DNA of 64,000 nucleotides from Saccostrea cucullata (taxonomy: Eukaryota): NCBI RefSeq assembly GCF_032062105.1, contig NW_026933724.1, forward strand, positions 372,001 through 436,000, in the 5' to 3' direction. This document shows, in pieces, positions 1 to 64,000 of this stretch. The position numbers were made by a program, and so were the translations under genes. The notes under the pieces are model-generated. The model saw nothing but the letters and a program-made list of their open reading frames with translations, made no database searches and was not told the DNA's origin. Within the stretch, counting starts at the first letter, position 1, and the number at the start of each line of letters is the position of its first letter.

Positions 1-139
1 TTATCATATGAAGATTTTTGAAAAACAAGAATTTGATGCACTGTTTATACATATACTGTACAATATATAATCTTTGTATAAACATATAATTAAAGATTAC
101 AATGCTCACTTTGTTGAGTGATGTTTATAAGTAAGACAG

Positions 140-700
140 AAGAAGTTTGTGAAACACAGATACCCCCATATTGCAGCTTATGGTGAAGGTATAAGCCTCT
201 CAAATGTATGTCAAACTCCAAGGTCAAGATATCAAAAATGTCAGTATTCAGGGAAAGGTCTTGTCACAATGAATACACTAGTCCTGTAAAATATTAAGGA
301 TTTTAAGCCCATGCATCAACTCTCAAAACTTATTGTCAAGTCTTTTAAAGTTTTTCTTAAGTAGGTCAAGGTCAAAGGGTTGAAATTGCTGTTATCGCAT
401 GGACAGCCTTGTCACAAGGGAAAAAAAACGTATAATATAGAATCCTTAACACCAATTGTTCAAAAATTTAGTCAAAGTTATTAAAGTTTTTTCAAATTTT
501 GGTCAAACTCCAAGGTGAAGTTCAAAACATTTAAAATTGTTGGTACCTAAGGTCTATTCACAAGAAATACACTGTGAATTATGAAAACTTTTCAAAGTTA
601 TGGCCAAGGATAAAGTCAAAGGAGGTCAAACTCCAAGGTCAAAATGTTAAAACTGGTTAGACCAAAGGCAAGGTCTTGTCACAAGAATACACCTGTAAAA
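140..700 (+). repeat. Degenerate HINE/Helentron-like element with ggtcaaggtc-rich internal tandem repeats
   Basis: Repeated 'ggtcaaactccaaggtcaa...aggtcttgtcacaag' units. Same family as 43559-44908. Confidence 0.6.
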
Positions 701-1667
701 TAATGTTTTACAATGTGAACATTTGAGTCAGTGCAGATTTACACATTCCAGTTACACTTGAATCTTTGATTCAGGATCCAACTCTTTAAACTGGGATGTC
801 ACCTGATGTGTATTTAAGTTGCATGTCTGTAACAATAAAAATTAGCAAAATTTCAAAAAAAGTGGAACTAACTAAAGGTCAAATTGACAAATTGTCAAAT
901 GTGTTGGTACCCAAAGAAAGGTCTTGTGACAAGAAATGCATGGTATGGGCCTCCATGCAAGTTTGTTCCTGGTATTCAGGTATTGAAAGGAATGAAGCTG
1001 CTCCAAAACCTTTCACCTGGTCCTTTATCTGGAAAATAAAGGTCAGATCGATCAGCATCTCAAGCAACTCTGTTAGAATGCATCCCAGGCTAATGCACCA
1101 TTCACACGTTTGGTCACCAAAGGACTTGTTGCTTGGGAAAGTTCAAGTTTCAAATGTAATACTCTCAGACAAAAGGCCCACAGGTCTCAATGGTTGGAGT
1201 GGTGTGAATAATCAAAGGGGAAGAACTACACTCAAACTAGAGTGACAAAGTTTTGCCTACATAATTTAAAAAATATGTCCACATGATGAAATGCCACATG
1301 AAGGAATGAAAATGGATGTAATATGAAGAAAATAAATCTTGCTCCTTTGTTTAAAATTAGAGTTTATGAATAAAAAAGTCTCCACTTGTATTAATAGTTT
1401 ATAAAGTTTTGTGAAATTAACTTGAATACTTTGAAACGGGGATTAATCTTAAAAATACAACAAATAGTACAGTCAAAGGTCATAAGGAAAGTCAAGGTAA
1501 AAAAAGTGTACACAGTTTATCAGTTCTTACTGATATGTATTAATACTGTAAACCAACTTTTATTCGCGTGCGAGAAATTTTCGCGAAGTTCGCGAGAGCC
1601 TCGTCATCGCGATTTTTCCTCGCCACGAACCGGTCCTTAAAGTGTATGTGTCTATTAACAACAGATC

Positions 1668-2792
1668 CAACAAGAGGCCCAGGGGGTCATGGTTTGAACA
1701 AACTAGAATCTACACTACCTGAGGATGATTCCACAAGAGTTTCATCTTTCCTGGCCCAGTGGTTCTTCAGAAGGTTTTTAAAGATTTTTCCTATATATTC
1801 CTATTTAAAACTTCGATCGGCCATTTTGGCCCCACCCTACCCCCAGGGGTAATAATTTAAACAAACTTGAATCTATACTACCTGAGGATGATCCCACATG
1901 AGTTTCATCTTTCCTGGCCCAGTGGTTCTTCAGAAGATTTATAAAGATTTTTCCTATATATTCCTACGTAAAACTTTGATCAGCTGTTTTGGCCTCACCC
2001 TACCCCCCGGGGGTCATGATTTGAACAAATTTGAATCTACACTAGCTAAGGATGATTCCACATGAGTTTCATCTCTCCTGGCCCAGTGGTTCTTCAGAAG
2101 ACAGACTTGTTTACCCATAACGTTGTCTCTCAGTATTTTTCTTTAGATTTGTCCGTGAGATTTGGCATTTGCCAGTAAGATTTCATTTTCCATCAATTTT
2201 ACATATATTAAATGAGAAAAACTGCTTTTCTGATTACAAAAACATGGTTTAACAACAAGGTCTTTGTCATTTAAGAATACCACAGCGTTTTGGCAACCTG
2301 ACATCGCTTATGTGTTTGAAATCTTTCTCTTATTTAGCGATAAATAGAGTAAATCTACATCAGATCATAACGAAAACTAACTCTTAAATTCCAAACTAAC
2401 TTATTTCTGATTTCCGTATTTTCATAATGGCAAAACGTGAGACGTATTTTAGACTAAAAATCCGTAAAAAATACGGCGAAATCGTAAGAGTAAACAGGTC
2501 TGAGAAGAAGATTTTTCAAGATTTTTCCTATATATTCCTATGTAAAACTTTGATCGGCCATTTTGGCCCCACCCTATCCCCGAGGGTCATGATTTGAACA
2601 AACTTGAATCTACACTACCTGAGGATGATTCCACATAAGTTTCATCTTTCCTGGCCCAGTGGTTCTTGAGAAGAAGATTTTTTAAAAATGCCATTAATTT
2701 TTCTCTAATTCATGATTATCTCCCCTTGGAAAAGGGTGTGGCCCTTCATTTGAACAAATTTGAATCCCCTTGACACCCAAGGATACTTGTGG

Positions 2793-2823
<31 letters not shown>

Positions 2824-2824
2824 T

Positions 2825-2863
<39 letters not shown>

Positions 2864-2891
2864 GACAACAACGACAATGGCTACAACGACA

Positions 2892-2952
<61 letters not shown>
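1668..2952 (+). mobile_element. HINE/Helentron-type non-autonomous element with ~166-bp satellite units
   Basis: aacaagaggccc start, ~166-bp units (gatttgaacaaacttgaatctacactacctgaggatg), (GAC)n microsatellite and terminal hairpin agctcacttgagccttcggctcaggtgagct. Confidence 0.8.
2102..2502. mobile_element. CAG..CTG MITE with 6-bp target duplication
   Basis: TIR cagacttgtttac / gtaaacaggtctg, flanked by agaaga direct repeats and interrupting a satellite unit. Confidence 0.7.
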
Positions 2953-2953
<1 letters not shown>

Positions 2954-3583
2954 GGCTTGGTCATGAAAATTAACCATCGCGAACTTGTTCATCCCAGTTA
3001 AATCGCCAAATAAAGTTGTCGCCAATAAAAGTTGATTTACAGTATATGCCCTTGGAAGAAAATTTCTTGCATAGCTTCCTTGAAATTGAGATTACACAAA
3101 TTAAATGATATTCTACTATGATTATGGCCAAGATTAAAGAACTGCCATGGAATTATTCTCAAATAAATCACAAACGTCATCAAAAAATTATCAGATCAGA
3201 AACATGTATCAAAGCTGTGCAGTTGAAATGTACATTTGACTTCAGAATGAAATCTAAACAGTGTAGGTTTCTAAAGCTAAGCGGGGCTGTTTCACCGACC
3301 TCCCTACTCCATATTTAAACCCTGTGATGTTGGTGGTATAAAAAGAGATTGATTTTATTATATATTCAAAAAGATTAATCTATCAAAGCTAAAAACAGAT
3401 TTATAATTAATAAAAGGCTAATTTTAATGCAGCAAAAGCACAAATCATCTACATTCTATTCATAGGTAAGCAAACAAATTTACACTCTGGTGCTAAATGG
3501 AACAGCTTTATTGCAGCAAGGTGACCTAATTCATCTCTCTATAGAGAAACAATCAGCCATATTCTAGAGCATCTTAGTAGAAT

Positions 3584-3740
3584 AGAAATAAAGTCCGCGT
3601 TTTCATGAATGTTGTAGAATAACCTCTGAGGTTGAGAAACGTTGTTTGAAATATAAAAGCCTCGGCTTTTATCTTTCAAAAAACATTTCTCAACCTCGTA
3701 GGTTATTCAACAACATTCACGAAATTGCGGACTTTATTTC
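3584..3740. repeat. Fold-back palindrome (MITE-like)
   Basis: agaaataaagtccgc...tataaaagcc-tc-ggcttttat...gcggactttatttct: imperfect ~75-bp arms. Confidence 0.75.
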
Positions 3741-4656
3741 TTAAGCAATATGCCAAGGTCAAAAATCTTTGATGCAGTCGAATAGTTCTCATCAAAATGT
3801 TTAAGTACATATATACTGGTTTTAAAAAAAAGATCAACCGATTAGAATTTCATCAACAGACTAGAATTTTAATTGGTACCTGAACTGAATATTAAGTCAT
3901 CTTAATACTTTTAAATATCTGATATTCATGCACTTTATGGACAATATCTCATTATCATCCTTGACCGTAATTTTAAGTTTCTATGCACCCAGTCGATGAG
4001 ACTATTTTCTGAATTAAACATCATTGTGTGCCCTGCATATGTGATCTACAACAAAGCAACTAGATAATTAAAGTTCTTCATTTTTTGTTACTTTAAACAC
4101 CCATTGTTTATAACATACCCTAAATAAGGCTGTTATAAATAACAAAAAAAAAAAGCTTTTTCAGGGAACATACGAGTAGTTTATATTTGTATAGCCTTAA
4201 ATGCTCAGAATACTCCTGTAGGATTAAGATAAGAGGTGCATACTGCCAAAATCCTCAACACATCATGTACACCACATAAATGTGAAACTGGAAACCTTCT
4301 CTTTACTTCTCAGGTATTTAAGAATACTTGTACTTTAATAATGCACCATTACTTATCAAAATTTAAGTATTAATCTGACTAAATAGTTATAAATGTATAA
4401 AAAATGTCATATTTCTAACTTTTATATTGACAGAACCTTAATTTGTTACATTAATCATATTTTAATTATATCATTTATGCTGTAAGTATTACATCAAGGT
4501 TACAGATGACCAGTCATTTTTGAATTAAAAATTATCATTGATCTACATGGGTTGAATTAATTTTTTCGAAAAGTATTGAATATTAGCCTGTATGTGTTTC
4601 TGCCAAGACAATATAGCTTTAATATGTACTCAATACTTTAGTATTTTGTGAGAATT

Positions 4657-4740
4657 CTACCTACCTACCTACCTACCAAAAGGTCCAAATGAATGAACGG
4701 AATGTTCATCATTTGGACCTTTCGGTAGGTAGGTAGGTAG
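4657..4740. repeat. Hairpin with (CTAC)n/(GTAG)n arms
   Basis: ctacctacctacc-aaaaggtccaaatgaatgaac-ggaat-gttcatcatttggacctttc-ggtaggtaggtag. Confidence 0.8.
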
Positions 4741-4871
4741 ATGAATATTTCTCTTGAAACCTGATCTGTAGCAATTAAATTACCATCAAAATTTTAAAGA
4801 CTATTTTAATAAGAAATTTCTATCATTTAACATATAACTATTATTATTGACCTCAAATTAATTCAGTAAGG

Positions 4872-5245
4872 AACAAGAGATGTTTATAAGACACTTATGC
4901 CCCCCTCCCCCAAATAATTGAAAGTTTTCTAAGTCCAAGGGACATAACTCTGTCAAAAATGGCTTGATCGTACCCAAAACAGAATTTTACGTACTAGATA
5001 TTTTTATGAAAAATCTGTATACTGAATTTCATTACAGTATGTGCAACTGCTGCAAAGAAAATGAAAAAAATCTGCAAATAATTGGGAATTTTCTGAGTCC
5101 AAGGAGCATAACTCTGTCCAATATGGCCTGATCGTACACAAAACAGAATTTGACTTAGATATTAATCTGTATACCAAATTTCATTTCAATATGTGCAAAC
5201 TCTGCGAAGAAAATAAAAGGAAACTGATGGTGGACCGACAGACAT
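4872..5245 (+). repeat. HINE-like element with two internal repeat units
   Basis: aacaagagatgttt..gccccc start and two copies of 'agtccaagg..cataactctgtc..gatcgtac.caaaacagaattt'. Confidence 0.55.
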
Positions 5246-5544
5246 GTATTTTAATTTTGAGGAGAAACCATTCACAGTACAAAAATACTAAAATATTGAG
5301 TACATATTAAAGCTATACTGTATTACATATTTTTTTTTTCTACCAGAAATTCTCTAGAACCATTTCCTGTATGTCTCTATTCATTAGAAATCATGAAATT
5401 TTAATTACTTCTTTAAATGATGTTTGTCCATAAAAAGAAGTTGCATTCTGGAACACTTTTTTTGCCACACGTTAAAAACATCAGTGCTGTTTGCAATGAT
5501 AGACTACTTTATAGAGTTGAATCTTTTGGTCTCTGTTTTCAGAA

Positions 5545-6822
5545 ATGAATGATTTTAAAATGGCTGGCAAGCAGAGAACCTTACCATTCACCTCTCCACG
5601 AAGAGAAACAAGAGCTGGCAGGGTGACGGAAAGAGATGCTAAATTGAGGCTAGAGGATAATGAGAGAGTTAATCATACTTCTGTGTCACATGACAAGTTA
5701 GAGAGACAGTCTACCATGCTCAAGTCCAGTCTAAACAGTTCCACAGTCAGAAGGCGACCGAACAAGAAGCCAAATCAAACCATAGCATCCAGTCAGAAGC
5801 TGAATCAGTTAATAATAGGAAGACCAAACATGACTGACAACAAAGTCAAAGACACCGACTCTTGTTTGAGACAACTGGAAGATCTATACAGCCAGGCTGA
5901 ACAGGTCTTAGGCTGTACAAAGGAAGAAGGCCTCTGTTTTGTAGAAGTTTTCAGAAGACTGTTGGAAGGATATGATGCCAAAAGCTCTAGGATAGAAGGA
6001 TTGCTGGTGGAAAAGGCAGACCTTTCAAAGAGAGTCATGGACCAAGAGGAGCGAATAGAAGAAAATTCAGAGTACTATAAAAAAGAACAAGCCAAATTTA
6101 AAAATCAAATAGATCAGAAAGATGTGGAAAATCAAAGACTGGATGATACAATTACAAAGCTTAAAGGAGAGAAAACTGAACTATTTCAAAAATTAAATAG
6201 ACTACAGGAACAGCTAGAGGAAGCAGCCATTAAACCACAAAAATCCTACTGCCAGGAATGCAGAACAGAAATCCTGGAACCTGTCTTTTCCTTAGAGTCA
6301 AAAGATGTGACTGAATTTGAAAAGGAAATTGGTCAAAATAGTATATCTTCCAAAATGAAAAATCTAGATAGATGTCATTCAGAAGAAACTCCATCTAGGA
6401 ACTTTGTAGTAAGAAAGCCCACTAAAAGTGATAGTGAGACATTAATCAAATCAGAACTACCAGATTCTGGTCCTCCCTCCCCCAGGCACGATTTCTTATG
6501 TGATTCATCACAGTCCACACCCAGATCATCAGTAAAATTAACTGAAACTGAAATATCTGGACGAGACCATTCAGACCCTGTAGCCAGTATCTTACTCAGA
6601 CCTTCAGTCCAACATAGGGATCTTCAGGTTGATAATCTACAATCCACGACAGAAATGTTTTGTAGATCCAGTTCCCGACACCACTACCTCCGCAGTAATA
6701 CAGAGATTTCATCCTCCAGCTCCTACTTCAGCTTTGCTAATCAGTCCGAGTACAGCGGGCCTGGACTCTGGTCAAGAGAGAGCAGTTCATTGTCATTTGC
6801 TAACAGTACATACTCAGAGTAG
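5545..6822 (+). CDS. Array gene 1: coiled-coil protein with doubled SFAN motif (425 aa, single coding exon)
   Basis: Long uninterrupted ORF. Splice acceptor ttttcag 2 nt before ATG. Contains QKLNQLIIGRP, a heptad-rich E/K/Q centre and C-terminal YFSFANQS / SLSFANST, all shared with neighbouring ORFs. Confidence 0.85.
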   Translation: MNDFKMAGKQRTLPFTSPRRETRAGRVTERDAKLRLEDNERVNHTSVSHDKLERQSTMLKSSLNSSTVRRRPNKKPNQTIASSQKLNQLIIGRPNMTDNKVKDTDSCLRQLEDLYSQAEQVLGCTKEEGLCFVEVFRRLLEGYDAKSSRIEGLLVEKADLSKRVMDQEERIEENSEYYKKEQAKFKNQIDQKDVENQRLDDTITKLKGEKTELFQKLNRLQEQLEEAAIKPQKSYCQECRTEILEPVFSLESKDVTEFEKEIGQNSISSKMKNLDRCHSEETPSRNFVVRKPTKSDSETLIKSELPDSGPPSPRHDFLCDSSQSTPRSSVKLTETEISGRDHSDPVASILLRPSVQHRDLQVDNLQSTTEMFCRSSSRHHYLRSNTEISSSSSYFSFANQSEYSGPGLWSRESSSLSFANSTYSE

Positions 6823-7099
6823 CTAGCACTGTCTAGCAGTATATACTCAGAGTAGCCAGTATTAGCTTAATATAAACACAGTCATCAAAGAGTTTTCAAA
6901 ATTATACATTTTCATGAAGTTTTTCCTGATTTCAGTATAAACAAGAACACTTCTATAAACCATCTATATAATTTATCTAAAATCACACGACCAGATCATT
7001 TATTACATGGTTGTAACTGGAAATGCTTTATCTTCTATAAAAACTGTCTACTGGAGTGTCAATCAATAAATGTCGCCACATACCCTCTGAGTCAATTTC

Positions 7100-8570
7100 A
7101 TTATACCCCCCGCTTGAAAAGCGGGAGGGTATATAGTAATTGTTAATTCCGTCCGTCTGTACGTCTGTCCGTCCGTCTGTTACGCTTTGGGGTACCCATC
7201 TCTTATCCGCAACTCCTCTCATACCACTAAATGAAATTTGATGAAACTTTCACAGAATCTTTATTACATATTGCCATAGTGCACCTCCTATTTTACTTTT
7301 TGATCCGACACATATTTTGGGTTTCCCGGCCACAGCAAAACATGGACTTTGCCATTATAACTATATGGAGGCGGGGGGTATCATTTATTTAATATACTGT
7401 AAATTCACATATTTTTGTGGGGTAAATTTTCATGGTTTGAGGAAAAAATATGGGTTCTTGGGGATTTAATTCAGGGGTTCAAAACTTTTTTTGTCATGGT
7501 CAAGTCCAGGACTTGAGGAGTAAATTTTAGGCAAGTCCGAGAAAGAAATTTCAGAGTCCATATTTACCTATACATCATTAAATTTATGTAACTTATAATT
7601 TATTTTCATTTGTTGCATTGAATGAATAAAGACTATTAATATAGGTTTTATTTGTCCTCCATAAACTGTCATATAGTCATACATGAGTATTTCAACACAA
7701 TACCAGACTGATAGAATATACATTACAATAACTTTTACAAATACTCACGACTGAATAAACCATGTTACAATAAATAGAAATTGGAATGTGCTGTAAGTCA
7801 CAGCTAAAACCGAAATTTAACAAACTCATTGCCGTTTGTCATATAGGAGGAAACATGAGGAATTGCGTAAAAGCAAGAGTCTAATCGCAATGGAAAATAA
7901 AAAGACGGATTGTATTTTCGAAACGTTCGTAATGTTTTATGGGTATTTTAACGCTCACAAACCCACATTTTTACTTAATACATTTGAGAATTTGCTTTAT
8001 TTTTAGCATTACGATCATTTTTTAACTTATAAAAAAAGATAAACAAGAAACATAGCCAAGTCCCAGGACTTTGGCGAATTCTAAATGCCGAGTCCGGATC
8101 CGGAATTTGTTAGTCCAGGACGTCGGACTTGAGGATTTTTGAACCCCTGTTAATTTTGCGGATGAAGAATTGTTGAATAGTAATATTATGTGAAAAATTA
8201 CATTTCATGGTGGACTTAAATTTGTGGGTCTCTTCATACCTAGAAAACCATGAAAATTAACACCCACGAAAATTAGTGATTTCACAGTACTTGGAAACCA
8301 CAAAATGTACAGATTTTATATTTATATTCCGTCCGTCCGTCCGTCTGTTACGCTTTGGGGTACCCATCTCTTATCCACAACTCCTCTCATACTACTGAAG
8401 GAAATTTAATGAAACTTTCACAGATTCTTAATTACATATTGCCATTGTGCACCTCCTATTTTACTTTTTGATCTGACATATATTTTTGATTTTCCAGAGC
8501 AAAACATGGACACTGCCATTATATTCATATGGGGGGGGGGGGGGGTATCATTTAGTGAGCTCATTGCTCA
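7100..8570 (-). mobile_element. HINE-like element (partially duplicated) with nested TA MITE (7397-8288) and CAG..CTG element (7472-8149)
   Basis: Terminal hairpin cccgcttgaaaagcggg, (CCGT)n microsatellite and a duplicated body (7148-7390 vs 8328-8555). Inner TIR caggggttcaaaa/ttttgaacccctg with ttaatt 6-bp TSD. Confidence 0.7.
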
Positions 8571-8821
8571 TAGTACCTCTAGTTTGAATATGTATTGCTT
8601 GGTACTCTGGCATTTGTAATTACACTGTTCATCAACCTCATGATCCATAAAATTGACCTTTGACCTACTTATAAAAAAAGATTCATTTTGCCAATATTCA
8701 GAATATTTCTTACATCTAAGAGGTAAATCTATGCTATTTAATAAGTGCACTGTTTGCCAGAAAACATGAAAAAAATTTCAGAGTTGCCATCAACTAGATC
8801 TTAACCTTTGTGCTAATTATC

Positions 8822-10051
8822 AACAAGAGGCCCATGGGCCACATCGCTCACATGAGAAGCTTTGACAATTCTGTTCTTTACTAGATTTCCCCCTTGTAAT
8901 ACATATTGTGACCCCACCCTACCCCACTAATCATAATTTAGACAATTTGAAATCTACACTACCCCAGGATGCTTCCACATAAGTTTCAGCTTTTCTGGCC
9001 CAGTAGATTTTCAAAGATTTTTCCTATATATTTCTATGTAAAACTTTGATTCCCCATTGTGGCCCCGTCCTACCCCCGGGGGTCATGATTTGAACAATTT
9101 TGAATCTATATACACCTCTCAAGGATGCTTTCACATAAGTTTCAGCTTTTCTGGCCCAGTGGTTCTTGAGAAGAAGATTTTCAAATATTTTTCCTATATA
9201 TTTCTATGTAAAACTTTGATTCCCCATTGTGGCCCCGCCCAATCCCCGGGGGTCATGATTTTAACAATTTTGAATCTACACTACCCCAGGATGCTTTCAC
9301 ATAAGTTTCAGCTTTTCTGGCCCAGTGGTTATTAAGAAGAAGATTTTCAAAGATTTTTCCTATATATTTCTATGTAAAACTTTAATTCCCCATTGTGGCC
9401 CCGCCCAATCCCCAGGGGTCATGATTTGAACAATTTAGAATCTACACTACCCAAAGATGCTTTCACATAAGTTTCAGCTTTTCTGGCCCAGTGGTTATTA
9501 AGAAGAAGATTTTCAAAGATTTTTCCTATATATTTCTATGTAAAACTTTGATTCCCCATTGTGGCCCCGCCCAATCCCCGGGGGTCATGATTTGAACAAT
9601 TTAGAATCTACACTACCCCAGGATGCTTTCACTTAAGTTTCAGCTTTTCTGGCCCAGTGGGTCTTGAGAAGATTTTTAAAGATTTTTCCAATATTTTTCT
9701 ATGTAAAACTTTGATTCCCCATTGTGGCCCCGCCCAATCCCCGGGGGTCATGATTTTAACAATTTAAAATCTACACTACCCCAGGTTGCTTCCACATACG
9801 TTTCAGCTTTTCTGGCCCAGTGGTTCTTGAGAAGAAGATTTTTTAATGACCCAACCCTATTTTTGTCTTTTCTTGATTATCTCCCCTTGTGAAGGGATTT
9901 GGCCCTTCATTTTAACAATTTAAATTTCCCTTTATATAAGCATGCTTTGTACCAAGTTTGGTCAAAATTGGCCCAGTAGTTCTTGAGAAGAAGTGGAAAA
10001 TGTGAAAAGTTTACGGACGGACAGACGGACGGACGGACAACGGACACAATG

Positions 10052-10096
<45 letters not shown>
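8822..10096 (+). mobile_element. HINE/Helentron-type element with ~6 satellite units
   Basis: aacaagaggcccatgggccacatcgctcac start, tandem ~166-bp units, (GACG)n and the same terminal hairpin as 1668-2952. Confidence 0.85.
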
Positions 10097-10097
<1 letters not shown>

Positions 10098-10274
10098 TGT
10101 TCTGGACATTCAGTGATTTTATTTGTGTCCTTCGACACAAAAGATCGTTGAAGCTGTCTGTATTTTAATCAGTATGGCAGCAGCTGTATAAATTTTAACC
10201 ATTAAGTGGTGTTTGCTGCTATATAAAGAACTATAAGTGGAATATAGCATTTTTTGCCCCCCCCCCCCCCCAAT

Positions 10275-10860
10275 CAAGTAAGCAGGCTCTGAAAACATTA
10301 AGTCTCTTAAATGTTGCTATGTCAGTGGGCAGAGCATTCCAGTCCCTGATGGTCCTGGGGTAGAAGGATCCCATATGAACTTGGGTGTCACTGGATGGTA
10401 TGTGCAAAGAATGCCCTCCCATGTTACAGCTGAGTCTTGATGGTGGCACTAGTTTGCCTGATGTTTCAATTCTGACTAGTACCTTGTGGATCTTATATAG
10501 AAGGATTAACCTGGCCCTCTTTCTACACTCCTCCAGTGTTTCCCAATGCAGGGTGTCCAGCATATCTGTGACCGACGAGGTGTTGTGGTATCAGTTAGTA
10601 ACATACATGGCTGTCCTGCATTGGACCATCTCAATCTTATATATATATCATCTTTCATGTATGGGTCCCAGGTAGTACAAGCATACTCTAGGGCAGGTCT
10701 TACGAGTGACTTGTAGGCTTTCTCTTTGATGTTTGCATTTCTTATGTTCAAGTTACGTTTTAGAAAGCTAATGGTTATTATATTTATTGTTAGCTTTCTT
10801 GCAGATAGTGGATATATGATGGTTCCATTTCATATCTGATGTAATTGATACACCTAGATA
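10275..10860 (-). mobile_element. 5'-truncated, frameshifted LINE (C-terminal region after reverse transcriptase)
   Basis: Minus-strand peptides KEKAYKSLVRPALEYACTTWDPY, MLDTLHWETLEECRKRARLILLYKI and SFYPRTIRDWNALP are typical of the non-LTR retrotransposon ORF2 C-terminus. Split across frames. Confidence 0.85.
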
Positions 10861-12121
10861 TTTTGCTAAACATATCTTTGGTGTCAAATTACAGAATAGG
10901 TATTTCTAATAAATTGCATCTTACGCAACCAGATCGAGATTCTTCGAAAAAAAAAATTTATAAGAGTTTCTTCTTATTAAGTTATAGCAAGTTTTGTAAA
11001 AATCTGACACTGACAATTATAGTTTCTATGCATTGACAAGAAAGAATTATCCAATGCTCTTCTTTTGAAATGATTCAATAGTCAATATTAGCAGTATCAA
11101 ACAATAAAATAAAACCATTTTAAGGGTTTTTAAATTTTCCTATAGAAGTACCTGGTAGGTGCCTTAATGCATCTCTTCTACAGATATTGCATTAACAAGG
11201 TATGTTCAATTGCAGTTTTAAATCTCTTCAATTGGACTGCCTATCTTTATAAATCTTGAAATGAGAAAGGATTGGTGTTTAAATATTCAATTTTAAATGA
11301 TGACAACTGGATATTATACAGAAAAATTAATACTGTCTGTTCAGGTTTTTCCATTGAGTGGACTACACGACAGCGGTGCCGTGTTCTATAGTAAATTTGT
11401 GGAGACGTGCAATGGTTACATCGTACAATCTCTCTGTCTGTCTAGCGAACAGAAAATGTGACATTGATCTCCTAGGACACCTATAAGATTTCTAAACCCG
11501 ATAACAGAATCATACTTATAGGCTGGAAAATTGGATGTTTATTTTTTTTTTTAAAGTGGACAATAAATGAGGACTAACTATCCTGGAAAGCAAGTAAACA
11601 TTAAACAATTTTTGGACCAAATACCTTAATATTGGATATGCTAACTTCTAATTTTAGAAGGTAAGCCAATTTATCTTTGAATTATGTAATTTTGAAAGTT
11701 TAAGCTAGTGTTTTTATAAAGTCTCCAAAATTTAGAATCAAGGGATTAATGGTGCTAAATAAGATACTGAGAAATCTGCAATGCATAGATATTCTAAGGA
11801 TATTTTATTCATACCCACAAAATTACTTGTAAAATGATCAGGCTAAGCTAAAAAAAATAATTCTCCTCTTGCTGCTTAGCGTTCCTCATTATATGAACTC
11901 TTTATAGGCATGAAAAAAAATTATATGCATGGATTTACATGACAGTAGTATTTATTTCATAAGTAATAGTAAATATTTGTTGAGAAATTTAGTGCCAAGG
12001 ATTTATAATATGTCAACGAAAATATTTCATTTTTGCATAATTATCAATTTCTGTAGTCTCTATCTACTGATTTTGTTCTAACTTATACAGATTAAATACA
12101 GAATTTGACCAAACACTCTGA

Positions 12122-13591
12122 ATGGCACAGAACCAGACAAAGAGAGGCAAAAACTCCAAGTCAAGTCCCAGTGACAAGGAGATTGCCAGCAAAGGAGAGG
12201 CTACAAAGAGTGAAAATGATCAGGATCCACACCCAACAGATTCCAGCAGGAAAGTCACAGAGAAGGGGAAAACTTCTGAGAATTCAACAAAGAAATCATT
12301 GGAACAATCTAGAACATCCCTAGATTTAACCAAGAAACATTCGGACCAGGCCAAAAATCAAGGAGAAACAGCCAAGGGCACAAAACCAAAAACAAGCTCA
12401 ACCAAAAAAGTTTTAAAAATAGAGAGGAATCATAGTGAAGCCAAAAAGATTCTGTGTCAAATGAACAGTCAGCTCACAGAACTTCTACTGGGCCGGCCTA
12501 GTTTAACAGAGAGTCCGACAGACTTAACGCGAAGGTCACTGAGTGCTATACAGACCTTGACCAAGGACATTGGGTCTGTTCTCGACACGTCAAGTAAGAA
12601 ATCGAGTTTTCTTGAGGACATAGGACATCTCTTGCAGGAAATTTCTCAAATCAAGCAAATGCTACATAAATGTGAGTCTAATTTAAGAAGTGAAAAAGAA
12701 CTAGTGAAGTTCCACACCAACAGAGCCAGAACATTTCAGAACGAAATTGAGAAACTGAAGGTGGAGAAAAAGCAAGTAGCTGACAAAAATAAGGAATTGG
12801 AAGATACAATAATGGAGTTGGAAAGTAAATTCATGCAAACAAGGTTAAGTCATCAAAATGCCATAAAAATACATACTGAAAAGCAGGCAGGTCTGCAGGA
12901 CAAGGTCAATAAATATGAATTCTCATTATCGTCATTGGAGGAAAAGAATTCAGAGCTTACCACGGACAATCAGAGTCTGAAAGACAAAATTCTGGAGTTA
13001 GAACAAAGAAATAAAGCCCTAGAAAAGAAGTGTCAGGGGTACCATAAAGACATCGAGAAAGTTAATCATAAAAACAAACACCTGGAAAACAAAAACAGGA
13101 AACTCCAGACCGAAGCCGATATGATGAACGTTCGAAACATAGAATTAAAAAATAAGAACAAATCAATTGTAAAAGAATCAAATCATTCTGAGGAGAAAAT
13201 CAAAGACTTGGAAGAAAAAGTCCATAATTTATCATCTGAACTAGAAACTTGTTACACTGAAAATGATGGGCTTAGGGATCAAATTCATCACCTAAAATTA
13301 AAGCTTTCTGAATATGAAGATGAGTCTGATGTGTTAATAGAGGATTACACTCAGGTATTGAAGGAGAGAGGTGAAATATACAGGAGGCGATTGTCTGGAT
13401 CGTTTACTCCATCAGCATTACACAAACTGCGGAGGGATGATAGTGAACACTCCCTGATCAGTTGTGCCAACAGTGGACTAAGTTCTACCCTAGAGAGTCA
13501 GGGTAGAGTCTCGGCCGCCGCTAGGCCACGCTCAGAACTCTCTGATGTCAGCTTCGCAAACAGTTCCCACTCAGATGAAGTGCCGAGGTGA
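12122..13591 (+). CDS. Array gene 2: coiled-coil protein with SCANS/SFANS motifs (489 aa)
   Basis: ORF with SQLTELLLGRP, a long coiled coil, LISCANSG and DVSFANSS. Candidate 5'UTR intron 11661-12090 (gtaagc...tacag). AATAAA near 13758. Confidence 0.87.
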   Translation: MAQNQTKRGKNSKSSPSDKEIASKGEATKSENDQDPHPTDSSRKVTEKGKTSENSTKKSLEQSRTSLDLTKKHSDQAKNQGETAKGTKPKTSSTKKVLKIERNHSEAKKILCQMNSQLTELLLGRPSLTESPTDLTRRSLSAIQTLTKDIGSVLDTSSKKSSFLEDIGHLLQEISQIKQMLHKCESNLRSEKELVKFHTNRARTFQNEIEKLKVEKKQVADKNKELEDTIMELESKFMQTRLSHQNAIKIHTEKQAGLQDKVNKYEFSLSSLEEKNSELTTDNQSLKDKILELEQRNKALEKKCQGYHKDIEKVNHKNKHLENKNRKLQTEADMMNVRNIELKNKNKSIVKESNHSEEKIKDLEEKVHNLSSELETCYTENDGLRDQIHHLKLKLSEYEDESDVLIEDYTQVLKERGEIYRRRLSGSFTPSALHKLRRDDSEHSLISCANSGLSSTLESQGRVSAAARPRSELSDVSFANSSHSDEVPR

Positions 13592-16221
13592 AATAGGAAG
13601 TGATGATAAGTAGACTTCTTAAGGACTGATATAAAATCAAGCAGACCATCAATGTATTGAATTTCAACAAGTTGTGACACCTGGATGTAATGATTTTGAT
13701 CTCGATTACAAAGTCTGTATTTACTTACTGCCACAAATACTCAAGTGTTAAAATTCAATAAAACTGTTGATAATAGATGTCCAAATATTGCTTGTCAAAT
13801 CTTTTTTCAAATAAATAATGCAATGTAAGATAATCACCCCTCTTAAAGTATTTCCGTGATGACGTATGTTTTACTTTACTTGTAAAGAAATCTAGAAGTT
13901 GCATCTATTTAAAGAATTACTTTATCATGGAGGTCAACAGATCAACAGCATAGGGGAAGCAAAATATGTGGTCCACTTATTGCCAAAGCTAGTTTCTATA
14001 TCATAATCTTGGCCTGAAAAGGCATATCAAATTCTTTTAAATGATCATACAATTGATATTATACTTGAAAAAAAAAAATTATTGGTTTCTGTACAAAACA
14101 AGAATTGCCAATGTATGTATAAGTACTGCAATCAGCAACGGACTGCAAGGTGGTGTACCTATGGCAACAGTAAACAACTGTAAAGAAATTTTATTTCAGG
14201 AATCGTCAAATTTTGTTTGCTTGAGCCCACAAACCCTCTTCACACAAGTGTGCACATTTTCTAAACATTCAATTTACTTTATCATAAACAACATGACCAT
14301 GTTAATACCTCTTAATTCAATGATGAAATATTCAATCAATCCACAATAAAAGGTGTATCATCTGTCTGTCAATTATTTTTATAATCATAAATGTTCAAAG
14401 TACACTTTTATATCTGTTCAATATCATTATCTCTGAGAGTGTTCAAAATAATTCATTACTTCATATATTTTCTTAAATTAAACCAGAAGTCTATGACAAG
14501 ACTGTAGCTCCACAGTTTGTACTGATAACAAAGGAAGAGAAAAGCAACACTTGGACTGCAACTGCAATAAATGGAATCATTATAATAATCCATATTTCAG
14601 TTTCTTTTTGTAGGAAGAGTAGACTTATGAAAAAATTTAAACACATTTCTATTTTTGTAACCATGGCAACTTCGTTTTTGTAACCATGGTAACTCCATTC
14701 ATCAAATTCTAAAACCGAAATAAACAATTATGAATCTTGGTGTTGTCTACTTGTGTGCAAATTTATATTGAAATAAGATCAAAACTGTTGGAGAAGTAGG
14801 ATTTTGAAAAAAAAATGACAGAAATTTTATTTTTAGTAACCATGGCAATATCATTCATTGAAATCAAAAAGCTGTAGAAACAAATATAAATTTTAGTGTT
14901 GTTAACTTGTGTGCCAAGTTATATTGAAATCAGACCCAAACTGTAGAAGTAACTTGGTAAATGTACTTCACAGAAATTTAATTTTTTAGTTGGCAACACC
15001 ATTCATTGAAATATATAAACCAATAAACAGAGTTATATAACTTGTGACCAAGTTATATTAAAATCAGAATAAATTTGTAGGATGGGGTAGCATTTTGAAA
15101 AATTTTTTACAAACATACAGGCAGATGGATGATAGACACTATACTATGAAATAAGATCTTCTGGTCTCGGACCAGTAGAGCTAAAAATTAATTCTACTTT
15201 TTAAAGAGAAAGATTGTAAAAAAAAAAAAAAGAACATTGTAAAAAAAGTGATCTTTGTTGGGATGGATATCTTTCCAGTGACTATAAAATTGTGAACAAC
15301 TTTTGATATCATGAATATCAAACATAAAATGGAGAGAGAGAGAGAGAGAAAAAGTCCCAACCACCTTTACTTATGTACTTGAACCAAAATTACTTGAATC
15401 AAGTCATTTGAGTCGTTTGGAAGTTTTTTTTTTTCTGTGTCCCAATAGGCTGGAGATAATGCGTTTTGACTGTAGATGGTGCTTTTTTTTTAACACATGG
15501 AGATTATTTACATCACAAAACCCATAAAATTTTCTGAAGTAAAAAATGAGATGATAAATGACACCCCATGCAGTGTGAAAACCGACAGAACATAACAAAT
15601 GACAAATCAATACCAAGAACCTGCATGTCTGCAAATAAAATAAAACAATATTTCTACCTTACACAGGACACCTCTATTTGCATCTCATTCACATATCTCC
15701 AAGTTAGGATATTTAAATGATATTTAAAAATACCTTGGCAAATTAATTTGACAAAAGAAGTAGTGATGAAACAAATCTTGTATTTATTCAGACGTAGGAC
15801 GAGAAAATTAGTGAGTTATCTATATCGTGTATGGATCAATTAAGCAAACAGAGTGTCAATCTGTCGATCCCCAATGTCAGCAAACAGTTTAATACTTAGA
15901 CCTTCTCTCATGCTGCCTAAAAAAAATAAGAAAACACTCCCATCATAAAATGTTGAATTTTTCATCAGTTTTACCTAAGGTTTACAAATACAGCAAGCCT
16001 AACCATTGATACAAAGCTACTGCCTCTTAGAATTAGCAGGTAACTTTTAAATAATTCAAACTTTAATTTTAATATATAGAATTGTACTTATGAATGTTAT
16101 CATTTTATAAGGTAGCGGAAATTATATATATATAACATTCAAATTTTTATGTTTGATTGCATGTAGTGAAAAATAAAAAGAAAAAAAATAAACAGACTTT
16201 AAAGTATTTTCTTGATCAGGA

Positions 16222-17205
16222 ATGGCAGGGCGTACAAACAGAACTGTGTTGAGGCTGCAGAGCTTCCCGATGGGGAGATCTAGACCAACTCCGCTACAAT
16301 CACGAAATCCTGTGTCTCCCAGAAAAACTAAAGGTGTGGCCACCAAACCACAGCCAGACAACCAAAAACTGGTAGTGGACCAGCTGTGTCAGTTCCTTCT
16401 GGGTTCAACTGCCATGAGTGATAATGCTTTCCTCAACTGTCAAAATACACTGAAAAAACTTGAACAGTTGCAAGCTGATATACTTAAAGAAGTACCGTGG
16501 GTAAAAGACCTGCCTGATCAGAATTATTTTGGAGGCATAATAGGACTTCTTTTGAAGGAATATCAGAAGCAAAAAAGTGATATTAAAAATTGGGTTGCCA
16601 ACTGTAGAGCAAATGAGAGGTTAATGGAATACAAAGGAAAACAAATCAAAGAACTCCAAAACAAGCATGAAATTCAGATACTGGCAAAAGATGAGGAAAT
16701 ACAAGGATTGGTTAAAGAGATAAGCCACCTGAAAGTGGAAAATAAAGGACTAACAGAGAACAATAACAAGCTACAGGAGCTAATTAGAAGGGAAGAAGAA
16801 GAGTGTAAGGAAAAATTGCAGAAATTTATATCTTCAGTGAATGTAAGTGAAATTGGGTCAAAGAACCAAAAAGAATCGAAACAAAGTAAAAGACCAAAAT
16901 CCACCTCCTCAGTTTCGGAGTGCCCATCCTCTCCTACAGGAAACTTTTCAAGAGAAACCTCAGGGAAATCTACCAGGAGTGATTCAGACACATGTGTTTC
17001 TTCTGTAAGTTTTGCCAACAGTGGGATTTCTACAGTACCTAACTTCAGGAATATAGAACAAGAGATCAGCGATATGTCAGAGTTAAGCTTTGCTAACAGT
17101 ACTCTTTCAGAACTTGGGAGATCTTGTTTACTATGTTCAAAAACATTCAACACTACACAAGTTTTTCTTTGTAACCAATGCATTGATAAATTCAAAATTA
17201 GTTGA
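16222..17205 (+). CDS. Array gene 3: coiled-coil protein with doubled SFANS and C-terminal CxxC-CxxC (327 aa)
   Basis: ORF with DQLCQFLLGS, coiled coil, SVSFANSG, ELSFANST and CLLC..CNQC. Candidate 5'UTR intron 16040-16219 ends 2 nt before ATG. Confidence 0.85.
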   Translation: MAGRTNRTVLRLQSFPMGRSRPTPLQSRNPVSPRKTKGVATKPQPDNQKLVVDQLCQFLLGSTAMSDNAFLNCQNTLKKLEQLQADILKEVPWVKDLPDQNYFGGIIGLLLKEYQKQKSDIKNWVANCRANERLMEYKGKQIKELQNKHEIQILAKDEEIQGLVKEISHLKVENKGLTENNNKLQELIRREEEECKEKLQKFISSVNVSEIGSKNQKESKQSKRPKSTSSVSECPSSPTGNFSRETSGKSTRSDSDTCVSSVSFANSGISTVPNFRNIEQEISDMSELSFANSTLSELGRSCLLCSKTFNTTQVFLCNQCIDKFKIS

Positions 17206-17842
17206 AAATTTTAGAATTCAATTTAAAAAAATTTAAGTAATTTTAAACAATGAACTTGTCATTGAATTTATAACGTTGCATGAATGTTTTAGATGAGAAA
17301 GTGTATAGTTAATGCCTCACCTTAATTATCGCTGACAAATAAGAAACTTACATAAATACATGTATACATTTTTAATTACTGACAAAAGAGATACTCCTTC
17401 AAAGGCATTTCACAATCTCCCTTTCTTTACAATAAAAGTTAGGTACACCTTTAGACAGGCTAAGACTATGGCCCAATTAAACAACAATGTAGATCAACAT
17501 GATTTCATTTCCAGCAATTATTTGTTACAAATGAAGTGCCTTAATTAAGAAAATGACTAGAAAATGAAATTTATTGCTTTGCAAGCCTAAAAATGACACA
17601 GTCTAATGCCAATGTTTGGAACAGAAAGTGTGCATGGTGAAAAATTATTCTCAACAATCACTTCATAACAGAGAATACCTACATTGGGTATGTATACTTT
17701 TTTTCATCAAAAACTAAAATAATTGATCTTTTTTTCCTTTTTAATTTTTTTTTTCATTTTATCAAAAAAAATCTTAGATATATTGTTACATAATAATAAA
17801 ATTTCTATTCCTTCAACCACCAGATTGGTTCATAACTAATAA

Positions 17843-18835
17843 ATGGAGGCTACAAAACATACAACCACTAACAAGATACAAAAGCCAAAAATCAAAAAGT
17901 CACCAAAAGGGAAAGCAAATAAAGTTAAAGGAGGAATGCCTCCTGGCAGAGAATCTACTGGACACAAACAGCTCCACAGGAGTAGAAACCAAGAAAATGG
18001 CAGCACTGAAGAATACGGTCCTATACACAAAACATTCAGCACCCAATTACATGACCTTCTGCTGGGAAAGTCAAATGATACTCTTCTAAACAAGATGGGG
18101 CATGCAATAGATCGTGGCAAAGAACTCGAGACCAGACTGAATCAGGAAATTCCAGGGGCAAAGAATGCAGAGAGTTTCTTTGACAAAGTTGATTTTACGA
18201 TTTCTGAGTTTATTTCAGTGAAAGGAAAAAGCAAATTAAAACTGACAAGAAAACTGAAAGAAATGCAAGAAGAAAAGCAGAAGCTGAAAGACAATTCCGA
18301 TGACTTAAGCCATTACATTGAAAATCTGAAAACCTGCACTGACCAGGAAAGCAAAAGTCATAGGAATGCCATCACATTTTACCTAGCAGAAAATAAAAAA
18401 CTAAAAGAAGAAATTGAAAATCTAAATACAAGGCAAATGTTGTTAGAAAGAGAGAAAAATGAACTACAAGAGGAATGTTCCACAAGTCTGAGCAGCCTTC
18501 ACAGGTTAGAAAATAAAACTATAAAACTGGCTACCAACAATAAGAAACTGAACCAGGAATTACAAGCAACAGCAACAGACAGAAAGAAACTTAAATCAAA
18601 GCACAGACAACTGGTGTTAGAAAACAAAGACTTGCATCATGAAAATGAGACGCTGAAAAAAAGGCTTGAGAACAATCCTTTAATTTGCGATTTAAATGCA
18701 GGTCAACATGATTGCAGAAAATGTATGTCTTCAGGGAATGAACAAGATTTTGTTAGAGACTGTGGAAGACTGTCATCTGCTAACACAGACTGTTCAGAAA
18801 TAAGTTTTGCCAACAGTTCATGTGCTGAAATTTAA
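17843..18835 (+). CDS. Array gene 4: coiled-coil protein with SFANS motif (330 aa)
   Basis: ORF with TQLHDLLLGKS, ESFFDKVDF, coiled coil and LSSANT..EISFANSS. Candidate 5'UTR intron 17688-17823. AATAAA near 18869. Confidence 0.85.
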   Translation: MEATKHTTTNKIQKPKIKKSPKGKANKVKGGMPPGRESTGHKQLHRSRNQENGSTEEYGPIHKTFSTQLHDLLLGKSNDTLLNKMGHAIDRGKELETRLNQEIPGAKNAESFFDKVDFTISEFISVKGKSKLKLTRKLKEMQEEKQKLKDNSDDLSHYIENLKTCTDQESKSHRNAITFYLAENKKLKEEIENLNTRQMLLEREKNELQEECSTSLSSLHRLENKTIKLATNNKKLNQELQATATDRKKLKSKHRQLVLENKDLHHENETLKKRLENNPLICDLNAGQHDCRKCMSSGNEQDFVRDCGRLSSANTDCSEISFANSSCAEI

Positions 18836-19307
18836 AGATAGAATTTTTGTTTTGATTTCTTTTTATCTAATAAAAAAAAAACCTTTTGAAAATTGATAGT
18901 CGAAGAGGGATAGTTTACGATATTTTTATCTTAAAAATTTTTTTTTCTCTGTTGACATTGAAAAAAAACTGTTGACAATCATTCCACATATTTATGGAGC
19001 ATTGCAATACACAGGTGGAAAACACCTGTTTTAAACGAGATAGCTATCTCAAAAGGCATCACTGATGAATAATTAATTAATGTGGGAACATTTTTTATCT
19101 ATTTAACACAGTTAAAGGTCTAGTGAACAGATATTGGAGTTGTGCATGAATTGAAACACCACATAAAGCAACCGGATTTACCACATTAACCACTAACACA
19201 GATTTATGGATAATGACAAAGAAATTTGTGAACGCAAAATGTGAATTCATGAATGGTCATTTTTTCTTTTAAGAATATTCAAGGACATTTTGTATAAAAA
19301 AAAAAAT

Positions 19308-20168
19308 ATGCCAGAACCACCAAAACGAAGCAATTCCAAGCTAGGCCCTGTCGATAAAAGGAAAAATCGCCAGCCTATTTTTATGAAAACAACTATTGCA
19401 AGACGAGCAAAGGAACAGCAGGTCAGTAAGTGTTCACAGGAGCAGGACAATCTGATAAGACAAATCCACCAACTTGTACAAGGTTCTCATTTCTCTGGTA
19501 CCGACTCTGTTGCTGCTGCAAAAGAAACCCTCAGCCAACTGGAACATTTTATCATTGAGACTCAAAAACTTGTACCTACTGCACAAAGTGTGACATGCCT
19601 TGCAGAGCTAGCAGATCCACTTTCTACAATGGTCAAGCAGCTACAATTGGACTTACAAGAAAAAGAATCAGGGTGTGAACAACAGAAAAGGATGTCCGAG
19701 TTTTACCAACGCAAATTACAGGATGCCGAAAACAACCTGCAAATGCAGATAATCGAGTTTGAGGAAAAAATAAAAAACCTAACAAAAAATAACCAGGATC
19801 TTCAGGCAAAACTACGAAATTCCGAGTGCCAACTTAAAGAAGTGAACAAACGTTTTGAAGAGGTCAAAATAATGTGGGAACAACATAGGCAGCTGGAGAG
19901 AGTGAAGACTTGGGTCATTTCATCTCCAAAAGATTTTTTGGGAAGTGAAGAATCTAAATTAGTTGATTCAAAACTAAAAAGACCTATTTCTGCTTTCTCT
20001 GGAAGAAAAAACAAAGAACAAACACTATGCCCGAACAAACCTTGCAGAGTTGACAGTGCCATATCAACAATAAGCTGTGCTAATAGTGGAACTACTCATG
20101 TACCAAGTATAAGAAGGAAAAACAGTGGGCAGACAGACATCAGTTTTGCAAACTGTAGTGAAACATAA
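19308..20168 (+). CDS. Array gene 5: coiled-coil protein with SCANS/SFANC motifs (286 aa)
   Basis: First ATG is at 19308 (the track starts at a TTG, 19290). Contains RQIHQLVQGS, coiled coil, TISCANSG and DISFANCS. Confidence 0.83.
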   Translation: MPEPPKRSNSKLGPVDKRKNRQPIFMKTTIARRAKEQQVSKCSQEQDNLIRQIHQLVQGSHFSGTDSVAAAKETLSQLEHFIIETQKLVPTAQSVTCLAELADPLSTMVKQLQLDLQEKESGCEQQKRMSEFYQRKLQDAENNLQMQIIEFEEKIKNLTKNNQDLQAKLRNSECQLKEVNKRFEEVKIMWEQHRQLERVKTWVISSPKDFLGSEESKLVDSKLKRPISAFSGRKNKEQTLCPNKPCRVDSAISTISCANSGTTHVPSIRRKNSGQTDISFANCSET

Positions 20169-21499
20169 AGTGATATCACAGTGTGTTGAAATATTCACAT
20201 CTTGTAGATAATTCCATAAATATAATCCACAGACTGTTCATTATTCATATATTAACAGACATATATTTTTGGATGCAAGAACAAGTTTCTTTATGACATA
20301 TGCAACATATAATTTTAATCCCCCCCAGCTAATTGTAATTAAAGATCAGCTATTGCCTATTGATGCTTCATATGGTAATATCTCTTCAAAATACAAATTT
20401 AAAAAAACAGCTAAAACCTTTATGTTTGATTTTGGAATTTTTTTCAAAGCAAAACAAGGATTTTTTTTTTTTTTTTTGTCTAAAAGCATTTAATTGTACA
20501 GTAAAATCCACCTGTGATGTCATTCTTTTGTTTGAGTACTCCATTACTTTCCAGGAAAGAAGTGTTGCAAATTACATTGAAAACAGAATTTGTTATGTTC
20601 TAAATTCTCCTTCCCGTGCCTCTCCCAAGGAAAGAACATAAAGAAAATTTTTGAGAAGAGTACATTAACCGTTACATAATTTCAAATTTATTATTTCTTG
20701 AAAATAGTAAACATGGTGTTTCTCTTGAGTGGAAAATATATATGTATATGTACATTATTTAAAAATGTTCAAAAATTATCTTTCATTTTTTATCAAATGT
20801 TGTATGGTATATTGTTAATAGATAAAAATATGTTAATACGTTGATTGTGAAACCATTTGGGCAAACACATATAAATCTACTGATTCACTTTTAGATCTGT
20901 GTCTTTAAAGTTATATGACTTTTTTTTAACAGATACATTGATAATTAAACTTCCTAAATAATCAGGTTTTTAATCTTACATTTCCAGACTGCTATATATG
21001 AGGGTTTAAATTTAAGGTGAAGAGCTGTCAGTTATTTAAGATCAGAGTAGGTATCAATAGATATCTATAGAATTATCTAGAATAATTAAGTCTCCAATAT
21101 CTATACAGGTCTTCAGGTAGGTACAAACATGCAGTACATGGATCTTTTTCAAGACAAGATCAAGTGCCAAATTTTCAACTAATCATATTAAAATCATTTT
21201 TTAATTATTAGATAATTTGATAACAGTTTAAAAAATCAGTATAAAAGAACTGACAAGATTTTGTTTTACAGGAATTTGGTTTACGTATAAATGGTTTTTT
21301 ATGAAAAGAAACTTTTTCTAAGCCATTTATAGTTACTGTAGTAGAAATTAAAGAATTTACCTTTGTCATCATGATAATTTCTAAACCTACAATAGTTGCA
21401 AAAGACTTAAATCTAATAAAAAAAATATAGTACTGCAAAGTTTATAATACAGTACTACATACATAGAGAAAAAACTTGCAAACCATATTTTTAAATTAA

Positions 21500-24400
21500 G
21501 GTACTCCGATCCTCAGGTTCTTAAAATCAAGCATTGACTAATTGAAAATGCTCACAAAAATTGTCTCTGAATTTTCAAAGTAACGCGTTTTTACCCATTA
21601 TAATTCTTCAGACTTCATCATTCAAGTTAATCATATTATATAGAAAAAATTAGTAAAACTCAAATATATTTTCAGGAATTGCAAATAAAAAACATCTGCT
21701 ATGCATTTTCCAATTTAAATTTGATCAATTAACACATTTTAAAAATGAAAATCATAGGTATCCAGTATGACACCCATTCTCAATATAAGGGCACAAATGC
21801 CTCTCTGATTTTTAAAAAAATGAAGTTCAAGAAAAAAATTTTTCTATCAATTACCTTTGAAAGAAGGTATATGAAGATTTTGTTTCCAGATTTTTTTTCA
21901 TCAAATTATAATACATTGAATAATGACAAGACGATAAAGCAGAGGGTGATTTTATTCAGAAATGTAGCTTGAAATGTACGTTACTCTTTCTTCAATGTCC
22001 AAAAAGATATGTAAAAAAAAATGTAGTCATTAAAATCACAATTGGAATAGCTCATCTTAACACCAGCACATCCTACCAACTCTGTCAGCAACATATTTTC
22101 TCGGCAAACGAACGTGCGTTTGATTTTTCCTTTCAAAAAACAAAGGTTACTTTTGGATCCAGATGTATAAAAACATTTTTTTAAAGATATGCTTTAAATT
22201 CTTCTCTCTGTTTTGTTTAGAGCGATCAGTTTGGAATCTTGTCATTTTTTATAGATACTGGAACCTAACATGTACATGTAGAAAAATTCTATTTTGTAGT
22301 TACTATCTTTTTTAACATATATCCATGCCGATTTAGAAAACTACGTAAATGTAACGTACATTTCAAGATATATTTCTGTTTAATAAAAAGCTTAAAATTC
22401 ATCTAAAAATTCATTGTTTTGATTCAGTTTATTAAAAAAAAGATTCTCTATGTAATCACATTGTGTTATATGTCGCAAACACCATTATGAAGATACGATT
22501 GCCTCAGAATATGAGTAGGTAACGTACATTTCAAGCTTGTAATATGTAAATTAGTAATAAGAAAATTTTGAAAAAAAAAGCAATTATTGACATAAAATTC
22601 ATTTCAATGAAGCGTTTTAAGGCAGTAATATAAGAAATCATAATGTAACAAACGAGGTTATTTGTCATTAACTACATGAATGTCACGTCACTTCGGTAAC
22701 GTTCATTTCACATATTATTGGAGAGTCCCCTCCACCTCAGTTCATTACCATTCTTTTGTGCTGTTTCGCTGAAATTGACACCGGTCGTAGCCTAGTTACT
22801 TCTACCTGTGTGCAAGGGTACAGACAAAAAAATATAAGAGTCAGACGTATTTTGCTATGATCTAACATATGCTCGTGTTTGGCCATGGAAACTGAACATA
22901 AATCTATTCCGAATATATCCATTGACAGTATGTTAACAATTTCATTCAATATGTTGCAACATCGTTTTTCAAAACACAAACATACGTGCTTTTCAGCAGA
23001 TCTGGAAAAATATAACCCAAAATGCAATGATTCAAACAAAACTGAGTATTGTGTGCCTTTCAGTATTTGAAAGGTACGTGACCGTCTTGTGTTCTGGGTT
23101 TAGGCCTATTTGTTTCTTTTTTTCAATTTTTTGTTTCTTTTTTTACCAATTATAAGCCTATGCATACCTTGTTTAAATTATCAACAACAATTAAATTATA
23201 ATATTGACGAAAAGTCGCATATTAAAAGTAAACAAACTGCAATAAGGTTGCCAAAGATGAATTTAAGACACTTAGAAATAAATTTTCTAGCATGTGGTAA
23301 CAGTCTAAAATATTTACGAGGATTGGGGGTGCATTTAGATGGATTTATGTGGCCAGTTGTCAAATGGATTGTAACGATAATTTTGTTTCGCTCGTGTAAA
23401 CGCAATTCATTGACTAAATTTAAAAAAAATGTCAGTTAGAAATACGTGAAATGTACGTTACCATACGTAACGTACATTTCAAATATAAAAATCAATTCTC
23501 TTCCACAAGCATACGTTAGACACGCAATATATTGATACTATTTGAACTTGCATATCATAAGAAATGCATCATACAGGTTTCGTATTCAGAAATATATATA
23601 CCAGGTATCAAAATTATTTTACATATAATTGACCTTAATATATTTTTTTTCCTCAGCAGAAACGTTTCTTTTCATTAATTTTGGGATTTAGCCGACCTCC
23701 AACCTTTGAAACTTTCCTTTGTGTACACATTCGACTGTGTGAAAGTATGAGAATACATGAAAATTCGTGCGAGATTCACTTAATTTGAATTTCATGGTAA
23801 CGTACATTTCAGTAACGTACATTTCAAATGATAACTTTTCATGTAAAAAATAATTTTTAATTGTGTTAATCAAATCGTCTTTGCCAGTTTACAGGGTACA
23901 AAGGGTTGCTTATTCAGAGTCGTCTCATATTTTCTTCTTAATATATATTCTTAATGGAAAAATATAGGTAACGTACATTTCTTTCTTATCTCTACGATTG
24001 AAAATGTCTTTCATTCCGTAAACATATTTAAAAAAGTTGCTCAAATTGTTCAATTTCATGTTACATTATCTAAGTAGGAGTAATTAATCTATTGAAATCT
24101 CAAATTTAGCCCATCAATTAGTAAAGGAGAACAAAACTATCAGGTGTATAATCTTTGTGTTTGCTTTTAATGTGGTTGAAATAAAATTAAGCGACAGGGA
24201 CATTGCACAATAAAAATTATTTATTATCACAAAGAAAATGTATTTATTGTTATGAAAAGAAATATATATGATACAAGGTTTAACTTATCAGAAAATTTTT
24301 ACTTAAGAATCAAAACTATATATTACACAGAGGGGATTCAGAATAATATTTGCCTCGGCGACAGTAACGTACATTTCAAATAGGCTACTATATTTGAATT

Positions 24401-24957
24401 TGGAACTCCTTAAATACCCTTTCAGATCGATAATTATATGAATTCTTATTCATTGTTATATGACTATTTATAATGTTGATTTAAAAATTACATCAGTGGT
24501 ATTTCTTTTAAATGAAAATGAGGCGACATTATTTGAGCCCTTATATTGAGAATGGGTGATGAAGAAATTCCACAATTTTTATCCATATAATGTACATTAA
24601 TTTCTTTTATTTACTTCGATCATTTTACAATGCAAAGTATAAAGATTCTCCTGTCATTGCAAAGCTCCATAAATCACTTCTAATTTCATATCATGTTTAT
24701 AAACATTGGTATTTATGGTTAGATTAAAATGAACATCAATTTCTTCACATATGTATTTCTAAAATGCTTTTACAGGGTAAAAATTTCAACTTTTAATTAG
24801 ACCTTTCTGAGAACTTCAAAGAACCTTGAAGCACATTAAGAGGCATATAATGAAAATTATTGCATGAAAAGATATAATTTTCAAGCTTCATTTTGAGACT
24901 TTTTGAATTAAATTATAAAATAAAGAGTTGTCCTTCCTGGCTGAGGATCGGAGTCCC
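21500..24957. mobile_element. TTAA-flanked non-autonomous DNA transposon (Kolobok-like), host of a nested element
   Basis: TTAA-ggtactccgatcctcag ... ctgaggatcggagtccc-TTAA. Homologous to 29818-30485. Confidence 0.8.
21771..24558. mobile_element. CAC..GTG element with 4-bp TSD (CMC/Chapaev-like), non-autonomous
   Basis: 22-bp perfect TIR cacccattctcaatataagggc with ATGA duplicated on both sides. About 10 internal copies of gtaacgtacatttc in both orientations. Confidence 0.78.
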
Positions 24958-26158
24958 TTAATTCAACATTTATTATCTAATTTAAATAAACAAAACTTTC
25001 CAGATTTGGGCAACAATAAACTTCTTCATGCACATTAAAAGAAAGAGGAGACTTAGCCAAGATTTTTTGAGATTTAAACAGTAATACATTGAATATTGTA
25101 TAAACTTTCAAAGAAAAAACTTGAAAAAAAAACTAAAGAAACTAATTCAAAAGAAATCACCAAGATACAATTTTTGGGGGGCTTTGTATGAATATCCTTG
25201 ACCTTTGGACCAGAACATCTTTGACCTTATAGGACCAGAATATTACAGATGCTATTTTTAAGTTACTAGGAGCTATGATATGCTTCATTTAAAAAGCTTA
25301 AAAAGAAACAAAGTATCATTCTTTTGCAATATACATTGACTTAAAATAAGTCTTAGGGCCTTAAATCTATGTTAAAGGGAGTTTGTGATATATGTTATTC
25401 CTATGTAAAATCTCAGACTTAGTTATGGTACAGGAACTTAAATACTTACTAAGCAGACAAAATGCATCATGGATTTCTCACAGGTACTTGTGGACTGGAC
25501 CCCTCCCCCACCACTCCGGTTTGTTTATGTTGTACCCCCACTAGTCATTCTGGGTTTAAAAACATGTATTTATATCATTTTCACCTAAAATGTTGGTCCA
25601 CACTGTCTCTACATATATTTCTGTCTCAGTCCATGCTATCGGATTGACTCTGCAGTTCGTAAAAATCCCACAATATCTCCTAAAACAGCATGTCCACTAG
25701 CACCTGTGGGATTTCTGTCCTTGACCTCTGACCTTTTCATCTCAAAATCTTATAGGGTGTTGTGATATAGTTTCATTGAAAAAGGTCAAAAGCTTTATTT
25801 TTTCAAACATTCAAATAGAAAGCATTAATGTTAATCTTTGACCTTTTTACAATTCATTAGAATTTTTTTTTTTTACGCCATAAGGAGTTATTATATAAAA
25901 TTCATTGCAAAAGCTCAAAAGCTTTTTGAAATAACATCCAAAAATGAAGTGTTTCACATTGAGAGATGACAGACTGGTGGATACACCCAAATTTTTCAGT
26001 GAGAGTGGAGCACAAACACTATCTATCAGGATGTTAAATTTTTAACAATATACTGCATCTTCAAATGATTGATGCTTTTGGGTCAAAATGTCCAGAAAAG
26101 TGTATCAAGAAAAAAACATTTTCTGCAGTGACTATCGCAAAGTCAATGAAGAATAGAA

Positions 26159-26450
26159 CTTATTCTACAAAGTCCAAAAAATGATGACATTTTGAAAGCA
26201 TTGCTGCACAGATACTTTTTTTCAATAAGATCATTTATCTACTTAAAACCATACACTGAGCTTATTCTACAAAGTCCAAAAAATGATGACATTTTGAAAG
26301 CATTGCTGCACAGATACTTTTTTCAATAAGATCATTTATCTACTTAAAACCATACACAGCTTATACAAACAAAAAATGATGACATTTTGAAAGCATTGCT
26401 GCACAGATACTTTTTTTCAAAAAGATCATTTATCTACGTAGACATACACT
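26159..26450. repeat. ~100-bp tandem repeat, three copies
   Basis: aaaaaatgatgacattttgaaagcattgctgcacagatactttttt..aagatcatttatctac occurs three times. Confidence 0.85.
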
Positions 26451-26887
26451 GATAAAACATATTCAGGTATTACAAAGCAACTTTAAGATGCATTGACTGA
26501 GTCACAAACAATATACACATGACAATGGATTCTCAGTCACTGATGGAACAGATTAAGACGTACGTCCTGCTCATTGTTCTTATTGTTCAGGCACACTGCA
26601 CTATGTCACTAGAAACTCTGCACAGCAATTTAATCCAGAGGTGCAAATTAATAGATTTATATGACAATCTGAAGGTAAGTTTCCTTATATTTGTCACCAA
26701 AACTAATAGTATTTTTTCTTTTTAAAAAATTATTCCCATCCACAGTTTTTCACTTTCTTGAAGTATTTTGTTTAAATCAGCTACAAATGATACTGAATTT
26801 GTAATATATGTTATTTAATGATGCGTTCATTGAATTTTTGATTTTCGCAAATATCCAAATTAATTTCCCTTTTTAAAATTTCAAGCT

Positions 26888-28462
26888 ATGAATAAGACTT
26901 CGGGTAAGGAAACCTCCACAGTGAATATCACATACAAACCATCAGCAAAAGAACCTGCTGTTCCCAATAACACAAACAAAACAGCTGGAAAAGAATTCAC
27001 AGGGGTATCAACTAAGCGGCCTAATCAGAAACAACGAAATCGCCAAAAAGTTACGAAAATAATTTCTCCAAAGAAAGTGTACGCAGAATGCTCCACACAA
27101 ACCGAGGAGGAATGCTCAACAGACGTTAATCAGCTGACAAAAGCGGCTCACATTATCTACTCCTTCTGTCATACAAATGCAGGTGAACTTTTGCCCATTG
27201 AAAAAGTCTTAGATGAGTCCTCAAAGATTCTGCAGGCCCTCGCTCAACTTAGCAAGTCTTTTGACTTCTCGGACATCCCAGAATCCATTCCTTTCACCAA
27301 GAAGTTGCGAGAAGAGGTAAAATCTATTGAAAAGTGTCACAACCGCTGCAGGGAGCTTGTTTCTTCAGAAGAACTACAGTCCTTCTTGCCAAAAACAAAA
27401 CTCAAAGGCCTTGGTACACTTGTCCACTGTAAGATGCTATTAGAAGAGTTTAAGCTCAGAGAAAGAAAGTTTAGACAAGCTGTGATAAGTATTATAGAAT
27501 CTGAAAATCTGGGACTCAAAAGAGCTGAAAACATCTTGTCAAAGATGGACCACAAAGAGCAAATTCACGACTTGGTGGATAGTGTTGCAGAAAACCAGAG
27601 AATTTCCAGCAACAAAGATAAGGATGAACTGCATGACCAATACCGAGAGATAAGCATCAAGCAGAAAAACCAAATCCAGAAACTGGAGATGAAGTTAGAA
27701 AAATACGAGGAAGACAAAGAAAAGATAAGGGATGAGTGCAGAAGACAGGTGATAGAAATAGAAAAAGGTCTTATATTGTGTAATCAACAATGGGAGCGAA
27801 AACTGCAGGAACAATCAAACAAACTGGAACTGTATGATTCAGAAAAAACAAAGTTACTAAGATTACTAGAAGAAGAAAAGCAGAAGATAGCCCACAGAGA
27901 TATTGAAACCAGAAAGCTTAACAAACTGTATCACGAAACAAAAGACAAATTAAAAGAAACGGAAAAATTAAACTACAACATGTCAAAGGCCAGGCGAAAG
28001 TCCCATAAAAATTTAGTTGATAAAGCATGCAGCGCTAACCTGAAAGCAGAATATACTAGTACCCACTGCCAAACAGAAAATTCCATTTCAGTGCCCAAAT
28101 CAAACACTTCTGGTTTTAGTTCTAACACAGCTTTGTCTTCAGCTGATCAACAGAAAATGAGCTCTCACAATAAACATCAAAATCACTTCCACGGCCCAAT
28201 AAATAATGTCCATCTCTATCAAATCTTTCCTGAGAGAAGTTCTAATTCCTCAATACCTCACAAAGAATCTGTACAAAGTGGAAAGAGCAGGTCTAGCTCT
28301 CGCCTGCATATCTCTACAGGAACACGGAGGCAATCGTTGACCAATCAAAATCAAGAACAAAGCGTGACTTTTGAACACCATGAAGAGACTGAATTTGTTT
28401 ATCGCTCAGAATCAACCATGTCTTTTGCAAATTCTGATTCTCTACACGGAGACGATTATTAA
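26888..28462 (+). CDS. Array gene 6: coiled-coil protein with TQT motif and single SFANS (524 aa)
   Basis: Long ORF with coiled coil and terminal STMSFANSD. Candidate 5'UTR intron 26675-26885 (gtaagt...tcaag) ends 2 nt before ATG. Confidence 0.85.
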   Translation: MNKTSGKETSTVNITYKPSAKEPAVPNNTNKTAGKEFTGVSTKRPNQKQRNRQKVTKIISPKKVYAECSTQTEEECSTDVNQLTKAAHIIYSFCHTNAGELLPIEKVLDESSKILQALAQLSKSFDFSDIPESIPFTKKLREEVKSIEKCHNRCRELVSSEELQSFLPKTKLKGLGTLVHCKMLLEEFKLRERKFRQAVISIIESENLGLKRAENILSKMDHKEQIHDLVDSVAENQRISSNKDKDELHDQYREISIKQKNQIQKLEMKLEKYEEDKEKIRDECRRQVIEIEKGLILCNQQWERKLQEQSNKLELYDSEKTKLLRLLEEEKQKIAHRDIETRKLNKLYHETKDKLKETEKLNYNMSKARRKSHKNLVDKACSANLKAEYTSTHCQTENSISVPKSNTSGFSSNTALSSADQQKMSSHNKHQNHFHGPINNVHLYQIFPERSSNSSIPHKESVQSGKSRSSSRLHISTGTRRQSLTNQNQEQSVTFEHHEETEFVYRSESTMSFANSDSLHGDDY

Positions 28463-29188
28463 TGACAAACTTAAAATCAAATAATAAGAGTTATCTCCCT
28501 TTCTTCCTTCCATGTCTTGAAATCTGTGCAAGCTAGCAGAAAGCATGAACAGGTGTGAATTTTAGTGAAATAATAATTTTCTTTGACTGACCTTTGATGT
28601 AGAAGTCAATCCTATTGTAAAGATGAAATGATACATTGAAATCAATTAAATATAAATGCTTAAACAACAAGCATAAATAATCATTTATATGTGTATGTAA
28701 ATTATGTTCTAACACTCAATGTTTTATTATTTATTTATTTATTTATTTATTTTTTTTTCGTTATTTCTATTTACTGTTATAATTTCATTCAGAACAAAAA
28801 TCATGTAATATTGTCACTGCATTGTTTCTTCAAGGCTAACTGATTCAATGCCATGTACAAAGATAGTAATTATTGTAACAATTGTATCTGTACGTGGATC
28901 CAGTAATCATTGCTGGCAACTATTCATCAAAACTAGTAACAATAAAACATCCAAATCTTAAATCCGTATGTGTGTGTTTTTACATGCCCTTGAAAATTTA
29001 CAGAAAAAAAAGAAACAAATTAACAGCAGTTAAAAGGAAATGGTAAAAAGGATCAAGGGAAAAAGCAATAAAAATTGAAAATAAGATCCTTTCAACTGTA
29101 ATTCTAATTGAAAGTCAACAAAATGGTAATTACATTTCAAAACTTGAACACAACAATGCTCTGAGGTGTCGGTTTTTGTACATTGTCA

Positions 29189-30814
29189 ATGGCTTACTGT
29201 GAGAGAAGGGCCCTAGAGAATTGTCGGACCACCCTGGTGGAAAGACTCCACCCTACAACCCAGTTCCTGGGGTGGTTTGTACAGCATGGGGTCATGAAGG
29301 GGAGAGACTTCAACAAAATTACGGTTTGTAACTGTAGCGAAAATATAACTGCCCATATTTTTTAAACAAATTTATTCACATTTTAAACATCCTATAAATT
29401 GTTTATTTTGGGATAAAAAAAATCCAAGGCATTAAAATGACTTTATCTCTCAGGAAATATATTATGGATAACAATTCTTAATTTTAGTCAAGCTACTCAA
29501 CATGTAATTTTTGTTCAGGATATAAGCACAATGTCACAGAGGACAGAAAACTTCCTCTTTCAAGTGATAGCCAGAAAACCTGGAGCTCTGAAATTCCTCA
29601 TCCACAAACTGAAGGCTGACAAACGCACAGCAGACCTCGCCAAGAAACTGAAAGATGAGGTGGAACAAGTGGAATTTATCCGCAGACAGAAGGTGGAACA
29701 AAGAAAACACAGGAAGATCCTCAAGCTCCAACAAGAACTCAGCAACCTCTACTTGTTTGCTTTTGGTGAATACTTTGTAAATGATAATTCCATAGACTTT
29801 CACTTACAAAAATTTAAGGTAGTCCGATCCTCAGGTTTATAAAATTAGCTGTTAAGTGATTAGAAATACTCATAAAAGTATCTCTGAATCCACAAAGTTA
29901 TGTAAATTTATCCACAGTATTTCTTTAAAGTTAAAGGTTTAAGTTAATCATATCATATAGGAAAAATTGTCAAAATTCCAATATTTTTGCAGAAAAAGAG
30001 AATTGGAATATCAGCAATGCATTTTCTAATTGCAAATTGATCAACAAATATATTTTAGGTTAAAAAACGATAGGTATCCAGGCATTCAGAGATACTGTCA
30101 TGATTTTTACACTTATTTGGTATTTTTTTTCTTTTATTTCCATCGTGTATTCTATATTCATAGTATAAAAGGCTTTTGGTATCATTGCAAGACACCACAA
30201 ATCACTTCTAATTTCATATCATGCTATTAAGCATTGGTATCTAAGGCTGGATTCAAGAAAATCTTATTTCTCTTAAACTGTATTAATTTTATTCCCTTTT
30301 GTAGGGTACAAATGTCAACTTTTATAAGACCTTTTCTGAGAGTTCCAAAAACGTTGAATCTTATATAGATAAATAGAATGAAAATTGTTGCATGAAAAAA
30401 AATCATTTTCAAGCTTCATTTTGATGTATTTCAAATTAAATATTAATTTTTGGAGTTATCTTTCCTGACTGAGGATCGGATATCCTTAAAGTAGCCATAA
30501 GCACAATCATTTCAGCATATCAGGAACTACAGCACACCTTTGGCCATGCTAAATCATTTCCAGAGATGGTCAAAATCATCCTGGCTAAAAATGCCGAGTT
30601 CGTTATGTGGATGAGGGAATTAGAAGCAGTACAGACAGCTATGGTAGATTTGAAATCAGACTATAAGAGAAGAACTTGTGTCATCAGGGAACAGTTAAAA
30701 AAGTATGAACAGAAGAACAAAGACCTGGAGGTTGAGAACGAGACACTCAGGCAAAATGTTGTAAGGACAAGGCAAAGTGTGTATAGAAAATCTGGTCCAC
30801 AAAAAATTGCTTAA
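29189..30814 (+). pseudogene. Array gene 7: CARD-like + coiled-coil gene interrupted by a transposon (exon1 29189-29323; exon2 29519-29817 + 30490-30814; ~252 aa when repaired)
   Basis: 135-nt first exon with a phase-0 GT-AG intron, as in the three paralogs. Removing 29818-30489 restores ...HLQKFKVAISTIISAYQELQ... in frame with ORF 30566-30814. Confidence 0.75.
29818..30485. mobile_element. TTAA-flanked non-autonomous DNA transposon (Kolobok-like) inside a coding exon
   Basis: TTAA(29814-17)-ggtagtccgatcctcag ... ctgaggatcggatatcc-TTAA(30486-89). Confidence 0.85.
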
Positions 30815-32734
30815 AAATTGATAATTAACATTCACACAACTGTTTCATTTCTTTTTCCAACAAAAACATAAACATCTCTAATTTTTTACAACAATGTTAT
30901 AACTTTGAAACGAGTTGTTATGAAACTATGCAACATATGTTGCTGTAGGTCCTAAATATGACCAAAAAGGTAAGTCAAAACAGGTATTGCATCTTAGAAA
31001 ATATTTGGTATGTTTGACAAAATATGAAACAGATGTGAAAATTGCTAAGTAAAATTGACACATGCAATTTACATTCTCAAAAAAAATACTAAGCATTAAT
31101 AAAGAAGAATAAATCACATTTATTTTTATTTTGTTTTGCTAATGTTTTTGTGCATACAGTTGTACCTGCTATTATGGACACCTTTATTCAGCAGCCACTA
31201 CCCATGAGCGACCAGTTTCAATCCTGCCCATTCATTTTTTCTCGATCTACTCCTACAGTTTTTGTCCGATTTCTTTATAACTTAGTACAAAAGATGACTA
31301 CACAAGATGCATAAATCTGTCAGATTTTTTTTTCCTGAACCTTGATGCCATGGTTACTAAAAATTTTCTGTGAAATACTTTCAAAATGCTACTTCTCCTA
31401 CAGTTTTAGTTTGATTTCAATATAATTTGGGGCACAAGTAGACTACAAGATACATAATTCTGTGCATCTGTTTTTTTTAATTTGATGAACTGTTTTGCCA
31501 TGGTTACTAAATAAAGAGAATTTCAAGTTGTTACTTCTTCTTCATACTCATTTAATATCAATATAATTTGGCATACAATAGACACCACCCTTGTTCCCTG
31601 GCATGTCTTTTACTTGTCACTTCAAGGCTTGGCACCAAATGCAATGGGAGAGGAGAAATATGCAACGGACCAGACCGGGATTCAAATCTTGGCGCCTTGA
31701 ATCTTAAGTCAGATGCTCTATCTACTGAGCAAACTTGCCATAGGCAATTGAACCTACCTGACCATTGCATTCCTATCTCCTTAAAAGACCATCCCCCAAA
31801 GACACAAATCAAGGCTCTTCCCTGGCAGTTCATTCACTTTTCACAGCTTTATTTGTAATTGGTAAGAAGAAAAAATGGTAATGTCAAGACTGGAATTTGA
31901 ATGCATAGTCAAGTGCTCTACAAACTGAGCGTTCCGGCCTCCCATAATAGAACCAGTCTTACTGCCATATATTTTTCTCCCCTTAAATGCCATCATCCCT
32001 TAAAGAAACCAACCTAGCCTCTTTCCTTGCAGGTCTTTCACCAGCCACTTTAAGATAATGGCTTGGCACCAAATGTATTGGGAGTGAAATAAAATACAAA
32101 GGACCAGACAAGGATTCAACCTGGGCCCCCTGAATCTTAAGTCTGGTGCTCTACCAACTGAGCTAGCGAGCCGGCCACAGGCAATCAAACCCAACTGACC
32201 ATCTCAATAAAAGATCCCCCCTAAAAGACACCAAACCAGGCTCTTCCCTGACAGGTCTTTCACTTGTCATGGCTTTATTTGTGATTGGCAAGAAGAAAAA
32301 TGCTACAGTCCAGACTTACATTTGAACCCAGGCCCGTGAATCTCCAGTCAGGTGCTCTACTTGCTGAGCTTTCTGGCCTCCCTTAATAGAACCAGTGTGA
32401 CTGCCACATTTACTCTTTCCAAAAAATGCCTTCAACCTGCCCCCACCCCCTCCCCCTACCCCTGGAAACCAACCAAAGCTCTTCTCGGGCAGGTCTTTCA
32501 CTGGTCACTTCAAGGGCATAGTTTGGCACTAAATGTAATGGGAGAGAGAACAATGCAATGGACAATCCCAGAATTCAAATCTGGGCCCCCGGTATCTTAT
32601 TCAGCTGCTCTATCTACTGAGCTAGCTGGCCACAGGCGACTGAACCCATCTGACCACTGCATTCCTCTCTCCTTAAAAGACCACTCCCAAAGACACCAAC
32701 CAAGGCTCTTCCGTGGCAGATCTTTCACCTGTTA

Positions 32735-33483
32735 CTGTGGAATCATTTTTATTCGTGGGGGTCAATGTTCGTGGGTAACCAAAAATGTTCTGGTTAGTAG
32801 GGACGTCGTAATTTCGTTGGTAACAAGTTCTGTTTCATTTTTTTTTTCTCCAAAGTTAAAACAAAGAAGGATAACTCCGTCAATGTTGCTTATTTAAGTT
32901 ATCTGTCTTGTGAACACAAAAATGTACCGGCGGCTTACAGCGGAAAATTACAGCCATGATGTCGCAGTAAATTATGATTATAAAGAACACCAGTTGTATG
33001 CGTAATATGTTTTGAGAACGACGACGGCAATGCCAAAATTGACTTTTAAACGTCTACCCTGAAACCAATTTATGCTAATTAGCTAATTAGCACCAACTCC
33101 AAAATCCCACTGAAAATTGATCTCATCAAAGGGGAATTTGAGCGTGTTGGACTATAATGTAAACACTACAGTAACTTAAATTTAACAGTTGTATTTACCA
33201 TTTTATTACTTATTGTATATAGTTATCGATGTCTTTGATACTTAATTTTTTTGTTTGGTTTTGTGTCAATAACCATATACAGATTGTCTTCTTTATGTGC
33301 GATCACAAGGACAAGTATAACGGTTATTTTACGATTTAAAATAGTCTGTGTAATCGTAACTTTTTAAAACAAATAATAAAACAAATGTTTGAATATACAT
33401 TAGTGGGGATGAAAATTCGTGGGTCAGGGTTACCCACGAAAGCCACGAACATTGGTCCCCCACAAACTATGATGATTCCACAG
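32735..33483. mobile_element. TA-flanked MITE inserted in the tRNA-derived array
   Basis: TIR ctgtggaatcat / atgattccacag with TA TSD. Confidence 0.8.
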
Positions 33484-34808
33484 TACTTCCAGGGCATGGC
33501 ATGGCATGGCATGGCATGGCTCTATACGTCTTTTCAGAGAGGAGTAAAATGCAACAGTCCAGACTGGAATTTGAACCCAGACCCCATGAATCTCTAGTCA
33601 GGTGCTCTGTCTGGCCACCCACAAAGAACCAGTCTGACTTCCACATTTTTCTCTCCTTAAATGCCTTCAAACCCCCCCACCCCCCCCAACCCAAGAATAA
33701 ATTCAAGCTCTGCTATGGCAGATTTTTTACCAGTCACTTCAAGGGAATGGCTTGGCACCAAACATAATGGGAGAAAATAAAATGCAACAAACCAGACTAG
33801 GATTCAAACCTGGGCCCCCTGAATCTTTAGTCAGGTGCTCTACCAACTGAGCTAGCTGGCCACTGGCTATCCAAACCATCTGGTAACTGCATTCCTCTCT
33901 CCTTAAAAGACCATCCCAAAAGATATCACCCTAGGCCCTCCCCTGGCAGGTCTTTCACTTGTTATGGCTTTATTTGTAAATAGTGAGGGGGGAAAAATTT
34001 GACAGTCCAGACTTGGATTTTAACCCCAGCCCCCTGAATCTCTAGTCAGATGATCTACTTAGTGAGCTATCAGAACAAGTCTGCTTGCCACATTTTTCTC
34101 TCCTTAAGAGCCTTCACACCCCTCCCCACCCAAAGAAATGAACCCAAGCTCTCCTCTAGCAGGTCTTTCACCAGTCACTTCAATGGAAAAGGTTTGGTAC
34201 CAAATGTAATGGGAGAGAGAAAAATGCAATGGATCAGCCCAGGATTCAAACTGGGCCACCTGAATCTTTAGCCAGGTGCTGTGCTCTATCAACTGAGCTA
34301 GCTGGCCACAGGCAACTGAACTCATCTGACCATTGCATTCCCCTCTTCTTAAAAGATCATCCCCCAAAGACACCTACCTAGGCTCTTCCCTGCCAGATAT
34401 TTCATCTGGCACTTCCAGTGCATGGCATGGGTCTATTACATTATTGGATAGGAGAAAAATGCAACAGTCCAGACTGGAATTTGAACCCAGGCCCCCTGAA
34501 TCTCTAGAAAGGTGCTCTACAATCTGAGCTATCTAGCCTCCCACAACAGAACCAGTCTGCCTGCCACATTTTTCTTTCCTTAAATGTCATCATAACCCCA
34601 AGAACCAACCAAAGCTCTTCTCTGGCAGGCTTTTCACCAGTCATGCACTTCAAGGGAATGGCTTGGCACCAGATGTAATGAGAGTTGAATTAAATGCAAC
34701 AGACCAGACGAGGATTCAAACCTGGGCCCTCTGAATCTTTAGTCAGGTGCTCTACCAGCTGAGCTAGCTGGCCACTGGCAATTGAACCCATCTGACCCCT
34801 GCATTGTA

Positions 34809-35033
34809 CTGTATAAGTGGAAATTTTAGCGAGACGCAAATTTAGTGATTTGTCCTTAAAATTTGGTAATTTAATTTTTGCGAGTAGTTATTTTAGCGAT
34901 TTTAAAATGCTCACTAAAAATCTATTTCAAATTAAACACAGTTTATTTTTTAGCAATATGTAATTTTAGCAATCTCGGAACCCTCGCTAATAATGCCAAA
35001 ATTAAATCTTCGCTAAAAATTCTGCTTATATGG
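34809..35033. mobile_element. TA-flanked MITE (same family as 57496-58742)
   Basis: ctgtataagtggaaattttagcga ... tcgctaaaaattctgcttatatgg with TA TSD. Confidence 0.78.
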
Positions 35034-36700
35034 TATGTCTTCTCCTCAAAAGACCACCCCCCCAAAGACACCATTCTAGGCTCTCTCCTGGCAAGTCTTT
35101 CACCTATCACTTCCACAGCATGGCATGGCACTATATGAAAATGGAGAGGAGTAAAATGTGACAGTCCAGACTGGAATTTGAACCCAGACCCCATGAATCT
35201 CTAGTCAGGTGCTCTACTGAATGAGCTATCTGACCTCCCACAATACAGTCAGTCTGACTGCCACATTTTACTTTCCATAAATGCCTTCACTCCCCCAAAG
35301 AACCAACCCAAGCTCTTCTCTGGCATGTCTTTCACCAGTTACTTCAACAAAATGGCTTGGCACTAAATGTAATGGGAGAAAATAAATGCAATGGACCACA
35401 CCAGGATTCAAACCAGGGCCCCCTAAATGTTTAGTCAGGTGCTCTACCAACTGACCTAGCTGGCCACAGGCAATTGAACCCTTCTGACCACTGCATTCCA
35501 CTCTTCTTAAAAGACCACCCCAAAAGACACCACCCTAGGCTCTTCCCTAGCAGGTCTTTCACTTGTCACCGTTTATTTGTAATTGGTGAGAAGAAAAATG
35601 TGACAGTCCAGACTTGGATTTTAACCCAGGCCCCCTGACTCTCTAGTCAGGTCACCCACAATACAACCAGTCTGACCCCCACATTTTTCTCCTTTAATTC
35701 TCCCCCCTCCCCCCCAAGAAACAAACCCAAGCTCTTCCCTGGCAGGTTTTTCACTGTTCACTTCAGGGGAATGGCTTGGCACCAAATGTAATGAGAGAGA
35801 GATAAATGGAATGGTTTACCAGGATTTAAGCCTGAGCTAGCTAGTCACTGGCATCAAACCAACCTTACCAATGCATCCCCCCCTGAAAAAGACCATCTCC
35901 AGAAGACTCCAAAAAAGGTTTTTCCTTGGAAGGTCTTTCACCTGTCACTTCCAGGGCATGGCATGGTTATTTATGTAACTGAAGAGAAGAAAAATGTGAC
36001 AGGTGGGACTAGAATTTCAGGCCCCCTGAATCTATAGTCAGGTGCTTTACTCACTGAGCTTTCTGGCCATCCAAAATTGAACCAGTTTGACTGCCACATT
36101 TGTTTCTCAATAAATGCCTTCAACCCACCCACCTCCAAAGAAAACAACTCAAGCTCTTCTCTGATAGGCCTTTATCATCACTTCAAGGCTTAGCACCAAA
36201 TGCAATGGGAGAGGAGAAAAATGCAATTGACCAGCCCAGGATTCAAACCTGGGTCCCCTGAATCTTAGTCAGGTTCTGTATCTACTGAGCTAGCTGACCA
36301 CAGGCAATTGAACCCATCTGAGCACTGCATTCCCCTCTCCTTTAAAGATCCCCCCAAGACACTAACCCAGCCTATTCCCTGGTAGTTTTTCACCTGTCAC
36401 AACTTCTTTTGTAATAAAATCATATGTTCTTAAATGCAGGTCACGGTTACCCACTTTTCAGTTGACTTTCTCCAAGGACCAAAGATGCAGCAACTGACAA
36501 AGTTTGATGAATGTAAGTCAATCAATACTTTATAATCCTAAATCTTTTATAATTTTTGCTTTTCGTCAATGTTAAATGAAAACACAAACTCAAATTACAT
36601 GTATTCTTGAGTTGATATTGCAATTGCCTGAAGGTGTTATGTCGGCGCAAGTGGCAAACTAAGTTTTTTGTGGCACAACTTGAAGAATCAAGTTGTAATA

Positions 36701-36887
36701 CAGTGGAGCCTCATTTATCCGGACGCTTTGGTTCCCAGTCAATTTGTCCGGATATGTGAAGCGTCCGGATATCTGAATTGCCAGTTAAATGAGACAAAAT
36801 AACATTTCAAAATTCTGTTCCCATGAATAATCGTCAGGAAAATGAAGCATCCGGATATCTGGGGTCTGGATATCTGAAGTTCCACTG
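36701..36887. mobile_element. Tc1/mariner-pogo-type MITE
   Basis: TA-cagtgga ... tccactg-TA with internal tccggata repeats. Confidence 0.7.
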
Positions 36888-38135
36888 TATTCAGATTCAG
36901 CTTTAATATGAAGGGGTATCATGTAACAGTTGTGGTCTTTTAGTTTCTGACAGAGACATGTCTCTGGTTTCTGATCACACTTCACGCCCCTTGCTGCAAT
37001 ATTTTACCTTGAAAAGGGCAAATAACTTTATTTATAACAATTTATAGCACATCCAACCTGAACCGGTATTCACAAAAAAAATACCGCGATACGTATTGTA
37101 AAGAATGAAATCGGGATACACTGGTTAACCAGTAATAACGCACAGCACTAATTATCTCCCCTTGTTTAAGGGTCAATTTCCTAGGTTTATTAAAAACAGA
37201 TGCCCTTGGGCTCAAGGATACTAAGTGACAAATTTTACTAGGCCAAAGAGTTCTTGAGTTATGGCCCATATTATTTCAAAAACTTTAAAACACTCACAAA
37301 TGGCCAAAACATTAGCTCTTTCAGCATTTGGCTCAGATGAACTAAAAACTGTATGCACAGTAGATGTAGTCTTTTGAAAGTATTTCATAAAATTTTCTAT
37401 TTTTTAGTTACCAAGGCAACATCATGTTTAAAACTCAAAATCCAATTTAAAGATTTAAATGTCTTTTCTACATTTGTGCCCAGATCACAACTGTAGAAGG
37501 AGAAGCGCAAGTTGTTACAGTTTTCAAAGGTAACTTGTGAAATTTGGATTTCAATGAATTTAAATGAAATATATGGAGATAAAAGTGTGCACAATTATTA
37601 TATTTATATGCTAATTTATGGGATAATTGTTTTGAATTAAATTGTGTCAAAACAATATGTATTTTTGTGTCCCTCTCCTAACTTAAATAACAGAAATTAT
37701 AAAATTGTACACTTCTGAACTGGAGGCATTTTTCACAAAAGAACCTGGGTAGGATATCAAAATTCTGTCATTTGTACTGTCCTACACCGTGAAACTAACA
37801 CACCTAGAGTATTTCATAATTACTGACTGGTAAAGTTCTACTGACTTTCACATATGATCACCCTTAAAGAAAAGACAATATCTTCACAAGCTTAAATTTC
37901 AAGTCTTCTTTCTTTTAAATCATTGATTCATTAAACAATTTCGTTCAAAATAGGAAACAAATTTAGAAGGAAAGTATCACATACAAATTAGAATTTGCAT
38001 GACACAGCCAGGCTAAATTTGTAAGTATTATTTAAAAAACAAATCAAATATGCAATTTATATAATTCATTTACTACACCTGAAAATATTCTTTTTAATCT
38101 AATTTTAATCTGAATTCTATTTTTTAAAGCAAAGC

Positions 38136-39268
38136 ATGGATACCAGTGAGCTGTATGCTTTGGAGACTTGTCGGAAAGACATCAGTAATAATCTTCTGGT
38201 GACCGATGCTGTTCTACGTCGACTGGAAAGTACGGACATGATATCCCACCGGGATAGAATGTGTTTCATGGTAATCAGTCTCATAAAACAATTCAATTAA
38301 ATAACTACACTTAAGGACAACTCTAAAGCAATCTTGCTCCAAAACAAAATTTACCTGCTTTTGTGCAACAATGATTTATTTTACAATAATGAATTCTGGT
38401 TTTTTTTTTGTTTCAGAGAATAAGACAGAGTTCAAAGAGAAACACCCAATTAGCAGAGATAATGCGCAAGAAAGAAAAAGGTTTCAGTGCATTTACGGAA
38501 GCTTTAATGCTTGAGAGGAACATAAACCAATACTGTGTGGATAAAATGCAAAAAATGGTGAAGCACCATAAGCAGCAGCACAGGCTCAGAGAACTAAAAG
38601 AAACAGATCTTGTCACAGATGGAAAACCATTCAGGGACACGAAAAAATGTCCCAAGCCCTCAGTGGTGTTTGAGAGCTTCTACAATTCAGTGGCTCCACT
38701 GGTTCATGGTGATAATAAAGAAAACTGTATGGAAAATACAGAGAAGCAAAGCTGTGATGGCAGTGACATTGTGAAGGCCCTCAAACACTGCAGAATGGCA
38801 CTGGATCCCAAAGAGGAAAATTCAGATGTTTCATTAAAAGACCTGCAAAGCAAATACCTTCAGAAGAAACTGCAGACCATTGCCGATGATCTTCGATCAG
38901 AAAGAAGCATGTGGAAGAAAAGGATGGAAAGTCTCCTAGTAGAAAATGATGAATTAACAACAAAAGTGGAAGAACTTGAAAGTGAGCTACAGCAGGAACG
39001 GGATGAAAAAGACAAAATAATTCGTGAAACAGTGGACAGAATTGTCAAAGAGAGGCTGCTTCGACTAAATCACGTAGATACTAAAACTTCCTCTAAACCC
39101 AGTGTGACCATCAACATTCACAACCATGGACATTTTCAAATGGGTGGTACTAATGCCATGGACCTGGACTCTGATTCAACATCAGAATCGGACCAATCAG
39201 AGAAGCCGGACTATGAGAATCAGAATACACCGGACTTCCCTGGTCTGGCAGACAGCGTTCTGTATTAA
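38136..39268 (+). CDS. Array gene 8: CARD-like + coiled coil + RHIM-like tail (exons 38136-38270, 38417-39268; 328 aa)
   Basis: Spliced N-terminus MDTSELYALETCRKDISNNLLVTDAVLRRLESTDMIS..|RIRQSSKRNTQLAEIMRKKEKGFSAFTEAL fits the six-helix CARD pattern. GT-AG intron keeps the frame. Confidence 0.82.
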
Positions 39269-39344
39269 TTGGGACCAATTTTCAAAATCTACATCAAACT
39301 CCTATTATCAATGACTTTTGAATGCTTCTGTGTGTTGTTTTACT

Positions 39345-39482
39345 TAAACAATAAAATGTTTTCTTTGGTTGTTAGTACAGAAATTAATGTCGCAGCTTCT
39401 GCAGGAAAAAATACACACAAAAATACAACAGCTGCGACATTAATCCCTGTACTTACAACAAAAGAAAGCATTTTATTGTTTA
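39345..39482. repeat. Fold-back palindrome downstream of array gene 8
   Basis: aaacaataaaatgttttctttggttgttagtacag..ttaatgtcgcagct / agctgcgacattaa..ctgtacttacaacaaaagaaagcattttattgttt. Confidence 0.8.
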
Positions 39483-41104
39483 CATTTATATCCAAATAAT
39501 CATTTAAAGTATGATTAAAAAGATTAGTTACTGTATTATTGATATGTATCACAGTACATTTCATTGATAGAACAGCCACTGATCAAGAAATCTGTACAGG
39601 TAATATGCCTAGTGTTGTTCATGAACTGATAAATGGCAATAGTTTTCTTAAGAAATAAAGGAGAAAATATTCAGTGGATGTAAATATTTTTTTTTGAAAT
39701 GGAATTAACTTAAGTGCGCAACTTGAAATGATTTTTTACTCTCAACCTTCAATGATATTAAAGTAAATATTAAGTGCCACAAAGTAATATGTTTTCATAT
39801 ATCTATATATATCAGATTTTAATTTATATGAAAATCATTCAGATCATCATACTCATTAACCCTAAGTTTATATTTTCTCATTCCTTCAAGAAATTTATAT
39901 AGTCCTATAATTCTATTTTAATAAAGCCTTCCTTTCTACCTACAGGTAAAAATAAATAATCAGAACTTCAATGTAACTCTTCATAAATTTATCAAAGAAT
40001 GCCATATAAATAAGTTACAAATAGCCACTCTAAAAGAAATTTTAGGGATACTTCTCAATATAGGTCTACTTCAAATGATCTTTGTTTACACAAAGTTCTT
40101 AATCTCCCTCAATACACAGAATGAGGGGGTCCATGTGATAATTAAAGGACAGACAGCTGCCAAAAAGGAGTACAATATTAGTGTCAATACCCCAATACAC
40201 ATTTAAAAAGTAGAGGAAATTTATTGACAGTACTCCAAACTAAGGAGTTGAACAGCGTCCAATCACCAAAATAAAGGCAATAACACGGAGAGAATTTAAA
40301 TATCCCTAGGTTGGACACTCAACATAAGGCTTTTAATTCTTGGTCATTTAAATCCAAGGTAGTCATTGACGTCACAAAGTAAATGAAATACTGACACAGT
40401 TCTAATGTAATGTTCACATGCGTTTGGGAAATCCCAGCTATTGGCACCACGATCGGACGGGTGGCATTCACAGCCTTGACCAACTGAGATTTCTGTGGGT
40501 AAGTACATAGAGTCCTCCTATCTAATACAATATGTTACATTTTTCATAACCCTTATGGTCAATTAATTTCGACAGTATTGGAAAGTCTTCTGTTCCAAGT
40601 CCTGCATAATAAAATTAAATGATAGTGACAACTGACTTGCGGACACTATCCATCAAAAGATAATTTCATGAGAATGAAATACCAATTTCAAACTATTTTT
40701 CAATTTTTGAAAGACACAATGATTAATATTTTTTTTATCTTGAAAATATTCTTTGTTTGAAATTAAGATCATATCAAAAAACGGGGTTTCTGTGTAACCA
40801 AATCAAAATTCACCTGAGGTCTTTAACTGTCATTTTTTAACAACTGTATCAATATCAAATCATTCTCTGAATTTTTAATTTATCTTACATGTTTAAGTAG
40901 TGATAAGCATGCTCCTAAAATACTGATTTTTTGCCAACTTTAACCCGATTTACGTCACGCAACTCTAAAATTGGTGTGTCTCCGTCTACTTTACTCATTT
41001 AAATGTCACAGGAGAAGACGAAAGGTGTTATGTTTTGAGAGAGGACAAGCAAATCAATTTCTTTTTTATTATCTTAAACAGGACCTTTCTCAAGAAACAC
41101 AACA

Positions 41105-42247
41105 ATGGACCCAGCAGAACGTCAGGCTCTACATAATGTTAAGGAGGAACTCCAGAATTGTGCCGTTATCACAGACAAGATGCTGGTTCACTTCTTACAG
41201 AACCAGAAAATCACAAAGGCTGAAAAATATGAACTCTCAGTAAGTAGATCTCACTTTTCCTTTAAAAGAATCTATATAAAGTTACTTTTTTTTTATACCT
41301 TAATTCATTAACTTTATCATAACTTTGAACAAGAAATTAATTCTTTCACTTGATTTTTACAGAGGCTTGGTGCCAACTGTCAGAGAGTAAAGAGAATACT
41401 GCAGATCATGAAGAACCGAAAGGAGTCTCTGAAAACTCTAACAGAAGCACTTCTTCTTGATGTGAAAAATGACTACATTGTTCAGAAACTTCGGAAGAAA
41501 GTTCGATTCTGTCGAAAACGCCTCCAAGCTCAGGAAAACCAGACATCCTCATACTTTGGGCAGCTAGATGATGTGGCAGATATTCTTTACACACGTGGAT
41601 ATTTGACAATATATGGAGAATCTAAAAAAGTCACTGCAGGGACAAGCCATCAAGCTCTGGTGGAGGACATTAACAAATTCGTTGGAGATATCACCAAATG
41701 TCGCCAGAGTTTGGAGCCTTCAAGTGAGAGACAGAGTTTTCAAGAAATCATCGCCGAATACAAAGAAAAGAAACACCAGGAAATTGAAAACGCAAAACTT
41801 GTGTGTGCCAAACTTGTGAAAAGCAAAAACAGTGACCTAGAAGATAAACAGAAGCATATCAAAGACTTACAAGATGAACTTACGAAACTGAAAGTAGAGA
41901 ATGAATCCATGCGGAAGAAAATGGGAATAGAAATCAAAACTAAGGTACAGGAGAATGTGGACCGGCTTCTAATGCTTCCTCGTCTGTCTCCCGCTGATCC
42001 CGTACCTTACGTCGAAACAGAGGAGGATATTCTGGACAGGAAGTTACGGCAGCGTTCCTCGGTAAAACGCCCCGAGCCTCAGGAACATGCTCTTTCCGAC
42101 TCGGAGTCTGACTGCGAGTCTGACAGTGATCTTCCTGTGTCAAATAAAATGACCACCTCCACGACCCAAAAAGGATCAAAAATCGTCCATAACTACAATA
42201 TCTATAACAACCATATGTACAGTGACACAAAAATTTATCAAAATTAG
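41105..42247 (+). CDS. Array gene 9: CARD-like + coiled coil + N/Y-rich tail (exons 41105-41239, 41363-42247; 339 aa)
   Basis: MDPAERQALHNVKEELQNCAVITDKMLVHFLQNQKITKAEKYELS|RLGANCQRVKRILQIMKNRKESLKTLTEALL. Donor gtaagt and acceptor tttacag are in frame. Clear paralog of gene 10. Confidence 0.88.
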
Positions 42248-43558
42248 ATAAAACTTTGTAGTGAATCGTAGATAGAAAATTGTTATGTTTTGTTAATGTT
42301 ATTAGAATGTTTAACAATTTGTTAAATTTGTTACAAATAAATTTATTAAAGTTTGTGGTTTTCTTCTTCAAATGACCTCCATACTTATATGCCTGCCAAA
42401 ATTCCTTCCCAGAATTGGTCTACCATCTTGAATTGGTGCCAAAGTCAATACTGACCACCTTTACTTACAATGCCAGAGTTAAGGGGACAAAGAATGGAAA
42501 AAAAGACCCCATTGACAGAAGGGATTTAGCATGGCTTAAAACTGGATAAAGCCATTAAGCTTAAACAGAATACACTACTTTTTGAGGAATAGATCAATAG
42601 ATTTTGGGGGAAAATATTCAATAAAGATAAAATAGGACCAATTCCATTTTAAAGTTGCAAGAAAAAGCTTGCAGAGAGTGACTCATTTCCTTCTTTTTTA
42701 GAGAGGGGAAACATAAATCTGAACCAAATTAATGTTCATTTTAATCTTCCCTTTACTGGTACTTTCAACTGACTTAACTGCATATGATATTACTGATACT
42801 AACCACAACTGTGTCAAATGTAATGGTCATTCAATTCTTTTTTAGTAGCAACTACATGTCACCTGTCAATACGTGCATATTGAACTCACTGTTTATAAGT
42901 ATATAAATCTGGGTACCCCAATAAAACCCTCCTTGGTTTACATAATACTGTTAGCTAAAAAAGATTATCAAGTTATACATGAGATTATTACACTCTTATT
43001 GGGCAATTCAAATAAAACACCAAAGGAATTCTAAGTACAATATGCATATCTATGGAATAAAAGCTTTATTTAAAGTGTAACAGGGCATTTAAATCCATAG
43101 CGATGACTCATAAACAGGTATCAATAGTACTTACAAAGTGTTTAAACAGAGACAAAAGCAGTTATCGTGAGTTCCAAATCATTGATTTTAATGCCTGAAC
43201 TGAATATAAAAAAAATATCCACTGAAATAATTTCTAACCACAAGAACATTAAATCAATTGCAGATTTCCTGATTTATGCCTTGTTTATTTTTTATTCATT
43301 TTGTAGACATATGTTTAGTCCTAAGAAAATTATTATAGTACACAATACCTGAGCGGTACTAATTAAACTATACGTCATGCAGAATTAACTTAAAAGGACA
43401 TCGTTACTACCGGGTAAATGAAATGTTATCTTGATCATGCCATTTCTTGATAAACAAGCCTGATCTAAGTTATTTGATGTCTCCGTTGATCACAAATATT
43501 TATGCACAGGCATGGACTGTGAACTATTACTATACACGTTCATGTTCATTTCAGTAAA

Positions 43559-44371
43559 AACAAGATGTGTTTGTGAAACATGATGCCCCCGTATGGCAAC
43601 ATAGCAAAGATCAAACTTTTCTTAAATGCAAGTTTAATATATTGGTACCAAAAGTAGGGTATTTTCACTGGAAATACAATTGTGAAATATGAAAGTAGAC
43701 TGAGGATAAAAATTTTATGGAAATCTTCAAGGTCAAGATCATTGGGATCCAATGAAAGGTCTTGCCACAAAAAATACATATGTAAAGTATGGAAGCCCTA
43801 GCCCTAACCGTTAAGAAGTTATGGACAAGGTTAAAAATTTTTAAAAGTAGGTCAACTCCAAGGTCAAGGGTCTTGCTATCAAATGAAAGGTCTTGTCAAA
43901 AGAATTAAATATGTAAAGTGTGAAAGCACTAGCCCTAGCCCTTTAAAAGTAATCATCAAATTTCATGGTCTAGGTCAAAGGGTCAAAGTTCTTGATATCC
44001 AATGAAGGGTCTTCTTACAAGGATTACATATGTGAAGTATGAAAGCCCTATCCCTTACCGTTAAAAAGTTATGGCCAAGGTTAAAGTTTTTTTTATAAGT
44101 ACAAAAATCTCCAAGGACAAGGTCAAAAGGTCAAGGTAATTGGTGTCCGATGAAAGGTCTTGCCACATAGAATACATATGTAAAGTATGGATGCCCTAGC
44201 CCTAACCGCTCAGAAGTTATGGTCAATGTTACAAAATTTTAAAAGTAGGTCAAGGTCAATGGGTCAAAGGTCTTGCTATGAAATAAAAGGTCTTGTCACA
44301 AGGACTAAATATGTAAAGTATAAAAGCACTATCTCTAACTCTTTAAAAGTAATGGTCAAGGTTTGCTTTTT

Positions 44372-44402
<31 letters not shown>

Positions 44403-44908
44403 AAGTTCTTGCTATCCAATGAAGGGTCTTTTCACAAGGATTACATACGTGAAGTATGAATGCCCTATCCCTTACCGTTCAAAAGTTATGGCCAAGGTTA
44501 AAATTTTTTCACAAGTAAGGAATTCTCCAAGGTCAAAGTCAAAAGGTCAAGATTGTTGGTATCCAATGAAAAGTCTTTCAACAAAGAATATATATGTGAA
44601 GAAAAAATGTCCTGGTATCTACTGTTCAAAAGATTTGGCCAAAGTAAAAGTTTGGAATTTTTGTGTAAAAGTGGGTCAAACTCCAAGGTCAAGGTCAAAA
44701 GGTCAAATTTGGTGCTACCCAAAGAAAGGTCTTGTCACAAGGAATACATAGATAAAATATGAAAGTCATAGCTCCACTAAATCAAAAGTTATGGGCAAGG
44801 TTAAAGTTTTTGTGAACAAACAGACAGAGAGACAGACAGCTAGACAGACAGATGGACACAACAAAAACTATATACCCCGAAACTTCATTTACGGGGGCAT
44901 AAAAAAAT
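43559..44908 (+). mobile_element. HINE/Helentron-type element with ggtcaagg satellite
   Basis: aacaagatgtgtttgtgaaaca start, tandem units, (GACA)n microsatellite and terminal ccccg..cgggg hairpin. Confidence 0.75.
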
Positions 44909-47900
44909 GTGAAAACATGTATACATGTGTAATCAAAACTTCGAGAGATAGAGGGTAAAAAATCAATGAAAAGTGTGTACATTTAATGGGACCCAGATCT
45001 AAGTTCGAGAGAGATCTCAAGTTCTTGAGTTTAGGAGTAAATTAGTTATATAGAGGAAAAAACTGGACCAAAGTTCACTTCAAGAGATTGAGAACTTTGA
45101 GAGGTCAGAGTTCGACCCATGGAGAGTCACCTGTATTGTCATAGCAATTCAATATCCATGCAATCAAGTTTAGCAAACTAGAACAATGCATCTGTAAGGT
45201 TTGATCAGCATAATATAATAGATCTACTCAGAGAAGGGGTAGGTTGATTTTTGTGCTACAGTAACTGCTTTTCAAAAGCAATTTCTATCTTTCATCAAAC
45301 TCTTATTCAATTTTTTGCACTTTTTCCCCAAGGTTAAGGATTTAAACATTGGTAATGCCCACTCTGATAAGATTGCCTCTCAAATAAAATTTACAGGCAA
45401 TATAATCTTCTGAATGAAAGATGTATCACAAAATAAGGATAAAACTGAACACAGAGGGATCCTTAAACAAGTGCCAATAAATTACTAACAGAGTCGGTAT
45501 TTTACCCTCCTCTGGGGAGGGTCAACCCAGACCCCCAACACGAACATGTATAAGTAAGAACTAGGTAAATACTGCCGGCTTCCAATTCAAATATTCAATT
45601 CAAATCAGCCCAGATACCACTCTGAGAAACTCAAATTAGACCTTTCAGATTTTGATTTGTTGGTTATCCAGAGAAATTCTTTTGTAGATATCAGTTAACA
45701 ACTACCTGGGAATTTGGAAACAACCTCATATTATCTTGAATGCAAAAATTGATTTTATTGGAATCACACTGAAAGCATGATTTGCATTTTGAAATAAACC
45801 TTGAATTTCAACACCAATTATTATTTCATGTAATTATCGAATTGCTTTTGCCAAGCCTTTAAAAAGTTAAGCAATAAAAAAAAACTTCTGTTTCTTTTTT
45901 AAATCTGATTCAATACTGCGGTGAATGCACAATTAAGAAATTTTACACAGCACCATTCGGTTGAATGCTTACATGCAAACTAAGAAGAATATCTGAATTC
46001 CAGGAATATTACATTTGTCAGTGGAAGACCAAAAGACCTTGTGCTTCAAGAATAACTCTGATGTATGATGTAATAAATGTGACAAAAAATGCACACTGCT
46101 AATCCATTTCTTATGATTTTGGTAATTAAAAGTAAAATTTCAAAAATATTTCAGTCTAATTGCAACAGATGAATTTCTGTCAGTTAAATTGTATACATGC
46201 ATGTATATTTATAATCTTTTATACAATTAAGACAATAAGTAAGAAATTGAAGTAAAAAATTGAACTCTGTTTTTCTCTCAACCTTCGATCCTAGATTAAA
46301 ATTAACGGTCAATTTAATTTTTCTATCACATTTTAATCCTTGTGCATAGTGCCCAATTTTTATGGCACAAAATGTAAAAAACAAAAAAAAACAACAACAA
46401 CAAAATTAGAAAATTAGAATGGAAATATTAAGCTCATTAAACATTAAGACAGGAACAGTTAAAATATTTTATTTAAAAAAAACACAAAAAAAACAGGAAA
46501 TAAGAATTGAAATATTTTAAGTCCATTATAAACACATGACAGAAAAGGTTGAAAATCATTAATTTAATAGCAGTAAAATCCAATTGCAGGTATATATGTA
46601 CCTAACATGAAGAATGCCTCTTCTAATGGCTTTACAAATGTATAGTGATTTAAGAGAATTTTTTAAGAAAGACCAGCAATCAGGTAAGAATCTTGCACCC
46701 TATAAAAATCCTATCAATTCTATTAAATCACCAAAAGTAACATATATACATTTAATTTACTACGATTCCTTGTGTGTGTGACGTCAATTGGATTAAAATA
46801 CAAGTGTACAGCGAGGGGTGACTTACCACTAAGGTGAAGGAGCTACAGTTAGAAGGATTTATATCAGTACTGTAACTAAACTAACTACCCAAAGGCAGCT
46901 GTGGTCTGGGAATAACCTAAATTAATGGTAAGTTATATTTTTCTTGCTTCTTAAAAATTAATTGATGTGATTTTTTTTCAAACATTGTCATTTATAAAAT
47001 ATAGACTAATAAAATGGATAAGATTTATAAAATTCATTTGAATACAATCTATACTTCACAAAATATTTTAAATCTTTATAAATATGAAGTTATTAAACAG
47101 AAGCCAAGCTTAAAAGTACACTGAAACTAAACAAATTGAGAGCAAACACAGAACTCTAAAATATGAAAGGTGGGATCAGGTGTCATGAAGGAGTAAACAT
47201 CCCCTGTCATCCCATCACACTTGCTGTGTGTTCCCTCTCAAGATTGGTCAATTAGTTGATTCTGAGGTCATTTTGGTAGATGCTAATTTACAGTCTTCAG
47301 AGATAGTACATAAATATCATTATTGTAAAATCAAGAAATAGCAACTGCATTTTCATATAAACAGATGATTTTTTTCGTTAACTTAAAAAAAAATTAAATA
47401 CTTGATAACATGTTATCATCTTTTATTTAATGTTTTAGCAATTAATATCAAATATTACAAATAAAAGCAAATCAAAAAAAATGAAAATCCTTATCAAGCA
47501 ATGACAGTCAAATATTTTTTTATGTCTAATAAAAAAGGGTATGTAAAGAATATACAATCGGCCCAAATGTTGAAGACATTTTGGGCCTTTTTTTAAGTTA
47601 ACAAAAACATTTTCCCATACAGTTCTTATCCGATTTTTTTTCTATTTACTGCAAAGAAATCAATAACAGATGTGGGGCCCTATACCTCAATTATTTTTTT
47701 TTAATAACAAGTGGTTTTAACTGATCAATTAACATACTTAAAATTGAGAAATTTAGAATGTGGGACTAGTGCATGACTTGTTCAAATTTAATGCATTTTT
47801 ATTTTTAGGTTGTTTGATAACCCCTTCATTTTAACAGGAATTATAAACCAAATTGTCAGATCTACTTCATTCACTTTTGAGGTGAAAAAAAGGGAAATGA

Positions 47901-48434
47901 TCTTTGATTAATGGTCTTCAAAAGTTTTGGAGAATTTACTAGATTTGCCTCTATTGGGCTGTAATTTTTTAAGAGTGTAATAAAAAGAGTATACTTGTAA
48001 AATAAAGATTTTTTTCTTAAAATTGTATGGTAAAAAAAAATGTATAGAAAAACATCCTTAATTCAAAAATAGGTAGAAATCAAAGAGAACCTGTCATGAA
48101 TAAGACACTGGTCCTCTTTATCACAGAGTAGGGAAAGGGAATATATGCAATCAGAAAATAAATAGGGGGTTTTGGGGTCTACTTCTCAAGATCTCAATCC
48201 TGCAGTTCAAGGAAAAACAAGTAGACCAATACAGGTGGTGGGCTACTGTCTTTTTAAATTCAAACACATGGATGACTCACCGTTTGGCACCAGGTTATCG
48301 TCTTTTGTTTCAAGACTGATACTAGTAATCTTTAGTTACATAGGATCATTATAGGTTTAGTCTAACTTTGAACAATTCCATGAGAAAGTCTCAGACCTCT
48401 GATTTTTCTTTGAAGCAGAGGGAATATTCAGAAG

Positions 48435-49602
48435 ATGGACTCTGCAGAGAAACAGGCATTACATAACTTGAGACATGACTTACAGAGCCACATGGTGATC
48501 ACAGATCGCATTCTCAGGCACTTACTACAACACAATAAAATCAACAAAACCGAGAAACATGACTTGTCAGTAAGTATTAGAAATCCTTACTTCTTTGGCA
48601 TAAATTAGTCTTCTACTAATAAGATTTTTAAAAAATATTTTCTACTAGTGGTTTTTGTAATTTTTGAACTTTTATATGTCAGTTTTGCAATTGATGTCTA
48701 ATTATTATTTTTTCCAGATTCATGGAGCTTCTTCACAAAAGATTAAGAAGCTGATACAGATCTTACAACACCGAGAGCAGCCCCTACAGGTGATGACAGA
48801 TGCCCTCTTGTTGGAGACAAGAAACATTTTTATTGTTAAAAAACTAAATAAGAAAGTGAGATATTATCGTTCAAGGCAAGAGCAGGAAGAAAACAAAATA
48901 AATAACAGCAATTGTAATCAGCTTCAACCAATCAGTGAAATTCTGTTTAAAAGGGGATATGCTGTTGTTTATGGTACATGTCATAAGCTGGCATATCCCA
49001 AAGGACATCAAAAACTAGTGGAGGGAATGAATGTCTTCATGAAAACAATAGAGGACTGTAGGGATACCTTCAATGGGTGTGAAACCAGACATTTCCAAGA
49101 CATTGTTAAAGATTACTGTAACAAAAAGGAAAAAGAAATCAAGGATGCCAAAGCCCTTTGTGCCAAATTAGTCAAGACTAAAAACTGTGAACTTGATCAG
49201 AAAGCTGGGGAAATGAGTTCCCTTAAAGAAGAAGTGGAAAAGCTCAGAAGGGAAAACGAAAAAATACGCAAAAATATGGATCAAGAAGTTCGTGAAAAAG
49301 TTCGAGAGGGTGTCCGACAGAGTTTACTGTCCATGCCTATGCTGAGTTCGTGTCTGGGTTTAAGGACAACTAGTATGGGCAGGGCACGAGAACACTCCGA
49401 GTCTTCTGGGTTTTCTGGGAATAGTGACACAGGGTCCACATCTTCCTCTGACCCCCGGGAGGACAGCGAGGATGAGGAGGGATTTAATACGGAGACTACG
49501 GACACTTACAGTGAGGCTGGCCAATCAGCAACGAGGATCACCCACAATTACAACATCTACAACAACTACATGTATAGTGAAGCTAGGCTTTATCAGTCCT
49601 AA
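48435..49602 (+). CDS. Array gene 10: CARD-like + coiled coil + N/Y-rich tail (exons 48435-48569, 48718-49602; 339 aa)
   Basis: MDSAEKQALHNLRHDLQSHMVITDRILRHLLQHNKINKTEKHDLS|IHGASSQKIKKLIQILQHREQPLQVMTDALL. Same exon length and phase as genes 7-9, and colinear with gene 9. Confidence 0.88.
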
Positions 49603-51597
49603 CCAATCAAACAAGCCAATACAACAACTACATGTATAGTGAAGCTAGGCTTTATCAGAGCTAACCAATCAAATCCTACAACATTAACCAATGTAAAAAT
49701 GTAAATACCTTGTTGTTACTTTATTTATAATTTTATATTTTACAAAAGATTATTAAATTATATATAATAATCAAAATTTACACATTTTTATTTAAAATTT
49801 TTATCATATGTTAATTTTTATAATTGCAAAATGTGCCAAGTAACATAGAGCCTTTACTTAATTAAATATTTTAATTATAAATAAGAGGAGCCTACTATGT
49901 ATTATAAAAGTTTATATTATTTTCCATTCATAGTTTAAGTGTGTGATGTGTGAATATAATTGGAATGACTTGTATTTATGCCAGATTATTAAGCTGAGAG
50001 TAACTTTAGAATTTTGTATATATTTCACTTTATAAAAGACCTGCAAGGTTTACATTGTTACACACAAAAGAAGTTTTTATATTTACATTGAAATTTATTT
50101 AAATGCCTTCCTCCAAAAGAAAACTGTTCTTTTAAAGTATTGTACGTCTTCCAGAGCTCTGTTATCACTGCCCTTCATAAGTTTTTGATCTTTAGCCAAA
50201 ATCACTATTCCCATGCTGCCTTGAACATTGTGAAATAATTCAAAACTTCCTATACCCTCATGCTTGCTCTTTGTTATAACATGTTAGTAACAGTTTAACA
50301 GAAAGCTGAATTTAGTTCCAATTCATCTGGCATGTTCCACCCAGGGATCATCCTCTAGTTCCCAGTTCTGTGTTATCATTCTAGACAATCACATTATAAA
50401 TTTATTTACATTTTTTGTTAAGTTTTGTAAATATTTATTGTTATAACTTGTTATGTGAAAACATCATGTGAATCTGATGTTGGATTTTTGAACTTTTAGG
50501 ATCAGCATATTACTGATCTCTTAATCCAGTAGTGTCCTTTGTTTTGTAGTTATCTGGACATTAGCTATGGTTAAGGAGTTAGTTATGCATTTGTTAAAGG
50601 TTAACTTCTATAAGTACCTGCCCTGTTATGTTTGTTTCTGAAATAAATTCAATATAAAAATTGATGAGATTTTGTTTTTCTTTCATGAATGAACTTAAAG
50701 GATTAAAAGATTTTATGGTGCAATTTTCCACCATTCATGAGCCTTTAGAAAAAAGAATTTAGTCCTTTCACTCACTGAAGTGTTAAGAACCTTATGAAAA
50801 TCTGGGTGGAAAGTCTTGAGTAATTCTAGTAACAGAACCACTTCAAAAGCTATGTAGTTAAATACTGTGAAAAATCATAATCTTTTAGCACCAATATCCT
50901 TTTTATAAGAAACAAGTAACTTAAGATGAAGTGCCAGTAATGTTATTAAATAAGAAATTATATCCTCTCTTTAAAACTGGAATGATTTTCAAATTATGCA
51001 TTCTTAGAGACTTTTGCACTTAAAATAATAGGAGATAATGCAGTAGTTACAACAGATATTCTGTTACTCTATGTCACCTATTATTATTGTGAATGTAATG
51101 CACTTTTAGGTAGCAGTTGAAATATACACAGTGTGCTGCCTACCCAGAGTAACAGCAGAGATATCCTGTTACTCAGTTAGACCCCTACTCTTGGAGTAGG
51201 AATTCTAATATTACAGGTATTTTATAAACAAGTTAGACATGTATTGTAACTAGCAGTAGAAATATCCTGCTACCCAGTAAGCCATCAGTAGAGAGATATT
51301 CTGTTACTCTCCTTCTTTAAGTAACAGTCAAGATATTCTGCTACTCTCCTTCTTTAAGTAACAGTAGAGATATTCCGTTACTACCCTAAGTATCAGTAGA
51401 GATATACTGTTACTACTCAAGTAGCAGCAGTAATATTCTGTTATAAGTACAATAGAGATATTCTATTACTACTTTTAGTAATACTAGAGATATTCTGATA
51501 CTACTTTAAGTAACACTAGAGATATTCTCTACTTGAAGTATCAGAAGACATGTTCTATTACTACTCTTGGTAATAATAGAGATATTCTCTTACTTTT

Positions 51598-51979
51598 CAG
51601 GCACGTAGCATCGTTTTTGAAAGTGGGGGGGCCAACCTGAGAAAATTTTTTTTTTCTTTACCAAAAAAAGTTGACAAGCAAAAAAAAAAAAAACAAAACA
51701 AAACAAAACAAAAAAAAAGGGAAAATTCAAACTTACCCAAACTCGAAAATCCTATTTCGTGGGGGGGTAGTGGCCAACTTTTTTCAAGTCGAACTTCCTT
51801 TCACTTCCAATTTTTTCCTATATTTCTTGCTTTGTATATACTGTAGTAAAAAGTGGGGGGTGGGGGGCAACCATCTTTTCAATAGACATTTTCTATAGTA
51901 AAGGTAATGTTAGGGAAAAAAGTGGGCGGGCCAGGCCCCCCCTCTGGCCCCCCCCCCCCCCCCGGATACTACGTGCCTG
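51598..51979. mobile_element. MITE with caggcacgtag TIR
   Basis: caggcacgtag / ctacgtgcctg with ctttt duplicated on both sides. Confidence 0.75.
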
Positions 51980-52164
51980 CTTTTCTTAGTAACAGTAGAG
52001 ATATTCTGTTACTATTCTTAGTAACAATAGAGATATTCTGTTACTATTCTTAGTAACAGTAGAGATATTCTGTTACTATTCTTAGTAACAAGTAGAGATA
52101 TTCTGTTACTGTTTACTCTTCATTAAAGATATTTTGTCACTATTTGTTAGTAACAATAGAGATA

Positions 52165-53722
52165 CCGTAATTTCGGGATTATAGGTCGATGGGGTATATA
52201 GGTCGAAAGGCTCATTTTCAGCCTAAATTTTTGAAAAATCCTAAGATAGGTCAAACTTACTATATAGGACGAGGCTTTGTTTCCCGTTTTCTACAGATTC
52301 TTACGCAGATACAACGTATCAGAACAGGTAAACCCCTAAAATTACCGGGGTTATTCCTTGACATGAATGTATCAAGAAAATAAACAGGTATTTTAATGAG
52401 TACAGCAATTAAATAAAGTTTTAAAAAAAAAATTAGTTAAAACTTCTTTGAATTGTGTTACTACTTATTTTTCTCCAACTTGCCTGTTCAATGCCTCCGT
52501 AGTTTCACACTGTTGTTAAATCAGAGGCATAAATAACACGTGAATACGTTATTATTTTACAGCCATAATTCGGGAAATACCCGAGACCAAAGAATGGTAA
52601 TTCCGATTTCAGAACAACTTGGACACATTCCTAATAAATTTTATTCAGACATTATTTACCGGTGGACGACAATTACTTCGATGTCCGCCATTTTTATTTT
52701 TCTTCTCCAGGGATTTGCTAAAACACGCAAATGACCATTGAATGTATATATCAAGCAACAGTGAAGAATTAAAATCATATTAACACTCTATAAGTTTAAT
52801 TTATAAATTTAATTGAGAGTACAATTTGACTGTCAACATGAATTTCACGGCTTTGTTTGTTCAATGATGTGTAACACTAATACCCTATTACGGCACGTGT
52901 GTTTGTTAATCCTGCCCCGCAGGCATTTTAACCAATACAGGTGTTACACCTTTGTGTACACAGTGTAAATCCCTTTATCTGTCAGACAATTAAAATTCTG
53001 TTAGAAGCCAATCTTTGTTTACCAGTAATTCAATGAACTTCTTGTGTACGAAGCTTTTAATAAACCTTATAATATTAGTTAAAATTATATTACTGTCTTA
53101 AATTATATTATTATAATTAAAATAAAAAAAAAAACAGTAATGACTCATGTTTTTTTTTCGGTAATTAAATTTAGTAATTGAATGGCAACAAATTATTTCA
53201 CTCATTTTACTTTTAAATAAACATAAGACAATAAAAAATATTTAATATACTATGTCAGTTTATCGCTACTAATAAATAGTAAAAACACTACAGTTGTGAT
53301 CGTGAAAAATTTCCGTATTTTAAATTTTGATACGGTTACGGTTTTACTTTTAGTACACGATCGCGACTTCCTAACTTCACAAGATGGATACCGCATAATG
53401 TTAATGGATAATATGTTGAGGAATTATTTAATAGATGAAGCAATGTTGTTTTCCTTTGTCATCAACGGATAATTAATGGAACTTATTTTGTAAGAAAGCT
53501 ATAGAATAAATATTTTACTGTTTTCTGTGGCATTAATTTTTTTGCGAAAAATAATCAAAAAAGTTACGAAAGTGGCACAAATTTGCTTTGAAAGTGACGT
53601 AAATTTTACTGATTTGGAGGCATTTTTCATAAACTTGAGCCTTAAATAGGTCGAATTCTGAATATTGGTCGACCCCAGCGGTTCTGAGAAAAAAGTATCG
53701 ACCTATATTCCGTAAATTACGG
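52165..53722. mobile_element. TA-flanked non-autonomous Tc1/mariner-type element
   Basis: TIR ccgtaattt.cgg..tataggtcga / tcgacctatattccgtaaattacgg with TA TSD. Splits a minisatellite unit at gata|ttct. Confidence 0.8.
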
Positions 53723-54218
53723 TATTCTGTCACTATTTGTTAGTAACAATAGAGATATTCTGTCACTATTCTTATTAACAATAGAGATATTCTGTCACTA
53801 TTCTTAGTAACAGTAGAGATATTCTGTCACTATTTGTTAGTAATAATAGAGATATTCTGTTACTATATTTAGTATCAGTAGAGATATTCTGTCACTATTT
53901 GTTAGTAACAATAGAGATATTCTGTCACTATTCTTAGTAACAATAGAGATATTCTGTTACTATTCTTAGTAACAGTAGAGATATTCTGTTACTGTTCACT
54001 CATCATTAAAGATATTCTGTCACTATTTGTTAGTAACAATAGAGATATTCTGCTACTATTCTTAGTAAAGGTAGAGATATTCTGTCACTATTCTTAGTAA
54101 CAGTAGAGATATTCTGTTACTGTTTATTCATCATTAAAGATATTCTGTCACTATTTGTTAGTAACAATAGAGATATTCTGTCACTATTCTTAGTAACAAT
54201 AGCGATGTTCTGTTTACT

Positions 54219-54820
54219 CATCATTACAGATATTCTGTTACTGTTAACTCACCACTATCCTCCAGCTGTGCCTGTGCCTCACTCAGCTGTTTACATCATT
54301 AGAGATATTCTGTTACTGTTAACTCACCACTATCCTCTAGCTGTGCCTGCGCCTCACTCAGCTGTTTACATCATTACAGATATTCTGTTACTGTTAACTC
54401 ACCACTATCCTCCAGCTGTGCCTGTGCCTCACTCAGCTGTTTACATCATTAGAGATATTCTGTTACTGTTAACTCACCACTATCCTCTAGCTGTGCCTGT
54501 GCCTCACTCAGCTGTTTACATCATTAGAGATATTCTGTTACTGTTAACTCACCACTATCCTCTAGCTGTGTCTGCGCCTCACTCAGCTGTTTACATCATT
54601 AGAGATATTCTGTTACTGTTAACTCACCACTATCCTCCAGCTGTGCCTGTGCCTCACTCAGCTGTTTACATCATTAGAGATATTCTGTTACTGTTAACTC
54701 ACCACTATCCTCTAGCTGTGTCTGCGCCTCACTCAGCTGTTTACATCATTAGAGATATTCTGTTACTGTTAACTCACCACTATCCTCTAGCTGTGTCTGC
54801 GCCTCACTCAGCTGTTTACA
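54219..54820. repeat. 75-bp tandem repeat x8 containing a CCDC73 exon end and splice donor
   Basis: Near-identical units. On the minus strand they read ..cagctagaggatagtg|gtgagttaacagtaacagaatatctctaatg. Confidence 0.9.
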
Positions 54821-57543
54821 TTGAGCGTACAGTAACTTGAACCTCCCCTCTGTTTCTGTCAGCTGATTCAAATGCTGCTCTGTAGACTGGAGATGAAGGT
54901 GTAGTTTTCTCTCCTGTTCTGTGACATCCTTCTCCAGTTTGTATTTCACAACCTGAAAAACACTTCCCTACATTGCTCTGTCCAGCTTCCCAGCCTTCAG
55001 ACATCAACATCATAACCTTAAAGTTACATCATGTAAAATGAATAATAAATCAGCCAAGAATACTTCTAAATGTGTAGAATGATATTGAATATAAAGAAAT
55101 ATTTTACCTATTATTAAATAATTTAAATTAAATATTATCAATCAGAGAGCTTGTTTTTAAAATGGTCTTCATTTTAGTTTGGCTAAGAATGAGCCGGCAG
55201 ATACTCTCACCTCTAATTTCCGAATTTCATCTTTCAGCAGGCTAATTTCTTTATCTGTGCAATCTTTGAACACCTTGTGTTGTTTCTATTACAGATATAT
55301 AAAGTTAATAAAGCTCATAATGTTTTTATGCGTTAAAATAAACTTTCATCCAAGAGATATTTCTATCCATACACGAGTCTCTCTACTGGAGATAAAGATC
55401 CACATTACTTATAAGTAGGGATGTCAAATCGGTCAATTTTCAATACTCGGTTACTCGGACGTTTTTCCGATCGAGTACCCGGGTACTCGGTAAAAGTGTA
55501 AATAAATATGAACAAGTAAATTGAAGACTGTAAAACATTGTAAACTCTTGTAGAAATAAAACCAGATGCACTGATGGACGCTTATCCGTAAATGTATTTC
55601 TGTTGTAATAATAATGATGAGTACTTCGTATTAAAATTTAACATACCGGTACCAATTTTTAAATTCAATTCATTTATCAGATAAACACAAGAAATAAAAT
55701 CATAAGTTGTTCACATTGTTTTTGTTTAAAAAAAAATAATTTGCTCCGTAATTGTAATGTAACTCTTTGTCGCGTTTGACGACCAGGTATCAGTCGTCAG
55801 AGCTACGTACAGTATCAACTTGAACTTGATCAACTTCTCCTAACAGAGCGGATACACGATTTTAGTTCACTTGTTCGATCCGAGATTTATATAGTATTAC
55901 GGGACGGTATTTTGTACATGTAGTTTGATGCAACGATGGACATCAGTTTTTTTAAAGCCTTTGCCTTCAACCAGTTGTATTGGCATGTAATCAAACACAA
56001 ACATATCAACAATCGCACGTGTAATCAGAGACATATAAAACCATATATATGTCTTGGTGTAATACATTGCTCTTCTCCGAGAATTTACGGCTTCTCTGAG
56101 AATTGACAAAATTGTCTATTTTTTTTTAAACATAATGGATCTTAAAACGATGTTCAGTGAAAACAAATAATTAAAGCCAAACAAAAAATAAGGAAGAAGG
56201 CAGCCGAAGGTGAGAAAAGCCAGGTACCCCAGGTGCTTGGTCACGATAATTACTGTAATGTATAAACACTGCCACAGGCGATAACGGTCATTTAGAGTCG
56301 TAGTAAACCCTAATTACTGTATGTACAAGTGCAATGAGCATTTTACGTTTTTAAACAGATTGTTTAATGCATTAATAAATAAGATTAGAAATATTCCAAA
56401 ATATACATCCGAGTAACTGAGTACCGATTTTAGTAAAAATACGACATTTCCGAGAGGTTAATGGGTATTGACATCCCTACTTATAAGTAATTACTCTCAG
56501 TGAATAGAAGGTGGACAAATTAAAACATTCTAGATCATAATCTGTATATGTGGACAACAATCTGCCACTAATACAAGATGTAAATTATAATAATCATTAG
56601 TTTTTTTTTTTTTTAAATCTATAGTTTATTATTGTGACATTCTCTGTGAGATGTTTTACTAAGGGTGACACTTTATATCAGACCAGCTGTTCCTCGGCCC
56701 TGGACAGCTTCTCCTCACACTTCCTGTCCGCCTCCTGTAACTGTTTCCTATACTGCTTGGTTGCCTCTGTCAACTTCTGAGATTCTGACTCCTAAACCAT
56801 TGCATCAAAAGCATGTCATTTACAAGGTAAGGCCAAAATAAAATTATAGTTTGTTTGGAATTGCCTCCCGCCTCATTGAAATGCCCCCTCCTGAAAAAAA
56901 TTTATTGACCAAAAGTAGGAAGATTTTTTTTTTATTTAATCATTTTTTTTTACCCATTACATGTATCACATGCACCATACAAAACACTGAAATATAGTGT
57001 CAGATCTATGTAGAATTAGGTTCTTTTTGTTGATGGTAGATACTTTTTTTAAAAGTCAGAAAATGACTGTTTACTGAGAGTTTTATCAAAAATTTAGAAT
57101 TTATCTTCAATAAAAATAAAAAACAATTCCCCTGCCTCCTGTGTCTGAAACCCTTCAGGCGGCAATTCTAAACAAACAATTTTTTAAAGATGGCCTAAGG
57201 GAAGCAACTCTTTATTTGAAATTCAAATGATAGTGTCAAAAATATTCTCAGATGAAAACTGTTACACTTACACATTTTCTAATTAGTTGATATTTCTCTT
57301 GATCAGCCCTTTTTATTCTCTCTTCATTGTCTTTGTCATTCATCTGTTGAAAGTAATAAAATAAAACAATATCGATGAGATCACAGACAGAGCTAAATAA
57401 ATCCTTTTCTCTATTCTATTTTTTTCTAAATATATGTATGTGCACCAAGGATGTCAAAGTCTGAAATAATTATACAGGAAACCTATCTTTATATACCGTA
57501 TAAGTGGAAATTTTAGCGAGACGCAAATTTAGCGATTTCTCCT

Positions 57544-57576
<33 letters not shown>

Positions 57577-59414
57577 GAGCACTGTGGCTAGGAAAAGTAG
57601 AAATTGGTTTATTATTGAAAAGTTTAAATCCAAAAGCAGTCCCATGACCAATCATGGATTTGCTATTCTTGAGAAGATGATTTTTGACGAATTTTCCTAC
57701 ATATTTCTATGTAAAACATTGGTCAGCCATTTTGGCCCCGCCCTACCCCTGGGGGTCATGATTTGAACAAACTTGAATCTACACTACCTGGAGATGCTTC
57801 CATATAAATATGATGAAATATGGCTTTGTCATTCTTGAGAAGAAGATTTTTAAAGAATTTTCCTATATATTTCTATGTAAAATTTTGGTCGGCCATTTTG
57901 GCCCTGCCCTACCCCCGGGGGTCATGATTTGAACAAACTTGAATCTACACTACCTGAGGATGCTTCCATATAAATATTATGAATTATGGCTTTGTCATTC
58001 TTGAGAGGAAGACTTTTAAAGATTTTCCTATATATTTCTATGTAAAACTTTGGTCGGCCATTTTGGCCCCGCCCTACCCCCGGGGGTCATGATTTAAACA
58101 ACTTGAATCTACACTATCTGGGAATGCTTCCATATAAATATGATGAAATATGGCTTTGTCATTCTTGAGAAGAAGATTTTTAAAGAATTTTCCTATATAT
58201 TTCTATGTAAAATTTTGGTCGGCCATTTTGGCCCCGCCCTACCCCCGGGGGTCATGATTTGAACAAACTTGAATCTACACTACCTGGGGATGCTTCCATA
58301 TAAATATGATGAAATATGGCTTTGTCATTCTTGAGAAGAAGATTTTTAAAGAATTTTCCTATATATTTCTATGTAAAATTTTGGTCAGCCATTTTGGCCC
58401 CGCCCTACCCCCGGGGGTCATGATTTGAACAAACTTGAATCTACACTACCTGGGGATGCTTCCATATAAATATGATGAAATATGGCTTTGTCATTCTTGA
58501 GAAGAAGATTTTTAAAGAATTTTCCTATATATTTCTATGTAAAACTTTGGTCGGCAATTTTGGCCCCGCCCTACCCCCGGGGGTTTTAGCGAGAAGTAAT
58601 TTTAGCGATTTTAAAATGCTCACTTAAGAAGCTAGTACAAATAACACGCAATTCATTTTTAGCGATATTCAATTTTAGCGATCTCAACAGCCTCGCTAAT
58701 AATGCCAAAATTAAATCCTCGCTAAAATTTTTACTTATACGGTATGACATCAAACGGGCAAAGCAACACAAAATGACTTTAATACACAAGATGTTTTATA
58801 ACTTGTATCAGCCTTTCTTGTAAAGATCTAAAAAGCCTATAGTCAGGGGTGTAGACATCAGGGTTCAACTGTTAACCCACATACTGTGGTTTCGTCAAAA
58901 TTCGTTGAGCACCAATTTTTGAGGAATTCGTTGTTAAGCAGATCCACAAAATTAAATGTTCTTTGAATTGAACACAATAAATATGTTATTCATTGGTATA
59001 GACGATGCTTTTGTTCACAAAATTATGTATCCTCGAAAACGTCTGTTTTACAAAATCCACGAAAATTGATGAAACCACAGTATGTAGGCACTGGTCATGA
59101 AATATTTATAGGACAAAAAGTTTTCTCAAGTAAACTTTCCAAAACCAAGAAAGACATTCACAGCAAGTTAATATGAAATGGAGAAAATTGAAACTAAATT
59201 CAATTCTTGCCCTCCTTAATTTCAGTTCCTCCAAGATTTCTACCAAACCATTCCTCAGTCGTAGACATTCTACTGCACTCATGTAATCCTCTGGATTTTT
59301 CTCAGTAAGTCTTGTCATGTGTTTCTTATCTATATGTGATGTATCTTCATCCTTACATCCTGAAAAAAAAACCATCAAAGTTTTTAGTACCAGCAATTAA
59401 CAGTGCTTCAGTAC

Positions 59415-59448
<34 letters not shown>

Positions 59449-60614
59449 CACTGTGGCTAAGAAAAAGTAGGAATTAGTTTATTATTGAAAAGTTTAATCC
59501 AAAAGTAGTCCCATGACCAATCATGGCTTTTCTATTCTCGAGAAGATGATTTTTAAAGAATTTTCCTATATATTTCTGTGTAAAACTTTGGTCAGCCATT
59601 GTGGCCCAACCCTACCCCCCGGGGTCATGATTTGAACAAACTTGAATCTACACTACCTGAGGATGCTTCCATATAAAATATGATCAATTATGGCTTTGCC
59701 ATTCTTGAGAAGAAGATTTTTAAAGAATTTTCCTATTTATTTCTATGTAAAACTTTGGTCGGCCATTTTGGCCCCGCCCTACCCCCGGGGGTCATGATTT
59801 GAACAAACTTGAATCTACACTACCTGAGGATGCTTCCATAAATATATGATCAATCATGGCTTTGCTAATCTTGAGAAGAAGATTTTTAAAGAATTTTCCT
59901 ATATATTTCTATGTAAAACTTTAGTCGGCCATTGTGGCCCCGCCCTACCCCCGGGGGTCATGATTTGAACAAACTTGAATCTACACTACCTGAGGATGCT
60001 TCCATTTAAAATGATCAATTATGGTTTTGCTAATCTTGGGAAGAAGGTTTTTAAAGAATGTTCCTATATATTCTATTTAAAACTTTGGTCGGCCATTGTG
60101 CCCCGCCCTACCCCCGGGGGCCATGATTTGAACAAAATTGAATCTACACTATCCGAGGATGCTTCCACAAAAATATGATCAATTATGGCTTTGCTAATCT
60201 TGAGAAGAAGGTTTTTAAAGAATTTTCCTATATATATTTCTACAGCTGTATGCAAAACTTTGGTCGGCCATTGTGGCCCCGCCCTTCCCCCGGGGGTCAT
60301 GATTTGAACAAACTTGAATCTACACTACCTGAGGATGCTTCCATATAAATATGATCAATTATGGCTTTGCTATTCTTGAGAAGAAGATTTTTTAAGAATT
60401 TTCCTATATATTTCTATGCAAAACTTTGGTCGGCCATTGTGGCCCCGCCCTTCCTCCGGGGGTCATGATTTGAACAAACTTGAATCTACACTACGTGAGG
60501 ATGTTTTCCCATAAGTTTCATCTTTCCTGGCACAGTGGTTCTTGAGAAGAAGATTTTTAAAGTATACCACCAAATTTTCATTAATTCCCGATTATCTCCC
60601 CTTGAATGAGGGCT

Positions 60615-60666
<52 letters not shown>

Positions 60667-60782
60667 GCAAGTTTGGATGAAATTGGCCCAGCGGTTCTTG
60701 AGAAGAAGTCGAAAATGTGAAAAGTTTACAGACAGACAGAAGAACAGACAGACAGACGGACAGACGGACGCCGGACAAAATG

Positions 60783-60825
<43 letters not shown>

Positions 60826-61450
60826 TAATTGATCAAATACAGTACTGCATTTTGAAATTTTGGATCAGCAACTCCAAAATCTTATGTTAGTCTGGAATTA
60901 GTTTGTGATTTTTGCGAGAAAGCTACAAAAGTAAAAAAAAAAAACTTTAACAGTATCCTGCTATGACCTTGACCTTATGAGTGAGAGCCTGGGTTTAGAC
61001 CCTTTTTCTTCTTCTGTTGAACAGCAAAACTCCAGAATGCTGAAGATTACCCCCACTTTTGGCAAATGGTGTAATGATGAAAGGACTCTTTTTGGAGTTG
61101 AACTTGAACCATTACCTATGGAAACTCTTTGGGTCATGAAAAACCAGTTGGAGCTAACAGTTTAGAAAGCATGCCCGTGATTAAACATCTGATATGATCT
61201 TGACCTCCAACTTATTTTACATAAAACTTAATTTAGGGTCATCCGATTGCACACTTTTTAGTTTTTACCAATCTAGACATAAAAAATCAAAGTTAAAACA
61301 AAAGCCTATTCTTGTAATGTCTGACTTAGTAATATAATCAAATATTTATCATCCTGTAGTCACTTTGGAGTAAAACTTCATACCCGTTGTGGTCTTCATC
61401 ATGTTGATGTTTTCTCTCATTTTATCCCCATCATAGGATGCGTTATCCAT
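54778..61450 (-). CDS. CCDC73: CCDC73-like coiled-coil protein, 5' part (exons 61450-61384, 59359-59211, 57343-57272, 56791-56684, 55285-55211, 54952-54778)
   Basis: Exons splice in frame: ..LVEILEELKLRR|MNDKDNEERIK..|ESESQKL..|KQHKVFKDCTDKEISLLKDEIRKLE|VVKYKLEKDVTEQERKLHLHLQ.. This parallels vertebrate CCDC73 as I recall it ([49 protein letters not shown]). No stop codon is reached. Confidence 0.75.
55416..56479 (-). mobile_element. Internally deleted hAT transposon with transposase remnants
   Basis: TIR tagggatgtcaa / ttgacatcccta with 8-bp TSD cttataag. Minus-strand peptides ITRAIVDMFVFDYMPIQLVEGKGFKK, YKIPSRNTI and LTTDTWSSNATKSYITIT. Confidence 0.88.
56831..57195. mobile_element. PIF/Harbinger-like MITE
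   Basis: TAA-ggcca..tttgtttggaattgcc / ggcaattctaaacaaac..tggcc-TAA. Confidence 0.6.
57496..58742. mobile_element. TA MITE interrupted by a 3'-truncated HINE satellite element (57545-58585)
   Basis: Ends match the intact copy at 34809-35033. The interior is aacaagaagcccatgggccacatcg plus ~6 satellite units. Confidence 0.8.
58884..59080. mobile_element. TA-flanked MITE
   Basis: ctgtggtttcgtcaa / ttgatgaaaccacag with TA TSD. Confidence 0.72.
59415..60825 (+). mobile_element. Full-length HINE/Helentron-type element with ~6 satellite units
   Basis: acaagaggcccatgggccacatcgctcacctgag start, ~166-bp units, (GACA/GACG)n and terminal hairpin. Confidence 0.85.
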
Positions 61451-61853
61451 AGTAAGACTTGAAGAAAAAGGTGTGATTAACTCTTCTCATCTGAAATCAA
61501 AATCTTTATACAATACATCTCAACAATGAAGTATCGCCTGGTGTGAATTTGACATTTCCCGCGTATATATTTAAATGATATCGTACTTAGAATAATTCGA
61601 ACAGAGAAGAAATTATGTGCGAGTTAACAAAGATCTGTCAAATAAATTAATTTCCGGTTTTGTTCTGGATATTGCACAACAAGGTAGTAACACGTAAATT
61701 ACAATTTTAGATAATGACATCTAAATTTATTTCTGTTGTGAAATTGCTTATATATACTGTAAGCTAAAAAGGATAATATTATTCAAGTATTTCAAGTAAA
61801 ATATTGAGAAAGATTCATTAATATTCGGTTCATTATTTAGCATAAGTTATCAA
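61451..61853. promoter_or_regulatory. Putative bidirectional promoter/5'UTRs of CCDC73-like and RIOK3
   Basis: Divergent start codons ~400 bp apart, locally CpG-containing sequence, TTCCGG ETS-like core near 61651, candidate RIOK3 5'UTR intron 61684-61840. Confidence 0.55.
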
Positions 61854-63841
61854 ATGGAAAGTTGTGAATTTCAAAGACCACACATTCAATTGTCTGTTTC
61901 TAGAGGAAATAAAATAAATACAGAATTCAGAACAAGTATGTCTACGCCGTGGGGTAAAATACAGGCAGCACCTGTTATGCCATGTTCTCTACAAGATGTA
62001 ATGAGTGAACAGCTGGCTCTTGATCTTCAGAAAAAGGAGGAAGAAAACAGGTGAGAATATCATGATTACATCAATACATGTGCACTGGTTACAGTGGAAA
62101 TCAAAGCAGAAGGTTTTAATGGCTACAATTACTTGTATGAGTATTAGACTAGAGTAAGTTTGAGAATGTTCTATTGTTAAAATGGTAATTAAATGCAATC
62201 TGAACTCAATTTAACGATAAAATGCATTCTGTGTATTGACAATATAGCAAAGCAAACTAAAAGAAACACACACACAAAAAAATCAAAGAATATTTTTAAA
62301 ATCACAGAAGAAAAGGAATGTTTTTAAATTGATTCAGAAAAATAACACAAACATTGTTGATTTCCTTTGAAAACTATAGAGTCAGGTACATGCATAAACA
62401 CTGTTTATTTATCATTAAAACAAGGGTACCATCTTTTACAGTGTAAAGGTTGAAGAGACAAGGACCTTCCAGGAGATACTAGCAGCAGCCAGCGAGGACC
62501 CGGAAACAACAGACGACTTTCTGCTGGCTCAGATGTTACAACAGGAATACGACAGAGAGCATGATCAGGCACTCAAAATAGAGGAAAAAAAGTTCAACGG
62601 AAATAACAAAGGTTTGTGTTTTGAGTATTTTTTTAGAGTACACTACAGTATGTGTCAGAATTTATGATTTATAAAGAGCTAGATGACATGGTATGTGTTT
62701 TTTTTTAATTGTCATGTGTGGAAAGTGCATCTGATCTTAATCTTATGTATCAATATTTGTGGTTGTGATAAAGTTTTCCTAATTTTATTGTCAGTGATAT
62801 TTGTGGTTGTGATGAAGTATTCCTATTTCAGTGTCGATTTCCTTTGAGAACTACAGAGTGGTACATCCAGCGTACAGAGATGAAGAGGATGAGGAGGAAA
62901 TAGACCCAGATGAAATCGAGTACAGGAAAACTCAATGGGGTATTTGATTTGTCTACTTTTAAAAAATCAACCTTTAGGCATAGGTTAATTACCTCTTTTT
63001 AATTACTAATTAATTAATAAGGAAATTATCACTTGAAGCATGGGATATTTTAAATTTCCTAACTGAAGTACTTTTATAAACATATGTCAGATGTTCATGT
63101 CTTTGCAATCCTGACAAGCAAAGTAGTACTGTATACAGGGAAATTTTCGCCCCCGTTTTATTTTCGCCCCTTTTGCTCTCTTCTGATTGGGCGAATTTAA
63201 AACGGTGCGAATTCAAATAACACTGCATTATTTCTTAAACAAAACTATGAGTGGGCAAATTTAAAATGGGACAGAATTGTTCGCAAGTGCAAAAGGGCGA
63301 AAATAACACGGGGCGAAAATAATCCTGTATACAGTAGTCATTATCAGATAATACATGTAGTAGGAAGCATTCTTCTTTTATTAAAATTTAAAATATCTTT
63401 TTCAGATAGCCCAAGTCCCAAGTTCAACAAATCTGGAGTAATTGGCAAAGGCAAGAATATAACTACCAAACATGATGCTGAGATCTGTGGGAGAAGAAAT
63501 GCATCTAGGTTAATGGATGTAAGTAGGTCAAAGGTCAAAGTTTGTGAGTCAAGTTAAAAAGGTACCCATCACATTTATATGAGAGAAGACCTCCTTCCCC
63601 CAAACAAACAAACAAAGCAAAATCCCACACCTTTTATTGTAAATATATGCATACTTGGTGAAGTAAAAATCAATTAATCTGTCATCTGCTTTCTTAGCTT
63701 CCACCAGAGTTTCAGTCTGGTGATGGAGAAGGGATAGACATGAAGCTCCCCAATAAAGTATACAACAAACTAAAGCTACACTCACTGGCTGAAAACAAGA
63801 GAAGTCAGAGACTGCATGAGAAAAAGGAGTTTTCTACCTCT
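61854..63841 (+). CDS. RIOK3: Serine/threonine-protein kinase RIO3, N-terminal exons (61854-62050, 62442-62611, 62832-62939, 63406-63518, 63698-63841); continues beyond window
   Basis: RIOK3 N-terminal motifs PWG..CSLQDVMSEQLA, DFLLAQMLQQEYDREHD, KVSISFENYR, ITTKHDAEICGRRN, PPEFQSGDGEGIDMKLPNKVYNKLK, RLHEKKE. All introns are GT-AG and in frame. The start could instead be ATG 61938. Confidence 0.93.
63129..63334. mobile_element. TA-flanked MITE in a RIOK3 intron
   Basis: ctgtatacagg..ttttcgcccc / ggggcgaaaat..cctgtatacag with TA TSD. Confidence 0.78.
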
Positions 63842-64000
63842 GTAAGTCTTAATAAACTGTAATTTTTTTTTCTGTCAAAGATTAATGTTTGATCTGTCAG
63901 TTTACTGGATGAGCCATACCTCGATTGAATTATTTTCTTTGTGTATAGCAACACTGCAAAGATAAAACAAACACTTTTATTAATGAATCAGATAAAATGA

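Follow-up and report, generated by a model that had tools for sequence, protein, structure and literature searches.

The window, which is the whole 64,000 nt stretch that was analyzed, comes from a Saccostrea oyster and contains no N. Ten plus-strand genes (G1–G10) were found between positions 5545 and 49602, in agreement with the number and span given by the sequence-only reading. That reading had taken these ten genes for the complete array; about seven more co-oriented genes, five of them with a CARD, are located upstream on the same contig. The whole array comprises about 17 genes, and the ten genes of the window are its right half. Since five CARD genes sit upstream, the block of CARD-less genes (SFANS genes) is flanked by CARD genes on both sides, and the suggested order of six CARD-less genes followed by four CARD genes does not describe the array. 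The array is nested in antisense orientation within the CCDC73 gene, which had been overlooked. The 5' coding exons of this host gene were localized on the minus strand at 54803-54964, 55208-55312, 57266-57367 and 59181-59279 (54803–59279 in total; Pfam CCDC73, E 1e-5; match to Pinctada exons), and the host gene extends across the array in four oysters. The flanking gene is represented by a RIOK3 exon (62419–62625, plus strand; RIO3 in the PDB, E 1e-9). A short ORF at 796–1245 had no family match and was not counted as an array member.

A coiled coil was present in all ten genes. As had been proposed, Pfam revealed no enzyme domain, and the whole ORFs gave only generic coiled-coil matches. Transmembrane segments were also absent from the ten genes (KD19 below 1.0); a KD19 of 1.65 for G7 is located at the junction of a provisional splice model. 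Other parts of the proposed common layout held for some of the genes. A candidate 5'UTR intron before the ATG (pyrimidine tract and YAG within about 30 nt) was found for six of the ten genes, compared to a background of 12%. The Ser-rich tail and the end motif are both missing from G7. A short helical domain is homologous within G1–G5 and within the CARD group, but homology was detectable neither between these groups nor for G6.

Genes G1–G6 lack a CARD and have a single coding exon each. All six contain the sequence S[FC]AN; in shuffled controls it occurred on average in 0.03 of the six. At the end of each protein, the motif [ST]xx[ST]x-hydrophobic-S[FC]ANS is present one to three times. SFANS appears as the end of a serine ladder with S-x-x-S spacing, with S or T at position -3 in 32 of 32 copies and at position -6 in 22 of 32, a pattern newly noted here. 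The sequence pSxxS is the consensus for CK1 (10.1101/2022.06.24.497549). G1 (5545–6822, plus strand, as are all ten genes; 425 aa, exact protein in NCBI) shows a basic N-terminus, a helical domain, a coiled coil and two SFAN motifs (6730 and 6793), and its orthologue in C. angulata has 39% identity. G2 (12122–13591, 489 aa, Crassostrea orthologues with 60% identity) has a long coiled coil and two S[FC]AN motifs (13460 and 13550); its look-alikes in the Atlas are centrosomal coiled coils, which count as leads only. G3 (16222–17205, 327 aa, dN/dS 0.13) harbors two SFAN motifs and a C-terminal Cx2C-x11-Cx2C, a putative zinc site. The helical domain of G4 (17843–18835, 330 aa, one SFAN motif) matched that of the G1–G5 group in a leave-one-out comparison (p 0.002); in both C. 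virginica and C. angulata, the interval from G3 to G5 lacks this gene. G5 (19308–20168, 286 aa) has two S[FC]AN motifs. G6 (26888–28462, 524 aa, dN/dS 0.11) has a divergent helical region, one SFAN motif, two conserved TQT-like motifs (27092 and 28064) and a conserved N/H-rich island (28181–28225).

The CARD genes G7–G10 all start with an exon of 45 codons, followed by a phase-0 GT-AG intron within the CARD. About nine CARD genes of the array (U3–U7 upstream, G7–G10 in the window) have one exon structure: the CARD first exons that were found (8/8) consist of 45 codons followed by GT, with one common intron position, and exon 1 of U7 was not found in this assembly. G8 (38136–39268; exons 38136-38270 and 38417-39268; dN/dS 0.10) encodes a helical domain and a coiled coil behind the CARD. 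G9 (41105–42247; exons 41105-41239 and 41363-42247; 339 aa; dN/dS 0.02–0.08) is identical to RefSeq XP_062577304.1, and G10 (48435–49602; exons 48435-48569 and 48718-49602; 339 aa) is its sister; both have an N/Y-rich end motif (42182-42223 and 49537-49578, respectively). The layout of U6, U7 and G8–G10 is CARD, short helical domain, coiled coil, acidic linker and an end motif of the beta-strand type.

The assignment of CARDs to G7–G10 was borne out by a profile match to BCL10 and by the model of a paralogue. While single CARD exons of the window stayed below the Pfam cut-off, a CARD profile of U6, U7, G8–G10 and their orthologues matched BCL10 (E 7e-8), RAIDD (3e-4) and Apaf-1 (4e-4); CARD9 and CARD11 were absent from the matches up to E 1. 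The CARDs of U3–U5 are RAIDD-like (E 6e-10). The AlphaFold model of U6 (pLDDT 84) superimposed on the caspase-9 CARD with a Z of 15.1 and an rmsd of 1.7 Å over 98 residues, compared to a Z of 10.5 for CARD9/CARD11, and its best-ranked structural matches were all CARDs with the six-helix fold. The CARD region of an AlphaFold model for the G9 orthologue (8 sequences) was of low confidence, and a structure search of the Atlas returned a generic CARD cluster only.

The family had been described as intact, which is wrong for G7 (29189–30814; exon 1 29189-29323, exon 2 from 29519). Exon 2 is broken by a non-autonomous DNA transposon of 668 bp (29818–30485) with terminal inverted repeats and a TTAA target duplication. 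Copies elsewhere are up to 100% identical (3592 candidates), and the insertion is recent. We rejected a three-exon model that keeps the frame (GT at 29766, AG at 30473) as the native structure, because the exon is continuous in S. echinata (252 aa, uninterrupted) and the inserted sequence is that of a transposon. The 29766/30473 joint was not supported by any read of the runs, which come from a related species.

The tail of G8 has a RHIM-like motif (39104–39160). It is colinear, with the same spacing, with the genome's own RHIM above the Pfam cut-off, which adjoins a death-domain-like exon, but reads FQMG. We checked for an (I/V)Q(I/V/L/C)G tetrad with an upstream hydrophobic-x-hydrophobic-x-N and a downstream N, and the other tails of the CARD group keep part of this pattern. 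With a profile of the array tails, the genome's RHIM ranked second among the non-family segments in a search of about 5,600 segments (11.2 bits, E 0.09). The Pfam RHIM model (PF12721) had no match in the ten tails and detected RHIMs only elsewhere in the genome; a PDB search found no solved RHIM chain for the array tails. RHIM-like tails throughout the CARD group would be a new feature.

A promoter module with a CRE palindrome (40367-40374) and a kB site (40426-40435) precedes G9 and is conserved in five oysters and Pinctada; changes between species preserve the kB consensus. The conservation of this CRE and NF-kB site as far as Pinctada is newly observed here. A 5'UTR donor is located near 40499, in line with an mRNA 5' exon, and the G9 orthologue has a separate 5'UTR exon and a spliced transcript contig. 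The G10 promoter region (46779–46935) shows a conserved CRE palindrome at 46779 and a conserved splice donor near 46928. A conserved non-coding block upstream of G3 (15521–15862; 69-71% identity to C. virginica and C. angulata) is likely a promoter or 5'UTR exon and contains neither a kB nor a CRE site. No kB site was detected up to 2 kb from any SFANS gene, and G9 is the only gene with such a site. Most of the G6 coding sequence is represented in RNA-library contigs from a related oyster; two polyA runs, likewise from a related oyster, had almost no reads for G6 and G7.

The array is old, as had been suggested. One-to-one orthologues link Saccostrea with Crassostrea/Magallana and Ostrea, and those of the CARD genes extend to Pinctada (pearl oyster), where the CARD array is syntenic; synteny is kept in four oysters. 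Paralogues are mostly 20-45% identical and have one-to-one orthologues, in line with the proposed subfunctionalization. RefSeq gene models exist in five species, and dN/dS values of 0.02-0.21 indicate purifying selection. The SFANS genes (39-61% identity to Crassostrea) evolve faster than the CARD genes (71-79%). G4, G7 and G8 were missing from the Crassostrea/Magallana loci examined; the absence of G7 and G8 there and the disruption of G7 here imply that not all members are essential. Named matches in a family profile search came only from oysters and Pinctada. The purifying selection, the RefSeq models, the spliced transcript and the conserved promoter blocks refute chance ORFs or decaying pseudogenes for G1-G3, G5, G6 and G8-G10, and for the array as a whole this explanation has a negligible probability despite the broken G7 and the missing exon 1 of U7.

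The CARD members read as signaling adaptors, and this part of the earlier interpretation is supported. The relation between CARD and SFANS genes is less clear. Outside the coiled coils the two halves showed no significant profile similarity (9.9 for the helical domains versus a background of 10.4 ± 1.6), an outcome that the sequence-only reading had listed as refuting its proposal, with the exception of one Pinctada gene at the matching position. This gene, a weak bridge, has a CARD-type exon of 45 codons and a RHIM-like tail, and its helical domain resembles the SFANS profile most (p 0.006; hhalign score 20.2, higher than every control); it is a single gene out of 24 tests. A less probable explanation than the one we favor is that the large intron holds two families of separate origin, with CARD adaptors on the one hand and oyster-specific coiled-coil proteins on the other, the latter acting as germ-cell, centrosomal or ciliary scaffolds or dynein-light-chain clients controlled by the serine ladder. 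Besides the lack of profile similarity, this fits the lack of SFANS in all CARD genes and at the Pinctada locus, the faster evolution of the SFANS genes, the TQT-like motifs of G6, the look-alikes of G2 and the lack of kB/CRE sites at SFANS genes. The bridge gene argues against it, as do the position of the SFANS genes inside the CARD array on the same strand and the similar helix-Gly-loop-helix-helix layout ahead of the coiled coil in both groups. The single family proposed by the earlier reading, whose members would hetero-oligomerize through their coiled coils with CARD-less members as decoys, is a hypothesis. A stronger version is unlikely: the intron would hold a complete self-assembling, NF-kB-wired signalosome kit of one ancestry with CARD and RHIM-like polymer modules in the same chain, and oyster-specific CARD-less derivatives would cap or tune the assemblies by a phosphorylation-gated half-RHIM strand. 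The hydrophobic-S-F-A-N-S element does fit the RHIM start, hydrophobic-x-hydrophobic-x-N-S.

A role of the whole array outside immunity, in gametogenesis or development, where it would provide filament scaffolds or control caspases in a non-apoptotic way, is also improbable. The very low signal in the two polyA runs and the stable, slowly evolving orthologues, in contrast to fast-turnover immune receptors, would agree with it, and CRE sites also drive germ-cell genes. CBM components of Nematostella have non-immune, neuronal expression (PMC5978004). The conserved kB site of G9 and the RHIM-like tails oppose it, the RHIM being a motif associated with proteins of immunity (PMC4262963). That the array encodes the oyster's CARD9-type CARD-CC or BCL10 proteins for an ordinary CBM complex is very improbable. 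The CARD and coiled-coil layout and BCL10 as best sequence match point in this direction, but CARD9/CARD11 are not among the profile matches, BCL10 has a Ser/Thr-rich tail and no coiled coil while all array members have a helical domain and a coiled coil, the named family matches are restricted to oysters and Pinctada, and a study of how the CBM complex evolved worked with its own oyster Bcl10 (PMC5978004).

We give a probability of about 50% to inducible adaptors with CARD, coiled coil and amyloid motif, accompanied by CARD-less regulators, in an old tandem array antisense in CCDC73. The CARD members would act like CARD9/BCL10/RAIDD-type adaptors: the coiled coil would oligomerize them, the CARD would seed CARD-CARD assemblies that include a caspase or a further adaptor, and through the RHIM-like tail they may be connected to amyloid-type RHIM signaling. 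At least G9 may be induced through the predicted NF-kB and CREB/ATF sites and would therefore take part in a feedback triggered by immune or stress stimuli. The most speculative steps are that the SFANS genes derived in oysters from a CARD member after CARD loss, and that their proteins are regulators of the same assemblies gated by a kinase through the CK1-type serine ladder.

Array CARD genes resemble CARD9/10/11/14 in the N-terminal CARD, coiled coil and low-complexity tail, and their divergent CARDs resemble BCL10 most; they differ by a much shorter coiled coil, the lack of a MAGUK part, the extra helical domain, the RHIM-like end motifs, the many tandem paralogues and the restriction to oysters and pearl oysters. 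U3–U5 share the CARD type of RAIDD/CRADD, but array proteins have a helical domain and coiled coil where RAIDD has a death domain. With RIPK1, RIPK3, ZBP1, TRIF, the insect proteins IMD, PGRP-LC and Pirk, and amphioxus RHIM proteins, the array has in common a short C-terminal motif of RHIM-like spacing within a disordered tail, which is clearest in G8; the array lacks their kinase, TIR or sensor domains, the motif is below the Pfam threshold, and several members retain the first strands only. With Pirk, there is a precedent for an inhibitor that carries a RHIM (PMC4262963). The S-x-x-S spacing of the SFANS proteins would suit sequential CK1 phosphorylation like the PER2 FASP serine cluster, but their ladder closes with the fixed hydrophobic-S-F-A-N-S element, and kinase gating is a candidate function only. 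CARD16/17/18 at the caspase-1 locus are tandem, non-enzymatic CARD-only decoys and young copies of a caspase; the array is likewise a tandem cluster of non-enzymatic CARD genes, but its proteins are old and multi-domain and it contains no caspase. The published CgCARDCP-1 is presumably a CARD-PC4 protein and therefore a different gene. A literature search found no published description of the array adaptors.

About 17 genes kept antisense in one host gene since the split of oysters and pearl oysters are unusual in themselves. As judged from their sequences, they probably belong to a switch in immunity or cell death that can be induced. If this is true, the combination of CARD, coiled coil and RHIM-like motif would link caspase or NF-kB signaling to amyloid signaling in molluscs. 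Innate immunity is the defense that oysters rely on, and herpesvirus and Vibrio cause mass mortality among them. The array supplies named genes for testing in oyster immunity, and the presence or absence of G4, G7 and G8 together with the fresh transposon insertion can be used as natural mutants.

All ten plus-strand genes described in the sequence-only reading (G1 to G10) were found in the window, which corresponds to positions 372001-436000 of its contig (C15861). The six genes lacking a CARD, G1-G6, have one coding exon each (286-524 aa), and the CARD genes G7-G10 start with an exon of 135 nt followed by a phase-0 intron. The G9 gene model was identical in sequence to RefSeq XP_062577304.1 (Saccostrea cucullata). 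RIOK3 adjoins the array on the right, and CCDC73 exons occupy the minus strand between 54.8 and 59.3 kb of the window. In S. echinata, C. virginica, C. angulata and O. edulis an annotated gene on the opposite strand crosses each fetched locus entirely. Pfam identified it as CCDC73 in three of these four species, and the array genes therefore sit within the CCDC73 host gene. Since a DNA comparison gave no additional conserved exons among the array genes, the array likely occupies a single host intron of about 150 kb.

The array turned out to be larger than ten genes, with seven further co-oriented genes (U1-U7) upstream of the window on the same contig. The proposed order of six CARD-less genes and then four CARD genes holds within the window, but the array as a whole consists of CARD genes, the six CARD-less genes and again CARD genes. 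U3, U4 and U5 have RAIDD-like CARDs, and U6 and U7 are similar to G8-G10. All CARD first exons found (8/8) comprise 45 codons and then GT. For the CARD gene U7, located at contig positions 370961-371818, exon 1 was not found in this assembly and is present in S. echinata, indicating either loss or an assembly gap. U1 and U2 (293282-294775 and 319203-320126), at the far end of the array, encode coiled coils with a Cys/His-rich end. Their common C-terminal motif gave only a faint CHORD match in Pfam; we take it to be similar to a BTK-type zinc finger. A long LINE-like ORF is present at 283810-287055 of the contig. One dispersed relative, with CARD, helical domain, coiled coil and RHIM-like end, was detected as two near-identical copies on two other contigs (C3072, 573.7-574.7 kb; C10254, 23.3-24.3 kb).

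Single CARD exons remained under the Pfam cut-off. The family profile matched BCL10 (E 7e-8), then RAIDD and Apaf-1. A model of U6 residues 1-215 (pLDDT 84) showed a six-helix CARD with an extended last helix, followed by a unit of two helices and then by a long helix of the coiled coil, and reached Z 15.1 against the caspase-9 CARD. The CARDs are genuine. Molluscs are among the lineages reported to have Bcl10 and co-evolving CBM components (PMC5978004). CARD9 and CARD11 were absent from the sequence matches of the family profile, which argues that the array genes are not CBM CARD-CC orthologues. Another CARD protein (L049:869-3247, contig C12981) has a PC4-like C-terminal part and adjoins an integrase-like ORF; its gene probably lies within a Maverick/Polinton-like element.

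The tails of the CARD group carry a beta-strand-type motif. That of G8, VTINIHNHGHFQMGGTNAM, is colinear with TSIHIHNSKNVQVGSNNVM, the one RHIM detected above the Pfam cut-off in the genome; a profile of the array tails ranked this RHIM second among non-family segments. Pfam returned no RHIM call for the array tails, and we therefore term them RHIM-like and do not file them as RHIM. The layout of CARD, short helical domain, coiled coil and RHIM-like tail is unusual. The above-cut-off RHIM (C2547:144143-144199, also on C2848) adjoins a death-domain-like exon, and this gene may encode a RIPK1/IMD-like protein that partners with those of the array. Invertebrate RHIM proteins have been tied to immunity, and insect Pirk, with partial repeats, is an inhibitor (PMC4262963).

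The helical domains of G1, G2, G3 and G5 scored 23-32 in hhalign versus a control maximum of 18.7, and G4 grouped with them by leave-one-out. G6 is linked to G1-G5 by the tail motif only. The helical domains of G8, G9, U6 and U7 also form a group. Between the CARD-less and the CARD group the score was 9.9, versus 10.4 ± 1.6 for block shuffles. At the corresponding position in Pinctada, a gene on the opposite strand combines a 45-codon CARD-type exon (p 0.001) and a RHIM-like tail with a helical domain closest to the CARD-less profile (p 0.006, one of 24 tests; hhalign 20.2). Because this gene weakly bridges the groups, common ancestry via CARD loss is plausible from the sequences, though the direct score does not exceed the shuffles. 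Another gene in the Pinctada array (L035:3409-5244), CARD-less and at a G6-like position, encodes a coiled-coil protein of 612 aa with TQT-like motifs and without SFANS.

The SFANS motif of the CARD-less genes is longer than described: it reads [ST]xx[ST]x-hydrophobic-S[FC]ANS, and each protein carries one to three copies. S/T occurs at -3 in 32/32 copies and at -6 in 22/32, counts that are not independent, as the copies are related by descent. Arginines are frequent upstream. The S-x-x-S spacing matches the CK1 consensus pSxxS, as does that of the PER2 FASP cluster (10.1101/2022.06.24.497549). From this CK1-like spacing the ladder may be phosphorylated. The CARD-less block, with its new serine-ladder motif, is oyster-specific.

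Crassostrea orthologues of G1-G3, G5 and G6 showed 39-61% identity, and orthologues of G8-G10 across oysters 71-97%; paralogues are mostly 20-45% identical. Where dS was unsaturated, dN/dS was 0.02-0.21. The CARD tree recovered orthologue groups across species and placed G9 and G10 as oyster duplicates corresponding to a single Pinctada gene. Pinctada imbricata has orthologues of U5, U6, a U7/G8-like gene, G7 and G9 in similar order, adjoining CCDC73 exons. The family profile retrieved 20 clusters among 1.84 billion, every named one from oyster or Pinctada. In the compared loci of C. virginica and C. angulata G4 was absent, as were G7 and G8 between G6 and G9.

Contrary to the proposal of an intact family, G7 is broken by a 668-bp element (29818-30485) that bears terminal inverted repeats and is flanked by a TTAA duplication, and the exon is uninterrupted in S. 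echinata. Copies with up to 100% identity occur elsewhere in the genome. Termini and target fit a Kolobok-type MITE. The remaining G7 sequence has a dN/dS of 0.13, which points to a recent insertion. Between G7 and G8 (31600-36400) lie about 5 kb of dispersed, probably SINE-derived repeats with tRNA-like segments, which also occur close to the O. edulis locus. Arrays of a satellite with a 163-166 bp unit occur at 1678-2101, 9005-9842, 57650-58584 and 59513-60503, and a short minus-strand ORF (10231-10563) is similar to the C-terminal end of LINE reverse transcriptase. The end of G10 is tandemly duplicated (49558-49673, 62 bp), which copies the terminal motif just beyond the stop.

Expression was weakly seen for few members. 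For the G9 orthologue, a spliced contig from a public run contains the junction across the CARD intron as well as a distinct 5'UTR exon. Most of G6 is covered by RNA-library contigs of a related oyster, and both halves of G7 exon 2 by a run whose RNA origin is a guess. Two polyA runs of a related oyster yielded almost no reads for G6 and G7. About 700 bp before G9, a CRE palindrome at 40367 is followed by a kB site at 40426. Both are conserved in S. echinata, C. virginica, C. angulata and Pinctada, where the kB changes stay within the consensus; in O. edulis the CRE is preserved and the kB site lacks its first G. Elsewhere in the window, a strict kB match was seen just once. A CRE is also conserved at G10, and neither site was found in the scanned upstream stretches of the CARD-less genes. 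These putative sites, limited to one or two genes, are the only direct hint of function.

The nested array of death-fold adaptors is real and conserved, and apparently undescribed. The CARD-less genes may belong to the same system, and the single family and the hetero-oligomers proposed in the sequence-only reading stand as hypotheses. The most likely prediction, with a probability of roughly one half, is that the array supplies inducible signalling adaptors.

What the first reader, a model, noticed from the sequence alone, without database searches (positions are those of the whole stretch)
6721..28440. Conserved, usually doubled C-terminal linear motif S-x-[ILVMF]-S-[FC]-A-N-S in six otherwise barely alignable proteins
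Seen: SYFSFANQS/SSLSFANST (gene 1), SLISCANSG/SDVSFANSS (2), SSVSFANSG/SELSFANST (3), RLSSANT/SEISFANSS (4), STISCANSG/TDISFANCS (5), STMSFANSD (6). The last copy sits within ~10 aa of the stop in five of six. I do not recognise it as a catalogued motif. Retention in disordered tails despite wholesale divergence implies a binding or phosphorylation site. Inference: the S-x-x-S and S-x-x-x-S spacings suit CK1/GSK3 relay phosphorylation, or a pLxIS-like kinase-gated docking site.
Basis: partly seen in the sequence, partly recalled or inferred. Interest (0 to 1): 0.82.

Follow-up and report, generated by a model that had tools for sequence, protein, structure and literature searches.

The report
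Conserved tail motif in oyster coiled-coil genes
Six neighbouring oyster genes for two-stranded rod-like proteins of unknown function all keep the same short serine-rich peptide, usually twice, in their floppy tails; it is probably a phosphorylation-controlled docking site, but its partner is unknown.

Summary
Six single-coding-exon genes on the + strand (5545-28462) each carry the core S-[F/C]-A-N in the last 8-68 residues. There are ten core hits in all six reading frames of the window, all in these tails, against 0.015 expected in shuffled tails.

The window is from an oyster (Saccostrea-like). The genes form an orphan family: about 19 clusters among 1.84 billion representative proteins, no Pfam family, and the only named members are "uncharacterized" proteins of Saccostrea echinata and Ostrea edulis. 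Six orthogroups and their gene order predate the Ostrea/Saccostrea split.

In 23 motif instances Ser(0) and Asn(+3) never change while their codons do. Motif columns are 87% identical within orthogroups, against 58% for the rest of the tail.

The tails are predicted to be disordered. The rod is modelled as a parallel, in-register dimer. RNA contigs from a close relative show spliced 5'UTRs.

Extended consensus: R-x-x-S-x-x-[ST]-[DE/x]-hydrophobic-S-[FC]-A-N-S.

Best reading: a phosphorylation-primed docking motif displayed multivalently. It fails the defining residues of pLxIS, phospho-FFAT, the beta-TrCP degron and RHIM. The partner and the biological role remain unknown.

The parts
5545..6822 (+). 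gene 1, 425 aa, single coding exon
   Evidence: ORF. Ortholog XP_061183280 of S. echinata, 76% identical.
6721..6744 (+). gene 1 motif copy 1, SYFSFANQ
6784..6807 (+). gene 1 motif copy 2, SSLSFANS, 4 aa before the stop
12122..13591 (+). gene 2, 489 aa
   Evidence: ORF. The 489-aa S. echinata protein P0001 is 89% identical end to end.
13451..13474 (+). gene 2 motif copy 1, SLISCANS
   Evidence: Invariant S-x-I-S-C-A-N-S-G-L-S-S-T-L in five orthologs.
13541..13564 (+). gene 2 motif copy 2, SDVSFANS
   Evidence: SDVSFANSSHSDEVPR is invariant in five orthologs.
16040..16219 (+). 5'UTR intron of gene 3 (GT..AG), ending 2 nt before the ATG
   Evidence: Joint in a contig of run X2, whose RNA label is only a guess. 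Ends checked in the sequence.
16222..17205 (+). gene 3, 327 aa
   Evidence: ORF. Orthologs P0010, P0011, P0129, P0131, S. echinata L041:15532-16515 and O. edulis L039:936-2006.
16360..16509 (+). gene 3 N-terminal helices (residues 47-96), including the family block Q-L-x-x-[LF]-L-L-G
   Evidence: AF2 pLDDT 87-92. Gly61 is at least 90% conserved in 28 sequences. Part of the modelled dimer interface.
16528..16848 (+). gene 3 long helix (residues 103-209), modelled as a parallel in-register coiled coil
   Evidence: AF2 pLDDT 94-98. Dimer model score 0.62 against best control 0.00, with i-to-i contacts.
16999..17022 (+). gene 3 motif copy 1, SSVSFANS
   Evidence: pLDDT below 50.
17077..17100 (+). 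gene 3 motif copy 2, SELSFANS
   Evidence: pLDDT below 50.
17125..17181 (+). gene 3 CxxC-x12-CxxC zinc-ribbon-like tail after the motif
   Evidence: Seen in the sequence. Kept in six orthologs. No Pfam family above cut-off. pLDDT about 60.
17688..17823 (+). 5'UTR intron of gene 4 (GT..AG)
   Evidence: Joint in an RNA-library contig of run X3. Ends checked.
17843..18835 (+). gene 4, 330 aa, the fastest-evolving member
   Evidence: ORF. The only ortholog found is S. echinata L041:17126-18199, 69% identical. No hit in the word-index search.
18764..18787 (+). gene 4 degenerate copy, GRLSSANT
18794..18817 (+). gene 4 motif, SEISFANS
19308..20168 (+). gene 5, 286 aa counted from the ATG at 19308
   Evidence: ORF. 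Orthologs P0012, P0014 and L041:18713-19594 start MPE/MPD.
20064..20087 (+). gene 5 motif copy 1, STISCANS
20133..20156 (+). gene 5 motif copy 2, TDISFANC, preceded by RRKNS
26888..28462 (+). gene 6, 524 aa, with a single motif copy
   Evidence: ORF. Orthologs O. edulis XP_055996961 (P0070), P0018 and P0130.
28412..28435 (+). gene 6 motif, STMSFANS

Best explanation
The S-x-hydrophobic-S-[F/C]-A-N-S peptide (an 'SFANS box') is the family-defining short linear motif of an oyster-restricted family of coiled-coil scaffold proteins.

Each protein has five parts: a basic disordered N-terminus, a small helical head, a long helix that pairs in parallel and in register with a second chain, a Ser-rich disordered tail, and one to three SFANS boxes near the end of that tail. 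A dimer therefore holds two to six boxes side by side at one end of the rod.

The most likely mechanism is a phosphorylation-gated docking site. A basophilic kinase primes the Ser at -6 (R-x-x-S). A CK1-type relay then runs S(-6) to S/T(-3) to S(0); alternatively a Polo-like kinase ([D/E]-x-S-hydrophobic) hits S(0) directly. The hydrophobic(-1)-pSer-Phe/Cys-Ala-Asn stretch then binds an unidentified partner domain, with avidity from the multiple copies.

Shown here: the motif, its protein-level purifying selection, its placement in predicted disorder, the family's narrow range, its transcription in a close relative, and the modelled parallel dimer.

Inferred: phosphorylation, the kinases involved, and docking as opposed to some other use. 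The partner and the pathway are unknown.
For: - Specificity: ten core hits, all in the six tails, against 0.015 expected in shuffled tails.
- Conservation: both copies are invariant in gene 2 orthologs of about 58% identity. Every full-length family member among 1.84e9 representatives keeps one to three copies, whereas the unrelated coiled-coil hits have none.
- Protein-level constraint: in 23 instances Ser0 is 23/23 using AGC, AGT, TCA and TCT; Asn is 23/23 using AAT and AAC; Ala is 22/23 using all four codons; position -1 is always I/L/V/M/F.
- Motif columns are 0.87 identical against 0.58 for other tail columns within orthogroups, p = 5e-16.
- Age: six starred orthogroups, with O. edulis nested in three of them, and conserved gene order.
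- Disorder: tail residues 212-300 of gene 3 have pLDDT below 50.
- Dimer: the gene 3 homodimer model scores 0.62 against a best control of 0.00. That mark was reached by 21 of 30 solved homodimers and 0 of 23 solved monomers. The runs agree in at least 34% of contacts, partner pLDDT is at least 57, the contacts are i-to-i, and the tails are outside the interface.
- Phospho-relay spacing: R-x-x-S(-6)-x-x-[ST](-3)-x-x-S(0) recurs across paralogs.
- Expression: RNA-library contigs of a 90-95% identical relative cover genes 3-5 and carry GT..AG 5'UTR splice joints.
Against: - No phosphorylation data, no partner and no experimental link to any pathway.
- Kinase consensus matches (CK1, basophilic, Polo-like, NEK-like F-x-x-S) are low in information and common in any Ser-rich tail.
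- The invariant Phe/Cys-Ala-Asn is not explained by any kinase consensus.
- The first copy often lacks the acidic residue at -2.
- Gene 6 has only one copy, so doubling is not essential.
- The dimer model comes from a predictor calibrated mostly on microbes, and coiled coils may score from memory.
- The motif's frequency in the rest of the oyster proteome could not be measured.
Confidence: 0.5

Rival explanations
1. A pLxIS-type innate-immune adaptor motif. TBK1/IKK-family kinases phosphorylate Ser(0), which has a hydrophobic residue at +1, and the phospho-motif recruits an IRF-like or other transcription factor. The family would then be oyster-specific antiviral or antibacterial adaptors.
For: - Hydrophobic-Ser core in the disordered C-terminal tail of an oligomeric scaffold.
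- The neighbouring genes were noted by the scan as CARD-like with RHIM-like tails, and one exon gives a sub-threshold CARD hit, E 0.045.
- The cluster and the neighbouring gene 8 are syntenic in O. edulis.
- Gene 3-type members end in a small zinc-binding-like module, as NEMO, optineurin and TANK do (my own knowledge; sequence).
Against: - The defining Leu at -3 is Ser/Thr in 22 of 23 instances.
- F/C-A-N has no pLxIS counterpart.
- No homology to the neighbouring genes by profile-profile comparison (probability 9%).
- CARD is below Pfam's cut-off on one exon and absent on the others.
- The O. edulis gene 8 ortholog has no Pfam hit on record.
- No UBAN-type motif and no Pfam hit in the six proteins.
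- A paper search for pLxIS together with oyster terms listed nothing relevant.
Confidence: 0.1
2. A phospho-FFAT-like motif. Phosphorylated Ser(0) at FFAT position 4 lets the tail bind the MSP domain of VAP proteins on the endoplasmic reticulum, as the Kv2.1 and Kv2.2 channel tails do (SFISCAT, SFTSCAT).
For: - Copy 1 of genes 2 and 5 (S-L-I-S-C-A-N, S-T-I-S-C-A-N) shares I-S-C-A and the upstream serines with the Kv2.1 core SFISCAT (PMC6380216).
- Phospho-FFATs need pSer/pThr at position 4 and tolerate much variation (PMC7705450).
- The serine/acidic tract upstream fits the FFAT flank.
Against: - With Ser(0) as position 4, the key aromatic at position 2 is Y in only 2 of 23 instances and otherwise D/E/S/T/L/P/R.
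- Position 5 is the bulky Phe in 17 of 23, where FFATs have Ala or Cys.
- In the other register (hydrophobic residue as position 2), position 4 is Phe/Cys, not acidic or phosphorylatable.
- The invariant Asn has no FFAT role.
Confidence: 0.06
3. A self-association or amyloid-type signalling motif. The two copies per chain would form short beta-strands that stack (RHIM or HET-s style) or dock back onto the protein's own head or rod (autoinhibition, head-to-tail polymerisation).
For: - Alternating hydrophobic and small-polar residues followed by Asn and often Gly (I-S-C-A-N-S-G).
- Two pseudo-repeats 21-30 residues apart.
- The neighbouring gene 8 has a conserved V-T-I-N-I-H-N-H-G-H-F-Q-M-G-G tail.
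- The motifs sit at the protein terminus, as fungal and bacterial amyloid signalling motifs do (my own knowledge).
Against: - No I/V-Q-I/V-G core.
- Only two hydrophobic positions per copy, in a very Ser-rich polar context.
- Neither the AF2 monomer model nor the dimer model docks the tail anywhere: pLDDT below 50, and the tails are outside the interface.
- Gene 6 has a single copy, and the spacing varies from 10 to 44 residues.
Confidence: 0.08
4. The motif is a leftover of common descent with no function of its own, or it is conserved for a nucleic-acid-level reason.
For: The six genes are paralogs, so a shared peptide could in principle be inherited.
Against: - Paralogs are 15-25% identical overall, with stems of 0.8-2 changes per site, yet Ser0 and Asn are 23/23.
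- Synonymous codons vary at every core position, including a switch of serine codon class, which rules out a DNA or RNA element.
- Motif columns are significantly more conserved than their flanks.
Confidence: 0.03

Closest known systems
pLxIS motif of STING, MAVS, TRIF and IRF-3 (ELM LIG_IRF3_LxIS_1)
   Same: A hydrophobic residue followed by a phosphorylatable Ser, in the disordered C-terminal tail of an oligomerising adaptor, with further serines around it.
   Different: Leu at -3 is replaced by Ser/Thr. The Ser is followed by an invariant Phe/Cys-Ala-Asn-Ser. The motif is usually doubled. No IRF or TBK1 link is shown. It is restricted to oysters.
Phospho-FFAT motifs, especially Kv2.1 SFISCAT and Kv2.2 SFTSCAT (PMC6380216, PMC7705450)
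   Same: The I-S-C-A string, a Ser at the position that must be phosphorylated, and a Ser-rich or acidic upstream flank.
   Different: The position-2 aromatic anchor is not conserved. Position 5 is usually Phe. The invariant Asn is unexplained. The carriers are soluble coiled-coil proteins rather than membrane-anchored ones.
Primed multi-site phosphorylation cassettes (R-x-x-S priming plus CK1 pS-x-x-S relay; Polo-like kinase [D/E/N]-x-S-hydrophobic)
   Same: S(-6), S/T(-3) and S(0) at three-residue spacing behind a basic residue. Acidic residue at -2 and hydrophobic residue at +1 in most terminal copies.
   Different: These consensus patterns do not require the invariant Ala-Asn. They describe who might write the mark, not who reads it. 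Nothing was tested experimentally.
NEMO / optineurin / TANK-type adaptors (coiled coil plus C-terminal zinc finger)
   Same: A dimeric coiled-coil rod and a Ser-rich regulatory region. In gene 3-type members only, a terminal CxxC-x12-CxxC module.
   Different: No sequence or profile similarity. No UBAN-type motif. The finger is CCCC rather than CCHC or C2H2, and five of the six paralogs lack it.

Membership tests
Short linear motif in an intrinsically disordered region (generic class) | Lies in a region without stable structure | tested here: met
   AF2 pLDDT below 50 over residues 212-300 of gene 3, which holds both copies. The tails are not part of the dimer interface.
Short linear motif in an intrinsically disordered region (generic class) | A few fixed positions conserved well above the flanks across orthologs | tested here: met
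   0.87 against 0.58 identity, p = 5e-16. Ser0 and Asn3 are 23/23.
pLxIS (IRF-3 recruitment motif) | Leu at -3 relative to the phospho-Ser | tested here: not met
   S 16, T 6, V 1 of 23 instances.
pLxIS (IRF-3 recruitment motif) | Ile or another hydrophobic residue at -1, and Ser at 0 | tested here: met
   I/L/V/M/F in 23/23 and Ser in 23/23.
pLxIS (IRF-3 recruitment motif) | Phosphorylated by TBK1/IKK-epsilon and bound by an IRF association domain | not testable with these tools
   Needs kinase and binding assays.
FFAT / phospho-FFAT (VAP MSP-domain ligand) | Aromatic Phe/Tyr at core position 2 | tested here: not met
   With Ser0 as position 4, position 2 is Y in 2 of 23 and otherwise D/E/S/T/L/P/R. 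Definition taken from PMC6380216 and PMC7705450.
FFAT / phospho-FFAT (VAP MSP-domain ligand) | Asp/Glu or phosphorylatable Ser/Thr at position 4 | tested here: met
   Ser in 23/23 in that register.
FFAT / phospho-FFAT (VAP MSP-domain ligand) | Small residue (Ala; Cys in Kv2) at position 5 | tested here: not met
   Phe in 17 and Cys in 6 of 23.
beta-TrCP phosphodegron D-S-G-x-x-S | Gly directly after the first Ser | tested here: not met
   Phe or Cys in 23/23. The S-x-x-x-S spacing itself is present in 18/23.
RHIM / amyloid signalling motifs | [IV]-Q-[IVLC]-G core tetrad | tested here: not met
   No instance has it.
RHIM / amyloid signalling motifs | Forms stacked beta-strands | tested here: inconclusive
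   The models give coil at low confidence. Such predictors do not model amyloids.
CARD-coiled-coil genes next door (window 29-49.6 kb) | Detectable homology to those genes | tested here: not met
   hhalign probability 9% over 21 columns of coiled coil.
Any Pfam family or solved structure | Match above the curated cut-off or a significant fold match | tested here: not met
   Only sub-threshold coiled-coil noise. Foldseek against the PDB found nothing at E <= 0.001. The ESM Atlas gave generic coiled coils only.

The most novel reading that the evidence does not exclude
The SFANS box is a previously undescribed kinase-gated docking code of lophotrochozoan signalling. An oyster-specific set of six dimeric adaptors, each displaying two to six phospho-boxes, would recruit a common reader (an IRF, Rel, FHA, BRCT or MSP-type domain). 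They would do so next to a block of CARD-like coiled-coil genes with amyloid-like tails. Together these would form a lineage-specific signalling hub analogous to, but independent of, the vertebrate pLxIS system.
Probability: 0.1. Interest if true: 0.8.

Novelty: new variant of a known kind. Interest (0 to 1): 0.45.

Why it matters
Oysters have greatly expanded, poorly understood signalling gene families, and most lineage-specific genes have no handle for experiments. This eight-residue peptide is a ready-made handle. It has been kept for the whole history of the oyster family in six otherwise fast-evolving paralogs, so it can be synthesised with and without phosphate and used to fish for its reader.

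If it is not, the motif is a new entry for linear-motif catalogues.

As it stands, this is a solid, uncatalogued motif in an orphan family. It is of moderate interest because no function or pathway is yet attached.

Tried and rejected
1. Genome-wide search for the doubled motif as a degenerate DNA pattern. It gave 356 hits against 73 for the reversed control, but the listed hits are dominated by a satellite (ACTTTCGCGAATAAACGCG...) and other repeats. It is useless as a proteome background, so the motif's frequency outside the family in oyster proteins remains unmeasured.
2. Family profile against the window's own 1.17-Gb assembly. Only the six window genes were found.
3. Pfam on all six proteins, PDB sequence profiles, Foldseek against the PDB and the ESM Atlas with the whole protein and the tail alone. 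These gave only generic coiled-coil or chance hits.
4. Literature search for the peptide strings. Only acronyms and unrelated glycopeptides turned up.
5. Literature search for oyster, CARD and coiled-coil, and for pLxIS with oyster terms. The listed papers held nothing on this family.
6. Homology to the neighbouring CARD-like genes. None was found.
7. N-glycosylation sequon. The terminal copies often read N-S-[ST], but the first copies read N-S-G, gene 6 reads N-S-D, and the proteins have basic hydrophilic N-termini with no signal-peptide-like stretch (sequence). Rejected.
8. Also considered from memory and rejected on sequence: LIR (F-x-x-[ILV]), SxIP, BRCT pS-x-x-F, D-box, KNL1 MELT and the dynein-adaptor CC1 box (A-A-x-x-G).
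9. Public runs. Only small-share holders were found. Laying them showed contigs from a relative rather than the same species. The contig end at 20399 lies beside a genomic A-run, so it is not counted as a poly(A) site.
10. Exon-wise search for Pfam CCDC73 in the window's own genome. Nothing rang, in the controls either, so it is uninformative.
11. Look-ups of P0015 and P0017 contigs to name their species. They are not on record.
12. For the neighbouring two-exon genes, the exons were searched separately by reference.

Full report
**What is there**

The window has 33-36% G+C, sparse genes and no N. Between 5.5 and 28.5 kb the + strand carries six long ORFs:
- gene 1: 5545-6822
- gene 2: 12122-13591
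- gene 3: 16222-17205
- gene 4: 17843-18835
- gene 5: 19308-20168, counted from its first ATG
- gene 6: 26888-28462

A six-frame scan finds the core S-[F/C]-A-N ten times in the 64 kb. All ten are on the + strand and all lie in the C-terminal tails of these six ORFs. The Ser of the last copy lies 8-13 residues from the C-terminus in five genes and 39 in gene 3. Shuffling the last 110 residues of the six proteins gives 0.015 core hits on average against 10 observed. Shuffling the window gives 1.6.

**What the genes are**

Gene 2 is 89% identical over its whole 489 residues to a RefSeq protein of the oyster Saccostrea echinata, so the window is from a Saccostrea-like oyster. The six proteins are 15-25% identical to each other but share one plan:
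- a basic, low-complexity N-terminus
- a block Q-L-x-x-L-L-L-G, with a Gly conserved in at least 90% of 28 sequences
- a long helix
- a Ser/Thr-rich tail with the motif

No Pfam family reaches its cut-off. PDB sequence profiles, Foldseek and the ESM Atlas give only generic coiled-coil or chance matches.

An exhaustive HMMER search of 1.84 billion representative proteins with a family profile found 65 hits. Only the top 15, down to E = 1.5e-08, are family members (P0001 and P0006-P0019). Adding the gene 2 orthologs P0002-P0005 gives 19 sequences. P0020 (E = 3.3e-07, no motif) and the weaker hits are ordinary coiled-coil proteins without the motif. The only named members are 'uncharacterized protein' entries of S. 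echinata and Ostrea edulis. The rest come from assemblies of public sequencing runs. The window's own 1.17-Gb assembly holds no further copy.

A maximum-likelihood tree gives six strongly supported orthogroups on long stems. A further clade (P0016/P0017, with three motif copies) is sister to the gene 5 group. O. edulis sequences nest inside the gene 1, gene 3 and gene 6 groups. Gene order is conserved: genes 2-3-4-5 in S. echinata, and a gene 3-like gene, a gene 6-like gene and then the neighbouring gene 8 in O. edulis. The duplications therefore predate the Ostrea/Saccostrea split.

**Are they real, expressed genes?**

Contigs from runs of a relative about 90-95% identical cover the ORFs of genes 3, 4 and 5. 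Two contigs skip 16040-16219 and 17688-17823. The gene 4 joint is in an RNA-seq library (X3). The gene 3 joint is in run X2, whose RNA label is only a guess. Both skipped stretches are bounded by GT..AG and end just upstream of the ATGs of genes 3 and 4. These are spliced 5'UTRs, so each gene has a non-coding first exon and one coding exon. The RefSeq model of the gene 2 ortholog equals the single ORF.

**How strongly is the motif kept?**

In five gene 2 orthologs of about 58-89% identity, both copies and their near flanks are invariant: H-S-x-I-S-C-A-N-S-G-L-S-S-T-L and S-D-V-S-F-A-N-S-S-H-S-D-E-V-P-R. All full-length family members have one to three copies.

Over the 23 instances for which DNA is in hand, the counts are:

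| Position | Residues |
|---|---|
| -3 | S 16, T 6, V 1 |
| -2 | variable; D/E in 10 |
| -1 | always I/L/V/M/F |
| 0 | Ser 23/23 |
| +1 | F 17, C 6 |
| +2 | A 22, C 1 |
| +3 | Asn 23/23 |
| +4 | S 18 |

Ser(0) uses AGC, AGT, TCA and TCT. Ala uses all four codons and Asn both. The constraint is therefore on the peptide and not on DNA or RNA. Within orthogroups, motif columns are 0.87 identical against 0.58 for the remaining tail columns (Mann-Whitney p = 5e-16).

**Extended motif**

Upstream of most copies there is a further Ser at -6, often preceded by Arg/Lys. Examples are RPRSELSDVSFANS, RRKNSGQTDISFANC, RRLSKDTEISFANS, HRTLSKNSDLSFANS, RRDDSEHSLISCANS and RRRNSEHSVISCANS. This gives R-x-x-S(-6)-x-x-[ST](-3)-[DE/x]-hydrophobic-S(0)-[FC]-A-N-S(+4).

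**Structure**

AlphaFold2 on gene 3 with the 28-sequence family alignment gives the following:
- disorder for residues 1-39
- confident helices at 47-96
- one long helix at 103-209 (pLDDT 94-98)
- pLDDT below 50 for 212-300, which holds both motif copies
- about 60 for the terminal CxxC-x12-CxxC segment

A two-copy model supports a homodimer. The score is 0.62 against a best control of 0.00. That mark was reached by 21 of 30 solved homodimers and 0 of 23 solved monomers. The runs agree in at least 34% of contacts and partner pLDDT is at least 57. The predictor is calibrated mainly on microbes, and coiled coils may score from memory. The tightest contacts are residue i with residue i (163-163, 160-160, 110-110), which means a parallel, in-register coiled coil over 102-188 with the head helices 47-90 packed on it. 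The tails are not in the interface. Both tails thus leave the same end of the rod, and a dimer displays two to six boxes together.

**Most likely mechanism**

The data fit a short linear motif read by another protein and most probably switched by phosphorylation. The three-residue Ser spacing behind a basic residue is what a priming basophilic kinase followed by CK1 would use. The acidic -2 and hydrophobic +1 of most terminal copies also fit Polo-like kinases, and F-x-x-S fits NEK-type kinases for S(+4). These assignments rest on my knowledge of consensus patterns and are weak evidence. The invariant Phe/Cys-Ala-Asn is not explained by any kinase preference and is most simply the part the reader protein recognises. 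I put 0.5 on 'phospho-gated, multivalently displayed docking motif' and about 0.9 on the weaker claim that it is a functional peptide under purifying selection.

**Comparison with known motifs**

- pLxIS: the hydrophobic-Ser core and the setting are alike, but the defining Leu at -3 is Ser/Thr in 22 of 23 instances.
- Phospho-FFAT: the Kv2.1 and Kv2.2 cores SFISCAT and SFTSCAT (PMC6380216; pSer at position 4 required, PMC7705450) share I-S-C-A with copy 1 of genes 2 and 5. The position-2 aromatic anchor is not conserved here (Y in 2 of 23), and position 5 is Phe in 17 of 23. The alternative register puts Phe/Cys at the acidic position.
- beta-TrCP degron: the S-x-x-x-S spacing is present, but the Gly is missing.
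- RHIM: there is no [IV]-Q-[IV]-G core.
- NEMO, optineurin and TANK: only the general plan is shared, plus a different kind of terminal finger in gene 3-type members.

I therefore file the motif under none of these.

**Context**

Other first-reader notes call the genes at 29-49.6 kb CARD-like with RHIM-like or N/Y-rich tails. I tested this only in passing. One 45-residue first exon (29189-29323) gives CARD at E 0.045, below the cut-off. The others give nothing. A profile-profile comparison finds no homology between those genes and the SFANS family. The immune reading therefore rests on weak neighbourhood evidence. In both O. edulis and S. echinata annotations the cluster lies inside a long gene on the opposite strand, which carries the Pfam CCDC73 family in O. 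edulis.

**Verdict**

This is a real, strongly constrained and uncatalogued linear motif. It defines an orphan, oyster-restricted family of dimeric coiled-coil proteins. The pLxIS analogy fails on its defining residue, and the kinases, the reader protein and the pathway remain open.

Noticed in passing
window 17125-17181 (gene 3); also P0010, P0011, P0129, P0131, L039:936-2006: Only the gene 3 orthogroup continues past the second motif into a conserved CxxC-x12-CxxC segment (C-[IL]-L-C-S-x-T-x-x-T-T-x-x-F-L-C-x-Q-C-I-D-K). It looks like a small zinc ribbon and matches no Pfam family above cut-off.
   Followed up: partly
L038 (P0016) and P0017: A seventh clade, sister to the gene 5 group, carries three motif copies (xxFSCANS, xxFSCANS, TEISFANS). 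It has no counterpart in this window or in the window's assembly.
   Followed up: partly
window 38136-38270 and 38408-39268; L039:18228-19504: The neighbouring two-exon gene 8 is much better conserved between this oyster and O. edulis than the SFANS genes are. Its first exon is 89% identical, and the tail V-T-I-N-I-H-N-H-G-H-F-Q-M-G-G is identical. Neither of its exons matches Pfam CARD.
   Followed up: partly
window 29189-29323: This 45-residue exon gives a sub-threshold Pfam CARD hit (E 0.045, 14.2 bits against a cut-off of 23.9). This is the only CARD signal I could reproduce for the neighbouring genes.
   Followed up: partly
L039 and L041, whole loci (minus strand): In the O. edulis and S. 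echinata annotations the whole SFANS cluster lies inside a gene of 1050-1061 residues on the opposite strand (Pfam CCDC73 in O. edulis). The cluster therefore appears to be nested in introns. An exon-wise search of this genome with that family found nothing.
   Followed up: partly
window 10231-10563 (minus strand): A 110-residue ORF whose sequence (...FYPRTIRDWNALP...) looks like the C-terminal end of a retrotransposon reverse-transcriptase gene common in marine invertebrates. It lies between genes 1 and 2.
   Followed up: no
window 54205-54840 (+ strand): An ORF made of about eight tandem repeats of a 24-residue unit (DILLLLTHHYP[PL]AV[PS][VA]PHSAVYII[RT]). It is probably a 72-bp minisatellite rather than a gene.
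   Followed up: no
window about 31.5-36 kb: A G+C rise to 0.43-0.45 against about 0.33 elsewhere. Two ORFs here share the peptide ...STE...H[RQ][RQ]LN[LP][PS]DHCIP[IL]SLKDH..., which suggests copies of a repeat element.
   Followed up: no
G000 contigs C2007, C3765, C5902 and many others (not in the window): A very abundant satellite with a unit of about 21 bp (ACTTTCGCGAATAAACGCGTA / ACTTTCGCGTTATAACGCGAA) turned up as false matches to the back-translated motif.
   Followed up: no

Follow-up and report, generated by a model that had tools for sequence, protein, structure and literature searches.

Closest described systems and proposed function

The closest described systems are BCL10, the CARD-CC proteins (CARD9, CARD10/11/14), and the CARD-bearing proteins RAIDD/CRADD, Apaf-1, and caspase-9. 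CARD-CC proteins carry an N-terminal CARD followed by a coiled coil, which is long in the case of CARD9. CARD-CC homologues occur in invertebrates having BCL10, molluscs among them (Staal et al., PMC5978004). Mollusc BCL10 homologues are smaller than BCL10, can be aligned over the CARD only, and carry, close to the C-terminus, a proline-rich motif. BCL10 has a CARD, a subsequent Ser/Thr-rich tail including such a motif, and no coiled coil (Staal et al., bioRxiv 10.1101/046789).

The stretch of DNA which was analyzed (64,000 nt from the oyster Saccostrea cucullata, contig NW_026933724.1, positions 372,001 to 436,000; referred to as the window) carries four tandem genes on the forward strand. 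Each has an N-terminal CARD-type domain which is split by an intron; for gene 1, this is only weakly shown. At least two further paralogues are located upstream on the same contig, giving a cluster of at least six tandem paralogues. The encoded proteins have about 330-340 residues and share a common layout: the CARD (approximately residues 1-95), a short putative coiled coil, an acidic Ser-rich stretch, and a C-terminal motif rich in N, Y, I, and V.

The CARDs of RAIDD/CRADD, Apaf-1, and caspase-9 have the same fold and obtain the best structural scores (Z 12.6-14.0 at 1.6-2.1 Å), with the caveat that Z values of 12-14 may occur by chance among helical bundles. In contrast to these proteins, those from oyster have neither a death domain nor an NB-ARC or protease domain. 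The human BCL10 CARD is aligned end to end (E 5e-8; structural Z 11.7, 2.1 Å, 99 residues), but the oyster proteins are about 100 residues longer than BCL10, have a putative coiled coil and an N/Y-rich tail, and are devoid of a proline-rich C-terminal motif. The oyster genes also differ from BCL10 in forming at least six tandem paralogues and in being found in pteriomorph bivalves only. With the CARD-CC proteins they would share the order of the parts and presumably the oligomerization-seeding logic, whereas their CARD sequence is not detectably CARD9/11-like, their putative coiled coil is much shorter, and a MAGUK part is missing.

We consider it likely (with a probability of about 0.85) that these tandem paralogous genes code for cytosolic adaptors of the size given above, in which a BCL10-like CARD is combined with a putative coiled coil and which would signal by CARD-CARD interaction. 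The coiled coil would oligomerize the protein and so bring the CARDs together. The gathered CARDs may then seed helical CARD-CARD filaments together with a different CARD protein, or be incorporated into such filaments; a BCL10-like protein, a caspase, and an NLR-type sensor are candidate partners. In this way, the paralogues might serve as adaptors that relay signals of innate immunity or of cell death. They are candidates for probing the wiring between CARD-CC proteins, BCL10, and paracaspase in molluscs.

Alternatively, the genes might code for molluscan CARD-CC proteins of the CARD9/CARMA type, which would be upstream nucleators seeding BCL10 filaments once phosphorylation has lifted their autoinhibition. 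The succession of CARD and putative coiled coil is in line with this, as is the above-mentioned report on BCL10-bearing invertebrates including molluscs (PMC5978004), and the CARDs of CARD9 and CARMA1 are found among the structural matches, at mid-rank (Z 9-11). However, no CARD9 or CARD11 chain was matched by the family profile at E ≤ 1, compared to 5e-8 for BCL10, and the putative coiled coil, with its approximately 70-80 residues, falls short of the one in CARD9. We consider this assignment unlikely.

Even less likely, in our assessment, is that the genes are oyster BCL10 orthologues which underwent a lineage-specific expansion, their products working just like BCL10, in which case they would, downstream of a CARD-CC protein, form the filament core to which a MALT1-like paracaspase is recruited. 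Among solved structures, the BCL10 CARD is by far the nearest relative and aligns from end to end, and the Ser-rich region after the CARD is BCL10-like. Yet the length of 330-340 residues, the putative coiled-coil segment, the N/Y-rich ends, and the lack of a Pro-rich motif do not fit BCL10, and the 18 profile matches (E ≤ 0.001) include no BCL10 from other phyla.

A more far-reaching proposal, which we regard as a long shot, is that the genes code for bivalve-specific adaptors in which a BCL10-type CARD filament module is joined to a short, RHIM-like, amyloid-forming motif, namely the N/Y/I/V-rich C-terminus, with paralogue-specific partners and with gene 1 acting as a decoy. If true, two kinds of polymer signaling would be coupled in one small protein, and the subgroup-specific motif could provide each paralogue with its own partner. 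The tails are conserved between species, and the C-terminal motif differs between the paralogue subgroups, of which there are at least three old ones in the cluster family. Neither the RHIM family (Pfam) nor a solved RHIM chain was matched by the tails searched: three tails alone gave no Pfam match, and the gene 2 tail gave none against PDB.

Gene models

The coordinates of the features are listed in Table 1. In all four genes, the first coding exon contributes 135 nt (45 codons) from the ATG to the GT donor. This is the coding portion only, the actual exons beginning 5' of the ATG at an acceptor. The introns of genes 1, 2, 3, and 4 (195, 146, 123, and 148 nt, respectively) are in phase 0, close with a pyrimidine tract and AG, and are followed by a phase-0 reading into a long downstream ORF. 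In all members, the intron after codon 45 is located between CARD helix 3 and helix 4.

Table 1. Features of the four CARD-type genes in the window (positions refer to the window; MITE, transposon within gene 1)
Feature	Coordinates	Strand	Remarks
Gene 1, first coding exon, coding part (CARD helices 1-3; gene 1 CARD weakly shown)	29189..29323	+	ATG to GT donor, 135 nt
Gene 1, intron, phase 0, GT..AG, 195 nt	29324..29518	+	canonical signals
Gene 1, second coding exon 5' of the transposon (putative CARD, second half, and linker)	29519..29817	+	frame carries on from exon 1
MITE inside gene 1 exon 2	29818..30485	.	terminal inverted repeats, TTAA on both sides
Gene 1, continuation 3' of the MITE (putative coiled-coil region)	30488..30781	+	tblastn of P0017 residues 35-132, 82% identity
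Gene 2, first coding exon, coding part, 45 codons	38136..38270	+	ATG to GT donor
Gene 2, intron, phase 0, GT..AG, 146 nt	38271..38416	+	70% identity, 23 gap columns vs. S. echinata
Gene 2, last exon: CARD helices 4-6 (to ~38570), linker, putative coiled coil, acidic Ser-rich stretch, stop	38417..39268	+	frame continues
Gene 3, second exon: 23 nt 5' UTR and 45 codons from ATG 41105	41082..41239	+	RNA-seq reads
Gene 3, intron, phase 0, GT..AG, 123 nt	41240..41362	+	RNA-seq reads
Gene 3, last exon: CARD helices 4-6 (to ~41512), linker, putative coiled coil, acidic Ser-rich stretch, N/Y-rich tail, stop	41363..42247	+	P0039 match
Gene 4, first coding exon, coding part, 45 codons	48435..48569	+	ATG to GT donor
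Gene 4, intron, phase 0, GT..AG, 148 nt	48570..48717	+	60% identity, 40 gap columns vs. S. echinata (176 nt there)
Gene 4, last exon: CARD helices 4-6 (to ~48867), linker, putative coiled coil, acidic Ser-rich stretch, N/Y-rich tail, stop	48718..49602	+	P0040 match

The sequence-only reading had proposed the exons 29189-29323, 38136-38270, 41105-41239, and 48435-48569, each with 45 codons and followed by a phase-0 intron; these coordinates and the splice signals proved correct. It had also pointed out that the domain is missed by the ORF track; the first coding exons are indeed absent from the list of ORFs. The CARDs are concealed only from such a prokaryote-style ORF track, genes 3 and 4 being already correct in RefSeq. 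The other long ORFs of the window (5545-6822, 12122-13591, 16222-20168, and 26888-28462) do not belong to the family.

Support for the splice junctions

The exons of all four genes are gapless when compared to Saccostrea echinata and are under purifying selection (pN/pS 0-0.29), and the introns decay. For the individual genes, the support for the junctions is of different kinds.

For gene 3, spliced RNA-seq reads confirm the junction 41239>41363; it is present in X21 reads and in one X1 RNA contig. Reads also splice a 5' non-coding exon (ending at approximately 40498, with a GTAAGT donor) to approximately 41082, and RNA depth spans the last exon. Intronless transcript contigs were found for the orthologues of genes 3 and 4 in four independent runs; for gene 4, intronless transcripts from Magallana gigas occur in three runs. 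The RefSeq proteins P0039 (gene 3) and P0040 (gene 4), annotated on the same contig, correspond to exon 1 plus exon 2 and are identical at every residue. When compared to S. echinata, exon 1 of gene 4 has a pN/pS of 0.02.

Gene 2 has no RNA cover in three RNA-seq runs, so that the support for its junction consists of the gene model P0017 from S. echinata and of the conservation of its exons in two further species. Exon 1 shows 86% nucleotide identity to S. echinata with a pN/pS of 0.03, and a third oyster contig (L011 924-1058) likewise retains it.

For gene 1, the junction is supported by conservation alone, with donor and acceptor both conserved in S. echinata. Exon 1 and its counterpart there (L001 9469-9603) have 94% identity (gapless, pN/pS 0.29), and for exon 2 the identity is 88% (gapless, pN/pS 0.13). 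The intron has 64% identity with 13 gap columns, its length being 202 nt in S. echinata.

Identity of the N-terminal domain

The sequence-only reading had assigned a CARD to the spliced N-termini of all four genes. This is upheld for genes 2-4 by comparison of the family profile to PDB and by predicted folds, so that their N-termini are supported as CARDs, whereas the signal for gene 1 is weak only.

The BCL10 CARD is the best PDB relative of the family profiles A1 and A2 (E 1.3e-7 and 5.3e-8, respectively), about 11 bits above the next CARD. Profile A2 has 27 PDB matches, nearly all of them CARDs, including RAIDD (E 1.7e-4), Apaf-1 (E 4e-3), CARD8, and NOD1; RAIDD had been named by the sequence-only reading. 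BCL10 was also found when a single sequence (P0013:1-100) was searched against PDB (E 1.8e-4).

For most members, CARD (PF00619) ranks first among the Pfam families. The N-terminus of the M. gigas orthologue obtains 24.7 bits, above the curated cut-off of 23.9. Scores below the gathering score were obtained for the gene 4 protein (P0040:1-100; 21.3 bits, E 2.7e-4) and for the gene 2 orthologue (16.9 bits), and the gene 3 protein had no match in the Pfam CARD search. When single exons were searched against Pfam, a borderline CARD was found for genes 1 and 4 (for gene 4 exon 1 with E 0.059) and nothing for genes 2 and 3. The putative coiled coil was placed by weak family matches, about 100 residues past the CARD and with a length of about 70-80 residues, plus reading of the sequence; in the last exon of gene 2, weak coiled-coil family matches lie at approximately residues 150-220. 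This exon as a whole had no Pfam match.

Structures were predicted with AF2 for the gene 3 orthologue P0001:1-110 (pLDDT 86.3; 2 of the 110 residues differ from gene 3 of the window) and for the gene 2 orthologue P0017:155-265 (pLDDT 94.5). Both models are six-helix bundles with a kinked helix 1, as anticipated for a death fold; in the gene 2 orthologue, helix 1 is broken at residue 12. A kinked helix 1 is typical of CARDs. The best structural matches have Z 12.8 for the gene 3 orthologue and 14.0 for the gene 2 orthologue (1.8-2.1 Å, 98 residues), to be read with the above caveat on helical bundles. The best 50 structural matches (VIA entries) are all CARDs save one CARD-derived design, and DD, DED, and PYD are absent from these.

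That the N-termini are generic helical bundles, or belong to another death-fold class (DD, DED, PYD) with a superficial likeness to CARDs, is hardly credible: the window proteins do score under the Pfam cut-off, with no match for gene 3, and structural scores are inflated for small helical domains, but the matches of the sequence profiles to PDB and the best 50 structural entries are as described, helix 1 is kinked as in CARDs, and a close orthologue exceeds the Pfam cut-off.

Gene 1 and its MITE

Gene 1 is the most divergent member of the family. Exon 1 alone matches Pfam CARD with E 0.045 (14.2 bits, model positions 1-39) and aligns with columns 1-40 of the family profile (hhalign P 2.2e-5). 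Exon 2 aligns in register with family columns 51-93, the match being weak (hhalign P 0.008). In phmmer searches against PDB, exon 1 had no match and exon 2 only a chance match to Mu B. A CARD in gene 1 is only weakly shown and is suggested by these sequence alignments.

Exon 2 is interrupted by a MITE, the inverted repeat arms of which are at 29813-29834 and 30469-30490. The MITE introduces a stop codon (29840-29842), and gene 1 in this assembly is shortened to little beyond its CARD-type domain. The insert is absent at the syntenic site of S. echinata, and the insertion in gene 1 is recent. Across the genome, a first look gave more than 3,500 candidate copies, of which the 40 that were scored are full length and show 90-100% identity.

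The S. echinata gene model is devoid of the gene 1 CARD-type exons, the gene 1 tail being fused to gene 2 instead. The present analysis provides a handle for annotation in such cases.

Annotation status and distribution of the family

In oysters, gene families of innate immunity and cell death are greatly expanded, and most of their members are unnamed. The genes described here are an ordinary gene family which is already largely annotated. Entries are XP_062577304.1 and XP_062577305.1 from S. cucullata, with the orthologues XP_061183121.1 and XP_061183119.1 from S. echinata and A0A8W8N5B3 from M. gigas. Compared to these entries, genes 3 and 4 are the same genes or orthologues and have the identical splice junction. 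The entries are labelled "uncharacterized protein"; only A0A8W8N5B3 has been automatically named "CARD domain-containing protein" (UniProt). A literature search by gene identifiers retrieved no report. The domain is already known, RefSeq has correct models for two of the four genes, and the CARD label has already been given to an orthologue; no concept is changed.

The sequence-only reading had taken the identical exon length as an indication of common ancestry. This is corroborated by the codon-45 intron, which recurs in the pearl oyster Pinctada and in a fifth paralogue located immediately beyond the window. The intron is ancestral and family-wide. The CARDs of the family do diverge, with 20-53% sequence identity; the sequence-only reading had taken the divergence of surface residues as a hint that the partners may differ.

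A family profile search among 1.84 billion proteins resulted in 18 proteins at E ≤ 0.001, and BCL10 of other phyla is not among these. All named sources are bivalves, save for a repetitive fish protein, and the family appears to be confined to pteriomorph bivalves. The fish protein (P0028) and P0034 were rejected as members: they are repetitive, have multi-stretch matches, and are devoid of a Pfam CARD. More distant matches of the family profile, P0025 and P0033, are multi-CARD proteins.

Gene structure and splicing

The window is AT-rich animal DNA, and the region studied contains no N stretches. Protein searches showed that it is oyster DNA, with RefSeq proteins of Saccostrea echinata as the best relatives; three further RefSeq proteins (P0032, P0039, and P0040) are from S. 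cucullata itself.

According to the sequence-only reading, four first coding exons of 45 codons are each followed by a phase-0 intron. This could be confirmed for all four: each exon starts with ATG, is exactly 135 nt long, and is directly followed by GT (donors GTTTGT, GTAATC, GTAAGT, and GTAAGT for genes 1-4, in this order). The introns have lengths of 195, 146, 123, and 148 nt and end with a pyrimidine tract and AG, after which the second exon continues the reading frame in phase 0. Genes 2-4 have no further intron up to the stop codon and code for products of 328, 339, and 339 aa. The translations of the two joined exons of genes 3 and 4 are identical, residue for residue, to P0039 and P0040.

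For gene 3, the predicted junction is supported by RNA: reads from run X21 and an RNA contig from run X1 skip exactly 41240-41362 (GT..AG). RNA-seq reads also join a non-coding first exon, ending at ca. 40498 with a GTAAGT donor, to ca. 41082; the "135-nt exon" thus covers just the coding portion of an exon that is slightly longer. The same junction is seen in orthologues of gene 3 (one run) and gene 4 (three runs), whose ORFs run unbroken through short transcript contigs. No reads covered gene 2 in three RNA-seq runs at a 95% likeness threshold; because reads and window diverge by several per cent, those below the threshold may have been lost there. Over 41100-42250 (ca. 1.1 kb), dozens of fixed differences separate the window from RNA reads with its own species label; this suggests a divergent lineage or cryptic species within this label.

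Coordinates of the tandem genes, their tails, the upstream paralogues, and the MITE (window positions unless a contig is named)
Feature	Coordinates	Description
Gene 1, first coding exon	29189-29323	plus strand
MITE in gene 1 second exon	29818-30485	668 bp; terminal inverted repeats of ca. 17 nt; TTAA on both sides (duplication)
Gene 2, first coding exon	38136-38270	plus strand
Gene 2 tail	39104-39166	short motif
Gene 3, first coding exon	41105-41239	plus strand
Gene 3 tail	42179-42247	short motif
Gene 4, first coding exon	48435-48569	plus strand
Gene 4 tail	49534-49602	short motif
Paralogue P0032, intact	G000:C15861:365610-367164 (L002 3610-5164)	333 aa; first coding exon of 135 nt at L002 3610-3744
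Upstream paralogue with degenerate first exon	G000:C15861:370961-371815 (L002 8961-9815)	second exon alone clean

Note: L002 holds the two paralogues found just upstream of the window on the same contig.

Identification of the N-terminal domain as a CARD

Single window exons, the window's own gene 3 and gene 4 proteins (P0039 and P0040), and orthologues were used as CARD queries. Single exons gave borderline matches to Pfam CARD (gene 1, E 0.045; gene 4, E 0.059) over model positions 1-39 of 85. With whole N-termini, the scores were higher, against a cut-off of 23.9 bits (Magallana gigas orthologue, 24.7; Pinctada imbricata protein P0026, 22.6; P0040, 21.3; gene 2 orthologue, 16.9), and the gene 3 N-terminus has no Pfam CARD match. 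A profile from six family sequences matched the BCL10 CARD at E 1.3e-7. With eleven sequences, BCL10 (5.3e-8) was followed by RAIDD (1.7e-4), Apaf-1 (4e-3), CARD8, and NOD1, and nearly all of the 27 matches were CARDs. Because Pfam left the family open, a large protein library was also searched, in which only 18 among 1.84 billion proteins matched at E<=0.001. Those with names come from Saccostrea and Pinctada, apart from one repetitive fish protein, which was set aside; two unnamed matches are multi-CARD proteins. The Magallana and Crassostrea orthologues were retrieved by word search.

A six-helix fold was predicted for residues 1-110 of the gene 3 orthologue P0001 (pLDDT 86); two of these 110 residues are different in window gene 3. 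The gene 2 orthologue model (pLDDT 94.5, pTM 0.83) has helix 1 kinked at residue 12. The Apaf-1 CARD ranked first in Foldseek (TM 0.79 by target), and VIA-align gave Z scores of 12.8 and 14.0 at 2.1 and 1.8 Å over 98 residues. The best 50 VIA-align entries are all CARDs, except for one CARD-derived design; DD, DED, and PYD are absent from these 50. The intron is located at the boundary between helices 3 and 4.

The original proposal of four CARD-like domains thus stands for genes 2-4, based on the family profile and the folds of orthologues, and is weaker for gene 1. Exon 1 of gene 1 aligns to family profile columns 1-40 (hhalign P 2.2e-5) and exon 2 to columns 51-93 (P 0.008), which is the register expected with an intron after column 45. 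In gene structure, orientation, and position in the tandem array, gene 1 matches genes 2-4, and it too has a coiled-coil segment downstream. Gene 1 very probably encodes a CARD as well, although it is the weak case of the four.

Disruption of gene 1 by a MITE

The second exon of gene 1 carries a MITE, with which the reading frame stops at 29840-29842. The element is missing at the corresponding S. echinata site, where the frame runs uninterrupted. This genome has thousands of candidate copies, several of them 100% identical, indicating that the element was active recently. Farther downstream, 30947-37678 has no counterpart in the syntenic S. echinata locus (L001 10565-13094), and a 4-kb part of it has 43-45% G+C compared to ca. 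34% in the surroundings; this is probably inserted mobile DNA which pushed genes 1 and 2 apart.

In the S. echinata region L001 9469-14675, the NCBI model P0017 (482 aa) takes an internal Met within the gene 1 orthologue as its start and thus omits the gene 1 CARD exons (L001 9469-9603 and 9806 onward). It splices via a small exon (L001 ca. 10934-10999) into the gene 2 orthologue; either the model fuses two genes or the transcript reads through.

Conservation, architecture, and paralogues

All four genes are covered by the syntenic S. echinata locus L001. The first exons have 135 nt in both species, with 86-94% identity and no gaps; the second exons, compared over their first 300 nt, are gap-free at 88-91% identity. 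The introns show 58-70% identity, 9-40 gap columns, and differing lengths, with GT..AG kept. The pN/pS values are 0-0.07 in genes 2-4, while the two exons of gene 1 give 0.29 and 0.13. The 45-codon exon of gene 2, followed by GT, is also kept in a third oyster contig.

Family proteins consist of a BCL10-type CARD, a linker, a putative coiled coil with weak matches to many coiled-coil families, an acidic Ser-rich stretch, and a short N/Y/I/V-rich end. Genes 3 and 4 have almost the same tail, which is kept in S. echinata and occurs in a variant form in M. gigas. The gene 2 tail differs, being an I/N/H/Q/G-rich motif which recalls a RHIM core. Pfam scans gave no match for the tails, nor did a PDB search for that of gene 2. 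Directly past the gene 4 stop codon, its last 14 codons are repeated (49620-49661; 100% protein identity to the end of the S. echinata protein); as a single S. echinata stretch aligns in both places, the gene 4 3' end has undergone a small tandem duplication.

A whole-assembly search revealed two more family members directly upstream of the window, one intact (P0032) and one with a degenerate first exon, fragments of which lie in two frames and contain stops (L002 ca. 7839-7923). In Pinctada imbricata, two family members adjoin, and an 816-aa gene carrying a Pfam CARD lies beside them (VSWD01000011.1, 44.74-44.79 Mb); the tandem arrangement is hence old. One Pinctada member has the 135-nt exon and phase-0 intron of the window genes, and the other has an intron at the homologous column. 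In the P0026 model, which may be mis-joined, one intron spans 25.8 kb and the first exon is shorter by nine codons.

Common ancestry had been proposed from the identical exon length, and the occurrence of the same exon and intron in P0032 and Pinctada bears this out: the length goes back to a single ancestral intron and to an N-terminal half free of indels. It predates the split between oysters and pearl oysters. By pairwise comparison, the family divides into three old subgroups. Genes 3 and 4 group with Pinctada P0026, gene 2 groups with P0024, and P0032 belongs with Pinctada P0027. Paralogues share 20-53% identity in the CARD.

Relation to known CARD proteins and potential function

The family CARD resembles that of BCL10 in sequence. 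However, mollusc BCL10 is described as a smaller protein which aligns over the CARD alone and has a proline-rich C-terminal motif (Staal et al., bioRxiv 10.1101/046789), an architecture unlike that of the family proteins. Their architecture resembles CARD-CC proteins (PMC5978004), but the family profile search detected no sequence match of the family CARD to CARD9 or CARD11. We thus place the family under CARD proteins, as neither BCL10 nor CARD-CC. Genes 3 and 4 are already present in the standard eukaryotic annotation, and the M. gigas orthologue (A0A8W8N5B3) is flagged as a CARD protein in UniProt. The finding is correct yet ordinary; its modest novelty lies in four points: an intron common to the whole family, a narrow distribution, a gene 1 CARD that had no annotation, and the gene fusion in the S. 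echinata model.

The CARDs of CARD9, BCL10, Apaf-1, and RAIDD bind homotypically and form helical polymers, and an adjacent coiled coil increases the local concentration of CARDs, which leads to filament seeding. From this established mode of action, we infer that the family proteins may serve innate-immune or cell-death signalling as CARD adaptors that oligomerise, for which BCL10-like proteins, caspases, or CARD-bearing sensors would be likely partners. That paralogue CARDs have different partners, as the sequence-only reading suggested, is a guess compatible with their divergence.

Other features of the window

At 39617-39763, outside genes 2 and 3, RNA depth is very high in all runs and reads extend into unlike sequence on either side; this is a short dispersed repeat. 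Upstream of the genes (5545-28462), several long ORFs, each a single exon and of coiled-coil type, match no Pfam family and show no likeness to the CARD family; the ORF at 26888-28462 has an S. echinata counterpart of 524 aa. A downstream ORF (54205-54840) has an Importin 13 repeat match.

Follow-up and report, generated by a model that had tools for sequence, protein, structure and literature searches.

Gene 8 of Saccostrea cucullata raises the question of whether a short peptide at the C-terminus of a CARD protein is a RHIM-type amyloid motif. It lies in a window of 64,000 nucleotides, the whole stretch of DNA analysed here (contig NW_026933724.1, forward strand). An earlier note, made from the sequence alone, had proposed that the gene encodes an adaptor with CARD, coiled coil and RHIM in one polypeptide.

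Gene 8 corresponds to S. cucullata LOC134239161 and comprises two coding exons on the + strand (38136-38270 and 38417-39268). Exon 1 (38136..38270) holds 45 codons from the ATG, which code for the N-terminal half of a BCL10-like CARD, and ends before a GT donor at 38271. The phase 0 intron (38271..38416) runs from this GT through a polypyrimidine tract to AG. Exon 2 (283 codons plus TAA) starts with the second half of the BCL10-like CARD (LAEIMRKKEKGFSAFTEALMLERNINQYCVDKM, 38417..38572, placed by the profile match to BCL10). Then come a coiled coil, modelled by AlphaFold2 as a single long helix (38834..39064), the RHIM-like motif (39104..39166) and, directly 3' of it, an acidic Ser-rich stretch that is kept in orthologs (DSDSTSESDQSEK, 39167..39205). 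The extreme C-terminus F-x-G-L-A-D-S/N-V-L-Y/H and the TAA occupy 39233..39268, and this end is conserved in orthologs and relatives (P0009, O. edulis protein). An AATAAA polyadenylation-type signal (39350..39355, + strand) is found 82 nt past the stop codon. The AATAAA at 39350 sits within the left arm of an inverted repeat.

The O. edulis ortholog of gene 8 is XP_048730964.2 (P0024, 328 aa). The exon junction (...CFM/RIRQ..., slash at the junction) is the same in this protein and in the S. cucullata model P0029. By-eye comparison with the translated exons matched window gene 8 throughout to the C-terminal 328 residues of LOC134239161 (P0029); NCBI models merge genes 7 and 8. A Saccostrea echinata protein shares 88% identity with the product of the long exon. 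The two exons were searched separately, and whole-protein analyses were performed on the database proteins P0024, P0029 and P0001. In three oligo-dT RNA runs with the same species label (~45% of each run), no reads were found on the gene 8 exons, and reads mapped only to a repeat downstream of the gene.

On the + strand, 39104-39166 reads GTG ACC ATC AAC ... GAC CTG in frame with exon 38417-39268, and its translation confirmed the reported peptide VTINIHNHGHFQMGGTNAMDL. The human RIPK3 RHIM given in the earlier note was correct (chain 7dac_A reads RPLVNIYNCSGVQVGDNNYLTMQQTTA), and the gapless alignment claimed between the two holds once the note's two peptides are shifted by one residue. Identical residues then occupy six of 19 positions (N, I, N, Q, G, N), the remaining core positions are hydrophobic, and both sequences share the frame N-I-x-N-x3-phi-Q-phi-G-x2-N-x-phi (phi, hydrophobic). 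The motif is laid out as I-N-I-H-N, a turn (H-G), H-F-Q-M-G, a second turn (G) and T-N-A-M. A relaxed DNA pattern, I-x-N-x3-phi-Q-phi-G-x2-N, gave one match in the window and none in 100 shuffles; at the scale of the window, a chance origin of the match to RIPK3 would seem unlikely.

Standard RHIM searches gave a different picture at the level of family assignment. The Pfam RHIM HMM, which had been suggested as a check, found no match at E <= 10 in exon 2 or in peptides of the tail, and the gene 8 locus was not among the matches when the whole assembly was scanned with the same model (PF12721; gathering threshold 20 bits). With phmmer, the tail retrieved no RHIM chain from the PDB sequences and gave only acidic-tail noise from cadherins; a search of the proteins of its own genome retrieved nothing except the tail itself. 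The published RHIM core tetrad is (I/V)-Q-(I/V/L/C)-G (bioRxiv 10.64898/2026.02.19.706818), from which FQMG departs at two of four positions (1 and 3). The description of the core as non-canonical was accurate in this sense: Phe and Met lie outside the published tetrad, and Q and G are kept. Since the Pfam and phmmer searches were negative and the core is off consensus, the motif does not qualify as a strict member of the RHIM family. The RHIM flanking signature is present, with hydrophobic-x-I-x-N before the core and N-x-(M/L) after it, gapless against established RHIMs.

Deep mutagenesis of human RIPK1 and RIPK3 found an 'aliphatic tetrad' (Y531/V450, I533/I452, I539/V458, I541/V460) together with M547 to be most important for nucleation, and acidic flanking residues to act as gatekeepers (bioRxiv 10.64898/2026.02.19.706818). 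From the alignments to RIPK3 and to the oyster RHIM described below, we infer the equivalent positions of gene 8. Its tetrad positions are occupied by I, I, F and M, an M falls at the position of M547, and Q, G and three Asn of the RHIM are retained.

The same genome holds a comparator. A single RHIM exceeded the Pfam cut-off (24-25 bits), on two contigs that are probably allelic (C2547 and C2848 of G000), and a Death domain (DD; 30.9 bits) is encoded in the next exon downstream. No kinase-like frame was seen by eye in the 10 kb upstream of the RHIM-DD exon, and the gene is read from its sequence as a putative kinase-less adaptor. Because the top three matches of its RHIM among solved structures were human RIPK3 chains, it serves as a positive control. 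Orthologous RHIM-DD exons of other oysters read I-H-I-H-N-S-K-N-V-Q-V/I-G-x-x-N-V-M. A C. gigas 'CgRHIM-containing protein' was reportedly described by Liu et al. in 2024 (Dev Comp Immunol 159:105226), and presumably this is the counterpart of the RHIM-DD adaptor.

The Pfam-delimited 19-mer of the RHIM-DD gene was compared without gaps to gene 8 exon 2 (BLOSUM62). Its best match was TINIHNHGHFQMGGTNAMD (39107-39163, + strand), with a score of 41, 8/19 identical residues and the common frame I-x-I-H-N-x3-phi-Q-phi-G-x2-N-x-M. This score was reached by two of 50,000 shuffles of the same protein (Gumbel P 2e-4), and among the 34,888 19-mers from all open frames of the window the motif ranked first against the oyster RHIM (41, followed by 30 and 24). 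When hhalign compared the profile built from the RHIM-DD exon with that of the gene 8 orthologs, one local alignment resulted (E 2.5e-4, probability 43%), to whose score low-complexity acidic sequence contributes a part; in it, the RHIM is paired with the motif and the two acidic Ser runs with each other. Across the whole proteome an equal score could arise by chance a few times, and the case for a RHIM therefore rests on the combination of this match with context and conservation. A DNA pattern, I-H-N-x3-phi-Q-phi-G-x2-N, was also run against the own genome and gave 10 matches in five families, with none in the reversed control. Three of these families look like chance matches (short open frames, non-coding or tandem repeats) and the pattern was partly derived from gene 8, so it is not taken as independent support.

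Besides the 8/19 identities, which include the unusual I-x-I-H-N start, the RHIM-DD adaptor resembles gene 8 in having a similar acidic Ser-rich run after its own RHIM. It differs in its canonical VQVG/VQIG core, which passes the Pfam cut-off where gene 8 has FQMG, in a basic stretch between RHIM and acidic run, and in carrying a Death domain where gene 8 has CARD and coiled coil. The RHIM-DD adaptor resembles Drosophila IMD.

Conservation in orthologs, another of the proposed checks, turned out in favour of the motif: S. echinata and O. edulis have an identical core despite synonymous changes, and SKPSVTINIHNHGHFQMGG does not vary among these two species and S. cucullata. Comparison with O. 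edulis gave six synonymous and three non-synonymous changes in the motif window (aa 229-250), none of the latter within VTINIHNHGHFQMGG; dN/dS was 0.074 in the motif window and 0.123 over the whole exon (whole-exon dS 1.2). The corresponding comparison with S. echinata gave five synonymous changes and one non-synonymous change, with dN/dS of 0.035 in the motif window and 0.123 over the whole exon (whole-exon dS 0.5). For the second half of the CARD (38417..38572), dN/dS was 0.015-0.039. By these values the motif is as constrained as the CARD half, and the substitution pattern indicates that it is under purifying selection. One metagenome sample (JGI 3300045951) holds, on two overlapping contigs, a gene 8 ortholog with a SINE-like insertion after KERLL and four differences in the motif, one of which is a stop codon at the core Q. 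From its sequence this looks like a dead, drifted copy. Since the ortholog is broken there, gene 8 is dispensable in one sampled lineage.

The proposed architecture of CARD, coiled coil and RHIM was borne out in part: a coiled coil, a BCL10-CARD-like profile and the motif were found, but neither the Pfam CARD nor the Pfam RHIM model matched. With a profile of 11 family members, the three best PDB matches were BCL10 CARD chains (lowest E 6e-4, profile positions 18-97 pairing with BCL10 residues 21-99); all other PDB matches had E > 0.1. A smaller profile of five family sequences matched the BCL10 CARD at E 0.0075. The Pfam CARD model gave no match at E <= 10 in full-length P0001, P0024, P0004 and P0010, and neither RHIM nor CARD was found by Pfam in either exon, in peptides of the tail or in full-length relatives. 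AlphaFold2 predicted three long helices at the N-terminus with pLDDT 50-70, both from the single sequence and from an 11-sequence alignment. The six-helix CARD bundle was not recovered from this alignment of only 11 sequences, and Foldseek found nothing at E <= 0.001 with the resulting model. Profile evidence is thus what assigns the N-terminal domain as BCL10-CARD-like.

The coiled coil was predicted by AlphaFold2 as a helix at residues 185-261 of P0024 (~77 residues, pLDDT 88-97); Pfam coiled-coil families gave weak matches only. A CARD-like domain followed by a long coiled coil is the layout of CARD-coiled-coil adaptors. From residue 262 of P0024 to its end, the tail was modelled at pLDDT 30-37 with no secondary structure. 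The placement of the motif in a disordered tail was thereby upheld: no secondary structure is predicted at the motif itself, and the Ser/Asp/Glu-rich stretch DSDSTSESDQSEK adjoins it. RHIMs are known to be flanked by unstructured regions (PMC4262963).

HMMER searches against 1.8 billion representatives returned only eight relatives of gene 8. Those with a named source are apparently all oysters (Saccostrea, Ostrea, Crassostrea virginica), and the family looks oyster-specific, in tandem copies. Common to the relatives are the CARD half, a coiled coil and the box I-I-R-E-x-V-D-x-x-V-K-E-R-L; their tails differ. In the group of LOC133191386 (P0004), the tail ends ...I-N-N-V-E-N-L-Q-L/F-S-x-Q-G-S-N-Y-V-M and is kept between two species. 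The C. virginica group ends ...Y-V-Q-I-S-E-R-G-K-N-N-M, and the tails of window genes 9 and 10 end H-N-Y-N-I-Y-N-N-x-M-Y-S. With the RHIM profile, hhalign aligned the LOC133191386 group at the expected place without significance (E 0.16) and the tail of the C. virginica group off target. A match to the tails of genes 9 and 10 was rejected as spurious. At the site homologous to the motif, the LOC133191386 group has the flanks only (S-S-I-N ... A-M-D), without the 13-residue core, and more distant paralogs are without Q-x-G at the motif position. By these alignments gene 8 appears to be the most RHIM-like member of the family, and the Q-x-G core appears to belong to the ortholog level and not to the family level.

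The diversity of the tails permits a wider and speculative reading, which we regard as unlikely as it stands. Oysters may have enlarged a family of BCL10-like CARD and coiled-coil proteins whose disordered tails carry exchangeable amyloid-type 'address' motifs. Each motif would send the signal of a CARD filament to its own cross-beta partner, with gene 8 matched to the IMD-like RHIM-DD adaptor. Candidate address motifs are I-H-N...F-Q-M-G...N-A-M in gene 8, H-N-Y-N-I-Y-N-N in genes 9 and 10, and ...N-L-Q-L-S...G-S-N-Y-V-M in the LOC133191386 group. If this reading were true, an invertebrate would have a combinatorial amyloid code that joins CBM-type and RHIM-type immune signalling.

Several known systems are comparable. 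The RHIM of vertebrate RIPK1 and RIPK3 (also TRIF and ZBP1; PF12721) is likewise about 19 residues long and unstructured in its setting, and gene 8 is hydrophobic at all four tetrad positions and keeps the Q, G and Asn residues. Gene 8 differs in its FQMG core, its His-rich turn and the missing Pfam match, and its protein is not a kinase, a TIR or a Z-alpha protein. CARD filaments drive the CARD9/BCL10/MALT1 pathway. Among solved structures, the gene 8 CARD is nearest to BCL10 of the BCL10 signalosome (CARD9, CARD11, BCL10, MALT1), and the order of CARD and coiled coil is that of CARD9/CARMA proteins, a likeness of layout and not of orthology. Unlike those proteins, gene 8 has a RHIM-like tail and a domain that is unscored by the Pfam CARD model. 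We know of no CARD-CC or BCL10 protein with a RHIM-like tail. In fungal HET-s/NWD2 and bacterial NLR-associated amyloid motifs, a short terminal motif likewise templates a partner with the same motif, but these belong to other sequence families and kingdoms, and the analogy is functional only.

Divergent RHIMs in invertebrate immune proteins, placed where death-fold domains are usually found, were described in 2014 (PMC4262963). Among them, the Drosophila cRHIM proteins (PGRP-LC, PGRP-LE, IMD, Pirk) are similar to gene 8 in that divergent RHIM-like motifs of receptors or adaptors signal to a RHIM + DD adaptor (PMC4262963); they differ in the motif consensus, have no CARD or coiled coil and give no sign of orthology. 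RIPK1 homologs with RHIM and DD are present in the zebra mussel and other Spiralia (PMC12119088). BiIV1_006R of a cockle iridovirus is annotated with both CARD and RHIM (PMC12452177), and for this reason the combination is not unheard of around bivalves. This protein shares with gene 8 the presence of both domains in one polypeptide and the bivalve setting. It differs in being viral, in a CARD most like bivalve caspase-3/9-like proteins (PMC12452177) and in that standard models recognise its two domains. No relatives of gene 8 turned up when viral contigs were scanned, and no description of an adaptor with BCL10-like CARD, coiled coil and RHIM-like motif was found in the literature.

With moderate confidence, we interpret gene 8 as a BCL10-type CARD with coiled coil and a disordered tail with a divergent beta-arch motif of RHIM type, for which the RHIM-DD adaptor is the probable partner. 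Amyloid formation, partner and pathway are what we infer for gene 8. The CARD would take in a signal by CARD-CARD polymerisation, and the coiled coil would keep several tails together. Motifs brought close in this way could then build an in-register cross-beta (beta-arch) core; they might do so among themselves, but a joint core with the RHIM of the kinase-less RHIM-DD adaptor (IMD- or RIPK1-tail-like) is the likelier case. The signal would be passed on to death-domain, caspase-8 or NF-kB type effectors, and the acidic Ser-rich run after the motif may act as a gatekeeper against spontaneous nucleation.

The same tail could instead be a conserved short linear motif, or a beta-strand that docks on a folded partner; its RHIM likeness would be due to chance and gene 8 would signal through CARD and coiled coil only. 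The negative Pfam RHIM model and the off-consensus FQMG core speak for this, as do the different tail motifs of the paralogs, the three non-coding or repeat families hit by the DNA pattern, by which chance matches do exist, and the expectation for this score over a proteome, which lies not far below 1. However, the best 19-mer is precisely the part of the tail that is most conserved, all structurally critical RHIM positions are kept, the order of motif and acidic Ser run recurs in the RHIM-DD gene, and death-fold adaptors are the protein class of invertebrate RHIMs (PMC4262963). Weighing these points, we regard a linear or docking motif as a serious possibility, though on balance a doubtful one.

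Conservation of the tail might also reflect the His cluster H-N-H-G-H, serving as a metal-binding or pH-sensing site, with an incidental likeness to Q-x-G. Three His residues lie within five positions and all are invariant among orthologs. The conserved stretch nevertheless reaches past them (S-K-P-S-V-T-I-N-I and F-Q-M-G-G-x-N-A-M), and the RHIM of the RHIM-DD gene has the I-H-I-H-N frame without the later His. Moreover, His residues in a beta-arch would fit a pH-tuned amyloid, so that such a function complements the RHIM-type interpretation more than it competes with it; as a separate explanation it is very unlikely. Finally, the tail may have no function, or gene 8 may be a silent or decaying copy, as would agree with the zero RNA reads in three runs, the disrupted ortholog of the metagenome sample and the fusion of genes 7 and 8 in the NCBI models. 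Against this, the frame is intact in three species, dN/dS is low (0.12 for the whole exon at dS ~0.5-1.2, 0.04-0.07 in the motif), and the splice sites and polyadenylation signal are intact, so that decay is hardly to be credited.

In vertebrates, necroptosis and NF-kB signalling are driven by RHIM amyloids, as is the IMD pathway of flies, and to our knowledge no protein joins this type of assembly with that of CARD filaments. If the RHIM-type interpretation of gene 8 is true, CARD filaments would here pass their signal directly to an amyloid. Functional RHIM cores would also span a wider range of sequences, with Phe and Met in the tetrad and a His-rich turn. Gene 8 and the RHIM-DD adaptor would then offer a concrete partner pair on which to study antiviral and cell-death signalling of farmed bivalves, animals with viruses that encode a CARD + RHIM protein of their own (PMC12452177).

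In the NCBI models for the two Saccostrea species, gene 8, which encodes a BCL10-like CARD, a coiled coil and a disordered tail with the RHIM-like motif, is joined to the exons of gene 7 (window 29717-30781 and 38124-39265), with the acceptor just upstream of the gene 8 ATG. The fused product is P0029 (554 aa) in S. cucullata and P0001 (482 aa) in S. echinata. The O. edulis ortholog is modelled as a stand-alone protein of 328 aa, without the gene 7 part. According to the gene tables of L021, L022 and L023, the CARD genes of O. edulis and S. echinata lie within the span of a large opposite-strand gene (1050-1061 aa), which has a CCDC73 Pfam match in O. edulis. Either the CARD gene cluster may be intronic to this gene, or the opposite-strand model could itself be artefactual.

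The CARD half is common to genes 8, 9 and 10 (hhalign E 1.7e-7). Genes 9 and 10 end in a conserved Asn/Tyr-rich motif, H-N-Y-N-I-Y-N-N-x-M-Y-S (window 42179-42244 and 49534-49599, + strand), and these tails gave no alignment to the profile built from the RHIM + Death-domain exon. On S. echinata contig JAVQLB010000023.1 (L023), the gene 8 ortholog and the paralog LOC133191386 (P0004) are separated by about 40 kb; this paralog has no close counterpart within the 64-kb window. Its C-terminal motif, ...N-L-Q-L-S-x-Q-G-S-N-Y-V-M, is also conserved in P0028, from another species.

In the S. cucullata assembly (G000), a single Pfam-significant RHIM was found, in a kinase-less RHIM + Death-domain gene. 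This gene is present on two near-identical contigs, C2547 (143335-144271, - strand) and C2848 (8131-8361, + strand; see also L001 and L006), which are probably haplotigs. The RHIM-type DNA pattern was also matched by a tandemly repeated element (L024, C6731:211700-221699) with the translation ...PKVIWGSSRSLE...DLDPRSFGEVQGHWKK..., and this was rejected as a chance match in tandemly repeated sequence.

Upstream of gene 8, six tandem coiled-coil-type genes occupy 5545-28462 on the + strand of the window, with long ORFs at 5545, 12122, 16222, 17843, 19290 and 26888. Each contains one or two copies of [I/L/V/M]-S-[F/C]-A-N-[S/C], which could be a phospho-dependent docking motif. In five of these genes the last copy lies no more than ~20 residues from the C-terminus; in the third gene (16222-17205), both copies are further from the C-terminal end.

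Downstream, at 39345-39482, an inverted repeat with 53-nt arms (91% complementary) and a 32-nt loop begins 77 nt past the end of gene 8, and the AATAAA signal lies within it. The repeat resembles a miniature transposon, and RNA reads derived from its other copies accumulate on it and on the sequence past 39490. A 211-aa ORF of tandem ~24-residue units, DILLLLTHHYPxAVPxPHSAVYII (54205-54840, + strand), is most likely a translated minisatellite.

A broken gene 8 ortholog from an oyster was recovered from JGI sample 3300045951 (L028:1156-1805 and L027:1-503). A SINE-like insertion with duplicated target follows KERLL. The core Gln of the RHIM-like motif is replaced by a stop codon, which makes this copy a pseudogene in the lineage or haplotype sampled.

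Follow-up and report, generated by a model that had tools for sequence, protein, structure and literature searches.

Amyloid signalling in animals is known almost only via RHIM and cRHIM motifs, while fungi and bacteria use several motif types that are insulated from each other. A CgRHIM-containing protein, attributed to Liu et al. 2024, may be among the known systems closest to the locus studied here. The RHIM of RIPK1, RIPK3, TRIF and ZBP1 (PF12721) spans ~20 residues with three possible strands in a disordered region, and RHIM and HET-s motifs alike lie between unstructured stretches (PMC4262963). According to PMC13506858, the cRHIM (VxxG) of Drosophila Imd/PGRP-LC/LE and of shrimp SRB2 drives amyloid signalling without need of cell death. 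For the HET-s/HRAM, PP and BASS motifs, PMC7885112 reports several motif types per genome, some of which do not cross-seed. With regard to molluscs, PMC5978004 lists Bcl10 as well as a MALT1-like paracaspase, and bivalve proteins joining CARD and RHIM, with the iridovirus homologue BiIV1_006R, are on record in PMC12452177.

Here, we study genes 9 and 10 of a 64,000 nt window (i.e., the whole stretch of Saccostrea cucullata DNA that was analysed), two-exon oyster paralogs encoding a CARD, a coiled coil, an acidic linker and a 22-residue tail. Like the RHIM, this tail has about 20 residues in a predicted disordered region and three possible strands, and its first strand [YI]-x-[IV]-x-N resembles RIPK1 Y531/I533 and RIPK3 V450/I452 (positions from 10.64898/2026.02.19.706818). 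In contrast to the RHIM, it shows no core tetrad, a loop that is one residue shorter and no glycine, and it forms the protein C-terminus, ending in [YF]-Q-[NS]. With the cRHIM, the tail shares being an invertebrate, degenerate RHIM-type motif, but it lacks VxxG, sits on a CARD-coiled-coil protein, and no receptor with the same motif was found in our searches. Fungal and bacterial amyloid motifs are likewise C-terminal and behind a helical domain; HRAM, PP and BASS, however, occur in receptor-effector pairs of unlike architecture, whereas the carriers found here are paralogs of one architecture. The CARD-CC scaffolds (CARD9/CARMA), here grouped with BCL10, likewise start with a CARD and continue into a long coiled coil, while the proteins of genes 9 and 10 are 339 aa long with one coil of ~80 aa. 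The bivalve CARD-RHIM proteins also combine a CARD with a RHIM-type motif, and no relative of the CARD-coiled-coil family of genes 9 and 10 was found in viral contigs.

Gene structure and domains

All coordinates refer to the whole window, with position 1 being its first letter, and all features are on the + strand. Exon 1 of gene 9 (41105..41239) encodes the first half of the CARD (45 aa) and is bounded by a GT..AG joint from 41239 to 41363, seen across 3 RNA runs as well as one contig set. Based on sequence and model, exon 2 (41363..42247) covers the remaining CARD (up to ~41512), a helical middle, the coiled coil (~41738-41974), the acidic Ser-rich linker (41975-42178) and the terminal motif (22 aa plus stop, 42179..42247), which was placed by alignment and is covered by RNA reads. 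The spliced product (339 aa) is identical to protein P0022. That is, gene 9 is spliced and expressed with this domain order. For gene 10, exon 1 (48435..48569, first half of the CARD) agrees with the start of the orthologs P0018 and P0020. Its exon 2 (48718..49602), delineated by sequence, holds the remaining CARD, middle, coiled coil, acidic linker and motif (22 aa plus stop, aligned at 49534..49602); RNA depth is low, and one contig begins at 48718. Both motif peptides and their coordinates had been given exactly by the first-pass annotation.

The CARD assigned to both genes is borne out by model, structural match, profile match to BCL10 and Pfam. We used two AlphaFold2 runs, the first with an alignment of 9 rows and a model too poor for fold matching, the second with 13 rows. 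In the second, residues 1-100 form six helices at pLDDT 89-94, i.e., a death fold, which matches 5wvc_D with Z 13.6 and rmsd 1.9 over 98 aligned residues; the top rows are all CARDs. In this structural comparison, apoptosome-type CARDs score higher (Z 13.6 to 11.5) than CARD9 (Z 9.8) and BCL10 (Z 9.7). Foldseek on the same model also returned CARDs, none of them at E 0.001. At the sequence level, the best solved relative of the CARD profile is the BCL10 CARD (E 5e-5), CARD9 is absent among the matches of this profile at E 1, and the Pfam CARD is found with E 2e-4, yet below the cut-off in P0020. The coiled coil corresponds to a helix at residues 171-249 with high pLDDT, which gives the CARD plus long coiled coil architecture of CARD-CC proteins (CARD9/CARMA).

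Conservation of the terminal motif

The motif is real and conserved. Genes 9 and 10 share 14/22 residues of their tails. Shuffling the gene 10 motif attains this value in 0/100,000 cases, and when linker plus tail is shuffled 200 times, the best window of 22 residues shows 10 identities. Between 4 gene-9 and 4 gene-10 orthologs, mean identity is 0.52 for the CARD, 0.31 for the middle, 0.49 for the coiled coil, 0.12 for the linker and 0.52 for the motif, such that the motif is, as had been claimed, far better conserved than the linker (0.52 vs 0.12). It does not surpass the CARD in this respect, and inside the ortholog groups it falls behind it, with identities of 0.68 and 0.59 for the motif and 0.89 and 0.87 for the CARD. 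The tail is retained in orthologs from four oyster genera, namely Saccostrea, Ostrea, Magallana and Crassostrea.

The kept pattern is [YI]-x-[IV]-x-[NT]-N-x-[MIL]-x-S-x(3,4)-[VLI]-[YF]-Q-[NS]-stop. In gene 9, it can be parsed into a predicted strand 1 ([YI]-x-[IV]), an N-rich loop, M-Y-S, a variable loop of 3-4 aa and [IVL]-[YF]-Q-[NS] followed by the stop. Comparison of 20 distinct ortholog tails leaves just three residues without variation, namely one N, the S and the penultimate Q; the positions [YI], [IV], [MIL], [VLI] and [YF] are always hydrophobic, and N swaps with T. No Tyr position is kept throughout, with I, F, S, H or N taking its place in one tail or another. The description as a conserved N/Y-rich motif holds for the pattern but not for an obligate Tyr, and an alternation of aromatic residues and Asn finds no support as its essential trait. 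In 8 representative proteins, Pro and Gly are absent from the last 22 residues, and charged residues make up 5-14% compared to 25-37% in the linker.

The tail has a pLDDT of ~33 in both AlphaFold2 runs, while the second gives a confident CARD and coil. Residues 277-339 are below 50, i.e., the tail is predicted to be without structure in the monomer and to lie in a disordered region outside the globular domains, as RHIMs do. Such a low pLDDT is equally expected for any short linear motif.

Relation to the RHIM

All of the 20 distinct tails lack the RHIM core tetrad (V/I)-Q-(V/I/L/C)-G. Of the aliphatic set i, i+2, i+8 and i+10, the tails of genes 9 and 10 show i and i+2 ([YI], [IV]), but the next hydrophobe is at i+7 and a Ser at i+9. 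Compared to the RHIM, the loop is shorter and M-Y-S is found where the core tetrad would stand. The VxxG core of the cRHIM is also missing, the terminal 22 residues of the 8 representative proteins being free of Gly. PF12721 does not match the motif at E 10, nor is the motif among its 5 matches in the genome; since the profile also misses gene 8, whose motif has no Pfam RHIM match, it is insensitive here. Judged by its letters, the tail is by definition not a RHIM.

Beyond definition, the effect of these differences on stacking can be compared to mutational data. Mutation of the fourth RHIM aliphatic position strongly lowers nucleation in RIPK1/3 (10.64898/2026.02.19.706818). In the tail, this position would be an invariant Ser, which counts against RHIM-like stacking; our register pattern admitted Ser at this position only after it had been seen. 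On the other hand, loop deletions and many Gly substitutions raise amyloid nucleation in RIPK3 (10.64898/2026.02.19.706818), so that a shorter, Gly-free loop is no obstacle to stacking.

Gene 8 and sister paralogs

Gene 8 is a sister paralog with the first half of the CARD in exon 1 (38136..38270) and the other half, coiled coil, RHIM-spaced motif and acidic tail in exon 2 (38417..39268). Its motif (39107..39160) shows full RHIM spacing when compared to the RIPK1 positions in 10.64898/2026.02.19.706818, i.e., I, I+2, F+8, Q+9, M+10, G+11, N+14 and M+16. The motif I-N-I...F-Q-M-G-G-x-N-A-M is kept in orthologs, although its F and M are not among the strict tetrad letters. It resembles the Pfam-positive RHIM of the genome with a score that 0/500 shuffles reach; the motif of paralog parB resembles it too (p 0.010). 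A search of PDB sequences with the gene 8 motif gave one match, which we judged to be chance.

A beta-prone, N/Q-rich segment after the coil is present in 6/6 CARD-coiled-coil paralogs found in the genome. Its score, which is based on composition and was devised post hoc once the motifs had been seen, lies at 8-11 for the six paralogs, compared to 4-8 for 7 coiled-coil frames nearby that lack a CARD. The six form a series: gene 8 has the full RHIM spacing, three are degenerate, and genes 9 and 10 keep the first RHIM-like strand only. The unlinked paralog parC shows Y-N-I, a 4-residue loop and V-N-I, i.e., the spacing of Y-N-I...M-Y-S in genes 9 and 10. When we compare the tail directly to the sister motifs, similarity mostly does not exceed chance (parA p 0.35, parB 0.85, parC 0.45, genome RHIM 0.55); the values for gene 8 (p 0.006) and gene 6 (p 0.05) are nominal among 21 comparisons. 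An alternative register, with the tail on the first half of the parA segment, looks equally good by eye.

Genes 9 and 10 form a sister clade (support 98/98), so common descent would suffice for the likeness of their tails. Since all sister paralogs have RHIM or RHIM-like segments in the corresponding region, 'derived' is favoured over 'new' where the first-pass annotation had left both open. The similar position that had been proposed for the motifs holds as a loose C-terminal likeness, but the order relative to the acidic tract is reversed. That is, the gene 8 motif directly follows the coiled coil, with ~40 residues including an acidic tract behind it, while the motif of genes 9 and 10 comes after the acidic tract and is the protein end.

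Search for other carriers

Among 1.84 billion representative sequences, the tail search returned 4 matches, i.e., 2 orthologs and 2 repeat proteins, and no unrelated protein with the tail. Used as protein query on the genome, the tail gave 2 matches, both being genes 9 and 10 themselves. The first pattern matched the genome 18 times (control 5): 2 matches were own, 15 in frames of <=60 aa, and 1 was internal, in a 449-aa frame of other context. The terminal pattern matched 46 times (control 34), 3 of them own; none of the 30 inspected had >40 open codons upstream, a criterion by which a carrier with a short last exon could escape. A 12-base genome pattern is too unspecific for a carrier search. 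Neither an NLR with the motif nor a receptor and effector of unlike architecture sharing it was found, using a low-powered 22-residue profile and, for the genome, patterns. With no unrelated carrier among the matches inspected, the tail does not show the genomic signature usual for a shuffled homotypic module.

The motif profile had 0 matches at E 10 among PDB sequences. Pfam on the motifs gave only DUF5580_C (E 0.07), which we disregarded together with the ESM Atlas structure rows for the low-confidence tail (TM 0.5 or less). The ESM Atlas gave no usable match by features, either for the whole protein or for the tail. In the main texts searched, no description of the oyster CARD-coiled-coil family or its motif was found; supplements and subscription journals may differ.

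Explanations for the conserved tail

Gene conversion, named in the first-pass annotation as a possible source of the similarity, might be suspected since genes 9 and 10 are tandem neighbours ~6 kb apart. We reject it, leaving it next to no probability: within the motif, 6/13 degenerate third positions are not the same in both genes, introns and 3' flanks are unalignable beyond A/T-rich noise, and each paralog's tail goes with its own orthologs. Identical third positions are found in 7/13 shared codons of the motif, 22/40 of the CARD and 14/33 of the coiled coil; that is, synonymous sites of the motif are as diverged as elsewhere, which excludes recent conversion. As far as such codon comparisons tell, purifying selection is supported as the cause of the likeness. 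This also bears on the view that the tail is what remains of a decaying RHIM, weakly constrained and with no present function, for which speak the lost core tetrad and a motif identity inside ortholog groups (0.59-0.68) that is near the linker's (0.56-0.58). We consider it very improbable, given that between paralog groups the motif has four times the linker's conservation despite diverged synonymous sites, that substitutions are conservative, and that neither three of the residues nor the distance to the stop varies.

Unlikely, yet with a real share of probability, is a linear docking motif which binds a globular partner via beta-strand addition or its free C-terminus without any polymer. It would agree with Q at -2 from the stop in 20/20 tails, an end that is never extended, the predicted disorder in the monomer model, the limitation to one paralog pair, and invariant N, S and Q that could contact a partner. 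Against docking stand three separate hydrophobic strands across 22 residues, which is long for a docking motif, a last residue N or S where PDZ ligands end in a hydrophobic residue, and the RHIM-type segments in the same region of sister paralogs. The 4-5 Tyr in 22 residues of the window's copies, with Y-N-N and Y-Q-N words that fit the SH2 consensus behind a Y-x-N reading, could also point to a tyrosine-phosphorylation platform for SH2-type partners. This is highly improbable: in C. virginica, the gene 9 tail carries I, I and S in place of the first three Tyr, the last Tyr is F in Magallana-type gene 9, and with no invariant Tyr among 20 distinct tails, Tyr docking as conserved function is largely rejected. 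Autoinhibition in the style of CARD9/CARD11, i.e., a tail that folds back on its own CARD or coiled coil and keeps the protein inactive, we regard as improbable. CARD-coiled-coil proteins are autoinhibited by an intramolecular interface (PMC6624267), and between paralog groups the motif is as conserved as CARD and coil, as for a co-evolving surface. The CARD9 interface, however, is formed by CARD with coil and involves no terminal peptide, and neither AlphaFold2 model shows confident tail structure, which weighs little given alignments of 9 and 13 rows.

The explanation we prefer, with belief and doubt about evenly balanced, is that the tail is a derived RHIM-like stacking sequence, which is predicted to be unfolded in the monomer and to form cross-beta polymers once copies are gathered. 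We counted for stacking that substitutions keep beta-forming residues and avoid Pro and Gly, and against it that the motif varies more than the CARD inside ortholog groups. The tail may plausibly have an amyloid role. Coiled coil and CARD would raise the local concentration of tails. The tail may then take a three-strand serpentine, with Y323/I325 on M330/S332 and Y331 on I336/Q338, Asn/Gln ladders, and charged residues restricted to the variable loop. With the tail pattern common to both, the products of genes 9 and 10 would assemble together. CARDs would be brought together in the polymer, which could thereby recruit a CARD partner, with caspase- or BCL10-like proteins as candidate classes. 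Having M-Y-S instead of the RHIM core, the tail would be largely insulated from the gene 8 RHIM; because the core tetrad is absent, cross-seeding with gene 8 appears unlikely.

More tentatively, and on balance doubtful, a tandem CARD-coiled-coil family may have expanded in oysters such that each paralog carries its own RHIM-derived amyloid address, with the glycine-free tail, as a new amyloid signalling motif of animals, co-polymerising gene 9 with gene 10, no RHIM cross-seeding and parallel insulated signalosomes. If true, the insulated signalosomes of oyster paralogs would resemble what is seen in fungi, where the HET-s, HELLF and HELLP pathways are independent of each other. A graded cluster, from the full spacing of gene 8 via degenerate forms to the tetrad-less genes 9 and 10, would lend itself to studying how signalling amyloids drift towards orthogonality, and would bring new, unannotated candidates into oyster immune signalling. 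Should the tail turn out to be a docking motif only, what remains is a modest annotation of an oyster-specific CARD family.

Beside the motifs themselves, the 3' flank of gene 10 holds a near-perfect tandem copy (54 nt, 96%) of the end of its motif plus stop at 49620..49673, which is recent and lies downstream of the stop codon.

Genes 9 and 10 and their products

The paralogs 9 and 10 each comprise two exons (41105-41239 and 41363-42247 for gene 9, 48435-48569 and 48718-49602 for gene 10) encoding 339 aa. The motif of interest, i.e., the last 22 residues, closes exon 2 in both, and the tail peptides are found where the first-pass annotation placed them (42179-42247 and 49534-49602, forward strand). 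The spliced gene 9 product is matched exactly by a stored Saccostrea cucullata protein (P0022), which identifies the window as DNA of a rock oyster. RNA evidence stems from a related animal, whose oligo-dT reads mostly agree with the window at 90-99%. These cover both exons of gene 9 and nothing of its intron, and the splice joint 41239 to 41363 occurs in 3/3 raw-read runs. Within the gene 9 motif, the RNA shows at least three differences to the window among those listed, two silent and one replacing I by V. The same runs give low depth for gene 10 and almost none for gene 8, a sister CARD-coiled-coil paralog, which may reflect the divergence of the sampled animal. Upstream of 41089, the reads differ in letters from the window, so that gene 9 may have a further, untranslated exon in front. 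At gene 10, a recent 54-nt tandem duplication (49558-49673, 96%) spans the end of the motif and the stop and reaches into the 3' flank.

Given an alignment of 13 rows, AlphaFold2 predicts a confident six-helix domain (residues 1-100) and a long helix (171-249), while residues 277-339 are left without structure. The best structural alignments of the modelled N-terminal domain are CARDs, led by 5wvc_D (Z 13.6, rmsd 1.9, 98 residues), with CARD9 and BCL10 at Z 9.8 and 9.7. A profile built from both ortholog groups also matches the BCL10 CARD (E 5e-5). Three word-limited searches returned 12, 4 and 10 homologous proteins; all named ones are from oysters, i.e., together with the members of the clusters read they belong to Saccostrea, Ostrea, Magallana or Crassostrea.

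Conservation of the tail

The tail is a real feature: 14/22 residues are identical between genes 9 and 10, which none of 100,000 shuffles reaches. Between four gene-9 and four gene-10 orthologs, identity is 0.52 for the CARD, 0.31 for the middle part, 0.49 for the coil, 0.12 for the linker and 0.52 for the motif. Thus, the claim that the motif is far better conserved than the linker holds between the paralog groups; within them, the motif is more variable (0.68 and 0.59) than the steadier CARD (0.89 and 0.87). The high synonymous identity by which the first-pass annotation would have recognized recent gene conversion is absent: degenerate third positions agree in just 7 of 13 shared motif codons (CARD 22/40), and neither introns nor 3' flanks of the two genes align. 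Gene conversion as source of the likeness is therefore rejected as exceedingly improbable. The motif is old and under selection.

The 20 distinct tails follow [YI]-[NT]-[IV]-[YFI]-[NT]-N-[HYN]-[MIL]-[YS]-S-x(3,4)-[VLI]-[YF]-Q-[NS]-stop, with only N, S and Q invariant. The tyrosine-rich character first ascribed to the motif is hence not obligatory, i.e., gene 9 of Crassostrea virginica carries I, I and S at three tyrosine positions, and in Magallana-type gene 9 the last tyrosine is replaced by F. All substitutions are confined to beta-forming residues. Because of both observations, use of the tail as a phosphotyrosine platform is disfavoured and seems very improbable. Since, in addition, the last 22 residues of eight representative proteins lack Pro and Gly and place their few charges in the variable loop, the evidence favours a beta-structured element.

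Relation to RHIM-type motifs

Tests on tetrad, spacing and Pfam all turned out negative for the 9/10 motif, which therefore lies outside both RHIM, the amyloid-forming motif of RIPK1/RIPK3, and its cryptic invertebrate form (cRHIM); if it functions at all, it would do so in the manner of these two. A CgRHIM protein has reportedly been published. The literature searched, i.e., outside subscription journals and supplements, holds no description of the 9/10 family or motif. The combination of CARD and RHIM in bivalves is already recorded via an iridovirus homologue (excerpt of PMC12452177).

Outside the window, two additional CARD-coiled-coil paralogs with RHIM-like ends, parA (L025:3610-5167, exon 4301-5164, first exon present) and parB (L025:8961-9818, first exon not found in L025), are located just upstream on the same contig; the unlinked paralog parC, whose end is also RHIM-like, has two copies, alleles or duplicates, that are 85% identical and lie on two other contigs (L032:1483-2157, L039:1501-2169). 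The tree of CARD-coiled-coil paralogs pairs gene 9 with gene 10 (98/98); its remaining nodes are weakly supported and its branches are long. Every paralog carries a beta-prone, N/Q-rich segment after the coil. That of gene 8 (I-N-I-H-N-H-G-H-F-Q-M-G-G-x-N-A-M) has the spacing of RIPK1 Y531, I533, I539, Q540, I541, G542 and M547 (excerpt of 10.64898/2026.02.19.706818). In parB it reads L-Q-I-N-T-V-E-N-L-Q-L-S, while parA ends in I-L-I-Q-N-P-R-N-V-N-I-F-S and parC in Y-N-I-K-A-E-N-V-N-I-N-N; other oysters preserve the segments of parA and gene 8. The genome also holds a Pfam-positive RHIM exon (25.3 bits; L033:1333-1629, minus strand, and L034:1429-1725, plus strand). The frame behind it looks like a death domain, and together they make a candidate partner of Imd/RIP type for the gene 8 product.

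In shuffle tests, gene 8 (0/500 shuffles) and parB (p 0.010) turn out similar to this RHIM, while the 9/10 motif shows no resemblance (p 0.55), nor does it to parA (0.35), parB (0.85) or parC (0.45). Its resemblance to gene 8 is nominal (p 0.006 among 21 comparisons). A composition score, devised post hoc, is 8-11 in six paralogs and 4-8 in seven CARD-less neighbours. Genes 9/10 and parC align when Y-N-I is followed, after four residues, by a hydrophobe; by eye, placing the 9/10 tail on the first half of the parA segment is equally plausible. Since likeness is mostly non-significant and registers are ambiguous, that the 9/10 motif descends from a RHIM-type ancestor is a reasonable inference which rests on its position and family rather than on statistics.

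Proposed assembly and alternatives

What identifies RHIM and the fungal motifs as modules is their presence in proteins of unlike kind (excerpts of PMC4262963 and PMC7885112). For the 9/10 tail, this signature is missing in the representatives and the genome searched: the motif profile yields four matches among 1.84 billion representatives (E 0.001), i.e., the two orthologs and two proteins whose matching parts appear to be leucine-rich repeats, and no further carrier was found among the genome's pattern matches examined (all but 13 of 46). Mainly for this reason, we give no better than an even chance to the following assembly, the likeliest of the readings considered. Oligomerisation of coil and CARD would gather the tails, and these would form an in-register stack, each tail winding as a three-strand serpentine. 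In it, Y323/I325 would lie opposite M330/S332, i.e., large aromatic versus small invariant Ser, and Y331 opposite I336/Q338, with Asn and Gln forming ladders along the stack. Proteins of both genes would mix in one polymer that displays CARDs for a downstream CARD protein.

The short glycine-free loop is compatible with stacking, because loop deletions and many glycine substitutions raise RIPK3 nucleation (10.64898/2026.02.19.706818, excerpt); by analogy, the missing fourth aliphatic residue would count against it. That the tail represents an orthogonal amyloid code is conceivable but doubtful. Its conservation pattern would fit an amyloid and a strand that docks on a folded protein alike, and a role as linear or C-terminal docking motif is somewhat unlikely. 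Less probable is an autoinhibitory fold-back of the tail, and there is little chance that it is a remnant.

Neighbouring genes

Genes 1-6 (5545-28462) are six long coiled-coil ORFs without detectable CARD. Close to their ends, all have the Ser-rich word S-x-[IVLM]-S-[FC]-A-N-S, twice in places (about 6793, 13550, 17008 and 17086, 18803, 20150, 28421), possibly a phosphorylation or docking motif; elsewhere they are hardly alignable. Gene 6 (524 aa) contains the beta-prone, N/H-rich segment H-Q-N-H-F-H-G-P-I-N-N-V-H-L-Y-Q (28175-28222), whose ending resembles the C. virginica gene 10 tail (p 0.05 versus the 9/10 motif). Gene 7 (29189-29323, 29519-29842, 30473-30814) combines a CARD-like two-exon start with a coiled-coil exon in which no terminal motif is seen; its first exon has 45 codons as in the CARD genes, its CARD likeness is weak (E 0.027), and the S. 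echinata annotation (P0058) fuses it to gene 8. A frame resembling a peptidoglycan-recognition protein domain (L027:8802-9188, minus strand) lies roughly 20 kb past the downstream end of the window.
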